This document shows, in pieces, positions 1 through 64,000 of a DNA stretch of 64,000 nucleotides (positions within the stretch are counted from its first letter, which is position 1; every line of letters begins with the position of its first letter). The DNA comes from Styela clava (lineage: Eukaryota). The notes under the pieces are model-generated. The model had not been told where the DNA came from and ran no database searches. It saw only the letters and a list, made by a program, of their open reading frames with translations. The stretch covers positions 5,642,001 to 5,706,000 of the forward strand of contig NC_135260.1 in the NCBI RefSeq assembly GCF_964204865.1, in the 5' to 3' direction. The translations under genes and the position numbers were made by a program.

Positions 1-1120
1 TTTTTGGCTAAAACATTTCAGTACGCACTTCAGCGTTTGAAATGAACTTCCTCCTACGTGTCCTAGCTGTATTCCTAATAGCAATGTGCTCAATTATTTC
101 AAGTCATTATCTACTAGAAACACTGTCCCTTAGAATGTCATTTGACACTTACAAAAAATAGTCTTTTTAGTAAGCAGTTCAGTTTTTTTAAGTCTTTCAA
201 ACTTCTAGAGCTTGAGACCATTCTTTGATTAAATTTTGGAGAAATATTCATTGCCTACTATAATTATTTCTAGACCCATGCATTGATAATCTTGTGTGTT
301 GACTTCTGATAGAAGTAAAAAAAAAAAAAAACAGAAAAGAATTTCATATCATGGCAAAGAGAAAAACAAATAATACATGCTTAAATTGGTGAAATTGATA
401 ATTTTTCAAGTGAAACTATCCCAACAATATAATTTTCAACCATGTATGAGATTGAGAAAATATCAATTCTATACATGTAAACATGTTTTTGGCTTTATAA
501 GACTGATAAAATATGGATAACTTTTTTTGTTAATTCAAATACAGTAGACGAAATATAATTAATTTCGAATCGATTTGAATACCGGTAATTGATTTTGGAC
601 ATTACAGGGAACCTACCACTTTCAAACTAATATTTGCGACTGTTTCTGCATGTCTTTTTAAAATATCTTAGTGTTTTATTTTGTTAAAACCATAATCGGT
701 TTGCTATTGTTTAAATATAACATAAATAAATTTATTGTGAAATATTGAGTGCTGAACATTATTAAACAATATTTAATGGGAGTCACGACAAAAAGTACCA
801 CGACACCAGGAAATGCTAAGATTACCTATTCGCCCACAATCTCGCAGTTTTGAAGCAGTTAGTAGTATGGGATAGGTTTGAAACTGAACTTCAAATGAAA
901 TTTAAAAATGACTGAAAAAGTTTAGTTGCAGCAGATAAGATGCAAAAATCCATTGACAGTAACCAGTAATGCTAACCAGTTTGCTGATCTCATAAAATTC
1001 TGTAAGACGGTTTTATAGAACCGGTGCGAACCGGCTGAATTCCACCACTGAGCATATCGAACTAATATAGATACCCACCGAGTGAGTGTGCATGAGTAGG
1101 GACAAATGGACCAATAAATT
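1..1120 (+). repeat. Third copy of the region downstream of copies 3 and 5 (matches ~17353-18467 and ~27853-28790)
   Basis: Direct sequence match starting at tttttggctaaaacattt. Confidence 0.9.
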
Positions 1121-2769
1121 TTTGCTTGAGATGTCAAGATGACTAGCGGAATGTTTTTAAGACAACAACAGCCTACTCACAATAAAACTAACTCAAAAGT
1201 GAAATTACAAACAAACACTCAAGAACCACTTGATAATTAATTTATTAATTACTGTTGAGTAGAAGTTTAATTTACAACCATTTCTTATTTATGAACATCT
1301 AATAACTGACAAACTTCATATTTTAATAGCATTAAATTTGAAAAAAATTCTACATTCTAAGAATGACTTGCCTGATTTCTGATTTCTGTTTTGTTTCCTT
1401 TTCAACTTCCTATTCTAACAAATATGTTGTCACACAGATTCTGTAAAATGAATGAAATAAATAATACATTAATGTCTAATAAAGTTTGGCAGTTTCCAAG
1501 AAGCAAAAGTCTGGTTAGTAAAGAAGATTTATTCAATGTAAGAGGGAAGGTTATATTCCCAGAAAACTTTCACTCCTATAAAAGCTCAGCACAAAATAAT
1601 AAATAAAAAAGTGAATTTTGGAAATTTACTCACGAAAGTAAGAGTTATCAGCGGCAGAAATCACAAATCATAATGAAACTCTATGACTCTGATCAAAACC
1701 TTACCTACTCAAAAAAACAAAACAGCTGAATTCAAAAAGCATAATCTATCCAGTTCCCAACTTCACCAATTCCTCATTGTCAGTTTACAGCAAATAAAAA
1801 TAAATTTGACCTCAATAGATAAATAATCTACCATTTATGGTGACTCTGGATATAGCTCCAACCCGAAATAAAAGACACATGAATTCATTGCTTAATCAAG
1901 CCACATTACTATAATTTGAACTAATAAAGTGCTATGCGAAAAATAATTGTTAATATTGCCAATAGCAACTCTGCAATGTAAGAATATCTGAATATGGCAT
2001 ACTTCCTGACTGTCGTTCGACATTCTGACACTTTTTTTCACCCATGAGTGATAAATCAACTTCCTATATACAGAATTAACGATGCTCATTGTAAGTTACA
2101 ATAAATATTTATAATCAGCAGTATTTGATGAAACAATCATCCGTGAGCATTGCTTGTTTCCAGTATTAGTCATAGGGGGAAACTCATTTGAATTAATTAT
2201 CCAGAACTTATAAGTTTGGACATTATTGGTAGACTGAAATAAATAGCAACAATTTACAAGATATGCAACTCAAGAGTCCTGGTACACACTGAAACAGATA
2301 TAATTCTGTAACGTTTCATCTGACCAAAATCAATCATGCGGTTTAAATGTGACGATAAATAAATTCGTTTGAAAATAACTGTGACCTAAATAATGAGTTA
2401 ATTATTTATATTTAGAAACAGATTGTGATGAAAAAAAATACAATCAGACTCCTAAATTGCATAGTATGGTATTTTTATTCCTGCTACAGCATTCTTGCAT
2501 TATCCGCATACGATTCCACTAGCGCAAGGGCATTGAGGAAGGATTGGGAGTTAGTCTAACTCAACCTGTACTGATAATTTACAAGATATTCTAATAATGC
2601 GCAAAAGACAATTTCAAGTTTCGTTTGGCTTCATTTTCCAGCAATGTGGTTGACAAGGGAATCTCACTTAAACTTTACAGTAGGTTTAACATCTCAAATG
2701 TTTTATTTCAAAATGGGCTACATGAGTATTCATTTTCTCATTTCAGAAGAGTCCTATAGTTGAGTAATC

Positions 2770-2978
2770 GGTACTCACGTAGTATATGTACCAGGTTAGA
2801 GTTACGTCATAATTTTATTCCGGTTTTTCTTATTTTAGTTCTACTACGATTTCGGGGAATGTCTGTATTAGCCAAGTGAATATACCCCCATAGATTTCAG
2901 TTTGTTCATACAACTTAATGTTAAGTAAGCAAACAAAATTAATTACCTACATATTGGTACATAGACTTCTGGAGCGCC
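2770..2978. mobile_element. Merlin-like MITE (~210 bp) upstream of copy 1
   Basis: Imperfect terminal inverted repeats (TIRs) GGTACTCCCGTAGTAT.TGTACCA and GGCGCTCCAGAAGTAT.TGTACCA (family consensus), with 8-bp TSD gagtaatc/gagtaatt. GGNRM termini plus an 8-bp TSD fit Merlin; the superfamily call is inferred. Confidence 0.7.
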
Positions 2979-3235
2979 GAGTAATTTATAGATATATCAA
3001 TGAGTAAGTATATTAGCAATTTCAAATAATATTCATCCACCAGTAGCGACTAACCTGTTTAAGGACTGTTCAACCTATGAATCAAATGTTTCGAATTGTA
3101 ACAAAGAAAATCTTAAACTTCTATATAAATGAGAAAACAAAAGTGCCAAGATAATACATGACACAAGTAGACCACCGTTATGTTGTAATGATATTTCGCC
3201 CACATTCCTAATTATAATAATGAATATAAGTCAGT

Positions 3236-3330
3236 AATCATTACGTAGTAGCAACCAGAGGGAAGTGTTTCATAGTCACTGATTCCTATTAACAAGGAGA
3301 AATTCTGAATATAAATCAGAAGCTTGTTAC
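3236..3330 (+). promoter_or_regulatory. Conserved proximal upstream block with TATA-like box (present before all copies except 9)
   Basis: cattacgtag...gtcactgattc...aacaaggaga.attctgaaTATAAAtcagaa, about 160 bp upstream of the ATG and conserved across paralogues. Promoter function is inferred. Confidence 0.5.
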
Positions 3331-3467
3331 ATGAAGTGTTGAGACAGGTCTTTGTTTCGTCAGTTGGATTTTGTCTTTATCTATGTCAGTACTTTATAAT
3401 GAATTAAGTTATTGAAGAAACAAAGTAGAGAGAAGTTTTTAAAGAAGTTGCTGAAGATAAACTCAAC

Positions 3468-6424
3468 ATGTGGAAACGTTCAAAACTCTTCAATTGCAAA
3501 TGGTTGTTTATCATGATAATTGGTGAGATCTTACTTACATAAATAATTCTTACAAAATTACAACTATGGGGAGGCATAAGTATTGCTTCACATTAATTTG
3601 ATAACAGCAAATTTTATTTTAAATTTTTTTTTTTGTCCAATGAATTTGCCTCGATATTAAACCAATCACAATAAATTAGAGATCACATTATGAAAATTTT
3701 AATATGATTTTTCAATTTCTCAAGTGTTTAAAAACAGGAATAAAAAAGTTTCATACATTATATTAATAGCTTAGTTAAGACTTTGTACGTATTACAGATA
3801 TAAACAGATTACATCATTAAAATATGGAGGTCTTTCAATTCCGAAAAATTCAATTTTGAATGCAATTGATCTAGTTTTTGTAATCCTTATAGTACTCATC
3901 ATTGGTCTGAATGGAGCACGAACATGCACTGATTGTCGCAGTGTAACGCTTAGTACAGAGAACAAGAATATCATACATGGACCAAGTAATGAATACAACT
4001 GCAACTGTGATTGGACAATACCAACAAGTATGGAGACAGATCATGAAACTGCAGTTGTTCTGTTGTTACAAAATGTTTCACTTCCAAAGACAACTAGTAG
4101 TGGAAGTATAGACTGCAGCGGAGAAATCAGACTCCCAAGTAAGTTTTAACTGATGTAAGTAGGCTATTCAAGGATGACATCTCCAACATCAAAACATTCG
4201 TTTACTTGACAATATTAATTTGTTTCATGCAGGATGGGATGGATATAAATGTGAATTTCCAAGCAACTACTGTCTTGCATTTGCAACTGCATCAACCGTT
4301 TGCAACATCAACAAAATCAGAGAGAAAATTTCAGTTGCAAATCACACCTGTGATTCAATCATTCCGTGGAATTATGCTGGAGGAAGCCCATACAAGATAC
4401 ATTACTATGCAGCAAACCGTGCTGGTTACACTAAATACTTCACAATACAATACCATGTAATAGATTGCAGACCAACAACAACCACACCTGCACTCAGTGA
4501 GTAAATTCAATATTTTTATGCAATGCTTAATCATGTCTTATGCTCAAGTAGTCACAGATATGCCAATCTATAAAGAACCATAATTATCAAACCCGGGTGA
4601 GGTGGTGGGATGAGGGGAACCTGAGATGTGTAACCTACAACTGGAGTGGGCAAGGTTTTGGACTAGGGGCCAGAAATTTTGCCCATCTAGAATGACGGGC
4701 CATGTAAGTATAACGTGAAAAGTCACATTTTATGAACGATACTTAGTGTTACAAAAGCAAAAGTGGAAAACAATAAGTCTCATGCTAAAACTAAATCAAT
4801 CGCAATCTCAACAAATTCCTTGAGCTATTTTTAGCTAAAATATCAAAATTTAGTTTTAGTTTGGTTATGGCAGCATCAGGCGGGCCAAATTGAACTACCA
4901 AACGATCCGGATTTGGCCCGCAGGCTATAGTTTGCCCATGTCAGTCCTACAATGTGAACACAGTTTAAGTGTAACAACTTAACCCTGTGGTAACACTAGT
5001 GGTACGTACGTGGAAGCTTTCAAGTGGTACGCGAGTAGTTTGAATTATTGCAACAATTAACTTTTGAGTTGGCTAAAATATGGCAACAACGGGTTTATAT
5101 CAGCAGTTCTTGTTTTGAGACAGCCCTCGCCCGCTACTGCCCACCTAAAACGAAACAATGGACAAAACCTTCAACCCCTGATGGCAATCAACGCAAATTC
5201 TATCGTGATTTTGCACGCAATTAACACGTTGTTACTGCATAAAATAAATACTTCGAAACTTTGCAGGAGATCTAAAATGGATGTAGTGCTACATAAAATA
5301 CTATCATAGCGCGTTTCTTGTGCCATGGTTCCCCACCACAAAATAAAGTTTTTTCGGTGGTACGCGGCCAGAGTAAAAAGAACAAAAGTGGTACCGGTCA
5401 GTGGAAGATTGAGAACCGCTGCCTTAACCAATAAGGCCAGGCGATCATGCCCATATTGCTCTTGTTGAAACGATATAACATAATTTCAGGATGTGAGAAT
5501 CAAACTTTTATTACAAAATTTTAGCCACGGTAACTGAGCAAGCAACAACAACAGCAACTCATCAAAAAGATACATCATCTAATAAAATAGACTTTGACTC
5601 AACCAGTGAATCAACCAGAACATCTGGCAATGTTCAATGTTCAACTGAAAACAGTGAAAGCTGCAGCTGCCAAACATCACTGATCATCGCTATCCCAGTA
5701 TCAGGAATTGTGAGTTTGATCGTTGGGGCTTTGTTGACGTTCATAATACCAAGGTAAGCATAGATATTGTATATTAAATGAATGTCAATGAAAATGCATA
5801 AATTACCAAGTGGGCAATCTATCAAGTACAAAAAAATGTGTGCCACTCTGCCTCAGGGTTGACAAAATTTGAATACAAGTTTGAAAAAATAAAACCCAAT
5901 TTCAGCCAATTTTGTATAACAAATTATTTCGTTGAAAATGTTGCCATTTGCAAAATCCAAGTTTCATGGAAAACTTTTGGATACATCTTTTAACTCTGAT
6001 GCCAAAAAAATTTATATCAACTACAGTCTCGGATCCAATTCCAGCTAAATATGACAAACTTGACTGTTTATCGTAGATTCAGTGACGTCAGAAGCAGATA
6101 TTAAAACAGCAAATGATTACCGGTAGTCTCAATTACAGTATCAAGTAAATACATATAGTAATTATTAACTCAGAATCTCAGATTATATTTCTATCAAACA
6201 CCAGGTATTGCAATAACAACAAGAAGAAACCAAAGAACAACGATTCAATGGAAATGGGAAGCATTCAACATCAGCAGCCAACTGTCCATGAACGAACAAC
6301 ATATGAAAACTACACACCAACATCAGATGAAAGTGGATATGAAGTTCCGATTCCAGTTGATAACAAGAATGAACAACAATATGAGATTATAACAACTGGA
6401 AAGGAATATCAATATGATAATTGA
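3468..6424 (+). CDS. Copy 1: CUB-like domain type I membrane receptor with Tyr-motif tail, full length (~337 aa)
   Basis: Exons 3468-3522, 3893-4138, 4233-4496, 5525-5753, 6205-6424. All introns are GT-AG with phases 1,1,1,2 and the frame is open. Signal MWKRSKLFNCKWLFIMII; CDWTIP...YFTIQY; TM SLIIAIPVSGIVSLIVGALLTFII; tail YENY, one YEVP unit, YEII, YQYDN. Confidence 0.88.
4641..4944. mobile_element. hAT-like MITE in intron 3 (also at 10918-11222, 21261-21564, 57320-57634, 62888-63141)
   Basis: Ends C(A/T)GGAGTGGGCAA and TTGCCCATGTCAG. The 8-bp TSD tcctacaa is perfect in copy 4. Confidence 0.65.
4985..5421. mobile_element. hAT-like insertion specific to intron 3 of copy 1
   Basis: Absent from paralogous introns. 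Right end ttgagaaccgctg, TSD acttaacc/ccttaacc. Confidence 0.75.
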
Positions 6425-8748
6425 AAGCTTGGACATATCTTTTTTAAAAGTCACAAACTATGCCACAGAAATTTTGTAACATAAATTTTGGCAAAAATAT
6501 GAACTAAACTTTGATCGGCTCTCCGAAACAATTTAGAAGTTGTTCGTATCTGTGATATATTCTTCAACAACGTTTTACATATTAAATTATATCAATTTAC
6601 AATTATCTATAGGTAATACATTTGATTCGAAGAACTTTTCCATGCAGTGCCTTATCTGGGAAAAGTTGTAGCCCAAGCAGCCACTCAGCATAATCTACTA
6701 ATATAGCTAATCTGTGAGTGAGTGTGTGGACCAATCAAGAGCTTTGCATGATAGTGTCTAGATCAGTGGTTTTCAAACCTATATGTACTGTAGCCCCTTT
6801 ACAGCACTCTATATATCACATCGCCCCCCGGCAAATAAAGAAGAAGACAAATTAATAACACAATTACAAAAATTATAATAATAGAACATGGTATTTGTCA
6901 GCCAAATTAGCTTGGGATCTTCAGCAAATTTATTCAATGTCCAGAGATAATTTGGTCAGGTACAGCCTTAGATGGGCAATTTGATAAGTCAAAGCTAAAA
7001 AAAAACAATTGTTCTACTTCTTCGTAAATAAGTAGGTATTTGAGATAACTTGCGACATAATTAGAACCTCTTTTTGCAAAAATTCATTTTGGTTTGTGAT
7101 AATTTTGACCATTTCAAGAAAGCATTACCCCCAATCCTACCTCCAATGTGACTCCTTTAACCCCAAGACGACGCTACTGGCTTCTTATTATAACAAAATC
7201 CAGTTTACACAACTGTTGATCGACAAATGTCGGTATTTTTACATGCTCCTTAATCACAATGAATTTGAAATGCTTCTATGATAAGTATTCTTGCCTGTTT
7301 TCAGATTTCTTCTTTGTTTCTTTTTCGATTTTTCAACTTGCTCTTGTATCAATAATGTTGTCAAACAGATTCTGTAAAATGAATGAAATAAATTATACAA
7401 ATGTCTGATATAGTTTGGCAGTTTTTATGAACAAAAGTCTGGTTAGTAAAGAAGACTTATTCAATAGAAAGGCAGGTTATATTCCAAGAAATCTTTCACT
7501 CTTATAAAGACTTGACCAATATAGTAGAAAAGAAAAGTAAATCACAATAATGATTAGTTTTCTTCATTTAGGGAGTACGAAAAGGTATCAATGTTGCAAT
7601 CACAAATCATAATAAAACTCTGACTCTGATCAAAGCCTCATCTACTGAAATATGAATGAAATAAAATAAAATAACATAATTTTTCCAGTTTCCAACTGTA
7701 CCAACTCCTTATTGTCAATTGAAGGCAAATAAAAATAAATTTGATCTCAAAAGCTATATAATCTACCATTTATGGTGACTAAAGATATAGCTCCAACTCA
7801 AAATAAACGCAGGAATTCATTGCTTAATCACCTAACATTACTATAATTTAAACTAATAAACTGATAAGCAAAAATAAATGTCAGTATTACTAAAAAAACA
7901 CATTATCTTGCAATGTAAGAATATCTGAAGATGGCATACCTCATGATTGTCAGTCGACATTCTGACACTTTCTTCAACTATGAGTGATAAATCAACTACC
8001 TATATACCAGAATCAACGACGCTCATAGTATGTTATATAATAAATATCTATAATCAGCAGTATTTGATGAAACAATCATTCGTGAGCATTGCTAATAATT
8101 TTAGTTTCCATTATTAGTCATAGGGGGAAACTCGTTTGAATTAATTATCCAGAATTTATAAGTTTGGACATTATTAGTAGATTGAAATAAATAACAACAA
8201 TTTACAAGATATGCAATTCAAGAGTCCTGCTACACACTAAGACAGATATATTTCTGTAACGTTTCATCTGACCGAAATCAGACTCCCTCAGACAAGCAGT
8301 TTACAACAATGACAAGAAAAGAACAATCATGCGGTTTAAATGTGACGATAAATAACTGTGACCTGAATAATGAATTAATTATTTATATTTAGAAACAGAT
8401 TGCGACGAAAAAAATACAATCAGACTCTTGAATTACATAGTATGAAATTTTTATTCCTGCTACAGCATTCTTGCATTATCCGCATACAATTCCACTAGCG
8501 CAAGGGCATTAAGAAAGGGTTGGGAGTTAGTCTCACGCAACCTGTACTGATAATTTACAAGATGTTCCAATAATAGGCAAATGACAATTTCAAGTTTCGT
8601 TTGGCTTCATTTTCCAGCAATGTGGTTGACAAGGGAATCTCACTTAAACTTAACAGTAGGTTTGACATCTCAAATGCTTTCTTTCAAAATGGCCTACAAG
8701 AGTATTTTATTATTTCTGAACAGGATCCAGTCCTATAGTTGAGTAATC

Positions 8749-8962
8749 AGTACTCCCGTAGTATATGTACCAGGTTAGGGTTACGTCATAGTTTTGTTCC
8801 GATTTTCCTTATTTTAGTTCTATTACGAGTTCGGGGACTGTCTGTCTTAGCCAAGTGAATATACCTCCTGCCCATACGATTCAGTCACTTTACACAAGTT
8901 GATGTAAAGTAGGCGAACAAAATTAGTTACCTCCATATTGGTACATATACTACCGGAGCGCG
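8749..8962. mobile_element. Merlin-like MITE upstream of copy 2
   Basis: Same element and insertion site, gagtaatc on both sides. Confidence 0.7.
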
Positions 8963-9388
8963 GAGTAATCAATAGATATATCAATGAGTAAGTATATTAC
9001 CAATTCAAAATAATATCCATGAACAAAGAAATTCCCACACTCCTACACAAATGGCAAACATTACAAAATGTCAAGATAATACATGCCACAAGAAGATCAT
9101 CACAATGTTGTAATGATAATTCGCCTACATTCTTAATCATAATATTAATATAAGTCAGCAATCATTACGTAGTAGCAACCAGACAGAAGTGTTTCATGGT
9201 CACTGATTCACATTAACAAGGAGAGATTCTGAATATAAATCAGAAGCTTGTTACATCAAGTGTTGAGGCAGGTCTTGTATTTTGTCAGTTGGATTTTGCC
9301 TTTATCTATGTCAGTACTGAGTAATGGATTAAGGGATTGGAGAGAAAACAAAAAGAAGTTTAAAGAAGTTGCTGAAGATAAACTCAAC

Positions 9389-12313
9389 ATGTGGAAACAT
9401 CCAAAACTCTTCAATTGCAAATGGTTGTTTATGCAGATAATTGGTGAGATCTTACTTACTTACAATAAGTTTAGTTACACATTCTGCTGTTACACAACCA
9501 ACTGTGATGGGCATTATTAGTTTCAAATTATTTACAATTACAGTAATTTGAAATTGTCTCACCAAATTATAATAAGCAAATTCTTTAAAATCAAATCGCG
9601 GACAATTGAGGTTATTTAACTTTTGTTTTCAAAACATATTTCACATCCAGATTCAATATAAAAATATTATATAATTTTAACTATTTTGTCTTTCAAATAC
9701 CTCGAATGTTTAAAAAAGGAATAATTAAGTTTTATACAATTATTCATGGATTTAAGAATCTGTAATACAATTGAAAAAGGATTATAAAATATATTTGATT
9801 TATAAATGTGTTTTAAAATTCGTAGTACTTCCAATTAAAAAAAATAAGTTCTATTGCAAATGAATAATCCCTTTTTAGCATTTAGTATTGATCTGAATGA
9901 AGCAGCACCCTGCACTGATTGCTCTAATATCATACTTGGAACAGAGAGCATCAATATAACATATGGACCGAATATGAATGAATACGATTGCAACTGTGAT
10001 TGGACAATACCAACAAGTATGGACACAGATCATGAAACTGCAGTTGTTCTGTTGTTACAAAATGTTTCATTGCCATTGACAACTAGTATTGGAAGTATAG
10101 ATTGCTCTGGAGGAATCAGATTCCCAAGTAAGCTGTATTATACTAATTACCGTACTGTTAATATACTACCGTATGCTATTCTAATATACAGCAACAATGA
10201 ATAAAAAACATCAGTAACTATAAAAATGCATAAAACCTTCACAGGAACGGATAGTTACAAATGTGAATTTTGGTGATCTCTGGTCTACAAAATAGGCTAA
10301 TAACAATGCAAACAAATATGTAATGTTTTAAATTAGAGGTTTGTAAAGCTGCAGTACATAAACAAAGCACACAGACGCTATGCTTATATTTATGACAAGT
10401 TGATACGACATTTGCGGACCCATGTACTTGATTACTGTATACCCTTCTAAAATACAGCAGCGATTAATAACAAAAAAACATTAGTAAATACCAAAAATGT
10501 ATCAACACTTTTATAGGCAATGCTCCTCACAAATGTGATTTTGCAATCAACTACTGTCTTGCATTTGCAACTGCATCAACCGTTTGCAACATCAACATAA
10601 TCAGAGAAAAAATTCCAGTTGCAAATCACACCTGTGATTCAATCATTACATGGAATAAAGCTGGAGGAAGCCCATACAAGATACAATATTATGCAGGAAA
10701 CTATGCTGGTTACACAAAATACTTCACAATACAATATCTTGTAATAGATTGCAGACCAACAACCACAACTGCACTAAGTGAGTAATTTTTTTTTATGCAA
10801 TGCTTAATCATGTCTTATGCTCAAGTAATCACAGATATACCAATCTATAAAAAACCATATTTATCACACCTGGGTGAGGTGGTGGGATGGGGGGAACCTG
10901 AGATGTGTAACCTACAACAGGAGTGGGCAAGGTTTTGGACTAGAGGCCAGAAAGTTTGCCCACCTAGAATGACGGACCATGTAAGTATAACGTGAAAAGT
11001 TACATTTTATGAACGATACTTAGTGTTACAAAAGCAAAATTGGAAAACAATAAGCCTCGTGCCAAAACTAAATTTAATCGCAATCTCAACAAATTCCTTG
11101 AGCTATTTTTGGCTAAAATATCAAAATTTAGTTTTAGTTTGGTTATGGCAGCATCAGGTGAGCCAAATTAAACTACCAAATAAGCCGGATTTGGCCCGTG
11201 GGCTGTAGTTTGCTTATGTCAGTCCTACAATGTTAACACAGTTCAAGTGTAACACCTTAACCACTAAGGCCATACGATCACGCCCATATTGCTCTTGTTG
11301 AACAATATAACTCAATTTCAGGATGTGAGAGTCAAACTTTTATTACAAAATTTTAGCCATGGTAACTGAGCAAGCAACAACAACAGCAACTCATCAAAAA
11401 GATACATCATCTAAAAAAATATACTTTGACTCAACCACTGAATCAACCAGAACATCTGGCAACGTTCAATGTTCAACTGAAAACACAGAATGCAGCAGTT
11501 CCCAAACATCACTGATCATTGCTATCCCAGTATCAGGATTCATGGGTTTGATCATTGGAGCTTTGTTGATGTTCATAATACCAAGGTAAGCATAGATATT
11601 ATATAATAAATGAATGTCAATGAAAATGGATAAATTACCAAGTGGGCAATCTATCAAGTACAAAAAAAATGTGTGCCACTCTCCACCTGAGAGTGATACC
11701 TGCTTCAAGAATGACAAAATTCAAATACAAGTTCGAAAAAATAAAACCCAATCTCAGCCAATTTTGTATAACAAATTATTTTGTTAAAAATGTTGCCATT
11801 TGCAAAATCCAAGTTTCATGGCAAACTATTGGATACATTTATTGACTCTGATGACAAAAAAATTTATATTAACTACAGTTTCGGATCCAATTCCAACTAA
11901 ATATGCCAAACTTGACTGTTTATCGTAGATTCAGTGAAGTCAGAAGCAGATATTAAAACAGCAAATGATTACCGGTAGTCTCAATTACAGTATCAAGTAA
12001 ATACATATAGTAATCATTAACTTTGATTATATTTCTATTAAACACCAGGTATTGCAATAACAACAAGAAGACACCAAAGAACAAAGATTCAATGGAAATG
12101 GGAAGCATTCAAAATCAGCAGCCAACTGTCCATGAACGAACAACATATGAAAACTACACACCAACATCAGATGAAAGTGGATATGAATATCTGAATCAAG
12201 TCGATAAAAAGAATAAACAAAGTGGATATGAAGTTCCGATTCCAGTTGATAACAAGAATGAACGACAATATGAGGTTATAATAACTGGAAAGGAATATCA
12301 ATATGACAATTGA
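9389..12313 (+). CDS. Copy 2: CUB-like membrane receptor, full length (~352 aa)
   Basis: Exons 9389-9443, 9879-10127, 10517-10777, 11357-11585, 12049-12313, open frame. Two tail units (SGYEYL and SGYEVP). Confidence 0.88.
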
Positions 12314-14617
12314 AAGCTTTGACATATCTTTTTCACAGTCACGAAACTATGCCACAGAAATCTTGTAACATGAATTTTGGCAAAAACATGAACTAAACTT
12401 TGATCAGCACTTCGGAACAATTTATAAATTGTTTGCAACTGTGATATATTCTTTAACAACGTTTAACATATTAAATTATACTAATATACAATTGACTCTA
12501 ATTAATACTTTCCATGAACTTTTCCATGCAGTGCCTTATCTGGGAAAAATTCCAGCCCAAGCAGCCACTCAGCATATTCCATTAATATAGATGGTCTGTG
12601 AGTGAGTGTGCAAGAATAAATAACCAATGGACAAACCAAGATCTTTGCATAAGTGTCTAGATTAGTGGTTTTCAAACCTATAAGTACTGTCGCCCATTTG
12701 TTTGTGTCGGAGCTAAACACCCTTATGGTTCTACTTCCTTATTAATAAACAGGTATTTGGTATAACTTGCAACAAAATATATCAAATTTCTTTTTGCAAA
12801 AATTCATTTTGGTTTTCAATAATTTTGACTATTTAAAAAGAAGCATTACCCCCAAATTCTCCCTCCAATGTGACTCCTTCACCCCCAAGAGGACGCTACT
12901 GGTTTCTTATTATAACAAAATCCAGTTTACACAACTGGTGATTGACAAATGTCAGTATTTTTACATGCTTCTTAATCGCAATGAATTTGAAATGCTTCTA
13001 AAATAAGTATTCTTGCCTGTTTTCATATTTATTTTTCACTTCTCTTATGATTTTTCAACTTCCACTTCTGAGAATTATGTTGTTTCAAAGATTCTGTGAA
13101 ATGAATGAAATAAATTATACATATGTTAAATAAATATTTGCAGTTTTTCTTAACAAAAGTCTTCTTCTGGTTTGTGAATTAGATTTATTCAATATAAGAA
13201 GCAGGTCATAGTATAAACACTTTTCACTCCAATCAAGGCTCCAGACAAGCAGTTACTGGAAAAATGAAGAATACAACTTAAATACACAACTTTATACACA
13301 CCGTTAGCATCGTTCATTCATTAGAACACTATATTTAATTTGTTAACTCAACTCAAGTTACAAACTATATCACTCTATCCAAAGCTGTAAAAAAAACAGC
13401 CAGTGAGACATATAAGACTGCTGAAATCATAAACAGCATAATCTTTGCAGTTCAGCAAACATACATTAACCAACTGAGTTAGTTTAGGAGTGAATTGTTA
13501 AGTAGAACAAAATGAGAGCAAAATGAAAACCGAAATCTATTGGGACAAAACTAATCTAACAGGTATTAAGCTGTCCAACATATATTGAATATTGTATTAA
13601 AAATTGTATTCTTCTATTCTTAAATAATTCAATATAGATTGTGAAGCAAGGAAATGTTCCCTGAAGTCTGAATTATGATAGGAGAGAGATGAAGTCTGAA
13701 TTATAATAGGAGAGAGATAAGCAACATTTATAAATCTGAATCCTATATATGTTCACTGTAGTGAAAAAAAACTGACTGAAGTATATAAAAATATGAATGA
13801 GGGGAAGCACTACCCACTTCTCTCAATAAAAAGGAAAATAGATGTGAATCATGATTGAGTAAATCTACAATTTATGGTGACTGTGGATATAGCCCCACCC
13901 TAAAAACTACACCCATTAATAAAAATTTACCTAATAAATAATTATAGACAGAAGATGGCTAGATATCTGAAGATGACATACTTCCTGATTGTCGATTGAC
14001 ATTCTGACAATTTCTTCACCTATGAGTGATAATTCAACTTCCTATAAACCAGAATGAATGATGATCGTAGTACGTAATACAATAAATATTTATAATCAGC
14101 AGTATTCAGTGAGCATTGCTAATAATTTTAGTAGAGGGGAACTAGTTTGAATTAATTTTCTAGGATTTATAAGTTTAGACATTATTAGTAGACTGAAATA
14201 AAAGAACAACAATTTACAAGAATATTTCTGTAATGTTTCATCTGACCAAAGACAGACTTCCTCATACAAAGAGTTTACAACAATCAGGAATCTTGGAAAG
14301 TATAGTTATGTTCATTTCTTCTACAGCATCCTTGCATTATTCGCATACGAATCGACAAGCATAGAGGGCATAAAAGACCGATGGGAATTAGTCTTGCGTA
14401 ACCTAGCACACCATTTACAAGATGTCGCAATAATACAGAAATGACATTTTCAAGTTTCCTTTGATTAAAAATCTTCCACAAACGGTTTTCAGCAATGTGG
14501 CTAAGAATGAAATATCACTTTACAGTATCTTTGACATCTCAAAAGGTTTATTTCAAAATGGCCTACGAAAGCATTTTCTCATTTCAGAACACGACCCAGT
14601 CCTATAGTGGAGTAATC

Positions 14618-14823
14618 GGTACTCCCGTAGTATATGTACCAGGGTTAGGCCATGATTTTCTTCCGATTTTCCTTATTTCAGTTTTACCACAAGTTCGGGG
14701 ACTGTCTGTGTTGGCCAATTGAATATACCACATCATAGGTTTCAATCAATTCATACAACTTGATGTAAAGTAGGAGAACAAAATTAATTACCTCCATATT
14801 GGTATATACAATTCTGGAGTGAC
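14618..14823. mobile_element. Merlin-like MITE upstream of copy 3
   Basis: Same element and insertion site. Confidence 0.7.
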
Positions 14824-15252
14824 GAGTTATCTATAGATATATCAATGAGTAAGTATATTAGCAATTCCAAATAATGTCCATCAAGCACTTGCAATCTTAC
14901 ACTTTTATACAAATGACAAACAAAAATGCCAAGACAATGCATGACACAAGTAGATCATCGCTATGTTGTAATGATATTTCGCCCACATCCTAATTATAAT
15001 AATAAATATAAGGCAGCAATCATTACAAAAAAGAAACCAGAGGGAAGGAAGTGTTTCATAGTCACTGATTCCTATTAACAAGGAGAAATTCTGAATATAA
15101 ATCAGAAGCTTGTTACATCAAGCGTTGAGACAGGTCTTGTATTTTATCAGTTGGATTTTGTCTTTAGCTATGTTAGTACTGTGTAATGATTTGAGTGATT
15201 GAAGAAACAAAGCAAAAAGAAGTTCAAAGAAGTTGCTGAAGATAAACTCAAC

Positions 15253-16756
15253 ATGAGGAAACATTCAAAACTCTTCAATAGCAAATGGTTGTTTATGCAG
15301 ATAGTTGGTGAGATCCCACTTACATAAATAGTTCCAAATCAAGAAATAAATGTACATTTGTTACCCAAAAACATAGTAGCCTGATGAATTCTCATCCAAA
15401 GTCATTCATGAAATAATAATTTTAATATTAGATTTTCATTAATATAAGATTTCTAAATTGTTTAAAAAGAAGAGTAATGGAGTTTTATACAATATAATTC
15501 TCAACCATGTATTAGATTGAGAAAATATCAATTCTATACATATAAACGTGTTTTGGGCTTCATGAGACTGATGAAAATTGGATAGATTTCGCAATGTTGT
15601 AATTGTAAAAACTTATTTCTTTATAGCACTAAGCATCAGTCTGAATGAAGCGGCATCCTGCACTGATTGTTCAAATCCAATACTTGGAACAACCACTTCT
15701 AAACCAAGTAAATCTTAAACAGCATAAAAAATTCAGTTTAAAAGTAAAACATCCAATCCTGAAATAAACTTTCCTTTCAAATTACAGCAGCAACAAATGG
15801 ATGGGAAACAACAACAAAATATCCAGAAGAAATTTCGACAACACTCAAAGCTGAACAGACTACAAAGCTGAACGGTCTACAAACGGAAATTTCGACAACA
15901 CTGAAAGCTGAACCAAATACAAAAGACAAAAGTAATGAAATTTTATTTGTCAAAACAATAGCAATTATCCAATACACAATCATAATAAAAACTAAACTTC
16001 ATGAATTTCAGTTAGTGAAGCTGAGCAGCAAACAACACTATCTGATTCAGACAGAACTGAATCTCATTCAACAACTGATTTGGACAAAAACATCACAGTT
16101 ACCACGGAAACCAATGGAAGTTCTGATTTATTGACAATTGCAATTCCATTGTCAGGAATAGTTGCTTTTATCTTGGGAGCTTTGTCAATCTTTGTCATAC
16201 GAAGGTAACAAGTAAAACAACACATAGTAGCAATAATTTCTCCACAATACTTTCACTTTGAATATCGTTTTGAAAATTCGGCGCAATTTCAAGGTTTCGT
16301 TTGAATGTGGTTGAACAATATGCTAATAAATATTTTTATTAATATTTTGAACCCAGGTATTGCAACAAAAACAAGAAACCGAAAAAGAAAGATTCAATGG
16401 AAATTGGAAGCATCCAACATCAGCAGCCAACTGTCCATGAACGAACAACATATGAAAACTACACACCAACATCAGATGAAAGTGGATATGAAGTTCCGAA
16501 TCAAGTTGATAACAAGAATGAACAAAGTGGATATGAAGTTCCGATTCCAGTTGATAACAAGAATGAACAAAGTGGATATGAAGTTCCGAATCCAGTTGAT
16601 AACAAGAATGAACAAAGTGGATATGAAGTTCCGATTCCAGTTGATAACAAGAATGAACAAAGTGGATATGAAGTTCCGATTCCAGTTGATAACAAGAATG
16701 AACAACAATATGAGGTTGTGAGAAGCGGAGCAGAATACCAATATGAAAATGCGTGA
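15253..16756 (+). CDS. Copy 3: receptor with in-frame deletion of the CUB-like domain, 5 tail repeats (~290 aa)
   Basis: Exons 15253-15307, 15627-15707 (start of exon 2 fused to end of exon 3, 81 nt), 15788-15931, 16012-16204, 16357-16756. Frame is open throughout. Confidence 0.82.
16481..16705 (+). repeat. Coding 45-bp tandem repeat x5 (SGYEVPxxVDNKNEQ)
   Basis: Unit agtggatatgaagttccga(a/t)tc(a/c)agttgataacaagaatgaacaa repeated five times. Confidence 0.95.
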
Positions 16757-19412
16757 ATGAGTGAAATAAATTCATCCAAACCTTTTGAATTGAAAAACTC
16801 GTGTTTTTTAGAAAAAAACACAAGTTATGGATTTCTCTCATGAAGAACTAAAATATTTATTTGTATTGAAGTCCAATTCATTTTGACTTCTGACTGAAGC
16901 AATGACAAATTGTGGAAGATTTTATAATTTGTGTTGTATTTTTTTTAATCAGGTCATTGTTTTATCAGAATTCTTCACATAATATATGAAGGATAGGGTT
17001 TTGAACTAAATATGAGTAGTAAGTATATTAATATATTTGAGTGTCCATAAAAAGCAATGATCTGAGAGGGATTGTCTGTACCCCTTCTTGTCATATTTTC
17101 GCTTGTCATTAGATGAAAGTGTGCTCATAATGAATAAAAATGAACGATTATGTTTCTGAATATCTTGAAAAATTTGATCACTATTTAGCTCTTTAAGCTT
17201 CGCTGAACTAATAATGGGTTATAAAGTCATGCTAACAATTGAGTTAAAAAGCTAACATTGAGACATCAAAAATTATGAGCAAAAGTCGTAACTACTGAAT
17301 TTAGGAAACTATGATAGTTCCACTCTGTACAGGTTTCACTTTCAACAACAATTTTTTGGCTAAAACATTTCAGTACGCACTTCAGCGTTTGAAATGAACT
17401 TTCTCCTACATGTCCTAGCTGTATTCCTAATAGCGATGTGCTCAATTATTTCAAGTCATTATCTACTAGAAACACTGTCCCTTAGAATGTCATTTGACAC
17501 TTACAAAAAATAGTCTTTTTAGTAAACAGTTCAGTTTTTTTAAGTCTTTCAAACTTCTAGAGCTTGAGACCATTCTTTGATTAAATTTTGGAGAAATATT
17601 CATTGCCTACTATAATTATTTCTACACCCATGCATTAATAATCTTGTGTGTTGACTTCTGATAGAAGTAAAAAAAAAAAAAAAAGAATTTCATATCATGG
17701 CAAAGAGAAAAACAAATAATACATGCTTAAATTGGTGAAATTGATAATTTTTCAAGTGAAACTATCCCAACAATATAATTTTCAACCATGTATGAGATTG
17801 AGAAAATATCAATTCTATACATATAAACATGTTTTTGGCTTTATAAGACTGATAAAATATGGATAACTTTTTTTGTTAATTCAAATACAGTAGACAAAAT
17901 ATAATTATTTTCGAATCGATTTGAATACCGGTAATTGATTTTGGACATTCCAGGGAACCTACCACTTTCAAACTAATATTTGCGACTGTTTCTGCATGTC
18001 TTTTTAAAATATCTTAGTGTTTTGTTTTGTTCAAACCATAATCAGTTTGCTATTGTTTAAATATAACATAAATAAATTTATTGTAAAATATTGAGTGCTG
18101 AACATTATTAAACAATATTTAATGGGAGTCACGACAAAAAGTATCACGTCACCAGAAAATGCTGTGATTACCTAATCGCCCACAATCTCGCAGTTTTAAA
18201 GCAGTTAGTAGTATGGGATAGGTTTAAAACTGAACTTCAAATGAAATTTAAAAATGACTGAAAAAGTTTAGTTGCAGCAGATAAGATGCAAAAATCCATT
18301 GACAGTAACCAGTAATGCTAACCAGTTTACTGATCTCATAAAATTCTGTAAGACGGTTTTATAGAACCGGTGCGAACCGGCTGAATTCCACCACTGAGCA
18401 TATCGAACTAATATAGAAACCCACTGAGTGAGTGTGCATGAGTAGGGACAAATGGACCAATAAATTTGGTCCGACCCGAAATAAAAGATACATGAATTCA
18501 TTGCTTAATCAAGCTACATTACTATAATTTAAACTAATAAACTGATATGCGAAAAATAATTGTTAATATTACCAATAGCAACTCTGCAATGTAAGAATAT
18601 CTGAATATGGCATACTTCCTGACTGTCGGTCGACATTCTGACACTTTTTTTCACCCATAAGTGATAAATCAACTTCCTATAAACCAGAATCAAACATGGT
18701 GATAGTACATTATACAATTAATATCTATAATCAGCAGTATTTGATGAAACAATCATCAGTGAGCATTGCTAATAATTTTAGTTTCTATCATTAGTCATAG
18801 AGGGAAACTCGTTTGAATTAATTATCCAGAATTTATAAGTTAGACATTATTAGTAGACTGAAATAAATAACAACAATTTACAAGATATGCAACTCAAGAG
18901 TCCTGGTACACACTAAGACAGATATAATTCAGATATAACGTTTCATCTGACCAAAATCAGACTTCCTCTTGTCATCATGCGGTTTAAATGTGGCGATAAA
19001 TAAATTTGTTTAAAAATAGTTGTGACCCAAATAATGAGTTAATTATTTATATTTAGAAACAGATTGTGACGAAAAAAATACAATCAGACTCTTGAATTGT
19101 ATAGTATGGTATTTTTATTCCTGCTACAGCATCCTTGCATTATCTGCATACGATTCCACTAGCGCAAGGGCATTGAGAAAGGATTGGGAGTTAGTCTAAC
19201 GCAACCTGTACTTATAATTTACAAGATGTTCCAATAATACGCAAATGACAATTTCAAGTTTCGTTTGGCTTTATTTTCCAGCAATGTGGTTGACAAGGGA
19301 ATCTCACTTAAACCTTACAGTAGGTTTGACATCTCAAATGCTTTCTTTCAAAATGGCCTACGAGAGTATTTTCACATTTCAGAACAGGACCCAGTCCTGT
19401 AGTTTAGTAATC

Positions 19413-19620
19413 AGTACTCCCGTAGTATATGTACAAGGGGAGGGCCATAATTTTATTCCAATTTTCCCTATTTTAGTTCTATTACGAGCTCGGGACTGTC
19501 TGTGTTAGCCAAGTGAATATACCTCCTGCCCATACGTTTCAGTCACTTTACACAACTTGGTGTAAAGTAGGCGAACAAAATTAGTTACCTCCATATTGCT
19601 ACATATACTACTGGAGAGCC
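19413..19620. mobile_element. Merlin-like MITE upstream of copy 4
   Basis: Same element and insertion site. Confidence 0.7.
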
Positions 19621-20112
19621 GAGTAATCAATAGATATATCAATGAGTAAGTATTTTAGCAATTCCAAATCATTCCCATCATCCACTAGAAACTAACCTGT
19701 TTAAGGACTGTTTGACCTATGAATCAAATGTTCTAAATTGTAACAAAGAAAATCTTACACTTCTATACAAATGTCAAACATTACAAAATGCCAAGATAAT
19801 ACATGACACAAGTAGATCATCGCTATGCTGTAATGGTATTTCACCCACATCATTAATTAAAAAAATAAATATAAGTCAGTAATCATCAGCCTATGTAGTA
19901 GAAACTAGAGAGAGGTGTTTCATATTCACTGATTCACATTAACAATGAGAGATTCTAAATTAAAATCAGATGGTTGTTACATTAAGTGTTGAAACAGTTC
20001 TTGTATTTTATCATTTGGATTTTGTCTCTATGTCAGTATTGTGTAATGAATTAAGTGATTGAAAAAACAAAGCAAAGAAAAGTTCAAAGAAGTTGCTGAA
20101 GATAAACTAAAC

Positions 20113-22863
20113 ATGTGGAAACATTCAAAACTCTTCATTTGCAAATGGTTGTTAATCCAGATAATTGGTGAGATCTTACTTAGATAAATAGTTCCAAATC
20201 AAAAAATAAATGTACATTTGTTACCGAAAAAACATAGTAGCCTGATGAATTCTCATCCAAAGTCATTCATGAAATAATAATTTTAATATTAGGTTTTCAT
20301 TAATATAAGATTTCTAAATTGTTTAAAAATGGAGTAAAGGAGTTTTATACAATATAATTTTCAACCATGTAATGAGATTGAGAAAATAACAATTTTATAC
20401 ATATAAACATGTTTTTGGCTTTACAAGACTGTTAAAATATGGATGGATTTCTCAATGTTGTAATTGTAAAAACTTATTTCTTTATAGCACTAAGCATCAG
20501 TCTGAATGAAGCGGCACCCTGCACTGATTGTTCAAATACAATACTTGGAACAGAAAGTAAGAATATCACATATGGACCAAGTAATGAATACAACTGCAAC
20601 TGTGATTGGACGATACCAACAAGAATGGACACAGATCATGGAACTGCAGTTGTTCTGGTGTTACAAAAAAATTCAATGCTAATGACAACTGGTAGTGGAA
20701 TTACAGACTGCTCTGGGGAAATCAGATTCCCAAGTAAGCTATATTATACTATTCTAGCTATATTATACTATTACTATACTAATATACGACAACCGTACAG
20801 CAACAATTATTAATAAAAAAACATTAGTAAATACAAAATTGTATCAATACTTTTACAGGTACTGTTTCTCATAAATGCGACTTTCCAAGAAACTACTGTC
20901 TTGCATTTGCAACTGCATCAACCGTTTGCAACATCAACAAAATCAGAGAGAAAATTCCAGTTGCAAATCACACCTGTGATTCAATCATTTCATGGAATGA
21001 AGCTGGAGGAAGCCCATATAAGATACGATATTATGCAAGAAATTATGCTGGTTACTCAAAATACTTCACAATACAATATCTTGTAATAAATTGCAGACCA
21101 ACAACCACACCTGCACTGAGTGAGTAATTTTTTATTTATGCAATGCCTAATCATGTCTTATGCTCAAGTAATCACAGATATACCAATCTATAAAGAACCA
21201 TATTTATCACACCCGGGAGAGGTGGTGGGATGGGGGGAACCTGAGATGTGTATCCTACAACTGGAGTGGGCAAGGTTTTGGACTAGAGGCCAGAAAGTTT
21301 GCCCACCTAGAATGACGGGCCATGTAAGTATAACGTGAAAAGTTACATTTTATGAACGATACCCAGTGTTACAAAAGTAAAAGTGGAAAACAATAAGCCT
21401 CGTGCCAAAACTAAATTAATCGCAATCTCAACAAATTCCTCGAGCTATTTTTAGCTAAAATATAAAAATTAAGTTTTAGTTTGGTTATGGCAGCATCAGG
21501 CGGGCCAAATTGAACTACCAAACGTTCCGATTATGGCCCGCAGGCTATAGTTTGCCCATGTCAGTCCTACAATGTCAACACAGTTTAAGTGTAACATTTT
21601 AACCACTAGGGCCAGGCGACCACGCCCATATTGCTCTTGTTGAACGATATATCTCAATTTCAGGATGTGAGAATCAAACTTTTATTACAAAATTTTAGCC
21701 ACGATAACTGAGCAAGCAACAACAATAGCAACTCATCCAAAAGATACATCATCTTATGAAACATTCTCAACCACTGAATCAACCAGAACCGCTGACAACA
21801 TTCAATGTCCCATTGAAGACTGTGAATGCACCAGCACCCAAGTATCAGAGGAGAATACAGTACCAAACTATTCTCAAACATCACTGATCATTGCTATTCC
21901 AGTGTCAGGAATTGTGGGTTTGATCATTGGAGTTTTGTTGACACTCATAATACCAAAGTAAGCATTGATGGTATAAATTAGATGAATATCATTTATGTTA
22001 CTCAAGTATGCTTGAATACAAGATATCAACAAAGGATTCAACCCAGTACTGTTAAGTCAGTGATAATCTCCATCTTCTGATTGCAAGATTACCAAAATTC
22101 TAACCCAGTCTCAAGCTGCTAATCATGAGTCTACAAGATTTTGACCTCAACTCTCAACTCCACAAATAATAAAAATGACTGACTCTATCTTCTGATGCCT
22201 ATGTTCTATTGAATCAAGTTGATTTTACCAATCTAATTCAAAGTTTAGAGAAAAAAACATAGTACTGTATCCAGATACTGCTGGATGACAATATTTTAAC
22301 TTTGATCATTGTGGAAGTTGCAAGCCTCATTAGTTTCAATTAGAAACGCTAATGACTATAGAATCTTAATAATTTATAATTTTAATTATAACTATTGAAA
22401 CTTGAACAACTAACTCCAGCCATAGTGCATGATTGCCAACAGGTAAATTCATGTTGATAATAAATGGAACACAACCAGTGTTAGCAGCCATGTTTCCAAT
22501 AGAAGCCTCAAATATCAAATTCACATTTTTGTGTGGGACCCAGTGAGGTAATGAAGCAAATGTCAAAATTAAAAGTGATTAGTCTCAGTGACTCTATCTA
22601 TGAATTATTCATCAACTTAGATTATATTTCTATCCAACACCAGGTACCGCAACAACAACAACAAGAAACCAAAGAACAAAGATTCAATAGAGATTGGAAG
22701 CATTCAACAACAGCAGCCAACTGTACATGAACGAATAACATATGAAAACTACGCACTAACATCAGATGAAAGTGCATATGAAGTTCCGATTCCAGTTGAT
22801 AACAAGAATGAACAACAATATGAGGTTATAATAACTGGAAAGGAATATCAATATGACAATTGA
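20113..22863 (+). CDS. Copy 4: CUB-like membrane receptor, full length (~346 aa)
   Basis: Exons 20113-20167, 20488-20733, 20859-21119, 21699-21957, 22644-22863, open frame. One tail unit (SAYEVP). Confidence 0.88.
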
Positions 22864-25251
22864 AAGCTTGGACATATCTTTTTTGAAAGTCACAAACTAT
22901 GCCACAGAAATTTTGTTACATAAATTTGGGCAAAAACATGAACTAAACTTTGATCAGCTCTCCGGAGCAATTTAGAAGTTGTTTGCATCTGTGATCTATA
23001 TTCTTCAACAACGTTTAACATAATAAATTATATCAATTTACAATTATCTATATTTAATACATTCGATTCGAAGAACTTTTCATGCAGTGCCTTATCTGGG
23101 AAAAGTTCTAGCCCAAGCAGCCGCTCAGCATATTCTACTATTATAGATGATCTGTGAGTGAGTGTGCATGAGTAGATAACTAATGGACCAATCAAGATCT
23201 TTGCATAAGTGTCTGGATCAGTTGTTTCAAACCTATAATTACTGTCGCCCCCTTACAGCACTCTACACATCACATCGCCCCCGGCAAATGAAGAAGAAGA
23301 AGAAATGATAACACAAACCCAATTAAAAAATAATATTACAGTATGGTGTTTGTGAGACAAACGAGCTCGAGATCTTCAGCAAATTTATTTTATGTCCAGA
23401 GATTATTTGGTCAGGTACAATCTTAGATCACCCATTTCTTTATGTCAAAGCTTAAAACCTTCCCGGTTCTACTTCCACGTAAATGAGCAGGTATTTGCTA
23501 GATGACTTGCGCCAAAATATATCAAATTCCTTCTTGCAAAAATTCATTTCGGTTTGCGATAATTTTGACTATTTCCCGAAAGCATTACCCCCAATGTAAC
23601 CTCCAAAGGAATGCTACTGGCTTCTTATTATAACAAAATCCAGTTTACACAACTGGTGACCAACAATTGTCAGTATTTTTACATGCTTCTTAATCGCAAT
23701 GAATTTGAAATGCTTCTAAAATAAGTTTTCTTGCCTGTTTTCTGATTTCGTTTTTGTTTCAAATGTCAAATAAATATATTTACAGTTCATATTCACAGAA
23801 GTCTTCTTCTGGTTTGTAAATTAGATTTGTTCAATATAAGAAGCAGGTCATAGTATAAACACTTTTCACTCCAATCAAGGCTTCAGATAAACAGTCAGTA
23901 AAAATACAACTTAAATACACAACTATATACACACAATCGGCATCATTTAATCATTAAATCACAATATAATAATTTGTTAACACAACTCATGTTACAATTA
24001 CAAACTATATCTCTCTAGCCAAAACTGTAGAAAAACAGCCAGTGAGACATATAAGACTGCTGAAATCATAAAGAGCATAATCATTGCAGTTCAGCAAACT
24101 CTAAACAATACATAACCAATTGGGATAAGTTTAGGAATGAATTGTTAAGTAGAACAAAATGAGAGAAAAGTGGAAACCAAAAACTATGAGGACAAAACTA
24201 ATCTAACAGGTATTAAGCTGTCCAACATATATTGAATATTGTATTAAAAATTGTATTCTTCTATTCTTAAATAATTCAATATAGGTTGTGAAGCAAAGCA
24301 ATGTTCCCTGAAGTCTGAATTATAATAGGAGAGAGATAAGCAACATTTATGAATCTGATTCTTATATATGTTCAATGTAATGAAGAAAACCTGACTGAAG
24401 TATATAAATACATGAATGAGGGGAACCACTACCCACTTCCCTCAATAAAAAGGAAAATAAATGTGACCCATGAGTGAGGTAATCTACCATTTATGGTGAC
24501 TGTGGATATAGCCTCACCCCAAAAACAACACCCATTAATAAAAATTTACCTAATTAATAATTATAGACAGAAGATGGCTGGATATCTTAATATGGCATAC
24601 TTCCTGATTGTCGGTTGACATTCTGACAATTTCTTCACCTATGAGTGATAATTCAACTTCCTATAAACCAGAATGAATGATGATCGTAGTACGTAATACA
24701 ATAAATATCTATAATCAGCAGTATTTGATGAAACAATCATCAGTGAGCATTGCTAATAATTTTAGCAGAGCGAAACTAGTTTGAATTAAATTTTTAGGAT
24801 TTATAAGTTTAGACATTGTTAGTAGAATGAAATAAAAGGACAACAATTTACAAGAATATTTCTGTAACGTTTCATCTGACCAAAGACAGACTTCCTCATA
24901 CAAAGAGTTTACAACAATCAGGAATCTTGGAAAGTATAGTTATGTTCATTTCTTCTACAGCATCCTTGCATTATTCGCATACGAATCGACAAGCATAGAG
25001 GGCATAAAAGACCGATGGGAATTAGTCTTGCGTAACCTAGCACACCATTTACAAGATGTCGCAATAATACAGAAATGACATTTTCAAGTTTCCTTTGATT
25101 AAAAATCTTCCACAAACGGTTTTCAGCAATGTGGCTAAGAATGAAATATCACTTTACAGTATCTTTGACATCTCAAAAGGTTTATTTCAAAATGGCCTAC
25201 GAAAGCATTTTCTCATTTCAGAACACGACCCAGTCCTATAGTGGAGTAATC

Positions 25252-25457
25252 GGTACTCCCGTAGTATATGTACCAGGGTTAGGCCATGATTTTCTTCCGA
25301 TTTTCCTTATTTCAGTTTTACCACAAGTTCGGGGACTGTCTGTGTTGGCCAATTGAATATACCACATCATAGGTTTCAATCAATTCATACAACTTGATGT
25401 AAAGTAGGAGAACAAAATTAATTACCTCCATATTGGTATATACAATTCTGGAGTGAC
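25252..25457. mobile_element. Merlin-like MITE upstream of copy 5
   Basis: Same element and insertion site. Confidence 0.7.
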
Positions 25458-25886
25458 GAGTTATCTATAGATATATCAATGAGTAAGTATATTAGCAATT
25501 CCAAATAATGTCCATCAAGCACTTGCAATCTTACACTTTTATACAAATGACAAACAAAAATGCCAAGACAATGCATGACACAAGTAGATCATCGCTATGT
25601 TGTAATGATATTTCGCCCACATCCTAATTATAATAATAAATATAAGGCAGCAATCATTACAAAAAAGAAACCAGAGGGAAGGAAGTGTTTCATAGTCACT
25701 GATTCCTATTAACAAGGAGAAATTCTGAATATAAATCAGAAGCTTGTTACATCAAGCGTTGAGACAGGTCTTGTATTTTATCAGTTGGATTTTGTCTTTA
25801 GCTATGTTAGTACTGTGTAATGATTTGAGTGATTGAAGAAACAAAGCAAAAAGAAGTTCAAAGAAGTTGCTGAAGATAAACTCAAC

Positions 25887-27255
25887 ATGAGGAAACATTC
25901 AAAACTCTTCAATAGCAAATGGTTGTTTATGCAGATAGTTGGTGAGATCCCACTTACATAAATAGTTCCAAATCAAGAAATAAATGTACATTTGTTACCC
26001 AAAAACATAGTAGCCTGATGAATTCTCATCCAAAGTCATTCATGAAATAATAATTTTAATATTAGATTTTCATTAATATAAGATTTCTAAATTGTTTAAA
26101 AAGAAGAGTAATGGAGTTTTATACAATATAATTCTCAACCATGTATTAGATTGAGAAAATATCAATTCTATACATATAAACTTGTTTTGGGCTTTATGAG
26201 ACTGATGAAAATTGGATGGATTTCGCAATGTTGTAATTGTAAAAACTTATTTTTTTATAGCACTAAGCATCAGTCTGAATGAAGCGGCATCCTGCACTGA
26301 TTGTTCAAATACAATACTTGGAACAACCACTTCTAAACCAAGTAAATCTTAAACAGCATAAAAAATTCAGTTCAAAAGTAAAACATCCAATCCTGAAATA
26401 AACTTTCCTTTCAAATTACAGCAGCAACAAATGGATGGGAAACAACAACAAAATATCCAGAAGAAATTTCGACAACACTCAAAGCTGAACAGACTGCAAA
26501 GCTGAACGGTCTACAAACGGAAATTTCGACAACACTGAAAGCTGGACCAAATACAAAAGACAAAAGTAATGAAATTTTATTTGTCAAAACAATAGCAATT
26601 ATCCAATACACAATCATAATAAAAACTAAACTTCATAAATTTCAGTTAGTGAAGCTGAGCAGCAAACAACACTATCTGATTCAGACAGAACTGAATCTCA
26701 TTCTACAACTGATTTGGACAAAAACATCACAGTTACCACGGGAACCAATGGAAGTTCTGATTTATTGACAATTGCAATTTCATTGTCAGGAATAGTTGCT
26801 TTTATCTTGGGAGCTTTGTCAATCTTTGTCATACAAAGGTAACAAGTAAAACAACACATAGTAGCAATAATTTCTCCACAATACTTTCACTTTGAATATT
26901 GTTTTGAAAATTCGGTGCCATTTCAAGGTTTCGTTTGAATGTGGTTGAACAATATGCTAATAAATATTTTTATTAATATTTTGAACCCAGGTATTGCAAC
27001 AAAAACAAGAAACCGAAAAAGAAAGATTCAATGGAAATTGGAAGCATCCAACATCAGCAGCCAACTGTCCATGAACGAACAACATATGAAAACTACACAC
27101 CAACATCAGATGAAAGTGGATATGAAGTTCCGATTCAAGTTGATAACAAGAATGAACAAAGTGGATATGAAGTTCCGATTCCAGTTGATAACAAGAATGA
27201 ACAACAATATGAGGTTGTGAGAAGCGGAGCAGAATACCAATATGAAAATGCGTGA
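25887..27255 (+). CDS. Copy 5: near-identical duplicate of copy 3 (CUB-deleted), 2 tail repeats (~245 aa)
   Basis: Exons 25887-25941, 26261-26341, 26422-26565, 26646-26838, 26991-27255. Offset of 10634 from copy 3. Confidence 0.8.
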
Positions 27256-30200
27256 ATGAGTGAAATAAATTCATCCAAACCTTTTGAATTGAAAAACTCG
27301 TGTTTTTTAGAAAAAAACACAAGTTATGGATTTCTCTCATGAAGAACTAAAATATTTATTTGTATTGAAGTCCAATTCATTTTGACTTCTGACTGCAGCA
27401 ATGACAAATTGTGGAAGATTTTATAATTTGTGTTGAATTTTTTTTAATCAGGTCATTGTTTTATTAGAATTCTTCACATAATATATGAAGGATAGGGTTT
27501 TGAACTAAATATGAGTAGTAAGTATATTAATATATTTGAGTGTCCATAAAAAGCAATAATCTGAGAGGGATTGTCTGTACCCCTTCTTGTCATATTTTCG
27601 CTTGTCATTAGATGAAAGTGTGCTCATAATGAATGAAAATGAACGATTATGTTTCTGAATATCTTGAAAAATTTGATCACTATTTAGCTCTTTAAGCTTC
27701 GCTGAACTAATAATGGGTTATAAAGTCATGCTAACAATTGAGTTAAAAAAGCTAACATTGAGACATCAAAAATTATGAGCAAAAGGCGTAACTACTGAAT
27801 TTAGGAAACTATGATAGTTCCACTCTGTACAGGTTCCACTTTTAACAACAATTTTTTGGCTAAAACATTTTAGTACGCACTTCAGCGTTTGAAATGAACT
27901 TCCTCCTACGTGTCCTAGCTGTATTCCTAATAGCGTTGTGCTCAATTATTTCAAGTCATTATCTACTAGAAACACTGTCCCTTAGAATGTCATTTGACAC
28001 TTACAAAAAATAGTCTTTTTAGTAAGCAGTTCAGTTTTTTTCAGTCTTTCAAACTTCTAGAGCTTGAGACCATTCTTTGATTAAATTTTGGAGAAATATT
28101 CATTGCCTACTATAATTATTTCTACACCCATGCATTAATAATCTTGTGTGTTGACTTCTGATAGAAGTAAAAAAAAAAACAGAAAATAATTTCATATCAT
28201 GGCAAAGAGAAAAACAAATAATACATGCTTAAATTGGTGAAATTGATAATTTTTCAAGTGAAACTATCCCAACAATATAATTTTCAACCATGTATGAGAT
28301 TGAGAAAATATCAATTCTATACATATAAACATGTTTTTGGCTTTATAAGACTGATAAAATATGGATAACTTTTTTTGTTAATTCAAATACAGTAGACGAA
28401 ATATAATTATTTTCGAATCGATTTGAATACCGGTAATTGATTTTGGACATTCCAGGGAACCTACCACATTCAAACTAATATTTGCGACTGTTTCTGCATG
28501 TCTTTTTAAAATATCTTAGTGTTTTATTTTGTTCAAACCATAATCAGTTTGCTATTGTTTAAATATAACATAAATAGGTTTAAAACTGAACTTCAAATGA
28601 AATTTGAAAATGACTGAAAAAGTTTAGTTGCAGCAGATAAGATGCAAAATCCATTGACAGTAACCAGTAATGCTAACCAGTTTACTGATCTCATAAAATT
28701 CTGTGAGACGGTTTTATAGAACCGGTGCGAACCGGCTGAATTCCACCACTGAGTGAGTGTGCATGAGTAGGGACAAATGGACCAATTAATTTTTGCTTGA
28801 GATGTCAAGATGACTAGCGGTGTGTTTTTAAGACAACAACAGCCTACTCACAATAAAACTAACTCAAAAGTGAAATTACAAACAAACACTCAAGAACCAC
28901 TTGATAATTAATTAATTAATTACTGTTGAGTAGAAGTTTAATTTACAACCATTTCTTATTTATGAACATCTAATAACTGACAAATATTCGGTATTTTTTA
29001 CAAGTATTTTAATAGCATTAAATTTGAAAATAATTCTACATTCTAAGAATGACTCACCTGATTTCTGATTTCTGTTTTGTTTCCTTTTTCAACTTCCTAT
29101 TCTAACAATTATGTTGTCACACAGATTCTGTAAAATGAATAAAATTAATCATACATTCATGTCTAATAAATTTTGGCAGTTTCCAAGAAGCAAAAGTCTG
29201 GTTAGTAAAGAATATTTATACAATGTAAGATGGAAGGGTATATTCCAAGAAATCTTTCACTTCTATAAAGGCTCAGCACAAAAGAATAAATAAAAAAGTG
29301 AATTTTGGAAATTTACTTGGGAAGTGAGAGTTATTAGTGGCTGAAATCACGAATCATAATAAAACACTATGACTCTAATCTAAACCTTATCTAATCAAAT
29401 ATACAAAACTGCTGAAATGGAAAAAGCATAACCGATCTAGTTTCCAACTTCACCAACTCCTCATTGTCAGTTTACAATAAATAAATAATAATTTGACCTC
29501 AATAGATAAATAATCTACTATTTATGGTGACTCTGGATATATCTCCAACTCAATATAAAAGACACATGAATTCATTGCTTCATCAAACTACATTACTAAA
29601 ATTTAAACTAATAATCTGATAAGCGAAAAATAATTGTTAATATTACTGAAAAAAATTCATCTCGCAATGTACGAATATCTGAAGATGGCATACTTCCTGA
29701 TTGTCGGTTGACATTCTGACACTTTCTTCACCTATGAGTGATAATTCAACTTCCTATATACCAGAATCAACGATGCTCATGGTACATAACACAATAAATA
29801 TCTATAATCAGCAGTATTTGATGAAACAATCATCAGTGAGCATTGCTAATAATTTTAGTAGAGGGAAACTAGTTTGAATTAATTTTCTAGGATTTATAGG
29901 TTTAGACATTATTAGTAGACTGAAATAAAAGAACATTCATTTACGAGATTATTTCTGTAATGTTTCATCTGACCAAAGACAGACTTCCTTAGACAAGGAG
30001 TTTACAACAATCAGGACTCTTGAATTGCATATTATAGTCATGTTCATTCCTTCTACAGCATCATTGCAATATACGCATACGGATCCACAAGCATAGAGGG
30101 CATAGAAGAAGGATGGGAGTCTCGCGTAACCTAGCACACAATTTACACACAATTTACAAGATGTCGCAATAATACCGAAATGACATTTTCAAGTTTTGTT

Positions 30201-30363
30201 TGACTAAAACTCTATCATAATACGGTTTCCAGCAATGTGACTAAGAATGAAATATCACTTAAACTTTACAGTAGGTTTGACATCTCAAATGCTTTCTTTC
30301 AAAATGGCCAACAAGAGTATTTTATTATTTCAGAACAGGACCCAGTCCAATAGTTGTGTAATC

Positions 30364-30575
30364 AGTACTCCCGTAGTATGTACCAGGTTGGGGTTAAGCC
30401 ATAATTATATTCAGATTTTCCTTTTTTTAGTTCTATTACGGGTTTGGGGACTGTCTGCGTTAGCCAAGTGAGTATACCTACTGTCCATAGGTTTCAGTTC
30501 CTTTACACAACTTGATGTAAAGTAGGCGAACAAAATTAGTTACCTCCATATTGGTACACACACTTCTGGAGCGCA
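30364..30575. mobile_element. Merlin-like MITE upstream of copy 6
   Basis: Same element and insertion site. Confidence 0.7.
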
Positions 30576-31065
30576 GAGTAATCTATAGATATATCAATGA
30601 GTAAGTATATTAGCAATTCCAAATCATACACATGAACCACTAGAAACTAATCTGTTTGAGGAATGTTTGACCTATGAATCGAATGTTTCAAATTGTAACA
30701 TAGTAATTATTACACTTCTATACAAATGACAAACATTACAAAATGCCAAGATAATACATGACACAAGTAGATCCTCGCTATGTTGTAATGGTATTTCACC
30801 CACATCGTTAATTATAATAATAAATATAAGTCAGTAATCATCAGCCTACGTAGTAGCAACCAGAGAGAGGTGTTTCATGGTCACCAACCATTAACAAGGA
30901 GAGATTCTGAATATAAATCAGATGGTTGTTACATTAAGTGATGAGACGTGTCTTGTATTTTGTCAGTTGGATTTTTGTCTCTATGTCAGTACTGTGTAAT
31001 GAATCAAGTGATTGAAAATACAAAGCAAAGAGAAGTTTAAAGAAGTTGCTGAAGATAAACTCAAC

Positions 31066-32371
31066 ATGTGGAAATATTCAAAACATATCAATTGCAAATG
31101 CTTGTTTATGCAGATAATTGGTGAGAAACTGAGATCTTACTTGAGAAGTCGACATTTTTTAACTAAAAACATAATAACCTAATGAATTCTCATACAAATT
31201 TAAGCATAAAATATTGATTTTAATATGAGATTTTTATTATTAATATCAGATTGCTCAATAGTTTAAAAACAATAATAATGGAGTTTTACACATTATACCT
31301 TTTATTAAACCCCGAAATAAGATTGAAAAAATATCAATTCCAGGTACTCCTGTAGTATGTGAACCAAGATGGCAGACACCGGAACGTAGTATGTGTATCA
31401 GGTTAGAGTTAGGCCATAATTTCATCTATTGTATTTGAGCTATTGCGTCTATATAAAGGTGTTATGTGATATTGTGTCGATATAATGTGATGTTTTTATT
31501 AATACAAAAAAAACAAAAATTTCAGGTACAAATACTATGGGAGTCACTTGGCTAGTCCCCGAACTCGAAATAGAACTAAAATGGGAAAATTGGAATAAAA
31601 TTATGTCTTAACCCTAACCTGGTACACATACAACATTCCGAGGCCCGCCGTCTTGGTTCACATACTACGGGAGTACCCAATTATATAGGTATGAATACCA
31701 TTACCGTATATATAACTTATAAGTGTGTTTTTGGAAATATAAGCCTGCAAGAAAATTTGAAGGATTTTTAAATGTTATTGTGAAACATTTTATAGCACTC
31801 AGCATCAGTCTGAATGAAGCAGCAATATGCACTGATTGTTCAAATACAATACTCAGAACAGAGAGTGTGAATATCACATATGGACCAAGTAATGAGTACA
31901 GCTGCAACTGTGATTGGACAATACCAGAAGATATGGACACAGATCATGAAACTGCTGTTGTTCTGTTGTTACAAAATTTTTCATTACCGAGGACAACTAG
32001 TAGCAGTACTACACACTGCTCTGGGAGAATCAGATTTCCAAGTAAGTGTTCAGTACAATACAAGTATAAAGTAATTAAAAACAAATGATGCTTCACTTGT
32101 TAGAGCAATATAATTGTTCTACAAGTATCAAATGGTCTGGGACATTTGCAATTAACTCAACAATACTAATGTAATTTATGCAGGCACTGATGGATACAAA
32201 TGTGAATTTGCAAGCAACTACTGTCTTGTATTCGAAACTACATCAACCACTTGCAACATCAACAAAATCAGAGAGAAAATTCCAGTTGCAAATCACACCT
32301 GTGATTCAATCATTCCATGGGATAAAGCTGGAGGAATCCCATATAAGATACAATACTATGCAGGAAACTGA
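31066..32371 (+). pseudogene. Copy 6: 3'-truncated copy, either a secreted CUB-like fragment (~162 aa) or a pseudogene
   Basis: Exons 31066-31120, 31796-32041, 32184-32371. Homology stops at ...YYAGN with TGA at 32369-32371. No stalk, TM or tail exons follow. Confidence 0.75.
31343..31677. mobile_element. Related long-TIR MITE in intron 1 of copy 6
   Basis: About 80-bp inverted ends (ggtactcc.gtagtatgtgaaccaaga...). Degenerate 8-bp TSD caattcca/caattata; the empty site in paralogues reads caattcta. Confidence 0.75.
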
Positions 32372-33287
32372 GTACATTTTAAATGTAAACGTATTATTCA
32401 TAAATAATTGTTAATATCAAAAAAATAAGGAAAAATGTCTTGCAATGTAAGAATATCTGAAGATATACTTCTTGATAGTCAGTTGACATTTTGACACTTT
32501 ATTCACCAATAAGTCACAATTCAACTCCTTATAAACCAGAAACAATAAAATGAAACAAATATCATAAAAATTTCATGAATAGATTTACTTCCTTTAGGAA
32601 GGTTTCCAGTAAATTAATCATTTGACAGTTTCTTTACATACGAGAAGTAATTCAACATTTTGTATATCATCATCGGTTGTGGTTTACGTGGTATACTGAA
32701 AGATCACTATAGTCAGCACTAGATAAGAGGTTAATACTCAGCATCAGTAGAGTTCTGAGCTGCCAGGAATTGGAAGAAAGTATGAAAGGTTCAAGATTCA
32801 TCATAATGATAAACCATCAACCAATAGCAACTAAACTGTGTCAAAATTAGTAAGAACTAGTTGGTCTATGACTCAAAAGTCAGATTTATAGCAGCGAAAT
32901 TGCTATGATCCTATTAGAATGACAAACATTACAAAATGCCAAGATAATACATGACACAAGCAGATTATCACAATGTTGTAATAATATTTCGCCCACATTC
33001 TCAATTATAATAATGAATATAACTAATTGCAATAATAAGTAATTGCAAATCAGTAATCATCATTACGTAGTAGCAACCAGCGAGAGGTGTTTCATAGTCA
33101 CTGATTTACATTAACAAGGAGAGATTCTGAAAATAAATCAGAAGCTTGTTACATCAAGTGTTGAGACAGGTCTTGTATTTTGTCAGTTGGATTTGTCTTT
33201 ATCTATGTTACTACTGTGTAATGAATTGAGTGATTGAAGAAACAAAGCAAAGAGGAGTTTGAAGAAGTTGCTGAAGATAAACTCAAC

Positions 33288-35085
33288 ATGTGGAAACATT
33301 CAAAACTCTTCAAATGCAAGTGGTTGTTTATGCAGATAATTGGTGAGATCTTACTTACATTAAGTTTAGTTACACATTCTGCTGTTACACAACCAACTGT
33401 GATGGGCATTATTAGTTGTTATTCGAAAGTTTCAAATTATTTACAATTACAGTACCGGTAATTTCAAATTGTCTTATCAAATTATAATAAGCAACTTCTT
33501 TAAATTCAAATCGCGAGAAAGGAGGTTATTTAACTTTTGTTTTCAAAACATATTTCACATCCAGATTCAATATAAAAAATTATATAATTTCAACTACCTC
33601 GACTTTTAAATACCTCGAACGTTAAAAATAGGAATAATTAAGTTTTATACAATTATTCATGGATTTAAGAATCTGTAATACAATTGAAAAAGGATTATAA
33701 AATATATTTGATTTATAAATGTGTTTTAAAATTCGTAGTTATTCCAATTAAAAAAAAGTTATATTGTGAATGAATAACTTAATTTCTTTTTAGCATTTAG
33801 TATTGGTCTGAATGAAGCAGTACGATGCACTGATTGTTCACCTAAAATACTTGAAACAGAGAGCAAGAATATCACATATGGACCAGGTAATGAATACAAC
33901 TGCAATTGTGATTGGACAATACCAACAAGTATGGACACAGATCATGAAACTGCAGTTGTTCTGTTGTTACAAAATGTTTCACTGCCAAGAACAACTGGTA
34001 TTGGAAGTACAGACTGCTCTGGAGAAATCAGATTCCCAAGTAAGTACAATACTCGAATATGCTAGATCCATTAAATACTAAATCACAATTATTGGTCGAG
34101 AGACATAGCTGCAGTCAGGATTTTCCAAAAGGGAGTGTTCAAAATCAATAATAACCATGTAGAGCTGACGAAAACGATAGGCAGTTTTAACAAAAGTATG
34201 CATGTAAATTCGTACACAATAACAGCTGGTACTCTTCTGGTTATCCTGTAATTTTTAAAAGGGGGAGGGCGTTGAACCTGAAACACCCATCTGACTGCGC
34301 TACTGTCTACAAATATCAGATTTCCTGGTACCACTAATAATTTATTCAAGAATACTAATGTGCTTTTTACAGGCACTGATGGATACAAATGTGAATTTGT
34401 AAGCAACTACTGCTTTGTATTTGCAACTACATCAACCACTTGCAACATCAGCAAAATCAGAAAGAAAATTTCAGTTGCAAATCACACCTGTGATTCAATC
34501 ATTCCATGGAATACAGTTGGAGGAAGCCCATACAAGATACAATACTATGCAGGAAACCATGCTGGTTACACAAAATACTTCACAATACAATACCTTGTGG
34601 TGGACTGCAGATCTCCAACAGCCACTTTTAAACCAAGTATCATTAAGTCATAAATAGCAAAGAAACTTTTAGTTCAGCAGTAAAACATCCAAACCTAAAA
34701 ATGAACTTTTTTCTTTCAAATTACAGCAACAACAAATGGATGGGAAACAACAACAAAAAATTCAGAAGAAATTTCAACAACACTGAAAGCTGAACAAATT
34801 TCAAAGGACAAAAGTAATAAAAGTTTATTTATCAAAACAATAGCAATAATCCAATACACAATGACATTAAATTTAAACTTATTATAAATTCCAGTTACCA
34901 AAGCTGCGCAGCAAACAACAATATCGGATTCAGACAGAACTGTATCTCATTCTACAACTGATTTGGACAAAAACGCCACCGTTACCACGGTAACCAATGG
35001 AAGTTCTGCTTCACTGATGATCGGAATTCCAGTGTCAGGAATAGTTGGTTTTATCTTTGCAGCTTTGTCAATGTTTTTCATATAA
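33288..35085 (+). CDS. Copy 7: CUB-like domain, stalk and TM with no cytoplasmic tail (~280 aa)
   Basis: Exons 33288-33342, 33794-34039, 34373-34636, 34727-34813, 34895-35085. TAA at 35083-35085 sits where paralogues have CAA/CGA, right after the TM. The tail exon is absent and nested transposons occupy its place. Confidence 0.75.
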
Positions 35086-35417
35086 AGGTAACAAGTAAAA
35101 CAACACATAGTAGCAATATTCTCCTCGCAATACTTTCACTTTTTATATTGTTATTGAATATTGCATTGCATTTACAATATTGTTTTAAGAATTAAGTATT
35201 CATATATCCTCACATATAAGCCGAACTATTGTTCTGTTTTACTTTTATTAATATCGATAAGAATTGTTTCAAAATCATTCCAATTCATCCTCACGATCGC
35301 TTATCGTGTATCACTATCGTATAGAACAGGGTGGTCCAAACCCAGGCCCGCCGTTTCATTATCTGTCACTGAGTTTTTTGATGGTTTCAGCATGATCTGG
35401 CTTGATATGTGACAATT

Positions 35418-35620
35418 GGTTCCATTACATTTGAACCCACGTACATTTGAACCCATGACAATTGCACCTGTATGCTATTGCACCTATGGAATTCTTTTTG
35501 TTTCACGGATAGTTAAACCCATACTAACCCTAACCCATGGGTTTTAGCACCCGCATATAGATTGAACCCGTGGATATACGCATGGATTCAAATGTACATG
35601 GGTTCAAATGTACGGTCACC
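35418..35620. mobile_element. MITE with 9-bp TSD (Mutator- or Merlin-like)
   Basis: Perfect TSD gtgacaatt. Inverted ends contain tacatttgaaccc repeats. Confidence 0.8.
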
Positions 35621-35694
35621 GTGACAATTTAATGATCAATGTGTTTGGACAATAAATTGTTTGATTTGTATTGCACTGTTTACCTGTTCCTGAC

Positions 35695-36921
35695 TAGAGA
35701 TGTACCGATACCACTTTTGTCGCCGATACCGATCCGATACCAGCTAAAAATGCCGATACCGATACCGATACGCCGATACTACAAAAAGGCCGATATTACC
35801 GATATACCGATACCGATACTATGTAAATATTACTTAATTAGGTGTGCTGTGTAGGGCAGACGGGTTAAAACAATGGTCTTTGAGCGTTGTTCATAGTACA
35901 CATTATTTCAGATCGAAAAATGATATATATATATCACATAATATGAAATTAATGTTTGGTGTTTGCTTCAACTGATTAAGATAAACTGTAAAGTAACGCT
36001 AGTAATCTCGGTGTTCAATTAGAAAACTCATAAGCCGGGATGTCCAATTTGAATTTAATGTTAATATCGCGACCTTCGAATATCGTTATTCGTGTTTAAG
36101 AGAATATCGAATATCACCCACACATTCTAGAGCCGCCGTCCTACGTTCAAATTAAAAGCATTTTTCAAATATTTTATTTCGTGGCTAATCGTAATCGTCG
36201 ACGCAATAAGTCAAAGCCAGCATGAAAGAATATCATTCAGCACCGACCAAAAGAAGGCCTACCTATAACCGTCGAGGATGTTTTTTTACTTTACTATTTT
36301 ATATTATTATACAATTGCTATCATATATTTTGAGACAGTCTAGGACTCTAGGCGCTCTAGGGCTAGGCGGTCATGTCAATATATCTATAAAGAAATTGTG
36401 TTGTTAAACAAAATTAATATCTGCGTAGAGGGATAATTGTGTCGGAATTTAGTTTATCGATGTCGTCGGACTAAATGACACTCGTACTTGACGACAAACA
36501 GTCAGAATTTATACCCGTGCCAAAAGTCCATGTGCCGTTAATAAGGACCCCAATTCCACTGTATGATTTAAAACTGGGCGCCTAATTGCTTTTTGTTATG
36601 TGCCGTGTTGATATATTTCTTCATAATTACTATGTAATATTAAAAATGTCAATATAAAATTTTGACGGCGAAAATAGCTAAAAATACGTGAATCATATTC
36701 TCTCGCGGGGGTAGGGACATGTATGGCTCATAGCTCACGATCTCTCCAGACAAAAAATAAAATAAAAAGTAGTATTCCAACTTATCTTTTAAAACATTCT
36801 GGACCATATCAAAAAGGTAAATATATCGGAAATATCGGCCTTAATCTAACCGATACCGATACATGGCCGATACCGAAAAAATGGCCGATATTGCCGATAC
36901 CGATACATCGGTACATCTCTA
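35695..36921. mobile_element. Non-autonomous hAT (Ac-like termini), 1227 bp
   Basis: TIR tagagatgtaccgat, perfect 8-bp TSD ttcctgac, subterminal CCGATA arrays. Confidence 0.88.
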
Positions 36922-37034
36922 TTCCTGACACTATTGTGGCCCGTGAGGCTGATAACCTTTGGACCACCCGAAGATATAGGTATAGATTATCGTACCAATA
37001 TCGGTATACCCTGAGTAATTGTGAACAAGTAGAT

Positions 37035-37533
37035 CAGGAGTCTGCAACCTTCGGCCCGCGGGCCGGATTATATTACTCGAACTATTAGCCGACTCCTAAT
37101 CTACTTGTTCACTTCACTGAATTATAGTAACAAAACAGCTGTTTCGACGATTGTATTCTTTATGTAACAGAATTTATTGTGAGACACGTGTAAACTAAAT
37201 TATATTATAATCTGAGAAGTATAAAATTCACAATTACCCGTTTAACAAGCCTATAATTTAATTATAATTAGACATATGCCAACAAAACACAGAACAGTTT
37301 ATGCTAATTGCAAAGGATTCAACGGTGCCGAAAATATTCAAATAGAATTTTTCGAGATGCAATGGAATGAGAAAATAAATCTATATTCCATTCCATAGAT
37401 GTATAGAATGCTTGATTTTTAATATAAAAAGCATCATCCGTTCAGTTTTAACTTTCTAAATATATGTGCGGCCCGCCAATGACTTGCAACCCTTAATTTT
37501 GGCCTGCGAGCGACAAAAGGTTGCCGACCCCTG
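37035..37533. mobile_element. hAT-like MITE, 499 bp
   Basis: Ends caggagtctgcaacctt and aaggttgccgacccctg, perfect TSD aagtagat. Confidence 0.85.
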
Positions 37534-38899
37534 AAGTAGATAATTAATAATTCGACCAATCAAGATCTTTTGCTTGAGATGCCAAGATTACTATGCTTCT
37601 GAGACAATACCAGCCTACTCTCAATAAAAATAAACTTAAGAGTGAAATTACAAACAAACACTCAAGAACCACTGAATAATAAATTTATCAACCACGGATG
37701 AGTATAATTGTAAATTTACGATCATTTCGTATTTATGACCATTTGATAACTGGCAAATGTTAGTATTTTTACAATTTTGCTCATAGCATTAAACTCGAAA
37801 ATGCTTCTACATTACAGGAATACTTGCCTGATTTCTTTTTGTTTCATTTTAATTTTTCAACTTCCTCTCTTCACAAATATGTTGTTACACAGATTCTGCA
37901 AAATGAATGAAATAAATTATACATAAATCTAATAAAATTTTGCAGTTTTTATCTACAAAAGTCTTCTTCTGGTTCGTAACTTAGATTTATTCAACGTAAG
38001 AAGCAAGTTATAGTAACTACAATCAAGGCTCAAGAAAAGCAGTCAATGGAAGCTAACGATAATACAACCTAATAACACATCTTCGTTGTTAAAATACTAT
38101 AATAACTTGTTAACCAACTCATGTTACAAACTATATCTCTCCAGTCTAAGCTGTAAAAAAACAGCCGGTGAGACATGTAAGATTATTAAAATTATAAATA
38201 GCATAATTCTTGCAGTTCAGCAAACTAGAAGGAATACATAACCAATTGGGATAAGTTTAGAAATGAATTGTTAAGTAGAACAAAAAGAGAAGAAAATGAA
38301 ACCGAAATCTATGGGGACAAAACTAATCTAACAGGTGTTAAGCTGTCCAACACATATTGAATATTGTATTAAATGTTGTATTCTTCTATTCTTAAATAAT
38401 TCAATATAGATTGTGGAGCAAGGCAATGTTCCCTGAAGTCTGACTTATATTAGGAGAGAGATAAGCAACATTTATAAATCTGAATCTTATATATGTTCAA
38501 TGTAGTGAGAATAACCTGAGTGAAGCACGGTATATAGAAATATGAATGAGGGGAAGCACTACCCACTTCTCTCAATAAAAAGGAAAATAGATGTGACTCA
38601 TGAGTGAGTTATTCTACCATTTATGGTGACTGTGGATATAGCCCCACCCTAAAAACTACACAAATTAATGAAAATTTACCTAATAAATAATTATAGACAG
38701 AAGATGGCTGAATATCTGAAGATGACATACTTCCAGATTGTCGGCTGACATTCTGACAATTTTTTCCAATATGAGTGATAATTCAACCTCCCATAAACCA
38801 GAATGAACGATGATCGTAGTGCGTAATACAATAAATATCTTAAATATCTATAATCAGCAGTTTTGGATGAAACAATCATCAGTAAGTTGCTACTAATAA

Positions 38900-39037
38900 T
38901 TTCCACATGTTGAGTCTATCTTCAGCTAGGTACTTCTGTAAACTTTTCTTTGCTTTGTTTCTTCAGTCACTCAATTAATTACACAGTACTGACATAGATA
39001 AAGACAAAATCTAACTGACAAAATACAAACCCTGTCA
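38900..39037 (-). repeat. Inverted copy of the family 5'UTR and first codons
   Basis: Reverse complement reads tgacagg...ttgtattttgtcagtt...gctgaagatagactcaacATGTGGAAA. Confidence 0.85.
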
Positions 39038-39234
39038 TCATCAAGTTGCTATTGCTAATAATTTTAGTAGAGGGAAACTAGTTTGAATTAATTTTCTAGG
39101 ATTTATAAGTTTAGACATTATTAGTAGACTGAAATAAAAGAACTACAATTTATGACATTATTTGCGCTGATTATTTGGTTTCTGCGAGACTAACTACTTA
39201 TCCGTAGCAAGAGAGTAGAGATAACAATCCTAAG

Positions 39235-42200
39235 CAGTGTTCACTATTAGCGCACTTTTTTGCGAAAATTGCGAAGCACTTTCGCAACTTTTTTTAGGGA
39301 CTGCGAAATAGCACTTTTTTCCGATTTTGAAGAGAAATAGCACTTTTTTTCAATTTTGAATGGAATAAAAATTCAAAGTTGACAAATATTTTTGTGTGCG
39401 TATCAAGTTGATAAATAAGTAACATACTAGTACTTTTGTAACTCAATTCTGCATATCATAACGATATTTACCGGAATTCTAACCTATGTGGTGAAGACAT
39501 GGAAGATAAAGCTTTTGCATTAATGGCAAAATTCTTGTTTATAATATGATTATTATACAAGCACACGGATTCCGCTTCGACCGCGAAAACATCGGCGGCG
39601 TCTTTGAAACCAGATGTCCGAATGCAAGGCAGTGCGTTTCTCTAAACGAGAGTGGTCATGTGACTGTCAATGACATCGATGAATTGTGACCAAAGTACAC
39701 GATTTTCTAGTACTGGTTTGACAGGTCTGTGTTCTCTTCTTAGTGAATTTACTGGAGCCATTCAGAAATTTCTGATACTCGACACGACATTGTTTAGTAA
39801 TGGAATGTAAACTTGGGCCATTGTTTTTTAAATTAGAAGAAACTTTTAGCAGCATCTCACAGATTTGCAAAATCGCCAAATTGACAAAATACATACGTCG
39901 TATTAACATTTAACAGCCATTTTATTGTAACCACGAATGTTAAAAGCAAATGGCGTTTCGCGGAATTTTGCGATATTCAGTATTAGCTAGTCTAGTCATT
40001 CACGATAAATCAAACTCAGGTCAAAAATCAATCTAAACTATTTCCTCATTAATATGCGAGTAGGGGTGGGCAAAATCGAATATTTTTTCGAATTGAATAT
40101 TTTTAACGAATAAGGAATATTTTTTATGCACAGCAGGAGTCTAGAACGTCGGTCGAAAAATTTGCAAGGAAGCCTTTTCTACTGGTTAATTTCGTTATAA
40201 TAGCTAATTGTTTTTGTCACCGCAATCGTTTTGGCGACTATATCCTGGGTTTGGCAATCCAGGCTTACGCGTGCGTTCACATCGGCAACAGCTGTTAAGG
40301 GCATTCACGACAAATTTCAAAACCAAAATAAACATTTGCGTTGACTTGATATTACCTATCAACGTTTGTAAATTTACTGTCCCAATTTTAAGCGAATGGT
40401 ATTATTATTATCGATGCCGGAATGCAGATATTTAAGAAGATAATTAACTTTTATAATTTTTTTATGGTGTCTGTATTAATTTACAGATAAACCTCGCAAA
40501 TCTGAGATTGTGCCAATCCTGAATGTTGATTTAAAATTGTGATTAAATAATTCGGCAATGAAGGCATTTCTGCGTGGCCATAAGACGAGATGACTTTAAT
40601 AAACAGCACTTCTTTAAGGATATTTTACATATGCGACTAATGCTAAAAACATTGGGCTCGAGTGCTCTGGCCTAATCAGGCGCTAATTGCAACTAATTCA
40701 ACTCAAGTTTCAACGACTTTTCTCGTCTTCACGATATGTTATCTTTTTTATTCGGTACTGATAATGATAAATAAAAAATGTGTAATTGTTGATTGCAATT
40801 CCGGAAAACGTATTTTCCTTCCTCACCATGAAACAATTTAACCGCGGTTAACCGCGCATTGGAAAGCAAAAAACAATTTATTAACATTACTTTACAATGA
40901 GTTACGGGTAAGAATTAACCAGACAGCTATCGCTAACATGTAGAAACAATAAATTTGAAACGATTTTGTATAAAGCGTGTCAACATCGTTTTTGTAAATT
41001 TAGAAACGTCGATAAGTAAAACAAGTAAATAATGTATTTTATGGAACTTTCATGAAATATTGGTGAGAAATATTATTTTGACCATGTCGAAATGCCATTA
41101 TTGCCGATTTATTCACGTGTTTAGTTACTATCAGTGTTTTAACCCAAAGCTGAGTTACGTAAATACTTAACACTGAGTACTCAAGAGATAACCAATTTGC
41201 GGAGATTTCAATTATTATTTTATCCGAAGGCGACAAAAAATTTACTGCAGCCTTCGATTATGACAAAATTATGAAATAATCATTGAATGGCAATAAAAAT
41301 TTAACTTCATTAACAATAATTTTCAAGTACATTTTCATGATTTTGATCGTCGCTACATGCGAGCCTGTTTTTGTACATATAAACCATGATGACACTACTG
41401 ACATCTGCGAGTTATAGATCTCTCCAAATTTAATTTTCGCGATTTTTAATGTTTCATTTCTAGATGCGGATGCCCGCTGACTACGGATAAAGGGTCGATG
41501 TTTAAAAATAGGACTTCGGACCGTTGGGCAAAGAAAGGCGGGCTACACGTCATTGCGAAATTTCGCCGTGAACGACCTTACATTTTAGCTATAAACGCAT
41601 TACGTCGTCGCGAATTGCAGTTTTGGTGTAATGTTTTAACTTCCCCCTAATCTCCCGTTGAAAAAATCCTGGCTGCGCCCCTGCCCGGTGATAATTCTAG
41701 CTAAAATGTTACAATTTTATTTACGGAATTTGCAAATTCACCGTTTTGATAATCACGCCCTAATTATTGGTGCAAAAATACTCAAAATATCACGAATTTA
41801 ATCATTTCCGATGTTAATAGGCGCAATTCATGATGGCGACAGTGTGCGTTATTACATCGAAATTCACGTTTGATTTTACGTTATACTCTTGTTCACGATT
41901 TCAACACTCCACCCGCCATGCATGGCTGAGTGAAAGGTTCAATTTTTCGAAACATTACTTGGCCAAGGATGGGAGGGATCACTAACGAGCTAATTGAAAG
42001 CGCATTAAAAGGATTATGACTTGTCATTTTTTTTCTGGTTATAGCCTGTACATGTTATACCATGTGTGGGCTCTCGGAACGTCAATTTAACTTTTAATTT
42101 TCGACAATCAATTGTATGTGCGGCTCCTACATGAAACGGCTAATTCATGCTGCCAATATACGGAGTTTGAAATCTGGGATTTTATTTCGAATAGTCTATT

Positions 42201-44651
42201 TATTTTGACTCTTCTAAAATTAGGAAGCTTTGTTAGTACCTTTTTTGGCGCAAAGTATGGAATTGAAACGATACGAATATTTTGCCCAGTCCTATAGGCG
42301 AGGTTATGATATTAACGCAGAGAATATTTGTAAGCATATCACTGGATGGAAGTATTTTGCACCGAGACTGTTTGCAGAAGTTGATTTATCGAATACACAG
42401 AAAGTATTTATTTATCATCTCACTTGCGAACATCGGGGTTTGGGCGGAATTATACGATTATGTTGTTGTTCTTAAATAATAACTTTTTCGATGAATGTTT
42501 ATTTTACTTTTGTGTATTAATTATGATATGTTGAGTTTTCGTTTATTTCAAATTCGAAATTGTCCGGAATACTCAAACAGGTGTAATAAGTGTAATATTG
42601 ATAGTATAGTGTAATCGAGTAACCAACTTAGAAGTCTTTAGAGATAACTAATGAACTTGATGTGTTACGGGTGTCGTAAACCCCGTTTTTTTTTTATTAA
42701 ATCCGATTGTTCTACCTTCCGCTTATAAAACAACATCGTTATACAGTCATCTAAGGTAACTCTCGCGACCAAATCTTTTTATTCTGTATGGCATCACCTT
42801 AGCGCCATTTATTACCGACTGAATTTTAATTGTGTTTTATGATAAGTTATTTTCTGTTAGTTGGCGCTGATAACGTCGCTAATTTCTGTATAAACATGGA
42901 AAATTTTAAATATGTTCCTTACGTCTCTGCTATAATTGACAAGCGATAGCACAAGATTCAGCAGCAAATGATAAGCAAAGCTATTTTATAATCATGGGTT
43001 GCTTAATAAAGATTTGCTAATTATGGCAGGATATAAAGAACATGGCCTGAAATATATAATTAACAGAATGATGTTTATTTTTCAGTCGACGAAAACCCTT
43101 AACAATAACAATTGCCGAAATCGCGAAAAAAATGAATACGGATTTTCGATTGTGATCAGATGACTGAGAGGGCACATGTTTTTTTCTCTGTTCAAAGCAG
43201 ATATAAAACGAATACCATGTTGCCGAAAAGCGGTTACGTGTTATCTTTCTTTAGCCAATCAAAATAGTGGTAATGGTATATACAAGAGGTTTCTAAACTT
43301 TACAAACTCGGAACGCAATTAATATTAAAATTACAAGTAATGGTGCATGGAAAAACGAATTTGATTTTATTGAAATTGAAACGCACACACATAAGAGTTT
43401 TACATTTCATGCACAACTAACCGATGCTACATGTGAGATTTGTGCACATGAACGATTATATATCGCGATTATTTATGTGAGAATGCGTACTTCTCTTTCA
43501 ACTTTAATTTCCAGGATTTCGGTGTTCACGTGGTCGACTAAAAAAGATTTATCAAATGGATTGGTATTTCGCGTCACACTCAAAATTATTTGGGAACCAC
43601 TATCATGTCACTCGTTTATTTTTTACATTCATGTTTTTTTCAAGAGTCACCCTGTTGTATTTCCTGTACCTTCGCAAAGGAAAACTCTTTGGTGTCATCA
43701 TTACTATTAGTGTAATTGAAAGTGGCGTTGAGATGCGAATATTTCATACTAGGTCTGCAGCATTAGAGAGAGCGTTATTTATAAATGCTGGAAGTACATG
43801 GCATTTCTAAAAAAAATTGCAAATATATGATGTTTTCTACCCGATTTGAACTGACTGGCACGCAATCCAATGCAAGTCGATATTTGAAAATTACACGTCT
43901 TAGCGGTCTTAGCGTAATCCCTGAGACAGTATAATATAAATTAGGCCAAGCTAGCTCATGAAAGGGATTTCAAAGTGATCTTGCGTAATATTTCGGAAAA
44001 AAAATCTTCGATAGAAAGTAGGTCACTCTATGTATAAAAACAGCGGTACTTTCATGGTGATCTTGCGTTATTTCCCAAAGAAAAACTGGCCGGAGAAACA
44101 TGACTTAACCAATCTCTTAAAAGGGAAGAGGGCGGACTACTTTCAAGCATATTCTTTCGGACGAGGAAGCGTGTTATACTAAAGCGATATTGGTGATGGG
44201 TCATGGGGATGTCATTTTGCCCGGGTTTTGTACAAATGATCCCCCTCCCTAGCTATGGCCAGTAGTAACTATTATCTGCATGTATCAATCGGTGTCTGTT
44301 AGATGGAAGAAACAAGTTTGCAAGGCTTGTCTGTTCAGGCGGGAGTGCGCTTCGTTACTGACGCTGGTGGTTGATTGCACGAAACTTTTATTCCCGACAA
44401 GTGTGCTTATCAGGTGTTCTTTGATGAATTCGCTTGTTTTTAACAAGGGTTTAAACGAAACTCCGTTAACGGAAAGACTTCAATTCACAATTTTAACGAA
44501 GGAGCGCTTTTTCGAGTATCTATGCTGTTTGAAATGAGTTTAAACGAAAGCTAGGGCACCTAACTAGTTAAAATCAGAAAAAGCTCTTTCGCACTTTTTT
44601 TTTCGACTGCGAAGCACTTTCGCACTCATAATTTCCTTAGAGTTAACACTG
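39235..44651. mobile_element. Large non-autonomous hAT-like element, 5417 bp
   Basis: TIRs cagtgttcact and agttaacactg, perfect 8-bp TSD atcctaag. The motif tgcgaagcactttcgca occurs near both ends. The interior is CpG-richer than the host DNA and has no long ORF. Confidence 0.8.
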
Positions 44652-44659
44652 ATCCTAAG

Positions 44660-44827
44660 TGATTCAAGAGTCTTGCTGCACACTAACACAAATATATTTC
44701 TGTAACGTTTCGTCTGACCAAGGTCAGACTTCTTCAGACATACATACGTACATACATACATAACCTTGGTCAGACGAAACGTTACAGAAATATATTTGTG
44801 TTAGTGTGCAGCAAGACTCTTGAATCA
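44660..44827. repeat. Perfect 65-bp inverted repeat with a 38-nt loop containing (CATA)n
   Basis: 44660-44724 is the exact reverse complement of 44763-44827. Confidence 0.95.
44700..44741 (-). ncRNA. Minimal type I hammerhead-ribozyme-like motif (Penelope/retrozyme type)
   Basis: Minus strand reads ugu-CUGAAGA-a-gucugacc-uu-ggucagac-GAAA-cgu-u-aca: both core boxes, a perfect stem II, palindromic AACGUU in place of stem III and a short stem I. Confidence 0.6.
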
Positions 44828-45235
44828 ATTATGAGATTATTTCTGTAATATTTCATCTGACCAAAGACAGACTTCCTCAGATAAGGAGTTTACTACAATT
44901 GGATTGCATAGTATAGTAATGTTCATTCCTTCTACAGCATCCTTGCATTATACGCATACAGATCCACAACCATAAAGGGCATAGAAGAAGGATTGGAGTT
45001 AGTCTCGCGTAACCAAGCACACAATTTACAAGATGTCACAATAATACAGAAATGACATTTTTGTAAGTTTCGTTTGACTAAAAATCTTTCATAAAACGGT
45101 TTTCAGCAATGTGGCTAAAGACCAAATCACTTAAACTTTGCGGTAGGTTTGACATCTCAAATGTTTTATTTTAAACTGGTCTACAAGAGTATTTTCTCAT
45201 TTCTGAACAGGACCCAGTCCTACAGTTGAGTAATC

Positions 45236-45446
45236 GGTAGTGGAGTAGTATATGCATCAGTTTAGGGTTAGGCCATAATTTTATTTCGATTTTCTTTATT
45301 TAAGTTCTAGTACAAGTTTGGGGACTGTCTGTTTTAGCCAAGTGAATATACTCCCTGCCTAAAAGTTTCAGTCCCTTTATACAACTTGATGTAAAGTTGG
45401 CGAACAAAATTAGTCCCTATATATTGGTACATATACTTGGAGCGCA
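45236..45446. mobile_element. Merlin-like MITE upstream of copy 8
   Basis: Same element and insertion site, gagtaatc on both sides. Confidence 0.7.
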
Positions 45447-45915
45447 GAGTAATCTATAGATATATCAATGAGTAAGTATATTACCAATTTCAAATCATAC
45501 CCATGAACCACTAGAAACTAATCTGTTTAAGGAATGTTTGTCCTATGAATCAAATGTAATAAATCGTACCAAAGAAATTATAACACTCCTATGCAAATGT
45601 CAAACAGTACAAAATGCCACGATAATACATCACACAAGAAAATTATCGCTATGTTGTAATGATATTTCGCCCACATAATTATAAAATAAATATAAGGCAG
45701 TAATCATTACGTAGTGGCAACATAAAAAGATGTTTAACAGTCACTGGTTCACATCAACGAGGAGAGATTCTGAATATAAATCAGAAGCTTGTTAAGTGCC
45801 GTGACAGGTCTTGTATTTTGTCAGTTGGATTTTGTCTTTATTTATGTCAGTACTGTGTAATGAATTGATTGATTGAAGAAACAAAGCAAAGCAAGTTGCT
45901 GAAGATAAACTCAAC

Positions 45916-48260
45916 ATGTGGAAACATTCAAATCTCTTCAATTGCAAATGGTTGTTTATGCAGATAATTAGTGAGATTTTACTTACTAAAACTAAAAGCT
46001 AAAAATGAACAAATAAATGTACATTTGTCAATTAAAAACATAATAGTCCAATGTATTCTCATATAAATTTATTCATACAATAAATATTTTAATATTAAAT
46101 TTTCACTAATATTATATCGCTCAATTGTTTGAAAACAAGAGAAATAGAGTTTTATACATTATAACTTTTAAATTCTGTAATAAGATATGGAATATATAAA
46201 TATATGTATAAGAGCATTTTGGCAATATAAGCCCGCAAAAAAATTTGGATTGTTGAAATTTTATTGTAAAACTTTTCATAGCACTCAGCATCAGTCTGAA
46301 TGAAGCATGGGGACCATGTGCTGATTGTCCCAATATCATACTTGGAATAGAGAGTAAGAATATCACATATGGACCAAGTAATGAATACAACTGCCAATGT
46401 GATTGGACAATACCAACAAGTATAGAGATAGATAATGAAACTGCAGTTGTTCTGTTGTTACAAAATGTTTCACTGCCGATCACAACTGGTACTGGAAGTA
46501 TAGACTGCTCTGGGTCAATCAGATTCCCAAGTAAGCGTATATTATACTATTTTACTATTACTATACTACCGTACAGCAACAATTAATAAAAACATCACTA
46601 AATACATAACTATATCAATACTTTTACAGGCACTAATTCTCATAAATGTGATTTTCCAAGCAACAACTGTCTTGCGTTTGCAACTTCATCAACCATTTGC
46701 AACATGAACAAAATCAGAGAAAATATTCCAGTTACAAATCACACCTGTGATTCAATCATTCCATGGAATAACGTTGCAAGAGGAAGCCCATACAAGATAC
46801 AATACTATGCAGGAAACCGTTATGGATACACAAAATACTTCACAATTCAATATCTTGTGATAGATTGTAGACCAACAACAACCCCACCAGAAGCAGGTAA
46901 GTCATATACTTCTTGGTTTGCACATCTACACCAACACATAATTGTTTAATTCTCATAATGAAGATAAATTTATTTTCAGCGACAACAATGCAACAGAAAC
47001 AAACAAAAAAGGTTCCATTAACACTTGGAAGAATTATATGTGAAACAACAACTTTTGAAACCACCAAAATTACTGGTATGAATGAATCAAGTAAGTTCAT
47101 AAGTTTGCTTGTACGTCATAATTTTATGTCGATTTTCCTTATTTTAGTTATATTACCAGTTCAGAGACTGTCTGTGTTAGCCAAGTGAATATAAATAACC
47201 CTGCCTATAGGCTTTTGTCCCTTGATGTAAAAGTAGGGGAAAAAGATTAGTTACCTCCATATTGGTACACATACTTCTGGAGTGCCGTTGTTTTAAGATC
47301 AAATTCCTTGGATTTGTAAATAATCCTGTGTGAGATGTTTGACAGTTCAATAAAGAGTTTCTCTCCAAGATTCTGTTTTTCCAAACACTAGTAGATACTT
47401 ACCCAGCAGTGGCTGGCTGATTGTGTGTTCAGAGCGTAAGGCAAATGATACGTCTTGAAAAGCTATTCCAGTTGTAAAAAATCACTAAAGCCAAACAATT
47501 CTTTTCTAGAAATGACTACAAACACAAAAGAAACTGCCAGTGATCAAAAAATGTATAGAAAACTCAGATTCTGCATCCCTAACAATGATTGCAGTAGGTA
47601 CATCATCAGGATTTATTGTAGGAATCATCATCGGAGTTTTGACAACTTGCTTGATTCAGAGGTAAACAAGACAATTTACTGTTTTGTAAAATTAAAATAT
47701 TTCAAGAGCAATAAACTATTTAGTTTAGCTTATTTGATGCTCAAAAACAAAAAAAAAACTTTTGGAAATGGCTGTTCTAAGTGCTAACTTAACCAATTCA
47801 TTATTACCAAAACTTTATTAAAACCATAAAAAAAATTTTTTTTGATGGAAGATCGTATTTTACACTCGTTTGATGGATAATCTGCTTGATAAATAATAAA
47901 AATCTTCAATTTGTATCATTTTATTCAATATTAGTGTAATGAAAATAATTACATTATAATCCAGTCAAATACAGTATAAAAGGCTGTCAATGCAAATGTC
48001 AGTGCACCGTAATCATATTATTAAAAGTTGTAAAAATTATTGTAATTTGTAGATTATTGAGAAAAAAGAAGCAGAAAAACCAAATGGAAATGCAGAGCAG
48101 TCAACATCATCAACATACCACCATGAAAAATGCAGAATATGAAAATCATGAACCAACTTCAAACGGAAACGGATACGAAGTTATAATTCCAGTTGATAAT
48201 AAGAATGAAAGACCATATGAAGAGATAATATGTGGGATGGAATCTGCATATGAAAAATAA
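45916..48260 (+). pseudogene. Copy 8: copy with the most divergent stalk and tail; apparent +1 frameshift before the TM
   Basis: Exons 45916-45970, 46282-46530, 46630-46896, 46980-47090, 47510-47661, 48053-48260. Exon 47510-47661 is 152 nt where 151 is needed. Removing one A from the A6 run at 47546-47551 restores the TM (LTMIAVGTSSGFIVGIIIGVLTTCLI) and the tail (YENH, YEVI, YEEI). Confidence 0.7.
47115..47286. mobile_element. Partial Merlin-like MITE in an intron of copy 8
   Basis: Matches the body and right TIR (...catacttctggagtgcc). Confidence 0.6.
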
Positions 48261-49587
48261 GAGAAGAAATAACCTCTATCAAAGCATTCTTCAGCTAATC
48301 ACATAAAGACAATAAAAATGATGTGACTTCATCAATTCGTCACTGAAAACTATATAAACAAACATGAACAAAGAAGTATAGTTCTCTTTCTCAAAATGAG
48401 CTATATTTGTTTACCTAGTTTGAGTTATACTGTTATTTTATCATTTATTTTTGTCAATCCATCATTTTCATAATGCAATATTGCATGTTAGTTACATCAT
48501 CATTCACCACAATATTCTTTCATAATGCGTTCATAATTCTTTCTTGCGTGGACGATATGGCTCAGCCAGTAAAACCCTTTTCCAGCCATTATGCTCTAAT
48601 GGGCTTCAGTACTCTTTGGTGTTGAATTCCGGGACTGGAAGTGTTTTAAAGCGCTCTTTAACTTTTTATTGCTTTATTATGTTGTCATGTAACATGAGAA
48701 ATAAGTTTAGACATGACGCTAAGTGTTAGTTATATGAATAGCATCGTTTTGAAAAGGACAAGTCAGTCGTGCATGAACTTGATGATGAAGCTGTGATTGT
48801 TTGGCTATGTGATAAACCCTAAAGCAGCAAGGAGTCCAGCAATCCTCTTGCAAATAATAATCTTCCTTAGAATTCGAACTTGCGATAATCAGAGGTGCAA
48901 ACATAATTTTAAAGCTTAGCTGACTCCCATTTCACACAAATATTACTATTACAGCATGAAAATGACAAATTTTACAAAAAGGAATAGTAGTTTCCAATAT
49001 TCCAACTGTACGAGTGTTATATAAATAAAGTACATATCAAATATAAGAAAAAGATTTTGCTTCATGGGGCTGAACAAGGCTTTGCACAATGTACTGCTGG
49101 GTTCGGTACTCACCGTAAGTGATTAGTTTACCTTTGACTGGCTAAGGTTGATCATGAATGAGTCATCTAGCATCGGCTTCTGCCACAATGGCTAATCAGT
49201 AAGATGTCATAGATAGGAGTTGTAACAATTAAAATTTTACCAGATGCTCACAACACTTTTATTATTCAGAAAAATTTTCAGACATGATCTTAAACATTAG
49301 TTTTCTAGGAATTTGCTAGCTATTTGTCAGTTTTTAGTTGTGTTTTCTAAAATTTAGGAATGAATCAAATATTTCAATAGAAAATTCGTCTTCTGAAGAG
49401 TTTAAGTTTAGTTGCATCAATCAAAAATCAATACTGTAAATCTGCAACAGGCAATATAACAAGCTAATATATAATAATATAACAAACACTCTCAATATCA
49501 GCATCAAACATTTTACAATGGTGAGGCTTAGAATATATTTTTTCTGAAGTCAAGGGTCAGGAAGACATCCATTTTATTTTTAAATTC

Positions 49588-49804
49588 GGCGCTCCAGAAG
49601 TATGTGTACCAATATGGAAGTAACTAATTTTGTTTACTTGATTTACATCAAGTTGTGTAAAGGGGCGGAAGCCTATGTCTATGAGCAGGGGTTATATTCA
49701 CTTGGCTAACACAAACAGTCCCTAAACTCGTAAAAGAACTATAAGGAAAATCGGAATAAAATTATGGCCTAACTATAACCTGGTATACATACTACGGGAG
49801 TACC
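49588..49804 (-). mobile_element. Independent, inverted copy of the Merlin-like MITE
   Basis: Runs ggcgctccagaagtatgtgtacc...catactacgggagtacc. No clear TSD. Confidence 0.7.
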
Positions 49805-50349
49805 GAGAAAAAGTTCGTATATTCAGAAAGATTGAATTATATTTGCAATATGGTAGGTTCATAGTGTTGGCGTTGTTATATTATATTCTTAACTTCATGC
49901 AATTATTATTAGAAAGTTGCCATGACATTATTATGATAATCAACCCACACCTCTCATCAAGGAAACAATAAAAAAAAGCCAAAATAAAATAATGAAAGGA
50001 ATCCAAATAATGATAATCAACCCACACTTCCATCAAGGAAATGATCAAGAAAAGCCAAAAAAAAATCATAAAAAGAAACGACTCAGACTTGAACTGAGAC
50101 TCATGCCTCTATTCATGCCATTGATTGATTAGTACATTGATGTAACAAGAATAATGAGCAAAACAAGAGTTGAATATAACAGATAGAATGCATATCCTTT
50201 TATAATATACAGTTAGTGGAAGCTACACGAACGCCTGAATGACACAACTGTCAACATATGATAAAGGAAATTAAAATTACTATAATGTACACAATGTGAT
50301 AAGGAAATGACAGACCTATATTCAATTAACTACAGACAACAGTTTACAG

Positions 50350-51710
50350 TATGCTGCCCACCTTTTATGTCAGTGTAATATTATATTAAACAATTGATAT
50401 ATTACAGATTTTAGTATCCTTGATTAGTATCCTTGAAAGAGAACGAAAGCTCAGCTGATATAAACCTAGAATACAAGTAATAGATTTCAGTAAAAAAGGT
50501 TGAGGTGAATTCTTGAAAATTGACGTTACTCGTGTAATATAGTGTACAGTGTATTATGTATATTATCCCGCCTTGGTAAATATTTCTAATAGTCTAACAG
50601 ATTTATTAAAGATTTTGGATCCTTGAGAGAGACCTAAAGATTAGCAGATATAAACTTAAAAAGTGAGAGCTTAAAATAAAATGTTTTTGTAAGGAAGGTA
50701 AAAGTAAATTCTTGACAGTGACGTTACTTGTGTTTTAGGTGGGGAATCCCGCCTTGGTTAAATAATTCCATCGGTTTAACAGATATATCGAAGATCTAAG
50801 ATTCTTAAAAGGGATCTAAAGATCAGCAGAAATAAACTTGGAATCTTAGAGCTCAAAATAAAAGATTTCAGTAAAGAAGGTTAAGGTAAATTCTTGACAG
50901 TGACTTAACTAATTTGTTTTAAAGTGTGACCCTGCCTTGATTCAATATCTCAGTCGATAAATTTAAGGTTTTTCGACAGTTAATAAATTAAAAGTTTCAG
51001 ATCCTTAAAAGGCAGATTGAGCGCAGTAGATATAAAGTTATAATGTAATGTTCCAAATTATAATATCCTAGCAAAGAAAGCTGAAGGTTTCTTGACAGTG
51101 GCATTACTCACTTGCATTATACACAACCACCTTTTATGTCAGTGAGATATCATATTGAACATATGTTATATTGTTATATTACAGATTTTGGTATCTTTGA
51201 AAGAGACCTAAAGATCAGCAGATATGAACTTAGAATGCAAGATCTCAAAATAAAAGATTTCAGTAAAGAAGGTTAATAAGGTAAATGCTTGACAGTGACG
51301 TTACAAGTGTATTAGCATGGGGATCCCGCCTTGGTTAAATATTACTAACAATCTAACAAATATATTGAATATTTTAGATTCTTGAAAGAAACCTAAAGTT
51401 CAGTAGAAACAAACTTAGAATCTTAAAGCTCAAAATAGAAGACTCGTAAAGAAGATAAGGGGTAGATTCTTGACTTTACTCACTTGCATTGAACTGTGAC
51501 CATGTCTTGGTTCATTATCTCTGACAGTTGATAAAATGAAGATTTTTGGTTATTTGAAAGTTAGCTCAAGCTCAGTAGAAATATATTTAGAATGTAACAT
51601 CTTGAAATAAAATATTTTTGTAAAGAAGACTGAGGTAAATTCTTGGAAGTGACATTACTCATCTGCATTACAGTCTGGACTCCATCTTAGATTTAAAATC
51701 TCTACCTAGG
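50350..51710. repeat. Degenerate tandem repeat, ~185-bp period, about 7 units
   Basis: Recurring atccttgaaagagacctaaagatcagcagatataaactt...aaggtaaattcttgacagtgac near 50428, 50619, 50801, 51001, 51193, 51378 and 51551. Confidence 0.8.
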
Positions 51711-51730
51711 AGACTTCAGAGAAAATAGAT

Positions 51731-53801
51731 ATGGATTCAAAAATAAAAATGATGACCTGCCAAAGCAGCATATGGATTCTCCTTGGTAAGAACATTTTCC
51801 ATATAGAATACTAATAGGATTTATTCATATTTATTCTGGAAGGGAGCAAATCATCTTGTCATGTGACAAATTATGGCCTCTCTGCCAGTTCCATGTTGGA
51901 TATGGGAAGAGTTAACTAGTTTATCTCCCACAATTATTCAGTACCAAAAGCAGCACATATTACCGAAATTCTAGATATAGTGCTCAAAAGTGGGCTTAAC
52001 CTGTTCTGGTAGGACAACAAATATCTTGTACCAGTCCATGAAAAACAATTGATTGAAGGTGAACGGTACAGATGCTATGAACACACAACTGCACCGATAT
52101 AGTAAAACTAGCAGTCAAAATGAAGAAATCCGAAATGATCTTTATATATTAATTGTGAATATTGAAAATATTACACCAATCTACAGTAAGCATAAATTAT
52201 ACAGAATGAGAAATGAATACCTTGTATATTTTTTTCAGCTATTATGATCAATGTGAATGAAGCATATCAATGCCCTAGTTGTCCCAAAATAACACTTGGA
52301 ACAGAGAACAAGAATATCACATATGGACCAAGTAATGAGCGGGACTGCCAATGTGATTGGACAATACCAACAAGTATGGCCACAGATCACGAAACTGCAG
52401 TTGTTCTGTTGTTACAAAATGTTTCATTGCCAATGACGGCTGGTAGTGGAAGTAGAGACTGCTCAGGAGAAATCAGATTTCCAGGTGAGTATTCAATACT
52501 CTTACGCAGGTAAAACTAGTTGTTGATGAAAATAAACTTTGTGCAGGTGCTAGTGGACACAGATGTGATTTTGCAAACAACCAGTGTATTGTTTTTACAA
52601 CTGAATCAACCATTTGTAACATGAACATAATCAGAGAGAAAATTCCAGTTGCAAATCACACCTGTGATTCAATCATTCCATGGAATAATGCTGGAGGAAG
52701 TCCATATAATGTACAATACTATTCCAGAGGCTATGTTGGTTACACAAAATACTTCACAATACAATATCTTGTGGTAGATTGTAGATCTTCAGCAACAACT
52801 TTTAAACCAAGTAAGTCATAAACAGCAAAAACATTCAGTTTAACAGTAAAACATCCAACACTAAAAATGAATCTTTTTTTTCTCAAAATACAGCAACAGC
52901 AAATGGATGGGAAACAACAACAAAGAATCCAATAGAAATTTCGACAACAGAAAAAACTGAACGGACTACAAAAAACAAAAGTAATAAAAGTTTATTTGTC
53001 GAAACAATAGCAATCATCCAATACACAATCATAGTCAAAATTATTATAAATTTTAGTTACCGAAGCTGAGCAGCGAACAACACAATCTGATTCCGGCATA
53101 ACTAATTCTCATTCCATATGTGATTTGGACAAAAACATCACCATCACCACGGGAATCAATGGAAGTTCTGATTCACTGATGATCGCAATTCCAGTTTCAG
53201 GAATAGTTGGTTTTATCTTTGGAGCTTTGTCAATGTCTTTCATACAAAGGTAAGAAGTAAAATAACAGTAGCAATATTTTCCCCTCGTTACTTTCAATTT
53301 GTATATTGCTTTTGAATATTGTTTTGAGAAATAGGCATAAGTCATTCCGGGTTTTGTTCGAATATGATTAAACAATATGCTATTAAATATTTTTAACCCA
53401 GGTATTGCAACAAGAACAAGAAGAAATTGAAGAACAAAGATTCAATGGAAATGGGAAGCATTCAACATCCAGAGCCAACTGTCCATAAACGAACAACATA
53501 TGAAAACTACACACCAACATCAGATGAAAGTGGATATGAAGTTCCGAATCAAGTTGATAATAAGAATGAACAAAGTGGATATGAAGTTCCGAATCAAGTT
53601 GATAACAAGAATGAACAAAGTGGATATGAAGTTCCGAATCAAGTTGATAACAAGAAGGAACAAAGTGGATATGAAGTTCTGAATCAAGTTGATAATAAGA
53701 ATGAACAAAGTGGATATGAAGTTCCGATTCAAGTTGATAACAAGAATGAACAACAATACAAAGTTATGACAACTGGAAAAGAATATGAATATGAGAATTA
53801 A
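51731..53801 (+). CDS. Copy 9: full-length receptor with a distinct first exon, 5 tail repeats (~414 aa)
   Basis: Exons 51731-51785 (MDSKIKMMTCQSSIWILL, 55 nt, gtaag donor; inferred), 52239-52484, 52547-52810, 52894-52980, 53057-53249, 53402-53801, open frame. Confidence 0.82.
53529..53753 (+). repeat. Coding 45-bp tandem repeat x5
   Basis: Same unit repeated five times in the tail exon of copy 9. Confidence 0.95.
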
Positions 53802-55475
53802 CAGCTCGGACAGATCCTTTTCCCAGTCACAAAACTTTGCCACAGAAATTTTGAAACATAAATTTTGGCAAAAATTTGAACTAAACTTTAATCAGCCCTA
53901 CTGAATCATTTAGAAGTTATTTACATCTGTAAAATATTCATTTACAAAATTTTACATATATTATACCAATTTACAGTTATCTGTAATTACTACTTTGAAA
54001 GAACTTTACATGCCCTGTTTTAACTGGGTGAAACTTTAGCTAAGCAGCTACTCAGCATATCATACCATGTGCATGAGTAGATTATCAATAGACCAATCGA
54101 GATCTCTTGCATGAGATGTCGAGACGACTATGCTTCTGAGGCATTAACAGTCTACTCACAATAAAAACTTAAATGTGAAATTACGAACAAACAAGCAAGA
54201 ACCACTGAATAACTAATTAATTAAGTAATTTCAAGTAATTACTGCTAAGTAGAAGTATATTTAAAACCCTTTCTTATTAAGGACCATTTGATAACCCACA
54301 AATGTCAGTATTTTTACAAGTTTCTTGATATCAATAAATTTGAAACTGATTTTAAATTCTAAGAATGACTTGCCTGATTTCTGATTTCTGTTTTGTTTCC
54401 TTTTTCAGTTTTCTCTTCTAACAATTATGTTGTCACACAGATTGTGTAAAATGAATGAAATAAATTATACATATGTCTGATATAGTTTGGAAGTTTTTAT
54501 AAGCAAAAGTCTGGTTAGTAAAGAAGATTTGTTCAATGAAAAAGGCAAGTTATATTCCAAGAAATCTTTCACTCTTATGAAGACTTAACCAAAATAGTAG
54601 AAAAGAAAAGTAAATCACAATAAGGATTGTTTTTCTTCATTTAAGAAGTAAGAAGAGTTATCAGTGGTTGTAATCACAAATCATAATAAAACAATAAAAC
54701 TCTAACTCTGATCAAAGCCTCATCTACTGAAATATATGACTGCTGAAATAAATAAAAAATATAATTTGCCAGTTTCCAACTTTACCAACTCCTTATCGTC
54801 AGTTGAAGGCAAATAAAAATAAATTTGATCTCAAAAGCTAAATAATCTACCTTTTATGGTAACTCAAGATATAGCCCCAACTTAAAATAAAGAAACACAT
54901 GAATTCATTGCCTAATCAAGCTACATTACTATAATTTAAACTAATAAACTGATAAGCACAAAATAATTGTCAGTATTACTAAAAAAACACTTCATCTTGC
55001 AATGTACGAATATCTGAAGATGTCGTACTTCCTGATTGTCGGTTGACATTCTGACACTTTCTCCACCTATGAGTGATAATTAAATTTCCTATAGACTCGA
55101 AATAAATATCTATAATCAGCAGTATTTGATGAAACAATCATCAGTAAGCATTACTAATAATTTTAGTTTCTATCATTAGACATAGAGGGAAACTCATTTG
55201 AATTATTTTTCCATGATTGATACGTTTGGACATCATTATTAGATTGAAATAAAAAATAAATTACAAGATGTTCCAATAACACTAAAATTGCAATTTCAAG
55301 TTTTGTTTGACTAGAAATCATCCATCAGATCAAACAGTTTCCAGCAATGTGGCTAACAAAGAAATCTCACTTAAACTTTACAGTAGGTTTGACATCACAA
55401 ATGTTTTTTTCCAAAACGGCCCAAAAGAGTATTTTCTCATTTCAGAACAGCACTCAGTCTTATAGTTGAGTAATC

Positions 55476-55656
55476 AGTACTGGCATAGTATATGTACCAG
55501 CTTAGGGTTAGGCCATAATTTTATTCCAATTTCCCTTATTTTATATCTATTACAAGTTCGGAGACTATCTGGTTTCAGTGCCTTTATACAACTTGATGTA
55601 AAGTAGGCGAACAAAATTAGTTACCTCCATATTGGTACATATACTTCTGGAGCGCC
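55476..55656. mobile_element. Merlin-like MITE upstream of copy 10, internally deleted
   Basis: Same element and insertion site, gagtaatc on both sides. Confidence 0.7.
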
Positions 55657-56124
55657 GAGTAATCTATAGATATATCAATAAGTAAGTATATTAGCAATTC
55701 CAAATAATATTCATCAACCACTAGCAACTGACCTGTTTAATGACTGTTCGACCTATGAATCAAATGTTTTAAAATGTAACAAGGAAAATCTTACACTCCT
55801 ATACAAATGACAAACAATAATGCATGGCACAAGTATATCGCCTTTATGTGGTAATGATATTTCCCACGTCATTAATCATAATATTAATATAAGTCAGTAA
55901 TCATTACGTAGTAGCAACATAAGGAGGTGTTTAACAGTCACTGATTCACATTAACAAGGAGAGATTCTGAATATAAATCAGAAGCTTGTTACATGGTTGA
56001 GACAGGTCATGTATTTTGTCAGTTAGACTTTGTCTTTATCTATGTTAGTACTGTGTAATGAATGGAGTGATTGAAGAAACAAAGCAAAGAGAAGTTTAAA
56101 GGAGTTACTGAAGATAAACTCAAC

Positions 56125-58537
56125 ATGTGGAGACATTCAAATCTCTTCAATTGCAAATGGTTGTTTATGCAGATAATTGGTGAGATCTTACTTGCATAAA
56201 AGTTACACATAAACAAATAAGTTCCAAATCAACAAATAAATGTAATTTGTTAACCAAAAACATAATACCCAATGAATTCTCATCCAAATTTAACCATGAA
56301 ACAATAATTTAATTATAATATTAGATTTACATTATTATTAGACTGCACAATTATTTAAAAACAAGAATAATAGAGTTTTATACATTATAACGTTTAAACC
56401 CTGTAACAAGATAGAGGAAATATCAATTGTATAAGTATAAGCACGCTTTTAGCTTTATGACCCGCAAAAACATTTGCAGAATTTTTGAATGTGATTGAAA
56501 AACTTATTTCTTTATAGTGCTTAGCATCAGTCGGAATGAAGCGGCACCCTGCACTGATTGCTCCAATGAAATACTTGGAACAGAGAGCAAGAATATCACA
56601 TATGGACCAAGTAATGAACACAATTGCAACTGTGATTGGACAATACCAGAAGCTATGGACACAGATCATGAAACAGATCATGTTGTTGTTCTGTTGTTAA
56701 AAAATTTTTCATTACCGAGGACAACTGGTAGTGGAAGTACACGCTGCTCTGGAGAAATCAGATTCCCGAGTAAGTGTTCAATACAATACAAGTGTTCAGT
56801 AAAGTAATTAAAAACACATGATGCTTCACTTGTTAGAGCAATATAATTGTTCTACAAGTATCAAATGGTCTGGGATAATTGTAATTAACTCAACAATACT
56901 AATGTAATTTATGCAGGCACTGATGGATACAAATGTGAATTTGCAAGCAACTACTGTCTTGTATTCGAAACTACATCAACCACTTGCAACATCAACAAAA
57001 TCAGAGAGAAAATTCCAGTTGCAAATCACACCTGTGATTCAATCATCCCATGGAATAGAGTTGGAGGAAGCCCATACAAGATACAATACTATGCAGGAAA
57101 CTTTGCTGGTTACTCAAAATACTTTACAATACAATATCTTGTGGTAGATTGCAGACCAACAACCACACCTGCAATCAGTGAGTAATTTCATTTTTTATCT
57201 AATGCTTAATCATGTCTTATGCTCAAGTAATCACAGATATACCAATCTATAAAGAACCATATTTATAACACCCTGTTGAGGTGGTTAGATGGGGGGAACC
57301 TGAGATGTGTAACGTACAACAGGAGTGGGCAAGGTTTTTGGACTAGAGGCCAGAAATTTTGCCCAACTTGAATGACGGGCCATGTTAGTATAACGCGAAA
57401 AGTTACATTTTATGAACGATACTTAGTGTTACAAAAGCAAAAGTGGAAAACAATAAGCCTTATGCCAAAACTAAATTAATCGCAATCTAAACAAATTCTT
57501 TGAACTATTTTTTAGCTAAAATATCAAAAATTTAAAAATTTAGTTTCAGTTTGGTTATGGCAGCATCAGGTGGAACAAATTAAATTACCAAACGATCCAG
57601 ATTTGGCCCGCGGGCTGTAGTTTGCCCATGTCAGTCCTACAATGTCAACACAGTTCAAGTGTAACACTTTAACCACTAGGGCCAGGCGACCATGCCCAAA
57701 TTGCTCTTGTTGAACGAAATAACTCAATTTCAGGATGTAAGAATCAAACTTTTATTACAAAATTTTAGCAACGGTAACTGAGCAAGCAACAACAATAGCA
57801 ACTCATCAAAAAGATACATCATCTTATAAAACATACTTCAACTCAACCAGTGAATCAACCAGAACATCTGGCAACGTTCAATGTTCAACTGAAAATAGTG
57901 AATGCTGCAGCTGCCAAACGGCACTGATCATTGCTATCGCAGTATCAGGAATTGTGAGTTTGATCGTTGGAGCTTTGTTGATGTTCATAATACTAAGGTA
58001 AGCGTAGATAGGAAGCATAGATAAATGTCGATGGAAATGCATGAATTTACAAGTCCACCAAGAACTGCGCAATCCATCATGTATAAAAATATTTGACAAT
58101 AACAAAACATTTGGTATGAAAATGTTGCAATTTGCAAACTTATAGGTTTCATGATATACTTTTTGATAGATTTTTTGAGTCAACAACTACAGTTTCGGAT
58201 CCAGTTCCATCTAAAATTCCAAACTATCATTTCGTCGTAGATCCAGTGAGATGAAGAAGCAGATATTAAACCAAATACATGCATCTATCAACTAACTTAT
58301 ATTTTATCAAACACCAGGTATTGCAACAACAACAACAAGAAACCGAAGAACAAAGATTCAATGGAAATGGGAAGCATTCAACATCAGCAGCCAACTGTCC
58401 ATGAACGAACAACATATGAAAACTACACACCAACATCAGAGGAAAGTGGATATGCAATTCCGGATCAAGTTGATAAAAAGAATGAACAACAATATGAGGT
58501 TATAACAACTGGAAAAGAATATCAATATGACAATTAA
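56125..58537 (+). CDS. Copy 10: CUB-like membrane receptor, full length (~338 aa)
   Basis: Exons 56125-56179, 56518-56769, 56917-57177, 57769-57997, 58318-58537, open frame. Tail unit reads SGYAIP. Confidence 0.88.
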
Positions 58538-59994
58538 CAGCTCGGACAGATTCTTTTCCCAGTCACAAAACCATGCCACAGAAATTTCGGCAAAAAATGA
58601 ACTGGACTTTTTTCAGCTCTACTGAACAATTTAGCAGTTGTTTGCATCTGTAATATATTCATCAGCATTATTCTAACATGTATTATTTCAATTTACAATT
58701 ATACAATTATTCTCTGACATATATTATATTAATTTACAATCAACTATAATTAATATTTTCGAATAACTTTTCCATGCAATGCCTTATCTGGAAAAATTTC
58801 TAGTCTTAGCAGCCACTCAGCATATTCTACTAATATAGCTAATCTGTGAGTGAGTGTGCATGAGTAGATAACCAATGGACTAATCAAGATCTTTTACATG
58901 AGATGTCAAGATGACAATGCTAATGAGACAAACTCAAGAGAGAAATTACAAATAAACACTGAAGAACCACTGAATAATTAATCTGTAACATTTACTTCAA
59001 GGAACAACTGCTGAGTAGAAATGTCAATTTACAATCATTTCTCATCTAGGACCATCTGATTACTGACAAAAGTCAGTATTTTTACAAGTTTCTTAATAGC
59101 ATTAATTTGAAAATACCTCTATATTCTGAGAAAACTTGCTTGATTCCGATTTCTTTTTTTGTTTCTTTTTGATTTTATAAACTTCGACATCTAAAGTCTA
59201 TGTTGTCCCAAAGATTCTGCAAAATGAATAAAATAAATTATACAGTTCTCAAATAAACTATTCACAAAAGTCTTCTTCTGGATTGTAAGTTCGATTTATT
59301 CAATGTAAGAAGCAGGTCATATTATAAACAATTTTCGCTCCAATTAGGGCTGTAGACAAGCACTCATTGAATTATGAAAATACAACCTAATTACATATCT
59401 TTGTAGTTAGAATACTATAATAACTTGTTACCCAAACTCATGTTACAAACTATATCTCTCTAGCAAAAGCAATATAAAACAGCCAGTGAGATATATGAGA
59501 CCGCTGATATCATAAACAGCATAATCCTTGCAGTTCAGCAAGCTCTAAACAATACGTAACCAAAAAGAATAAGTTTAGGAATGAATTGTTAATAGGAATA
59601 TAATGAGAATTGGAAGCCATGATGCCCAAACTAATCTAACAGGTAGAAACGTGTCCATACAATATTGTATACCCCCTTTTTAAAAAAATCAATATAGATT
59701 GGGGAGCAGGGCAATGTGTTCACTCATGTCCGAATTATGCTAGAGGAGAAAGGAGCAAAATTTATAGATACCAATTTTTTCGATTACAAGGGAAATAAAT
59801 ATGACTCATTAGTGAGATAATCTACCATTTGTGGTGACTGTGGATATGGCCCACCCAAAACACACCCACTTTTAAAAAACTATTAAATCCTTATAGGCAG
59901 ATTGGAAGATTAAGCATGAGAATCCCAACAAATTAAAATAGGGAATACCATAGGTATTTACACAATAATTGATTGAATGGTTCACTGGGTAGAA

Positions 59995-60612
59995 CAGTGG
60001 TTCCAAACCCTTTTTCTAAATTACCCATTTCCATTTTGAAGAGGGTTTTCATTTTCCACATACTAAGGAATCCCATAAAATTTGGTAAAACTTTGTTTAA
60101 TTGTGTGTGGAAATCGAGAACCCTAGTCTGTTTGAGGCATTTGTATTAAAGCTTTTGTAAAAGCTTGTGGTTAAAGGGAAAAGTAGCAACATGTTTACAA
60201 GAAGTTTCTTCAAAATCTTAAGTAATTGTTGGGGTACTCCTGCATTATATGTACCAACTACCAGGTTAGGGTTAGACCATAATTTTATTCCAATTTTCCT
60301 TATTTTAGTTCTATTACGAGTACGGTGAACTTTTTATGTTAGCCAAGTGAATATATAACTCCTGCCCACAGGGGTCCGTCTCTTTATACAACTTGATGTT
60401 GAGTAGGCGAACGAAATTAGTTACCGCCATATTGGTACACACTACACATACAAAGCCCTTGTTGCCACCATGGCCATCTTTCTTTGCTCAGTGTTATGAT
60501 TTTCATTGTCTAATAATATCAATTGAGTTTACTAAACAATTACGTTTATTCCCCACAAGAAACTCCTTAATTTCTCACAAGTGAGGAATTATCCACCGGT
60601 TGGGAACCACTG
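59995..60612. mobile_element. hAT-like MITE with a nested, truncated Merlin-like MITE (~60233-60445)
   Basis: Ends cagtggttccaaacc and ggttgggaaccactg, degenerate TSD gggtagaa/gtgttgaa. Confidence 0.7.
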
Positions 60613-61613
60613 GTGTTGAAGTTTAACTGCCATATAGAAAACATAAAGAACCACCTCAAGTTATTCCATGCTCTATGATTTGAGCCCAGATTATCAGAAA
60701 ATTGATATTTTAAATCCATTGTTTAAGTACCGGTACATTTTAAATTAATGTAAACGCATTATTCATAAATAATTGTTAATATCAATAAAAAGAAATATGT
60801 CTTGCAATGTAAGAATATCTGAAGATATACTTCCTGATAGTCAGTTGACATTTTGACACTTTATTCACCTATAAGTCACAATTCAACTCCCTATAAACCA
60901 GAAACAATAAAATGAAACAAATATCATAAAAATTTCATGAATAGATTTACTCCTTTAGGAAGGTTTCCAGTAAATTAATCATTTGACAGTTTTTTTACCT
61001 ACGAGTAGTAATTCAACATTTTGTATATCATCATCGGCCGTGGTATACATGGTATACTGAAAGATTACTATAGTCAGCACTAGATAAGAGGTTAATACTC
61101 AGCATCAGTAGAGTTCTGAGCTGCCAGGAATTGCAAGAAAGTATGCAAGGTTCAAGACTCATCATAATGATAAACCATCAACCAATAGTAACCAAACTGT
61201 GTCAAAATTAGTAAGAACTAGTTGGTCTATGACTCAAAAGTCAGATTTATAGCAAAGAAATTGCTATGCTCCTATACGAATGAAAAACATTACAAAATGC
61301 CAAGATAATACATGACACAAGCAGATTATCACAATGTTGTAATAATATTTCGCCCACATTCTCAATTATAATAATAAATATAAGTCAGTAATCATCATTA
61401 CGTAGTAGCAACCAACGAGAGGTGTTTCACAGTCACTGATTCACATTAACAAGGAGAGATTCTGAATATAAATCAGATGGTTGTTACATGAAGTGTTGAG
61501 ACAGGTCTTGTATTTTGTCAGTTGGATTTTGTCTTTATCTATGTTAGTACTGAGTAATGATTTAAGTGATTGATAAAACAAAGTTTAAAGAAGCTTCTGA
61601 AGATAAACTCAAC

Positions 61614-63498
61614 ATGTGGAAATATTCCAAATTATTCAAATGCAAATGGTTGTTTATGCAGATAATTGGTGAGATCTTACTTACATTAAGTTTAGTAACA
61701 CATTCTGCTGTTACACAATCAACTGTGATGGGTATTATTAGTTGGTATTCGAAAGTTTCAAATTATTTACAATTACAGTAATTTGAAATTGTCTCATCAA
61801 ATTATGATAACAACTTCTTTAAAATCAAATCGCGGACAATTGAGGTTATTCAACTTTTGTTTTCAAAACATATTACACATCCAGATTCAATATAAAAATA
61901 TTATATAATTTCAACTATTTTGTCTTTCGAATACCTCGAATGTTTAAAAAAGGAATAATTAAGTTTTATACAATTATTCATGGATTTAAGAATCTGTAAT
62001 ACAATTGAAAAAGTATTATAAAATATATTTGATTTATAAATGTGTTTTAAAATTCGTAGTATTTTAAAAAAAAAAGGGTATATTGCAAATGAATAACTCA
62101 ATTCCTTTTTAGCATTTGGTATTGGTCTGAATGAAGCAGCACAATGCACTGACTGTCCAACTACAAAACTTGGAACAGAGAGCAAGAGTATCACATATGG
62201 ACCAATTTATAAATACAACTGCTGGTGTGATTGGACAATACCAACAAGTATTGAGACAGATCATGAAACAGCAGTTGTTCTGTTGTTGCAGAATGTTTCA
62301 CTGCCATTGACAACTGGTAGTGGACATACAGACTGCTCTGGAGAAATCAGATTCCCAAGTTAGATATATTTTAAAACTACTCAACTATTACTACACTACT
62401 ACGTTATATACAATTCTAATATACAGAAACAATTAACAAAAAAAAACATTAATACCGGTAAATACAAAATTGTATCAATGCTTTTACAGGCACTGATGGA
62501 TACAAATGTGAATTTGCAATCAACTACTGTCTTGTATTTGCAACTGCAGTAACCATTTGCAATATCAACAAAATCAGAGAGAAAATTCCAGTTGCAAATC
62601 ACACCTGTGATTCAATTATTCCATGGAATAAAGCTGGAGGAAGTCCATATGAGATACAATACTATGCAGCAAACCGTGCTGATTACTCAAAATACTTCAC
62701 AATACAATATCTTGTAATAGATTGCACACCAACAACATCTGCACTGAGTGAGTAATTTTTTTTTTATGCAATGCCTAATCATGTCTTATGCTCAAGTAAT
62801 CACAGATATAGCAATCTATAAAGAACCATATTTATCACACCCGGGTGAGGTGGTGGGATGGGGGAACCTGAGATGTGTAACGTACAACAGGAGTGGGCAA
62901 GGTTTTTGGACTAGGGGCCAGAAAGTTTGCCCACCTAGAATGACGGACCATGTAAGTATAACGTGAAAAGTTACATTTTATGAACGATACTTAGTGTTAC
63001 AAAAGCAAAAGTGGAAAACAATAAGCCTCGTGCCAAAACTAAATTAATCGTTTTAGTTTGGTTATGGCAGCATCAGGTGGGACAAATTAAACTACCAAAT
63101 AAGCCGGATTTAGTCCGCGGGCTGTAGTTTGCCCATGTCGGTCTTACAATGTCAACACAGTTTAAGTGTAACACCTTAACCACTAGGGTCAGGCGACCAT
63201 GCCCATATTGCTCTTGTTGAACAATATAACTCAATTTCAGGATGTGAGAATCAAACTTTTATTACAAAATTTTAGCCACGATAACTGAGCAAGCAACAAC
63301 AACTCATCCAAAAAATACATCATCTGATAAAATATACTTTGATTCAACCACTAAATCAACCAGAACATCTGGCAAAACTCAAAGTCCTATTAAAGACTGT
63401 GAATGCGACAGCACTGAAACATCACTGATCATTGCTATTCCAGTATCAGGAATTGCGGGTTTGACCATTGGAGTTTTGTTGACACTCATAATACCAAA
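61614..63498 (+). CDS. Copy 11: CUB-like membrane receptor, partial (tail exon expected beyond the window)
   Basis: Exons 61614-61668, 62113-62358 (weak gttaga donor), 62490-62747, 63276-63498, open frame. The following intron resembles the last intron of copy 4. Confidence 0.8.
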
Positions 63499-64000
63499 GT
63501 AAGCATAGATGTTATAAATTATATGAATAACATTCATGCGCACAGTTACTCAAGTATGCTTGAATACAAGATATTAACAAAGTATTCAACCCAGTACTGT
63601 TAAGTCAGTTATATTCTTCATCTTCTGATTGTAAGACGATCAAAATTCTAACCCAGTCCAGTCTCAAGCTGCTAACCATGAGTTGACAAGATTTTGACCT
63701 CAACTCTCAACTCCACAAATAATAAAAATACCCACTGATTCTATCGCCTGATGTCTATTTTCTATTGAATCAAGTTGATTCGAAGTTTCAATCTAATTCA
63801 AAGTTTAAAGAAAAAACATAGTACTGAATCCAGATACTGCTGGATGACAATACTTTAACTATGGACACTGTGGAATTTGCAAACACTCTTAGTTTCATTT
63901 AAAAACGCTTATAACGATAGAATCTTGCAAACTCATTTCTTTAATAAAAACGACCATGTTTTCGATAACAGCCTCAAATACTGAATTCAAGTTTTTGTGT

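Follow-up and report, generated by a model that had tools for sequence, protein, structure and literature searches.

Germline-encoded arrays of variable receptors have been described on Ig, lectin, and LRR scaffolds. Several described systems share features with the gene family presented here. The FcoR genes of Botryllus schlosseri, also a styelid ascidian, are clustered type I receptors with haplotype variation and several tyrosine-motif tail types, and they pair with the fester genes (accessible portion of PMC12582321). The CEACAM1/CEACAM3 genes and the ceacam genes of Xenopus are likewise clustered, with conversion between tail classes that adjusts the ligand-binding domains, and with diversification of the binding domain (accessible portion of PMC5112662). 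The GRC/PTC2 clusters of Biomphalaria encode single-pass proteins of extreme diversity, and their gene content varies with the haplotype; synonymous divergence is high there, so that the diversity may be due to old lineages and not to recent selection (PMC7494358, in its available text).

In the literature covered, with most subscription papers and bioRxiv supplements outside it, we found no description of the present CUB-like family, which is likely an immune-recognition system so far undescribed. The stretch of DNA analyzed (the window hereafter) comprises 64,000 nucleotides of Styela clava (C14:5642001-5706000), and the copy used as reference is P0002 (LOC144429949), whose residue numbering is followed throughout. 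The gene has five exons, of which 3893-4138 is the second and 4233-4496 the third, both bounded by GT/AG; exon 3 is 100% identical to the annotated protein P0002. The encoded order is signal peptide, ten-Cys ectodomain, Ser/Thr stalk, transmembrane (TM) helix, and tyrosine-rich tail, distributed over the exons as follows:

3468..3522, + strand: exon 1, start of the signal peptide; RNA-like contigs bridge intron 1
3893..4138, + strand: exon 2, end of the signal peptide, then the N-terminal half of the CUB-like domain
4233..4496, + strand: exon 3, C-terminal half of the CUB-like domain, then the beginning of the stalk; joint 4496>5525, GT..AG
5525..5753, + strand: exon 4, Ser/Thr-rich stalk and transmembrane helix; joint 5753>6205 (displayed 5751>6203, cut +2)
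6205..6424, + strand: exon 5, class A cytoplasmic tail with YENY, GYEVP, QYEII, and EYQY

RNA-like contigs from family members (85% cut-off) cover the exons and leave introns 1 and 4 mostly empty, and the joints 4496>5525 and 5753>6205 appear in three of four RNA-like runs, from two studies. Among the runs listed, none of those with family sequence is recorded as RNA. The joints show splicing for the family, not for the reference copy in particular.

The window holds nine ectodomain copies, eight of them complete and one stopped inside exon 3, and the tails found there are of class A only (see below), the other copies being tail-less. Besides the reference gene these are:

9879..10752, + strand: copy 2 ectodomain, given from the start of exon 2 to the final Cys; class A tail at 12086-12310
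20488..21094, + strand: copy 3 ectodomain; class A tail at 22681-22860
31796..32371, + strand: copy 4 ectodomain, cut short by an exon 3 stop codon
33794..34608, + strand: copy 5 ectodomain; no tail found up to the next copy
46282..46868, + strand: copy 6 ectodomain; class A2 tail (YEVI-x10-YEEI) at 48075-48257
52239..52782, + strand: copy 7 ectodomain; repeat-bearing class A tail at 53439-53798
56518..57152, + strand: copy 8 ectodomain; class A tail at 58355-58534
62113..62725, + strand: copy 9 ectodomain; tail just past the window end

They belong to a main array at ~5.53-5.79 Mb on C14, accompanied by a sub-cluster at 6.16-6.19 Mb and a single gene on C13. The regions fetched contain 39 exon-2 copies, with the ectodomain intact in 32 and broken or incomplete in seven, and the ectodomains of 31 paralogs are on average 74% identical. 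Remoter members lie on C14 at 19.05 Mb (P0035 and P0040) and on another contig (P0045). All protein matches, in sets of 33 and 39, come from Styela clava and are labelled "uncharacterized." No relative beyond S. clava was found among 1.84 billion representatives or by word-based matches, where tunicates are possibly sparse. Two proteins with bacterial-type matches (P0043 and P0044) proved to be repeat proteins lacking the Cys pattern and were not counted as relatives. Sushi and EGF exons adjoin the 6.16 Mb sub-cluster; the long ORFs scanned within and beside the main array contain no sushi gene.

Taking the nearest downstream tail of each of the 39 copies, 24 are class A, nine class B, one is of another type, and five copies have none. 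Class A tails carry YENY, one to several GYEVP repeats, and QYEV/I, with YEVI/P-x10-YEEI in four of the 24; they divide into A1 (YEVP repeats plus a single YxxI/V) and A2 (YxxI-x10-YxxI). Class B tails have NxxY and, at the C-terminus, two YA/SVV motifs 29-33 residues apart, found as the pairs CLYAVV/SIYAVV, ALYSVV/CVYAVV, or CVYAVI/SLYAVV. The strict ITIM (I/L/V-x-Y-x-x-I/L/V) and the canonical ITAM are both absent from the family tails. An S-x-Y-x-x-V motif, which we take to be an extended ITIM consensus, is matched in six of the eight class B proteins scanned, none of which has I/L/V at position -2. The ITIM definition used here, with I/L/V at -2, is that given in the accessible part of PMC12582321. 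By eye, the TM segment of P0002 shows no charged residue. A search of the same genome for class B tails on other ectodomains returned nine matches, all of this CUB-like family. Both tail classes are attached to similar ectodomains, and those of class B do not form one clade (AU p 0.038 and 0.034). From their motifs, the candidate partners would be tandem-SH2 phosphatases for class B tails and Nck/Crk/Syk-type proteins for class A tails (YEVP repeats, YEV/EI).

The ectodomain is predicted to be CUB-like. An AlphaFold model of the ectodomain alone (pLDDT 83, pTM 0.81) finds its best superposition on CUB domains, led by Gpr126 (Z 9.2, rmsd 2.7, 105 residues aligned), and the superposition assigns this predicted model the jelly-roll beta-sandwich by which a CUB is recognized. 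The first 22 rows of the structure comparison are all CUB-containing proteins, the top 13 rows spanning Z 9.2-8.1 and rmsd 2.5-3.7, and the full-length model is concordant. Foldseek returned nothing at E<=1e-3 (best E 5e-3 to 8e-3). At the sequence level, Pfam CUB (PF00431) has no match in ten family proteins at E<=3 or in P0035, P0040, and P0045 at E<=0.01, an alignment profile has none among PDB CUB sequences, and Pfam searches of the ectodomain gave nothing, including no Ig or sushi match. Matches to TMEM154, RIFIN, and other Pfam entries fall on the stalk and TM segment, under the cut-off, and were ignored. Atlas neighbors include CUB clusters at 0.84-0.88, which is a lead only. In common with the CUB domains of neuropilin, C1s, MASP, cubilin, spermadhesin, and Gpr126 (10-20% identity to CUBs), the domain has the predicted jelly-roll sandwich and loop variation at the putative odd-loop end; it differs in its ten Cys within ~150 residues, in an insertion of ~30 residues (~119-153), in escaping Pfam, and in the apparent absence of most of the acidic Ca2+ ligands that Ca2+-binding CUBs carry on L5 and L9. 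Under the putative alignment only position 96 is acidic (E in 20 and D in one of 32), while 83-84 and 160-162 are non-acidic. Four cysteines (C33, C57, C93, and C107) are invariant in 32/32 copies, at positions plausible for the CUB disulfides of L2/L3 and L5/L7.

The first-pass annotation of this DNA had described hypervariable patches on an invariant ectodomain scaffold. Every variant it listed is present in the sequence, and the patches are as described across the nine window copies. The scaffold is conserved rather than invariant: CDWTIP and NHTCDSII are fixed in 9/9 window copies and KYFTIQY in 8/9 (8/8 complete ones), but each is exact in only 24 of the 32 intact copies, and the ten Cys, fixed in the complete domains of the window, are retained in 29/32 across the family. 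The variability of the patches also holds out of sample, since in the 23 intact copies outside the window the 18 patch codons have pN 0.343 vs 0.118 for the rest (permutation p=1e-4). The patch before CxC, also called hypervariable, is variable but mildly so (pN 0.21 outside the window). Stronger variable sites lie beyond the original list, at 28-29, 56, 110-111, 148, and in the indel-rich loop 84-92. In the reference copy the variable segments are:

3919..3948, + strand: sites 28-29 and N-terminal patch 34-37; at an exon edge, synonymous rate high too
3985..4005, + strand: patch 50-56 (putative L3), with variable sites 53 and 56
4087..4113, + strand: variable loop 84-92 (putative L5), indel-rich; masked in selection tests
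4235..4246, + strand: patch 102-105 at exon 3 start; omega ~0.9 given its own synonymous rate
4253..4264, + strand: loop 108-111 (putative L7); codons 110 and 111 keep dN>dS
4373..4375, + strand: dN>dS at codon 148, which lies within the inserted segment and off the putative ligand end
4406..4423, + strand: patch 159-164 (putative L9); dN>dS at 163 in three tree settings and at 161 with the single tree only

The odd loops of Ca2+-binding CUBs (L3/L5/L7/L9) share one direction and are often the site of ligand binding (PMC8051872, accessible portion). We mapped these loops to residues 51-54, 82-95, 107-111, and 161-167 from predicted strands and CUB topology, assuming that the N-terminal CxxC is tied to CxC. 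The idea that the variable residues mark a ligand-binding face agrees with this map: 10 of the 14 sites with M8 posterior >0.95 would lie in the N-terminal knot plus L3/L5/L7/L9, a set of 36/143 codons (p=1.6e-4), the other four being 103-105 and 148, off the ligand end. For the odd loops alone the count is 5/14 (p=0.035), and four of the five sites from the dual-rate analysis (see below) are in L7/L9 (p=0.0016). By this mapping, the variable sites would form one face, at the L3/L5/L7/L9 end.

Diversifying selection on the patches had been proposed, with a comparison of M7 and M8 as the check. Our codon models were self-written, not codeml, and used a FastTree topology, one scale factor, and naive empirical Bayes on 31 sequences (the divergent A5528534 was left out) and 143 codons, with loop 84-92 masked. 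Mean omega was 0.57. The M7/M8 comparison came out large (2dL=115), as did M1a/M2a (2dL=89) and M8a/M8 (2dL=76), and 10-13% of sites fell into a class of omega 2.5-3; the eight window copies alone gave p=0.011-0.069 in site models, and with segment-specific trees 2dL was still 63 (two segments) or ~55 (four). However, this class of test is unreliable here under recombination and variable rates. Null simulations (omega<=1, variable rates, four segment trees), which cover M1a/M2a with M7/M8 itself outside them, gave M1a/M2a 2dL values of 24-154, at least 89 in 5/17 runs. Because null runs match the M1a/M2a signal, the site-model class cannot decide on selection, and standard site models were dropped as decisive proof of it. 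In arrays of this kind the customary codeml test is misleading.

Synonymous divergence is itself elevated in the patches (0.28 vs 0.17). When the synonymous rate is fitted separately, omega comes to 0.76, 0.95, 0.88, and 1.14 in the four patches (0.92 together) and to 0.74 in the odd loops together. These values suit an explanation with no selection for diversity, in which the patches are unconstrained surface, their depth reflects true paralog age, and conversion is stronger at exon centers than at edges. The same explanation draws on the better fit of a fast-neutral class (lnL -5043.2, against -5055.2 for M2a), on the null runs that equal the site-model signal, and on the seven broken copies among 39. 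Against it, codons 110, 111, 161, and 163 combine low synonymous with high replacement rates. In a dual-rate grid test, 2dL was 14.7, a value reached by 1/49 nulls with one tree and 8/49 with recombination (overall p ~0.04-0.18). On the single tree, P(dN>dS) is at least 0.9 for codons 110, 111, 148, 161, and 163 and at least 0.95 for 110, 111, and 163; for 111 and 163 it exceeds 0.95 in all three tree settings, and for 161 it falls below 0.8 with segment trees. Three sites at 0.95 are rare among nulls (0/49 and 1/49 runs), which also speaks against pure relaxation. Three-class free-rate LRTs (2dL 29 and 45) were left unused, the null and alternative having reached different optima. The proposal of selection holds in part, with support between weak and moderate: five codons keep dN>dS, but the patches as such have omega ~0.9 and contain only 161 and 163 of the five. 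There is modest evidence that a few L7/L9 codons may be under selection, and the N-terminal and exon-3-start patches look unconstrained or old, not provably selected.

A PHI-type test for recombination gave p=5e-4 for all sites and a non-significant p=0.084 for third positions alone, and the exon trees are star-like, with branch support for 3 and 4 of 29. Synonymous diversity falls from 0.17 at the exon edge to 0.085 at the center (rho=-0.29, p=5e-4). That two patches sit at exon edges, where it is double that of the centers, again favors relaxed constraint; that codons 161 and 163 sit in the homogenized interior of exon 3 does not. The 3' part of intron 1 is alignable in only 91/465 pairs, with divergence 0.226 vs 0.158 at exon synonymous sites; intron 2, largely unalignable between lineages, was rejected as a neutral baseline. 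Paralogs share identical tracts of 67-149 bp, far longer than the patches of 1-5 codons, another difficulty for the relaxed-constraint explanation, which overall we judge unlikely. From the pattern in the exons, gene conversion probably homogenizes the exon centers while the loops stay different, and such exon-centered homogenization would lower the dS baseline. Selection that shields a loop from homogenization raises both rates there, and therefore a patch omega of ~1 neither excludes nor shows selection.

An older annotation set also exists, which presumably stems from a different assembly of a different animal; it was compared at the protein level only. Among eight pairs matched by locus id, the ectodomain is far more diverged than the tail in four, three are near-identical, and one is different throughout. 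Two of the four have ectodomain identities of 106/150 (71%) and 111/150 (74%), against 162/175 (93%) and 142/155 (92%) for the rest of the protein; the lone C13 gene has 126/151 with TM and tail identical; and in the remaining pair the divergence concerns exon 2 only. A distant relative matches at 327/336 between the sets. The differences in the C13 pair are enriched at paralog-variable sites (9/14 vs 16/137), with the same enrichment in two further pairs (11/14 vs 35/138 and 8/14 vs 33/138), and 21 of 25 C13 variant residues also occur in C14 paralogs. That same-locus pairs differ mainly at these same sites is a further point against unconstrained patches. For 7/11 older-set loci the 32 intact copies contain no ectodomain match >83%, a listing by 90% clusters that favors divergent ones. 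Shared locus ids may link paralogs, not alleles.

The apparently big differences between individuals, together with a class B tail that by eye resembles that of Botryllus FcoR1 in another styelid, also bring to mind recognition of self and non-self between individuals, through hemocyte contact or gamete self-sterility, as with fester/FcoR or Themis. CUB domains do occur in sea-urchin and ascidian fertilization proteins, and Styela plicata is self-sterile (PMC9265791, accessible portion). We nevertheless find such a role improbable: these receptors have no Ig or sushi domain, no ligand gene linked to the array was identified among the long ORFs of the flanks scanned, and some 39 paralogs of roughly equal divergence would fit a broad repertoire over a single allelic determinant. 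Less probable still is a role in cell identity or sensing, such as neuronal self-avoidance or the detection of larval settlement cues, in which the receptors would bind one another or ligands from the environment. The nearest folds do include CUB domains of neuropilin, Neto, Kremen, and Gpr126, and tandem variable ectodomains with shared tails resemble the clustered receptors used in wiring, but a common fold demonstrates no function, and turnover of haplotypes, the presence of pseudogenes, and a division into two tail classes are more characteristic of immune gene clusters (PMC5112662).

On balance we favor, by a little, a paired-type polymorphic innate receptor array, in which variable CUB-like heads, shaped by conversion and loop selection, are joined to two tyrosine tails. 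The predicted CUB-like outer domain would be the likely variable recognition head of a single-pass membrane protein; heads are likely reshuffled between genes through gene conversion, selection probably drives a few loop codons apart, and the two tail classes would send different tyrosine-based signals in innate defense. A fuller version, which we put forward only tentatively, is a KIR/CEACAM-like paired system on a CUB scaffold, in place of Ig, lectin, or LRR, in a solitary ascidian. Gene conversion would swap loop cassettes among ~39 genes, even across chromosomes, so that the heads would be largely private to each animal and attached to tails of activating or inhibiting type, one type having the layout of the Botryllus allorecognition coreceptors.

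By eye, the FcoR1 tail has NNIY followed by two VYAIV, the last C-terminal, and class B has NEIY followed by LYAVV and IYAVVNK; the Y-to-Y spacing, counted by eye, is 35 in FcoR1 and 29-33 in class B. The FcoR core-2 motif is [A/D]VYxxV, to which the class B motifs are similar in layout with the consensus unmatched. These motifs are short, and therefore convergence is possible. The paired motif of FcoR1 is thought to be activating (PMC12582321, accessible part), so class B need not be inhibitory. The ectodomains differ, FcoR having IgV-sushi-2xC2 Ig (PMC12065747, available text) and the present family one CUB-like domain. CEACAM-type receptors have Ig ectodomains, canonical ITIM/ITAM, and opposite functions that were tested, in the portion of that literature available, whereas here the ectodomain is CUB-like and functions are predicted from sequence. 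GRC/PTC2 genes were mapped to parasite resistance, and "CUB" is absent from the main text of PMC7494358 in its available form. By analogy, the family may work like CEACAM-type paired receptors, the snail PTC clusters, and Botryllus FcoR, as a member of none of them. The loop codons, the lone C13 gene, and the two tails are candidates for the study of non-self recognition in solitary ascidians. Found in an invertebrate closely related to vertebrates, a CUB-based two-tail array would enlarge the set of scaffolds on which such arrays are built, and would support the idea that recognition heads are exchanged over time while signaling tails stay in use.

Tail exons of the receptor family without their ectodomain, an interrupted tail and one double-domain annotated protein are listed below (G000:C14, the contig carrying the array).

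window 16391-16750 and 27025-27249, tail exons of class A, CUB exons absent upstream
G000:C14:5562928-5563191, stop codon behind the first YAVV motif of a class B tail
G000:C14:5570044-5579762, P0001, single annotated protein of 624 aa

The ectodomain is also missing from the annotated protein P0038, in which the signal peptide is joined to stalk, transmembrane segment and tail, and a 45-bp coding repeat in the tail varies in number. The class B tail has lost its second YAVV motif as a result of the stop. P0001 as annotated contains two CUB-like domains with a hydrophobic stretch between them; it is probably an annotation merger of two genes, and may alternatively be a tandem form.

Mobile and repeated sequences, together with other exons and exon-like pieces, were found in the window and in other fetched regions (L handles).

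L019:539-5260, LTR-type retrotransposon with two long ORFs (Pfam)
window 4650-4990, repeat of high copy number within intron 3 of the reference copy, depth in thousands
L007:5387-5758 (-) and L022:4336-4770 (-), exon-like pieces resembling a helicase
L028:776-1129 and 7977-8261, exons of sushi and EGF type (Pfam)

The two retrotransposon ORFs comprise a gag-like part and Pfam matches to reverse transcriptase, RNase H and integrase, and the element separates exon 2 from exon 3 in the family copy at C14:5776094. The helicase-like pieces, one within the array and the other in its left flank, had no Pfam match; we take them to resemble MTR4/SKIV2L2. The sushi and EGF exons adjoin the 6.16 Mb family sub-cluster.

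L035-L037, C14:19.04-19.06 Mb, small second cluster of more distant family members

This cluster comprises P0035, P0040 and traces of additional exons, and its members have different tyrosine tails, such as that of P0040 with repeated YENL/I.

Follow-up and report, generated by a model that had tools for sequence, protein, structure and literature searches.

In this work, a tandem array of about 40 genes encoding type I membrane proteins was identified in Styela clava; the array is restricted to Styela, and the window (the whole stretch of 64,000 nucleotides that was analysed, C14:5.642-5.706 Mb) is its middle. Eleven paralogues, all on the + strand, were found in the window by tblastn with exon peptides, as the preliminary description had claimed, and its limits of the cluster also stood: position 3468 is exon 1 of copy 1, and in copy 11 exon C ends at position 63498. 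The wider array extends over 259 kb (C14:5.5285-5.7874 Mb) with 34 copies that have an ectodomain and 5 that do not, and distant paralogues of its genes are carried by other S. clava chromosomes. We regard the gene structures, copy number, splicing, expression, predicted fold and motif conservation as established. The family is real, previously undescribed and unmatched to any characterised family. Among the possible functions, that of phosphotyrosine-scaffold receptors with a CUB-like domain is the most likely, and we hold it with moderate confidence.

The genes follow a plan of five exons with phases 1-1-1-2, in which the 10-Cys ectodomain is split over two exons. The conservation of exon phases was recovered in copy 2, where the sequence itself shows AG/GT splice sites and phases of 1, 1, 1 and 2, and the RefSeq models P0009, P0010, P0013 and P0015 agree, with exons identical to those mapped in the window. 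The signal peptide, 10-Cys ectodomain, Ser/Thr stalk, TM helix and Tyr-rich tail that had been proposed as the encoded parts were all confirmed. The ectodomain of each full-length protein (the full-length queries were RefSeq database records) has ~150 residues, 8-10 cysteines and three conserved N-glycosylation sequons; in P0010 numbering, its cysteines are C30, C33, C55, C57, C95, C109, C116, C126, C142 and C181. The ectodomain motifs CxWxI, AVVLLLQNVSLP and FxxxY were all found and are conserved. Among the distant paralogues, six cysteines and F172 are invariant, C57, W59 and Y176 are nearly so, and two of the cytoplasmic tyrosines are likewise nearly invariant. The Ser/Thr-rich stalk is probably O-glycosylated, and the Tyr-rich tail is short and unstructured. 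One extra query (L001) was a natural open frame of 224 codons on C13, which runs through an in-frame intron.

Six of the 11 window copies (1, 2, 4, 9, 10 and 11) are intact five-exon genes. Copy 1 (3468..6424, RefSeq model P0015) has one YEVP unit, and its exons were placed at 3468-3521 (exon 1), ~3892-4138 (A), ~4238-4493 (B), ~5521-5754 (stalk/TM) and ~6203-6424 (tail). The exons of copy 2 (9389..12313, RefSeq model P0009) lie at 9389-9442 (exon 1), 9879-10127 (A), 10517-10777 (B), 11357-11585 (C) and 12049-12313 (D), and its tail contains the 45-bp unit twice (YEYL and YEVP). The stalk exon is longer in copy 4 (20113..22863), while copy 9 (51731..53801), which is close to P0023 in its make-up, has a short intron between exons A and B and contains the 45-bp repeat five times (53527-53753). 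Copy 10 (56125..58537) is RefSeq model P0010. Copy 11 (61614..63499, RefSeq model P0013) runs from exon 1 to exon C in the window and its tail exon is at C14:5706090-5706302, which is 90-302 nt past the window end. The other five copies (3, 5, 6, 7 and 8) are truncated or broken, and the truncated members that had been described were seen as ectodomain-less, tail-less and fragment copies. Copy 3 (15253..16756) is an ectodomain-less form, the body of P0073, in which the first ~22 residues of exon A pass directly into stalk sequence; an additional stalk exon follows, then the TM and a tail in which the YEVP unit occurs five times, and the 45-bp coding tandem repeat of this tail is at 16479..16705 (5 copies, 97% matches). 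Copy 5 (25887..27255), also ectodomain-less, P0075-like and with two YEVP units, is a recent duplicate of copy 3. Copy 6 (31066..32371) is a fragment of exon 1, exon A and a shortened exon B that stops after YYAGN, with no stalk, TM or tail exon. Copy 7 (33288..35088) is a tail-less form with exon 1, exons A/B, stalk and TM that resembles P0008, and RefSeq model P0003 is a fusion of copies 6 and 7. The frame of copy 8 (45916..48260) changes at ~47549, inside the stalk/TM exon, and it is therefore a probable pseudogene; the RefSeq prediction for it is a 190-aa secreted form (P0018).

The array genes are spliced and transcribed, in line with the expression expected of them. Runs from three studies, RNA-like by the tool's guess, have coverage limited to exons together with GT..AG joints, and this pattern is absent from a DNA-like run. 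In copy 10, the RNA-like coverage is restricted to exons and the GT..AG joints are 57177>57769 and 57995>58316, with cross-mapping among paralogues blurring which array copy is expressed.

The Tyr-motif tails were borne out by counting motifs, and three types can be distinguished, namely YxN with one to six YEVP, ITAM-like (the copy 8 subtype, YEVI-x10-YEEI) and ITIM-like (a block upstream of the window), although short Tyr motif patterns are permissive and YxxV/I also fits AP-2 sorting signals. The window-type (class-1) tail has three YxN, one to six YEVP (YxxP) and one YEV[IV]. The YEVP count is set by the number of 45-bp repeats, each unit of which is a 15-aa SGYEVPxxVDNKNEQ block with one YxxP site. 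In the sister block at C14 5.54-5.59 Mb, the ITIM-like tails have tandem [LI]YAVV; the strict ITIM SIYAVV occurs in P0007, P0021 and P0025-27, where another YAVV site lies 38 residues upstream. No ITIM tail was counted among the window copies. The ITIM-like, ITAM-like and YxxP tails are found on similar ectodomains, so opposing outputs could arise within the family.

The ectodomain had been proposed to be CUB-like, and this stood as a predicted fold (VIA-align, Foldseek and protein language model), but not as a sequence link (Pfam and PDB profile). AlphaFold models of two paralogues had an ectodomain pLDDT of ~80 at full length, and a pLDDT of 86 and pTM of 0.78 for the ectodomain alone. The best 21 and best 22 VIA-align chains for the two models were all CUB domains (Z 6.9-9.4, rmsd 2.5-3.7 A, 97-118 residues, entire CUB domains covered), where the background given for the tool is 7-8, which a Z of ~9 exceeds only modestly. 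The best high-probability Foldseek matches were CUBs with E-values of only 0.006-0.1, none below 0.001, and the protein-language-model neighbours of the ectodomain were CUB families. By hmmscan against Pfam (E<=10, single exons and full-length proteins), the ectodomain was unmatched, with no CUB, and the matches were confined to the stalk/TM and below threshold. A six-frame genome search with PF00431 found 137 CUB exons in S. clava and 0 in the array, and the PDB sequence-profile search matched TM segments only, with no CUB. The domain spans ~150 residues (P0010 30-181), 97-118 of which align to CUB chains, and a helix-bearing insert is at 128-134. The models predict a highly divergent beta-sandwich with a canonical-size CUB core and an insert of ~40 residues with a short helix.

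Compared with canonical CUB domains (PF00431; C1s/MASP CUB2, TSG-6, neuropilin and Gpr126), the predicted sandwich superposes with Z 8-9.4 over ~105 residues at an rmsd of 2.5-3.4 A. Both have the N-terminal Cys, CxW, a hydrophobic central strand, C-x-G-x-[IL] and the last strand F-x-x-x-Y, and the intron of the array domain comes after C-x-G-E-I-R-F, the point at which many canonical S. clava CUB exons end too (HMM position ~62). The cysteines of the array proteins sit at canonical places (N-terminal Cys, CxW, C-x-G and the next Cys), with 4-6 extra conserved ones. The array domain differs in its length of ~150 instead of 110 residues, its helix-bearing insert, its 8-10 instead of 4 cysteines and the lack of a Pfam HMM match. 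The Glu/Asp/Asp calcium site of calcium-binding CUBs is, from the motif alignment, presumably missing.

The preliminary description did not recognise the family, and this agrees with the silence of Pfam on the ectodomain and with the named database relatives, all of them S. clava proteins annotated as uncharacterized. Among the 1.8 and 5.8 billion proteins covered by the profile searches, there was no named non-Styela relative and no vertebrate match. An unnamed Logan transcript contig (P0041) has an identical architecture and is not encoded in this S. clava genome; a tail block of YEVP and three QYEN[LF] is common to it and P0043, with an overall identity of just 29%. In the Rfam search of the whole window there was nothing at the gathering threshold, so a hammerhead-like motif was not confirmed at that level, and the intergenic and intronic ORFs of the window had no Pfam match.

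By comparing pairs of copies, dN/dS was ~0.5-0.6 in the ectodomain, TM and tail alike; the values come from pairwise and independent-pair counts over regions fixed beforehand from the structure, which have no per-site power and ignore gene conversion. The loop 163-169 is the sole region above 1 (pN/pS 1.6-1.8), with p=0.08, and 'variable', as the receptors had been called, is therefore a descriptive term, with diversifying selection unsupported. The identity of exon B is 74.4% between tail classes and 74.4% within them, and one class-2 exon B clusters with class-1 copies (support 97/97). Strict 'paired' ectodomains were not borne out, because even the nearest exon Bs of class 1 and class 2 have no more than 79% identity.

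We infer ligand binding, tyrosine phosphorylation, SH2 partners and a biological role for these proteins along the following lines. The CUB-like domain would bind an extracellular protein or glycan, Src- or Abl-type kinases would then phosphorylate the tail, and the phosphorylated tail would be a docking scaffold for SH2 proteins, in which the YxN sites may provide Grb2-type docking and YEVP (YxxP) may provide Crk/Nck-type docking. DCBLD1/2, receptors that bear CUB domains and cross the membrane once, have YxxP tails to which the SH2 domain of CRKL binds once Fyn/Abl have phosphorylated them (PMC6029619). By analogy, this precedent would back the scaffold function, as would the kept tail motifs and the two near-invariant tyrosines. 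On the other hand, the dN/dS of ~0.5-0.6, the tail included, and the several broken copies would fit weak constraint and argue against it. The array may even be a young lineage-specific family with weak constraint and neutral birth and death, where many copies are dispensable or decaying and the tail 'motifs' are leftovers of the repeat. The uniformity of dN/dS, the star-like trees of the array, the duplicated units with 77-98% identity, introns included, and the truncated or broken state of 5 of the 11 window copies point in this direction; we still consider it very unlikely, as paralogues with only 20% identity still share the six cysteines and F172 without exception, and C57, W59 and Y176 almost without exception, the tail motifs are kept in a transcript (P0041) that this genome does not encode, dN/dS is below 1 and the transcripts are spliced.

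An immune or allorecognition role of the family, which the preliminary description had put forward, is speculative. A paired activating/inhibitory blood-cell system for immunity or allorecognition, like KIR/LILR/Siglec or Hydractinia Alr and with a CUB-like domain, is unlikely on balance. It would agree with a tandem array that has birth-and-death features and truncated members, with the three tail types (strict ITIM SIYAVV, ITAM-like YEVI-x10-YEEI and YxxP scaffolds), with the equal exon B identities and the one class-2 exon B that clusters with class-1 copies, and with the pN/pS of the loop. However, positive selection is not significant in any region, the ectodomain evolves no faster than the tail and TM, and the Tyr patterns are permissive; a charged residue for binding an ITAM adaptor was looked for in the TM segments and none was found, and Styela clava is a solitary species, without colony fusion to be regulated. 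If the proteins were instead receptors for endocytosis, scavenging or adhesion, a ligand would be caught by the CUB-like domain, YxxPhi (YEVI, YAVV) would direct AP-2 uptake and the mucin-like stalk would be a spacer. Between one and four YxxPhi matches are present in each tail, and several CUB proteins are endocytic or co-receptors, with cubilin, neuropilin and Kremen among the structural matches to the ectodomain; but YEVP and YENL, the conserved units that the repeat has amplified, do not count as sorting signals, and the need for ~40 copies and for three types of tail would be left unexplained, which makes this quite improbable.

Tunicates are the closest relatives of vertebrates but are not known to have MHC, TCR or antibodies, and the receptors by which their blood cells achieve recognition have long been sought. 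A large, expressed and lineage-restricted array of ~40 genes with defined exons and a confident fold model is a candidate recognition set, in which one domain that is not Ig is combined with tyrosine-motif tails of three kinds. That the blood cells of stolidobranch ascidians use a multigene set of CUB-based, not Ig-based, paired receptors with ITIM-like, ITAM-like and YxxP-scaffold tails to discriminate self from non-self or pathogens is rather unlikely. It would mean an independent invention, in the sister group of vertebrates, of the paired-receptor logic of vertebrate NK and myeloid cells. Even if it is not immune, the family illustrates how far out of the reach of profile searches a CUB domain can diverge, and that a coding repeat of 45 bp can determine how many docking sites a receptor has.

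Botryllus and Styela are members of one ascidian family; the fester, uncle fester and FuHC of Botryllus, as well as the Alr of Hydractinia, are like the array proteins in that they are type I membrane proteins of a marine invertebrate, lie in clusters and are restricted to a lineage. The allorecognition domains of Botryllus and Hydractinia are sushi, EGF or Ig, and the array domain differs from them; the array also differs from both systems in its solitary bearer and in having no named non-Styela relative in the profile searches. With KIR/LILR/Siglec/SIRP it shares a tandem multigene arrangement, similar ectodomains with differing tails (ITIM-like versus docking/ITAM-like) and truncated, tail-less and soluble-type members side by side. 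The inhibitory-type [SIVL]xYxx[IVL] tails of KIR/LILR/Siglec are present in the array as SIYAVV, outside the window only. There is no homology with these receptors, the fold is CUB-like and not Ig-like (or C-type lectin), and the array proteins have neither the charged TM residue nor the separate ITAM adaptor of activating KIR/LILR/Siglec members, their tails carrying motifs of their own. CDCP1 may be a CUB scaffold receptor similar to those of the DCBLD type. The functional resemblance is to DCBLD1/DCBLD2 (ESDN), which are also single-pass type I proteins with a CUB-type ectodomain and an unstructured multi-YxxP tail, the sites of which bind the SH2 domains of CRK/CRKL after phosphorylation by Src-family or Abl kinases (PMC6029619). 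The array proteins have no discoidin/LCCL domains (Pfam) and no detectable sequence homology to DCBLD1/2, and instead have one atypical CUB-like domain of 8-10 Cys and a mucin-like stalk. There are only one or two conserved genes of the DCBLD type, whereas the array has ~40 tandem paralogues and its YxxP count varies through the 45-bp repeat.

A tblastn search of the window with the four large exon peptides, together with a reading of the open frames, located 11 family copies on the + strand of a sequence without N runs. This agrees with the 11 same-strand paralogues of the preliminary description, whose ten cysteines and three motifs were also found and are conserved. Copy 2 illustrates the gene structure, with exon A (9879-10127), exon B (10517-10777), exon C (11357-11585) and exon D (12049-12313), all on the + strand; read off the sequence, their phases are 1, 1, 1 and 2 with AG/GT at all splice sites. 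In these genes the signal peptide begins in a short first exon located about 370-500 nt further upstream. The same exons are used by the RefSeq models P0015, P0009, P0010 and P0013 of copies 1, 2, 10 and 11, respectively. Six copies (1, 2, 4, 9, 10 and 11) are intact, the tail exon of copy 11 falling just beyond the window end. The others are incomplete: copies 3 and 5 have no ectodomain, and the first about 22 residues of their exon A join directly to stalk sequence; exon B of the fragmentary copy 6 contains a stop; copy 7 retains the stalk and TM and has no tail exon; and copy 8 carries a frame shift within the stalk/TM exon. Among the other RefSeq models, P0073 seems to begin with the first exon ahead of copy 2 and to continue into the body of copy 3 (9308-9442 and 15620-16756), and P0003 fuses copies 6 and 7, so these two represent either mis-annotation or read-through splicing between adjacent genes. 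P0009 was annotated without a first exon.

In three sequencing runs from three studies, RNA-like according to a software guess, coverage was confined to the five exons of copy 10 and to a high-copy intronic repeat. These runs hold the joints 57177>57769 and 57995>58316, both with GT..AG ends, whereas a DNA-like run covered every bin and had neither joint. Many run contigs are 1-7% divergent from the reference and thus derive partly from paralogues or alleles; it is the family as a whole, rather than any single copy, that is clearly spliced and transcribed. The repeat lies in the intron between exons B and C (57365-57637), recurs in several copies and is related to ORF-like stretches at 10790-10995, 21120-21338 and 62748-62966. 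Its word depth is about 12,000-26,000 in the DNA-like run, compared with tens to hundreds elsewhere, and it also occurs in the RNA-like runs. It is probably a SINE or MITE; Pfam gave no match.

The family array extends beyond the window, which occupies C14:5642001-5706000. In the 377 Mb assembly, exon B alone gave 41 matches, and mapping of the window and its flanks placed 34 ectodomain-bearing and five ectodomain-less copies at C14:5.5285-5.7874 Mb, on a single strand and about 5 kb apart. Three further copies lie at 6.16-6.19 Mb of C14 on the opposite strand to the array, two divergent copies at 19.05 Mb of C14, and one copy on C13; distant paralogues (20-27% identity) of the same architecture occur on at least four other chromosome-scale contigs. 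In the dispersed member P0001 (C13:18.93 Mb; L001:3747-4418), the A/B intron keeps the reading frame and contains no stop, so that an open frame of 224 codons results, and Arg replaces the first ectodomain cysteine. The duplication units are 77-98% identical, introns and spacers included. The youngest pair (13120-18074 and 23760-28576), about 5 kb long and 95-98.5% identical, contains ectodomain-less genes with five and two 45-bp units, respectively, which indicates that the repeat count changes quickly. An 11-kb gap without family exons (35100-45900) holds only short ORFs with no Pfam match, and Rfam at the gathering threshold found no hammerhead and no other RNA family in the whole window.

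The ectodomain gave no Pfam match even at E<=10, either as single exons or in full-length proteins, and a profile search of PDB sequences matched TM segments only. The Pfam CUB model recovered 137 canonical CUB exons elsewhere in the genome and none in the array. The CUB resemblance noted in the preliminary description therefore finds no echo in sequence profiles; it does in the predicted fold. The ectodomain of the full-length P0010 model has a pLDDT of about 80, and that of P0018, built from a more diverse alignment, a mean pLDDT of 86 and pTM of 0.78, all five models being in the range of 81-86. In a structural search against representatives, CUB domains made up the top 21 matches for P0010 and the top 22 for P0018, including Gpr126, TSG-6, C1s, MASP-1, neuropilins, Kremen, cubilin, spermadhesin, PCPE-1 and enteropeptidase (Z 6.9-9.4, rmsd 2.5-3.7 A, 97-118 residues). 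The superpositions cover each CUB domain whole and, in the models, the span bounded by the first and last cysteines. Foldseek matches at probability 0.8-1.0 were mostly CUBs, with weak E-values (0.006-0.1), and the protein-language-model neighbours, taken as leads only, were CUB families (0.84-0.91). On these models the ectodomain is probably CUB-like in fold, and it is too divergent for detection by sequence profiles. Compared with canonical CUBs, it is about 40 residues longer, with a short helix within the insert, and carries 8-10 cysteines. In Styela, HMM position 62 is close to the end of many canonical CUB exons, and a motif alignment places the family A/B intron there too; this would be consistent with common descent. 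Canonical CUBs themselves form a tandem array of nine single-CUB exons about 7-15 kb apart (C3:15.71-15.81 Mb) and another of long open frames, 619-898 aa, with multiple CUB domains (C19:9.355-9.389 Mb).

By pairwise Nei-Gojobori counts, exons A and B had median dN/dS values of 0.55 and 0.57, respectively, and dN exceeded dS in 6-7% of pairs. With regions set in advance from the secondary structure of the model, dN/dS was 0.50 in strands and 0.67-0.72 in loops; the tail (0.50) and TM (0.60) evolve at the same rate as the ectodomain. This pattern shows a variable family in which purifying selection is limited to the cysteine and hydrophobic framework. The counts do not demonstrate diversifying selection on "hypervariable patches": loop 163-169 alone exceeds 1 (1.6-1.8; 53 nonsynonymous among 62 changes, binomial p=0.08).

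The window-type tail runs from TYENY through one to six SGYEVPxxVDNKNEQ units and QQYEV[IV] to a terminal EYQY[DE]N, with three YxN, one to six YxxP and one YxxPhi sites. The repeated unit is a 45-bp tandem repeat with 95-97% matches where well preserved; copies 3 and 9 each carry five units, and copies 2 and 5 each carry two. In copy 8 and the proteins P0016 and P0030, YEVI and YEEI separated by ten residues match a loose ITAM pattern, the difference from the common tail being essentially Pro to Ile. Upstream of the window, at 5.54-5.594 Mb, eight class-2 tail exons encode CLYAVV and, 38 residues on, the strict ITIM SIYAVV, or in a variant ALYSVV and CVYAVV. Both main tail types have ectodomain-less forms. 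Exon B identity between tail classes (74.4%) equals that within classes, and one class-2 exon B clusters with class-1 copies (support 97/97) in otherwise star-like trees.

A 28-member profile against 1.84 billion representatives and a broader profile against 5.8 billion word-indexed proteins matched only S. clava proteins, all named "uncharacterized protein LOC...", and one unnamed 347-aa protein, P0041, encoded on a 1420-nt Logan contig and retaining the family architecture. P0041 is not encoded in the S. clava assembly (best match 41% identity, over its tail) and therefore comes from another organism; it is 29% identical to S. clava P0043 (C14:19.05 Mb), with the YEVP and three QYEN[LF] block almost unchanged. 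No published description of the family was found in the literature searched.

The best-supported reading is that the family encodes phosphotyrosine-scaffold receptors with a putative ligand-binding CUB-like head. The immune or allorecognition role proposed in the preliminary description would be unlikely; it is kept alive by the coexistence of three tail kinds, docking, ITAM-like and ITIM-like, on interchangeable ectodomains, which recalls vertebrate paired receptors. S. clava, a solitary stolidobranch ascidian, forms no fusing colonies, and the window has five incomplete copies among its 11. For phosphotyrosine-scaffold receptors, DCBLD1/2 offer the closest parallel in function: once phosphorylated by Fyn/Abl, their YxxP tails recruit CRKL (PMC6029619).

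Follow-up and report, generated by a model that had tools for sequence, protein, structure and literature searches.

This locus of Styela clava raises the question of whether truncated receptor genes that lie side by side with intact ones are the complementary parts of a split receptor, or the products of gene turnover. The original prediction proposed that receptors devoid of ectodomain, of tail or of membrane anchor could act as signalling adaptors, as a membrane decoy or co-receptor and as a soluble decoy, respectively, with recent pseudogenisation in a birth-and-death array as the alternative. The window, i.e. the whole 64-kb stretch of DNA that we analysed, lies inside an array of 39 similar receptor copies arranged in tandem over 260 kb (38 exon-2 matches plus one hybrid exon). 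The members of the array are single-pass receptors with a CUB fold and tyrosine-rich tails.

We drew gene models in the window with AG/GT exon boundaries (Table 1). They agree with the forms that had been proposed: in copies 3 and 5, the signal, stalk, transmembrane (TM) segment and tail are open and the CUB-like domain is gone; copy 6 is made of the signal and most of the ectodomain only; and copy 7 has kept its ectodomain and TM segment and lost its tail. The accompanying statement that all frames are otherwise open is correct for copies 3, 5, 6 and 7, but not for the frameshifted copy 8. All coding exons from the signal exon through the TM exon begin in the same phase, and therefore loss of the CUB exons can remain in frame. 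We also considered the exon-2/3 pairs found upstream as parts of one multi-domain protein, but this was ruled out, as each pair belongs to a gene of its own, complete with first exon and tail.

Table 1. Receptor copies of the window and the features that define their truncations (position 1 is the first nucleotide of the window).
Feature	Position	Strand	Description
Copy 3, CUB-less receptor	15253..16756	+	exons 15253-15307, 15627-15707, 15788-15931, 16012-16204, 16357-16756; 290 aa
Hybrid exon of copy 3	15627..15707	+	exon 2 start and type-B exon 3 end; AACA microhomology near 15688-15691; CxxC pair retained
Copy 4, intact	20113..22863	+	gene model
Copy 5, CUB-less receptor	25887..27255	+	exons 25887-25941, 26261-26341, 26422-26565, 26646-26838, 26991-27255; 245 aa
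144-nt stalk exon and TM exon of copy 5	26422..26838	+	contigs spliced 26565 to 26646, runs X5 and X6
CUB-less tail end and likely long 3' UTR	27191..28576	+	1.3-kb contigs, runs X5 and X6
Copy 6, breakpoint fragment	31066..32371	+	exons 31066-31120, 31796-32041, 32184-32371; 162 aa; stop inside exon 3
Deletion junction in copy 6	32369..32380	+	intergenic DNA from upstream of the next gene starts here; supplies TGA
Copy 7, tail-less	33288..35085	+	exons 33288-33342, 33794-34039, 34373-34636, 34727-34813, 34895-35085; 280 aa; hydrophobic C-terminal segment
TAA (from CAA) of copy 7, end of TM exon	35083..35085	+	common to sister copy G000:C14:5716470-5720461 (P0029)
Former last intron of copy 7	35086..35226	+	read through by X6 and X8 contigs; identical in sister; divergence after 35226
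Copy 8, broken	45916..48260	+	+1 frameshift in TM exon relative to sister
Copy 9, intact type-B member	51731..53801	+	stalk/TM exon type as copies 3, 5 and 7; tail with 45-nt repeats

According to the gene models, the ectodomain consists of one domain of ~150 residues plus the stalk. Folding a full-length member gave a model of low quality (pLDDT 46.9, best Z 5.8), and we therefore adopted a domain-only model (pLDDT 85.5, pTM 0.75). Structure comparison assigned it to the CUB beta-sandwich (best Z 9.4, rmsd 2.7 over 110 residues): each of the first 21 structures ranked contains a CUB domain, with Z scores of 9.4-8.0 for the top 17 rows, at 5-20% identity to known CUB structures. The top Foldseek rows were also CUB domains (E 0.004-0.03), with no match at E<=0.001 for either the full-length or the domain-only model, and the Atlas lead pointed in the same direction. 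The predicted model and its structural neighbours thus bear out the proposal of a CUB-like ectodomain. A Pfam scan of six single exons returned nothing above any cut-off, including 0 families for four of four CUB exons, each of which codes for half a domain, and CUB is absent from the precomputed Pfam assignments of 31/31 homologues. A profile search of 1.84 billion representatives gave 31 matches; eight of the ten that were looked up are from S. clava, and all named members are 'uncharacterized' S. clava RefSeq proteins. Our own site models detected diversifying sites in the CUB domain of the array. The dN/dS analysis of this domain included 29 copies and left out copy 6, one copy with a nonsense codon, one divergent copy and two without an in-frame model.

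Copies 3 and 5 go back to a single event rather than to two, as they share 95-98% DNA identity and are two of five such copies in the array. Of these near-identical duplicates, one is frameshifted and four are open with splice sites. In both copies, exon 2 is an 81-nt hybrid in which the first part of a normal exon 2 runs, without a break in frame, into the last part of a normal exon 3, and within the DNA compared, the 144-nt stalk exon occurs only in CUB-less copies. The protein of copy 3 still has a signal peptide, a stalk of 107 residues (36% Ser/Thr) and a tail with 11 Tyr and five YxxP motifs, and it matches RefSeq LOC144429758 from residue 19. Copy 5 is identical to RefSeq LOC144429950, with eight Tyr in the tail. 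The same hybrid junction is found in XP_039272827.1, a RefSeq protein of an earlier annotation and a different assembly, with 12-15 differences in 245-260 residues (~5%) from each of the four open copies. Two of the CUB-less loci have two RefSeq isoforms each, and a further CUB-less RefSeq isoform of independent origin, P0048, has a tail of the other class. The persistence of the CUB-less form in five copies, in a second assembly and as isoforms points beyond drift. Among eight first introns compared, that of copy 4 is the closest to that of copy 3 (6.3% vs 15-26%).

We searched for transcripts in three public runs taken as RNA by guess, none being on record as RNA, and contig depth was not read as expression level. 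Spliced CUB-less-type contigs were present in two of the three runs, and only the first exon in the third; among the contigs listed, none spans the hybrid junction.

Copy 7 carries two lesions, a nonsense codon and the loss of the tail exon, both of which are common to its sister copy; there is no tail exon between the tails of copies 5 and 8. Only 1/332 nucleotides differs between copy 7 and its sister over the TM exon and the read-through region, while 31.5 non-synonymous differences separate the CUB domains that they put on this nearly identical tail-less 3' module. Contigs of runs X6 and X8 start at the acceptor at 34895 and continue past the old donor, with 3/326 and 5/258 differences, respectively, vs 48/306 for intact copy 9. 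None of the contigs listed shows the TAA. The exon-3 donor of copy 7 is weak (GTATCA), and the GTAAGT donor located 6 nt further on in the sister is mutated in copy 7. RefSeq has no full-length model for copy 7 itself. Its C-terminus resembles a GPI signal. In the sister protein P0029, 4/17 positions pass a hand-written GPI rule, 25-28 residues from the end, but the spacer, which is polar in such signals, is hydrophobic (KD 1.4-2.4). Copy 7 would likely be a non-signalling, possibly GPI-anchored binder. The CUB-less and tail-less forms go beyond isolated lesions: both are duplicated and likely transcribed, with contigs in RNA-guessed public runs.

In contrast with these two lineages, copy 6 has no second copy with the same truncation in the DNA compared. 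Its stop is formed at a deletion junction with 1-nt microhomology, and the chain ends before the strand at residues 168-178 and Cys179 of the predicted model, i.e. the last CUB strand and an invariant Cys are lost. No contig reads past the junction; an X6 contig departs from the window sequence at 32369, and the bin 32615-32948 has zero depth in 3/3 RNA-guessed runs. In RefSeq, copy 6 is fused with copy 7 in a single odd model (P0045). As the strand and the invariant Cys are lost, the copy is unique and no contig extends past the junction, copy 6 is likely dead. Its proposed role as a soluble decoy finds no support.

It is highly improbable that errors in assembling so repetitive an array produced the truncations. 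Near-identical long repeats do run across the array, the single-base frameshift of copy 8 lies beside a homopolymer and could be an error, and the copy 6 junction is seen in the present assembly only. However, five copies that have since diverged all have the hybrid junction, as does the older annotation, the TAA is present in two copies, and contigs from other samples match both the CUB-less and the tail-less lineages.

We then compared the substitutions in the retained exons, as suggested with the original prediction. Among the five CUB-less copies, changes affect 17/467 non-synonymous vs 4/136 synonymous sites, which looks neutral but with low power. Similarly, 22/604 coding vs 34/927 non-coding columns are variable (p=1.0), and one disabling change was found vs two to three expected (P 0.2-0.4). 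The CUB-less copies thus show no purifying selection among themselves in neutrality tests of low power. For the first part of the tail (12 intact and 4 CUB-less out of 19 tails), dN/dS is 0.26 between CUB-less and intact copies vs 0.31 among intact copies, the path from CUB-less to intact being mostly older than the CUB deletion; four Tyr are invariant in 19/19 tails. In the stalk and TM exons, dN/dS reaches 0.86 even between two intact copies, and hence live and dead copies are inseparable by this measure.

The neutral-looking changes and the frameshift in one CUB-less copy are what one would expect if all truncated copies were transcribed pseudogenes hitchhiking on segmental duplication, with no role at the protein level. 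The copies are indeed carried in duplicated blocks of 3.5-5.3 kb, intergenic DNA included, with many broken neighbours, and the weak exon-3 donor of copy 7 fits as well. Nevertheless, frames and splice sites are open in four of five CUB-less copies and in the protein of the older assembly, and spliced and read-through contigs come from runs of separate studies; both observations are statistically indecisive. We consider this pseudogene explanation unlikely.

Turnover itself was observed directly, in agreement with the alternative put forward in the original prediction. At least 6 of the 39 copies are broken, copies 6 and 8 in the window and four outside, and two cluster-B loci that are broken in the present assembly are full-length in the older annotation. 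Birth-and-death is therefore the backdrop of the truncations, and the features of such families, tandem duplicates, pseudogenes and haplotype differences, are all present.

The array tails fall into two tyrosine classes. The upstream members harbour paired Y[A/S]V[V/I] motifs, 33 residues apart in six proteins and 29 in one; paired C-terminal YxxV motifs are found in upstream and cluster-B members only and in none of the window copies. A shared-word search, which is blind to remote homology, gave six matches to the YAVV tail, all of them from S. clava and none from another species. The tails of copies 3 and 5 contain YENY, YEVP repeats, YEVV and YQYEN, with no YxxL/I pair. In the alignment, the TM segments of copies 3, 5, 7 and 9 are devoid of D, E, K or R, and small-xxx-small motifs are visible.

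These TM motifs, the common derivation of both membrane forms from type-B stalk/TM exons, their duplication with contigs and the different CUB domains on the near-constant module of copy 7 and its sister would suit a split receptor, in which the tail-less chains bind ligand and pair with the signalling CUB-less chains (copies 3, 5 and sisters), with copy 6 as a soluble decoy. There is a tunicate precedent in the Botryllus FF/FcoR system, with a motif-less receptor and a tyrosine-motif co-receptor, according to the accessible text of PMC12582321. However, the two forms have independent origins and no charged TM residues, their copy numbers are 5 vs 2 without a paired arrangement, copy 6 lacks a core strand, and intact members already have both halves. 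This scheme is very unlikely. Of the split-receptor logic, the existence of duplicated CUB-less and tail-less forms with contigs stands, but coordinated pairing is unsupported because the truncations are independent events, charged TM residues are absent and no purifying selection was found among the CUB-less copies in tests of low power.

Our preferred explanation, which we hold to be probable though far from certain, is that deletion, recombination and point mutation truncated receptors on three independent occasions in a CUB-fold array of 39 copies under birth-and-death evolution, with no jointly built split receptor. Copy 6 would then be a dead fragment, the CUB-less form likely an expressed, weakly constrained phosphotyrosine scaffold, and copy 7 the binder described above. 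The direct observations that enter into this explanation are the junctions, the copy numbers, the stop common to copy 7 and its sister, the contigs with splicing or read-through and the broken neighbouring genes. As to function, intact members would bind a variable ligand via the CUB domain and recruit SH2 proteins via YxxP and YEN/YDN motifs. The CUB-less chain might be phosphorylated alongside intact receptors or tonically, with docking sites added by gene dose and repeat number, and the tail-less chain may compete for ligand without signalling.

A more ambitious version is that S. clava has its own CUB-fold paired-receptor complex, with ITIM-like and YEVP-repeat tails and diversifying ligand surfaces, that is evolving a modular split: an adaptor amplified five-fold, blind to ligand and tuned by the number of its tail repeats, CUB-less forms in each of the two tail classes, and a binding chain with a GPI anchor that exchanges CUB specificities on an unchanging tail-less module. 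This is quite unlikely; if true, a receptor/adaptor split would have arisen here recently, by convergence with the Botryllus FF/FcoR system and with the adaptors of vertebrates. As the truncated lineages are young (~2% apart), they offer a direct test of the origin of adaptors and decoys from whole receptors.

In receptor clusters of this type, the mere presence of truncated members is nothing unusual, and the array itself, which combines two classes of tail with diversifying sites in the CUB domain, is more interesting than its truncated copies. Its 39 CUB-fold genes are candidates for a complex of immune or self/non-self receptors in a solitary ascidian. We found no description of this family in the open-licence literature; a passage search of PMC12065747 gave mention of neither Styela nor a CUB domain.

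The S. clava domain has the same fold as the CUB modules of neuropilin, Kremen, cubilin and C1s/MASP, but it differs from known CUB receptors by its length of ~150 residues with insertions and extra cysteines, and by its occurrence as a single domain before a tyrosine tail. The adaptors LAT, PAG/Cbp, SIT and TRIM have a single TM segment, many tyrosine docking motifs, a very short ectodomain and no ligand-binding domain. Copies 3 and 5 resemble them in having many tail Tyr behind one TM segment after loss of the CUB domain; in contrast, copy 3 has a signal peptide and a long stalk and is a recent receptor derivative, whereas those adaptors are old and single-copy. The DAP12/FcR-gamma system relies on charged TM residues in both adaptor and receptor and on a canonical ITAM. 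Unlike it, copies 3, 5 and 7 have no charged TM residue, and copies 3 and 5 no canonical ITAM. An ITAM-bearing haemocyte protein has reportedly been found in Halocynthia.

The mammalian CEACAM genes lie in tandem and have tails of opposite classes; they undergo gene conversion, some encode secreted forms generated by nonsense or splice mutations, and their GPI-anchored members arose repeatedly via a stop codon in the TM exon (PMC2832619, accessible text). The stop of copy 7 at the end of the TM exon, which leaves a hydrophobic C-terminus, is of the CEACAM5-8 type. CEACAMs nevertheless have an Ig fold with no sequence relationship to the array, and GPI anchoring and decoy roles are documented for them and predicted for S. 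clava. In Botryllus schlosseri, the FF/FcoR genes form tandem clusters of type I receptors with copy-number variation, intergenic recombination, birth-and-death evolution and tyrosine-motif tails; FcoR has an Ig-Sushi-Ig-Ig ectodomain and paired C-terminal core-2 motifs 29-33 residues apart (PMC12582321, accessible text). The S. clava array shares with FcoR the tandem clusters of type I receptors, the variation in copy number, the intergenic recombination, the birth-and-death evolution, the tyrosine tails and, in upstream and cluster-B members, the spacing of the YxxV pairs. In contrast, it has a single CUB-fold domain on a S/T stalk, the residues before YxxV differ from the [A/D]V of FcoR, and it includes ectodomain-less members, of which none is described in the text consulted of PMC12582321. 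The S. clava cluster would thus supply a non-Ig case for the convergence described in Botryllus.

The window (C14, i.e. NC_135260.1, 5,642,001-5,706,000, in a 377-Mb genome) contains 11 gene copies, all on the + strand. The array to which they belong, followed through the window and 250 kb of flanking DNA, spans C14 5.528-5.787 Mb and comprises 39 copies (38 exon-2 matches and one hybrid copy found separately). Outside it, the same contig has further members around 6.16-6.19 Mb and 19.04-19.05 Mb, and contig C13 also carries some. All 31 exon-3 homologues are named as Styela clava uncharacterized proteins. More distant S. clava proteins with a single CUB domain and a tyrosine tail (P0046, P0047, P0052, P0054, P0059 and P0062), encoded on this and other contigs, suggest that the family is wider than the array.

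Intact genes code successively for a signal exon, two exons forming a ~150-residue domain, one or two Ser/Thr stalk exons, a transmembrane (TM) exon and a single-exon tail. The structure model of the domain alone (pLDDT 85.5, from a 35-sequence alignment) has its best structural matches among CUB domains (Z 9.4, rmsd 2.7, 110 residues), and the known structures ranked 1-21 all contain CUB domains. Mean divergence of this domain is dS 0.265 and dN 0.155 (406 pairs, 29 intact copies). M1a/M2a site models, fitted with our own implementation on a fixed tree, gave a 2dL of 57.8 and placed 12.6% of sites in a class with omega 2.4. We regard these diversifying sites as a lead, since gene conversion, which the star-like tree makes evident, can inflate this result. 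There are two classes of tails. Those of the window copies harbour YENY, a 45-nt repeat coding SGYEVP... (1 to >20 units within this class) and YEVI/V with YQYD/EN. Those of upstream copies harbour a pair of Y[A/S]V[V/I] motifs spaced by 29 or 33 residues, and in several copies the final motif is ITIM-like; these tails are candidates for the inhibitory class of a paired-receptor cluster. This anatomy points to a putative recognition or immune role.

Coordinates of features in the window and on C14
Feature	Position	Observation
Splice in X5 and X6 contigs	26565 -> 26646	
Short high-copy elements	30277-30610, 31279-31700, 35287-35600	Very high read depth in 4/4 runs; related elements upstream of most copies
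Copy 6 breakpoint	32369	
Bin past copy 6 breakpoint	32615-32948	Zero depth in 3/3 RNA-guessed runs
Insertion between copies 7 and 8	39160-44840	5.7 kb, CpG-richer, no family exons; likely mobile-element DNA
Copy 8, TM exon with +1 frameshift	47472-47661	RefSeq model (P0021): 190-residue soluble form, complete CUB domain
Degenerate tandem repeat	50358-51702	Units of ~190 nt with 65-74% identity; precedes the divergent first exon of copy 9 (51731)
Upstream tail class	C14:5540000-5594000	
Two members fused by RefSeq	C14:5573050-5573900	TM exon ~570 nt before next member's exon 2, no tail exon between; one 624-residue RefSeq model
Long-tailed member	C14:5616183-5617425	414-residue tail, 28 tyrosines, >20 45-nt repeats
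Sister of copy 7 (LOC144429676)	C14:5,716,470-5,720,461	
LOC120347529	C14:6175565-6180440	

In copies 3 and 5, which lack the CUB domain, the start of exon 2 is fused in frame to the terminal part of an exon 3 of type B (named for the stalk/TM exon type of copies 3, 5, 7 and 9), with a short AACA microhomology. Their intron 1 is nearest that of copy 4 (6.3%) and their 3' introns are 13-20% from those of copies 7 and 9, which points to a likely fusion spanning two neighbouring genes. The array contains five copies of this form, four open and one with a 2-nt insertion before the TM segment. RefSeq has models for all four open copies, two with an isoform skipping the hybrid exon. The older XP_039272827.1 has the same hybrid junction and differs from each open copy by 12-15 residues; hence, it stems from another assembly or haplotype. 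CUB loss recurs: at 6.18 Mb, an annotated isoform of LOC120347529 is a second CUB-less product, of independent origin and with the other class of tail. This isoform uses a donor within exon 2, yielding an in-frame CUB-less protein with a YSVV/YAVV tail; exon 3 of the locus is broken in the present assembly, and the older annotation has it whole. Shared exon phase aids such repeated loss.

Contigs from X5 and X6, public runs guessed to be RNA, are spliced exactly from the stalk exon to the TM exon of the CUB-less form; three sites separate them from copy 5, and one from their closest copy, just upstream of the window. Within the fetched DNA, the 144-nt stalk exon under them is confined to CUB-less copies, and the CUB-less TM exon, used as a protein query, matched that cluster only. 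Coverage of this form in X8, another such run, is limited to the first exon, and none of the contigs listed for the three runs spans the hybrid junction. Variable columns among CUB-less copies amount to 17/467 non-synonymous versus 4/136 synonymous (p=1.0) and 22/604 coding versus 34/927 non-coding (p=1.0), and a single disabling change was seen where 2.0-2.9 would be expected (P 0.21-0.42). These tests neither show nor exclude function, because intact copies, too, show almost no constraint on stalk and TM when compared with each other. The first part of the tail is conserved (dN/dS 0.26 for CUB-less versus intact copies, against 0.31 among intact ones).

In tail-less copy 7, a CAA to TAA change directly precedes the TM-exon donor, and the tail exon is lost. 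Its sister has the same stop and likewise no tail exon. Across the TM exon plus the read-through stretch, 1/332 nt separates the two, and their CUB domains have diverged (dS 0.12, dN 0.09); thus, a common tail-less module follows two different CUB domains. Recent conversion accounts for this sharing, with no need for selection. Contigs from X6 and X8 start at the TM-exon acceptor and run on through the former intron, with 3/326 and 5/258 differences, versus 48/306 for intact copy 9. As the exon-3 donor of copy 7 is weak and RefSeq has no whole-gene model for it, the functional member of the pair may be its sister.

At its breakpoint, exon 3 of copy 6 gives way to sequence whose homologue lies upstream of copy 7's sister, and this sequence supplies the TGA. 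According to the domain model and alignment, the product ends ahead of the last strand (168-178), which is central to the CUB sandwich, and of an invariant cysteine. This form is unique in the fetched DNA. An X6 contig diverges from the window sequence at the junction. Contigs demonstrate presence, not absence, and missing depth past the junction, weak evidence alone, agrees with this anatomy. Copy 8 is a better candidate for a soluble decoy.

At least 6/39 copies are broken, a lower bound given that exons of upstream copies were checked in part: copy 6, copy 8 (shifted by +1 in its TM exon), the CUB-less copy with the frameshift and, downstream, three more, of which two are frameshifted and one has a nonsense codon. 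The single-base cases could be assembly errors. Gene structures, junctions and the shared stop confirm that ectodomain-less, tail-less and truncated copies adjoin one another, as originally observed; they do so because the array often breaks and duplicates. The proposed split receptor, pairing CUB-less with tail-less lineages, found no support. Its alternative, pseudogenisation in a birth-and-death array, accounts for the breakage and duplication. Two truncated lineages have persisted and multiplied and are apparently transcribed, so that they may have been co-opted.

The C-terminus of the copy 7 lineage has a small-residue cluster and then a hydrophobic end, devoid of basic stop-transfer residues; a crude omega-site rule found possible sites but a hydrophobic spacer. 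In CEACAMs, TM-exon stops are reported to have produced GPI signals several times (PMC2832619); copy 7 shares the stop in the TM exon, a GPI anchor on it being putative. Core-2 motif pairs of Botryllus FcoR are reported to be 29-33 residues apart (PMC12582321), a range that includes both spacings of the upstream S. clava tails. By these published features, the array belongs to neither family, and CEACAM and FF/FcoR serve as comparisons for how it may work.

Follow-up and report, generated by a model that had tools for sequence, protein, structure and literature searches.

How many phosphotyrosine docking sites a receptor tail carries, and whether a short coding repeat can change that number, is the question raised by one locus in a 64,000-nucleotide stretch of Styela clava DNA (the window), where a first-pass annotation had seen a 45-bp coding repeat and proposed that signalling valency is tunable by unequal crossover. 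The repeat at 16481-16705 was confirmed as in frame, located in the last exon and cytoplasmic. Tandem Repeats Finder reported a period of 45 with 5.0 copies and 97% matches at 16479-16705, and self-match at a lag of 45 reached 176 of 180 positions at the repeat, whereas none of 1000 shuffles exceeded 72. Read in codon phase, the units begin at 16481, 16526, 16571, 16616 and 16661, and differ by a variable pair of residues, which in unit order is NQ, IP, NP, IP and IP. The same program found related arrays at 12174-12263 (2 copies), 27113-27204 (2) and 53527-53753 (5).

Self-comparison showed that the window is a tandem array, from which 11 gene models were built (Table 1). All of these lie on the + strand, have introns bounded by GT and AG, and agree in intron phase. 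Four of them match RefSeq at 99-100%, as copies 1, 10 and 11 are 100% and copy 2 is 99.4% identical to Styela clava proteins named 'uncharacterized'; for copy 11, the match to P0026, which has one unit, extends over 260 aa. Copy 9 is equal in length and sequence to P0033 by inspection, and only the ectodomain of copy 8 is modelled in RefSeq (P0021). In the full-length product, a signal peptide (assigned by eye) is followed by a Cys-rich domain, which takes up ~150 residues and two exons, and then by a Ser/Thr stalk, a transmembrane (TM) segment without charge and a Tyr-rich tail encoded by a single exon. Four product types are present in the cluster, namely full-length, CUB-less, tail-less and broken, and this tandem family follows a birth-and-death mode of evolution.

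Table 1. Features of the window (positions are those of the whole stretch).
Feature	Position	Strand	Remarks
Copy 1, full length, 1 unit (6332-6376)	3468..6424	+	100% to P0013
Copy 2, full length, 2 units (12176-12265; YEYL, YEVP)	9389..12313	+	99.4% to P0005
Copy 3, exon 1, signal peptide start (by eye)	15253..15307	+	Corresponding copy 5 joint seen spliced (GT..AG) in X5, X6
Copy 3, fused exon: CUB exon 2 (5' end) and CUB exon 3 (final 20 nt), in frame	15627..15707	+	
Copy 3, Thr-rich stalk exon, internal 57-nt duplication	15788..15931	+	
Copy 3, stalk/TM exon	16012..16204	+	TM ~16128-16199, no charged residue (hydropathy)
Copy 3, tail exon, ends in stop	16357..16756	+	
Copy 3, order of the tail		+	Juxtamembrane Cys and basic patch, YENY (16451-16462), five units, YEVV (16709-16720), YQYEN (16736-16750)
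Five 45-bp units, SGYEVPxxVDNKNEQ each, one YxxP Tyr per unit	16481..16705	+	Copy 3 tail exon
Copy 4, full length, 1 unit (22771-22815)	20113..22863	+	
Copy 5, CUB-less as copy 3, 2 units (27115-27204)	25887..27255	+	Identical to P0055
Copy 6, broken off inside CUB exon 3	31066..32371	+	Without stalk, TM, tail
Copy 7, CUB + stalk + TM, no tail exon	33288..35085	+	Decoy-like or decaying
Copy 8, extra stalk exon 46980-47090	45916..48260	+	Tail YEN, YEVI-x10-YEEI
Copy 9, full length, 5 units (53529-53753)	51731..53801	+	Four YEVP, one YEVL
Copy 10, full length, 1 unit (58445-58489; YAIP)	56125..58537	+	100% to P0010
Copy 11, exons as far as TM	61614..63498	+	Tail past window end

Several irregularities were recorded along the array. 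Past its break, copy 6 (32368-32700) is 93% alike to 60733-61061, upstream of copy 11, and the break is a deletion or recombination junction. In copy 8, the TM exon (47510-47661) and its acceptor are in different frames close to an A6 run at 47546, which reflects either a pseudogene or a homopolymer error. The first exon of copy 9 (51731-51785) is unrelated to the others, yet equal in length and phase, and the region upstream of this copy contains 76-bp and 182-bp tandem repeats (49933-50077 and 50565-50904). An inverted fragment of the exon 1 region (38899-39043) lies amid upstream-like sequence (37535-39163), a remnant of a lost copy, and 182 bp at 44653-44834 match their own reverse complement at 85%, possibly as a small inverted-repeat element.

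The nature of the ectodomain was approached by modelling. A model built from a 29-row alignment (pLDDT 83.6, pTM 0.75) had CUB-bearing chains as the best 21 of 50 structural matches, with Z of 7.1-8.9 and rmsd ~3 Å over ~100-110 residues; the top match reached Z 8.9 and rmsd 3.0 with 110 aligned residues, a Z near 8 being moderate. The chains matched include C1s, Gpr126, TSG-6, neuropilins, MASP-1, Kremen and spermadhesin, with 9-19% identity in the top rows. For a poor model of the full protein (pLDDT 43.9), the highest VIA Z with CUB chains was 7.4. No Foldseek match at E <= 0.001 was obtained with either model, a neuropilin CUB ranking first at E 0.01 for the ectodomain; feature matches to CUB clusters in the Atlas (0.84-0.88) are leads only, and Pfam returned no CUB family for eight exon queries or eight full proteins. 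The Pfam matches to Topo_VI_alpha, RIFIN and TMEM154 were rejected as due to repeats or to stalk/TM composition. As modelled, the ectodomain is a divergent, Cys-rich CUB fold of ~150 residues with insertions, and the architecture of the family, a single-CUB type I membrane receptor with a repeat tail, is close to certain. Across 28 pairs of eight window copies the ectodomain had a dN/dS of 0.67, with fixed cysteines and variable patches; the pairwise value for one-unit tails (7 copies) was 0.54.

Credible relatives beyond S. clava were not found among the collections searched, where other ascidians may be absent. A representative search gave 16 matches, and among the seven new ones checked five were from S. 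clava and two were repeat proteins (P0046, P0048); another match, P0050, is repetitive. A profile search was weak, as its yield was 2 of 3353 candidates and known members were not among them. S. clava also has divergent members whose Tyr tails are of other kinds, namely P0043, P0044 (four YEN sites) and P0049, on another sequence. Among the papers listed from the open literature, none was on this CUB receptor family.

The unit counts reported earlier, one in copies 1, 4, 8 and 10, two in copies 2 and 5 and five in copies 3 and 9, were all reproduced, for a total of 18 units over copies 1-5 and 8-10. Copy 7, which had been taken for a zero-repeat form, is no such allele: a stop (35083-35085) closes its TM exon and no tail exon follows in 35086-45900, so that the whole tail is gone; P0029 ends alike. 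The proposal that the repeat sets the number of docking sites applies to only one class of putative site, as each unit adds one tyrosine and the total per tail in the window varies from 6 to 10, but two YxN sites and one YEV[IV] site are fixed. In copy 3 there are five fixed tyrosines besides the juxtamembrane one, in YENY, YEVV and YQYEN. YxN is a Grb2-type SH2 site, and YENY, cited as such a motif, is indeed present but outside the repeat and fixed. All five units of copy 3 carry the claimed YxxP, whereas one unit each in copies 2, 9 and 8 reads YEYL, YEVL and YEVI, respectively. In the census of 20 loci, YxxP occurred in 35 of 42 units (YEVP in 33), the other seven being YEYL, YEVI, YEYF or YEVL. 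The invariance of the unit tyrosine was set aside as evidence, since the census pattern demanded it and the units are too alike.

That YxxP arrays of p130Cas bind Crk and Nck is in print (PMC8791637): when phosphorylated they bind Crk-II and Nck, and migration needs at least four sites. No paper pairing YEVP with an SH2 domain was found in the open literature, so the partner predicted for the units is based on the general YxxP rule alone. SH3, Src-binding and Cas-homology domains were absent from the gene models and Pfam scans, and the putative motifs for docking of Grb2, Gads and PLC-gamma and for palmitoylation, in the manner of LAT, are two YxN sites and a juxtamembrane Cys assigned by sequence.

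If the repeat instead doubled the first half of an ITAM-like pair, the functional unit would be a tyrosine pair for a tandem-SH2 enzyme (Syk/Shark or SHP2) and not a series of Crk/Nck sites. The nearest ITAM-like form, YEVI-x10-YEEI in copy 8, P0009 and P0022, points in this direction, as do the YEYL and YEVL units and the spacing of the tail tyrosines, 14-15 residues apart. However, the predominance of YEVP argues against it, and the spacers between units, of 10-11 residues, exceed the 6-8 usual in an ITAM (YxxL/I-x6-8-YxxL/I). The hemITAM consensus, given as [ED][ED][ED]xYxxL in PMC12582321, was likewise absent from the units. A tandem-SH2 enzyme as the partner of the repeat is thus quite improbable, and a scaffold for SH2 proteins in general is the likely role of the tail.

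The number of units clearly varies between genes. Among 20 current RefSeq loci, seven have one unit, eight have two, three have three and two have five, and eight models of an older annotation range from one to six. LOC120347069 has five units in the current annotation (P0033, copy 9) and four in the older (P0034), a close paralogue (P0030) having three; sequence differences suggest that the older annotation comes from another animal, and the orthology at LOC120347069 is uncertain. Two isoforms of one locus, P0020 and P0039, are one unit apart, perhaps because reads of a shorter allele were modelled as an intron; a true 45-nt GT..AG intron within the repeat was rejected on inspection of the unit. 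As claimed, copies 3 and 5 are near-identical and three units apart, with a single 135-nt gap and 38 mismatches in 3739 bases (14201-18074).

This closeness, 1.0% difference, together with the fact that no contig spans the array, is what one would expect if two haplotypes had been placed in tandem or the repeat had been mis-sized in the assembly. Such an artefact is very improbable. A third near-identical flank (1-728) and four CUB-less loci on one sequence are more than two haplotypes could supply, the units of copy 3 differ among themselves at two sites, and older models have 3, 4 and 6 units. In addition, raw reads of another sample (X15, 6% read) contained 13 reads with 11 different starts that run past three units, stepping back 90 nt at the end of the copy 5 array, the best of them with 69 letters on its shorter side. 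Arrays of more than three units therefore exist in unassembled DNA, and such reads could stem from any paralogue at least 95% alike.

The two variable sites of the unit occur in all four combinations (AATCAA, ATTCCA, AATCCA and ATTCAA), which indicates exchange between units or repeated mutation. To this extent the proposed unequal crossover is supported, but copy 5 cannot derive from copy 3 by one crossover, as its array begins with ATTCAA, which no single exchange among the units of copy 3 would yield; both have thus changed since their common ancestor.

In copy 3, the gene carrying the reported repeat, the loss of the CUB domain had been missed. Both copy 3 and copy 5 have an in-frame deletion that fuses the beginning of CUB exon 2 with the final 20 nt of CUB exon 3, with a 4-nt AACA microhomology at the fusion (15688-15691 in copy 3), and the extracellular part that remains in copy 3 is one CxxC and ~104 residues of Ser/Thr stalk. 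With no CUB to bind ligand, copy 3 would depend on its stalk or on co-clustering for any action. Four CUB-less loci are in current RefSeq (P0041, P0053, P0054 and P0055, with 3, 5, 2 and 2 units) and one CUB-less model, P0056, with three units, is in the older annotation. Positions 1-728 of the window match, at ~98%, the sequence that flanks copies 3 and 5 on their downstream side, and another CUB-less copy is therefore probably located just upstream of the window. In P0051 and P0052, annotated isoforms from CUB-less loci, the fused exon is skipped as well, which removes the last CxxC. The 57-nt duplication in the stalk exon (15829-15923) is present in copies 3 and 5 and absent from 7 and 9.

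Four sequencing runs (X1, X5, X6 and X15) were compared with copy 5. In contigs of X5 and X6, from two studies, all four introns of copy 5 were skipped GT..AG, which did not occur in X1 and X15, both DNA-type runs; X5 and X6 are presumed to be RNA from this intron skipping alone. One X5 contig (depth 6) covers the entire fused exon with its exon 1 and exon 3 sides, a form that the X6 contigs did not have, so the CUB-less transcript is spliced. At 26311, the sole differing site in the fused exon, the X5 RNA agrees with copy 5 and not with copy 3. Contigs of both X5 and X6 also join an intact end of CUB exon 3, through the same 20 nt, to the stalk exon, with an overlap of ~40 nt only. The repeat is likewise spliced into transcripts of the family.

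These data bear on the main rival, neutral minisatellite turnover, which fits the same architecture and differs on tuning only. It holds that the tail signals while slippage within a disordered stretch lets the number of units drift, unseen by selection, and that copy 3 arose recently by deletion and, still transcribed, is turning into a pseudogene. The coding sequences of copies 3 and 5 differ by six replacement changes and one silent change in 597 nt (9 changes in 631 nt of introns), numbers that are small but in which no purifying selection is seen, and a 'tunable' repeat would imply a selected function. The other evidence in favour of drift is that 15 of 20 loci hold one or two units, that adjoining copies are truncated or frameshifted and that a CUB-bearing parent with the same 20-nt junction persists in X5 and X6. 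Seven of 42 units without Pro at +3 also speak against tuning, and with copies 6 and 8 broken in the same cluster, many changes may be unselected. Against drift, each of the five CUB-less proteins, four from current loci and one from an older model, has an open frame and has lost none of the tail tyrosines, and the CUB-less form is spliced. Drift of this kind is possible, although on balance doubtful.

A second class of tail was found in eight of 31 homologs (P0001, P0011, P0012, P0016, P0017, P0023, P0025 and P0028), with the same ectodomain but a tail that contains an N-x-x-Y site and a C-terminal YAVV or YSVV. In all seven full proteins with two YAVV/YSVV motifs, the pair is 29 or 33 residues apart. 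Ectodomain identity was 0.729 between the classes versus 0.715 and 0.748 within them (7 YAVV-tail and 17 YEVP-tail proteins, leaving out P0001 and short or duplicate models), and on the ectodomain tree the tail class was unclustered, with 6 changes versus 6.3 in shuffled data. In an AU test, a single YAVV-tail clade was not rejected (p-AU 0.171) and the tree was nearly a star, so that exchange of ectodomains is no more than a possibility. Both classes are annotated on one sequence of 22,065,457 bases. Similar ectodomains, different tail classes and a single cluster together make up the pattern of paired receptors. A broader form of the ITIM allows Ser at -2, and SIYAVV or SLYAVV in P0001, P0016, P0023 and P0025 fits it; from the stricter definition (I/L/V)xYxx(I/L/V) in PMC12582321 the class departs, having A, C or S at this position. 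YAxV also recalls Csk-binding bacterial motifs (PMC3593179).

An immune or recognition role of the family is fairly probable. A role in adhesion or gamete recognition could also be considered, with the tail tyrosines serving actin coupling or YxxPhi endocytic sorting, as the CUB fold is common to spermadhesins, neuropilins and cubilin and both YEVI and YEVV match YxxPhi. It is nevertheless improbable, because opposed tails, tail-less members and fast ectodomain change in a tandem cluster typify paired immune receptors, as described in PMC12582321.

Compared with known systems, the family resembles neuropilin, Kremen and Neto in having the CUB fold on a type I membrane protein, but has a single CUB of ~150 residues with insertions and no Pfam match, a multi-Tyr tail and tens of paralogues. 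Vertebrate paired receptors (KIR, LILR, NITR/NILT) have a shared ectodomain, differing tails, decoys and a birth-and-death cluster; in contrast to these, the Styela ectodomain is CUB and not Ig or lectin, and the putative activating members have a Tyr array in themselves and lack charge in the TM segment. LAT-type adaptors (PMC10525366) share with copies 3 and 5 the lack of a folded ligand domain, a single TM segment, a juxtamembrane Cys and a disordered multi-Tyr tail with YxN, although the extracellular part of LAT is short, whereas these copies keep ~104 stalk residues and arose by deletion from a CUB receptor; homology was not found.

The closest parallel in an ascidian is the FcoR family of Botryllus schlosseri (PMC12582321), also clustered, copy-variable type I receptors with Tyr tails, in which core-1 YxxI/L/V motifs number 1-4 per gene and core-2 pairs are 29-33 residues apart, the same spacing as in the YAVV class. 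Core-1-type motifs are present in Styela tails as YEVV, YEVI and YEII, whereas core-2 [A/D]VYxxV is only approached, as the residues before the Tyr differ. FcoR ectodomains are Ig, while the Styela model matches CUB chains; FcoR genes switch motifs by alleles and splicing, while in Styela a minisatellite multiplies one YxxP site. No partner gene family was seen in the window. The substrate domain of p130Cas/BCAR1 likewise has many YxxP in a disordered region that binds Crk-II and Nck (PMC8791637), but it is cytosolic, with 15 divergent motifs in fixed number, in contrast to near-identical units in a receptor tail that vary between paralogues. In CagA of Helicobacter pylori (PMC4623810) the EPIYA-C segment is a tandem pY segment in one to six copies at the membrane, and duplication of one such segment can raise SHP2 binding more than 100-fold. 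Its effect of copy number on the binding of SH2 proteins was measured, whereas that in Styela is putative; CagA is a bacterial effector with the tandem-SH2 protein SHP2 as partner, and Styela has an animal's own receptor with YxxP. Neither p130Cas nor CagA is homologous.

Taken as a whole, the best explanation of the locus, to which we give a probability of about 0.55, is a receptor with a CUB domain and a Tyr tail in which the repeat adds adaptor sites, opposed by the YAVV class. As no enzyme and no charged TM residue are present, the receptor probably signals through its own tail. Ligand would cluster the CUB receptor and a Src- or Syk-family kinase would phosphorylate the tail, whereupon Grb2-type adaptors would be recruited to the two fixed YxN sites and a Src-type SH2 to the fixed YEV[IV] site, while every repeat unit would add a pYEVP site for an SH2 adaptor of the Crk/Nck/Vav/Abl class. 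The YAVV-tail class would supply an opposing phosphatase or Csk signal, and copy 7, which has no tail, may be a decoy. Homologs of Src, Syk, SHP-1, Vav, Itk, Grb2 and Crk are expressed in a related ascidian (PMC12582321), which reportedly lacks LAT and SLP-76 (PMC12582321, PMC12065747). Unit number would shift by misaligned exchange or slippage between units, and more units would raise avidity for one adaptor class, most from one to few units. Tuning of valency by unit number is plausible but unproven: that the number measurably changes output has close to an even chance, tilting slightly against, and that it is selected for this effect is unlikely.

A bolder reading takes the CUB-less genes, copies 3 and 5 together with two further loci, for a newborn transmembrane adaptor, created by the microhomology deletion, that would co-cluster with CUB receptors through the stalk as a LAT/SLP-76-like platform in a lineage said to have neither LAT nor SLP-76, its minisatellite setting valency and threshold against YAVV-tail paralogues. 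We consider this quite improbable; if true, a germ-line minisatellite would set each animal's activation threshold.

Each element, ascidian paired Tyr-motif receptors, multivalent YxxP scaffolds and variable pY repeats, is already known, but among the papers listed from the open literature none described a CUB-based cluster in which a minisatellite-multiplied YxxP occurs with headless, tail-less and YAVV-tail members. Invertebrate chordates tell self from non-self by germ-line receptors. With the Styela locus, a solitary ascidian offers a candidate cluster of paired receptors, CUB-based instead of Ig-based, in which small deletions can turn a receptor into an adaptor-like or decoy product. Valency tuning has been shown for a bacterial effector and for Cas; here, in an animal's own receptor, natural tails with one to six near-identical YxxP sites provide a ready series for testing it.
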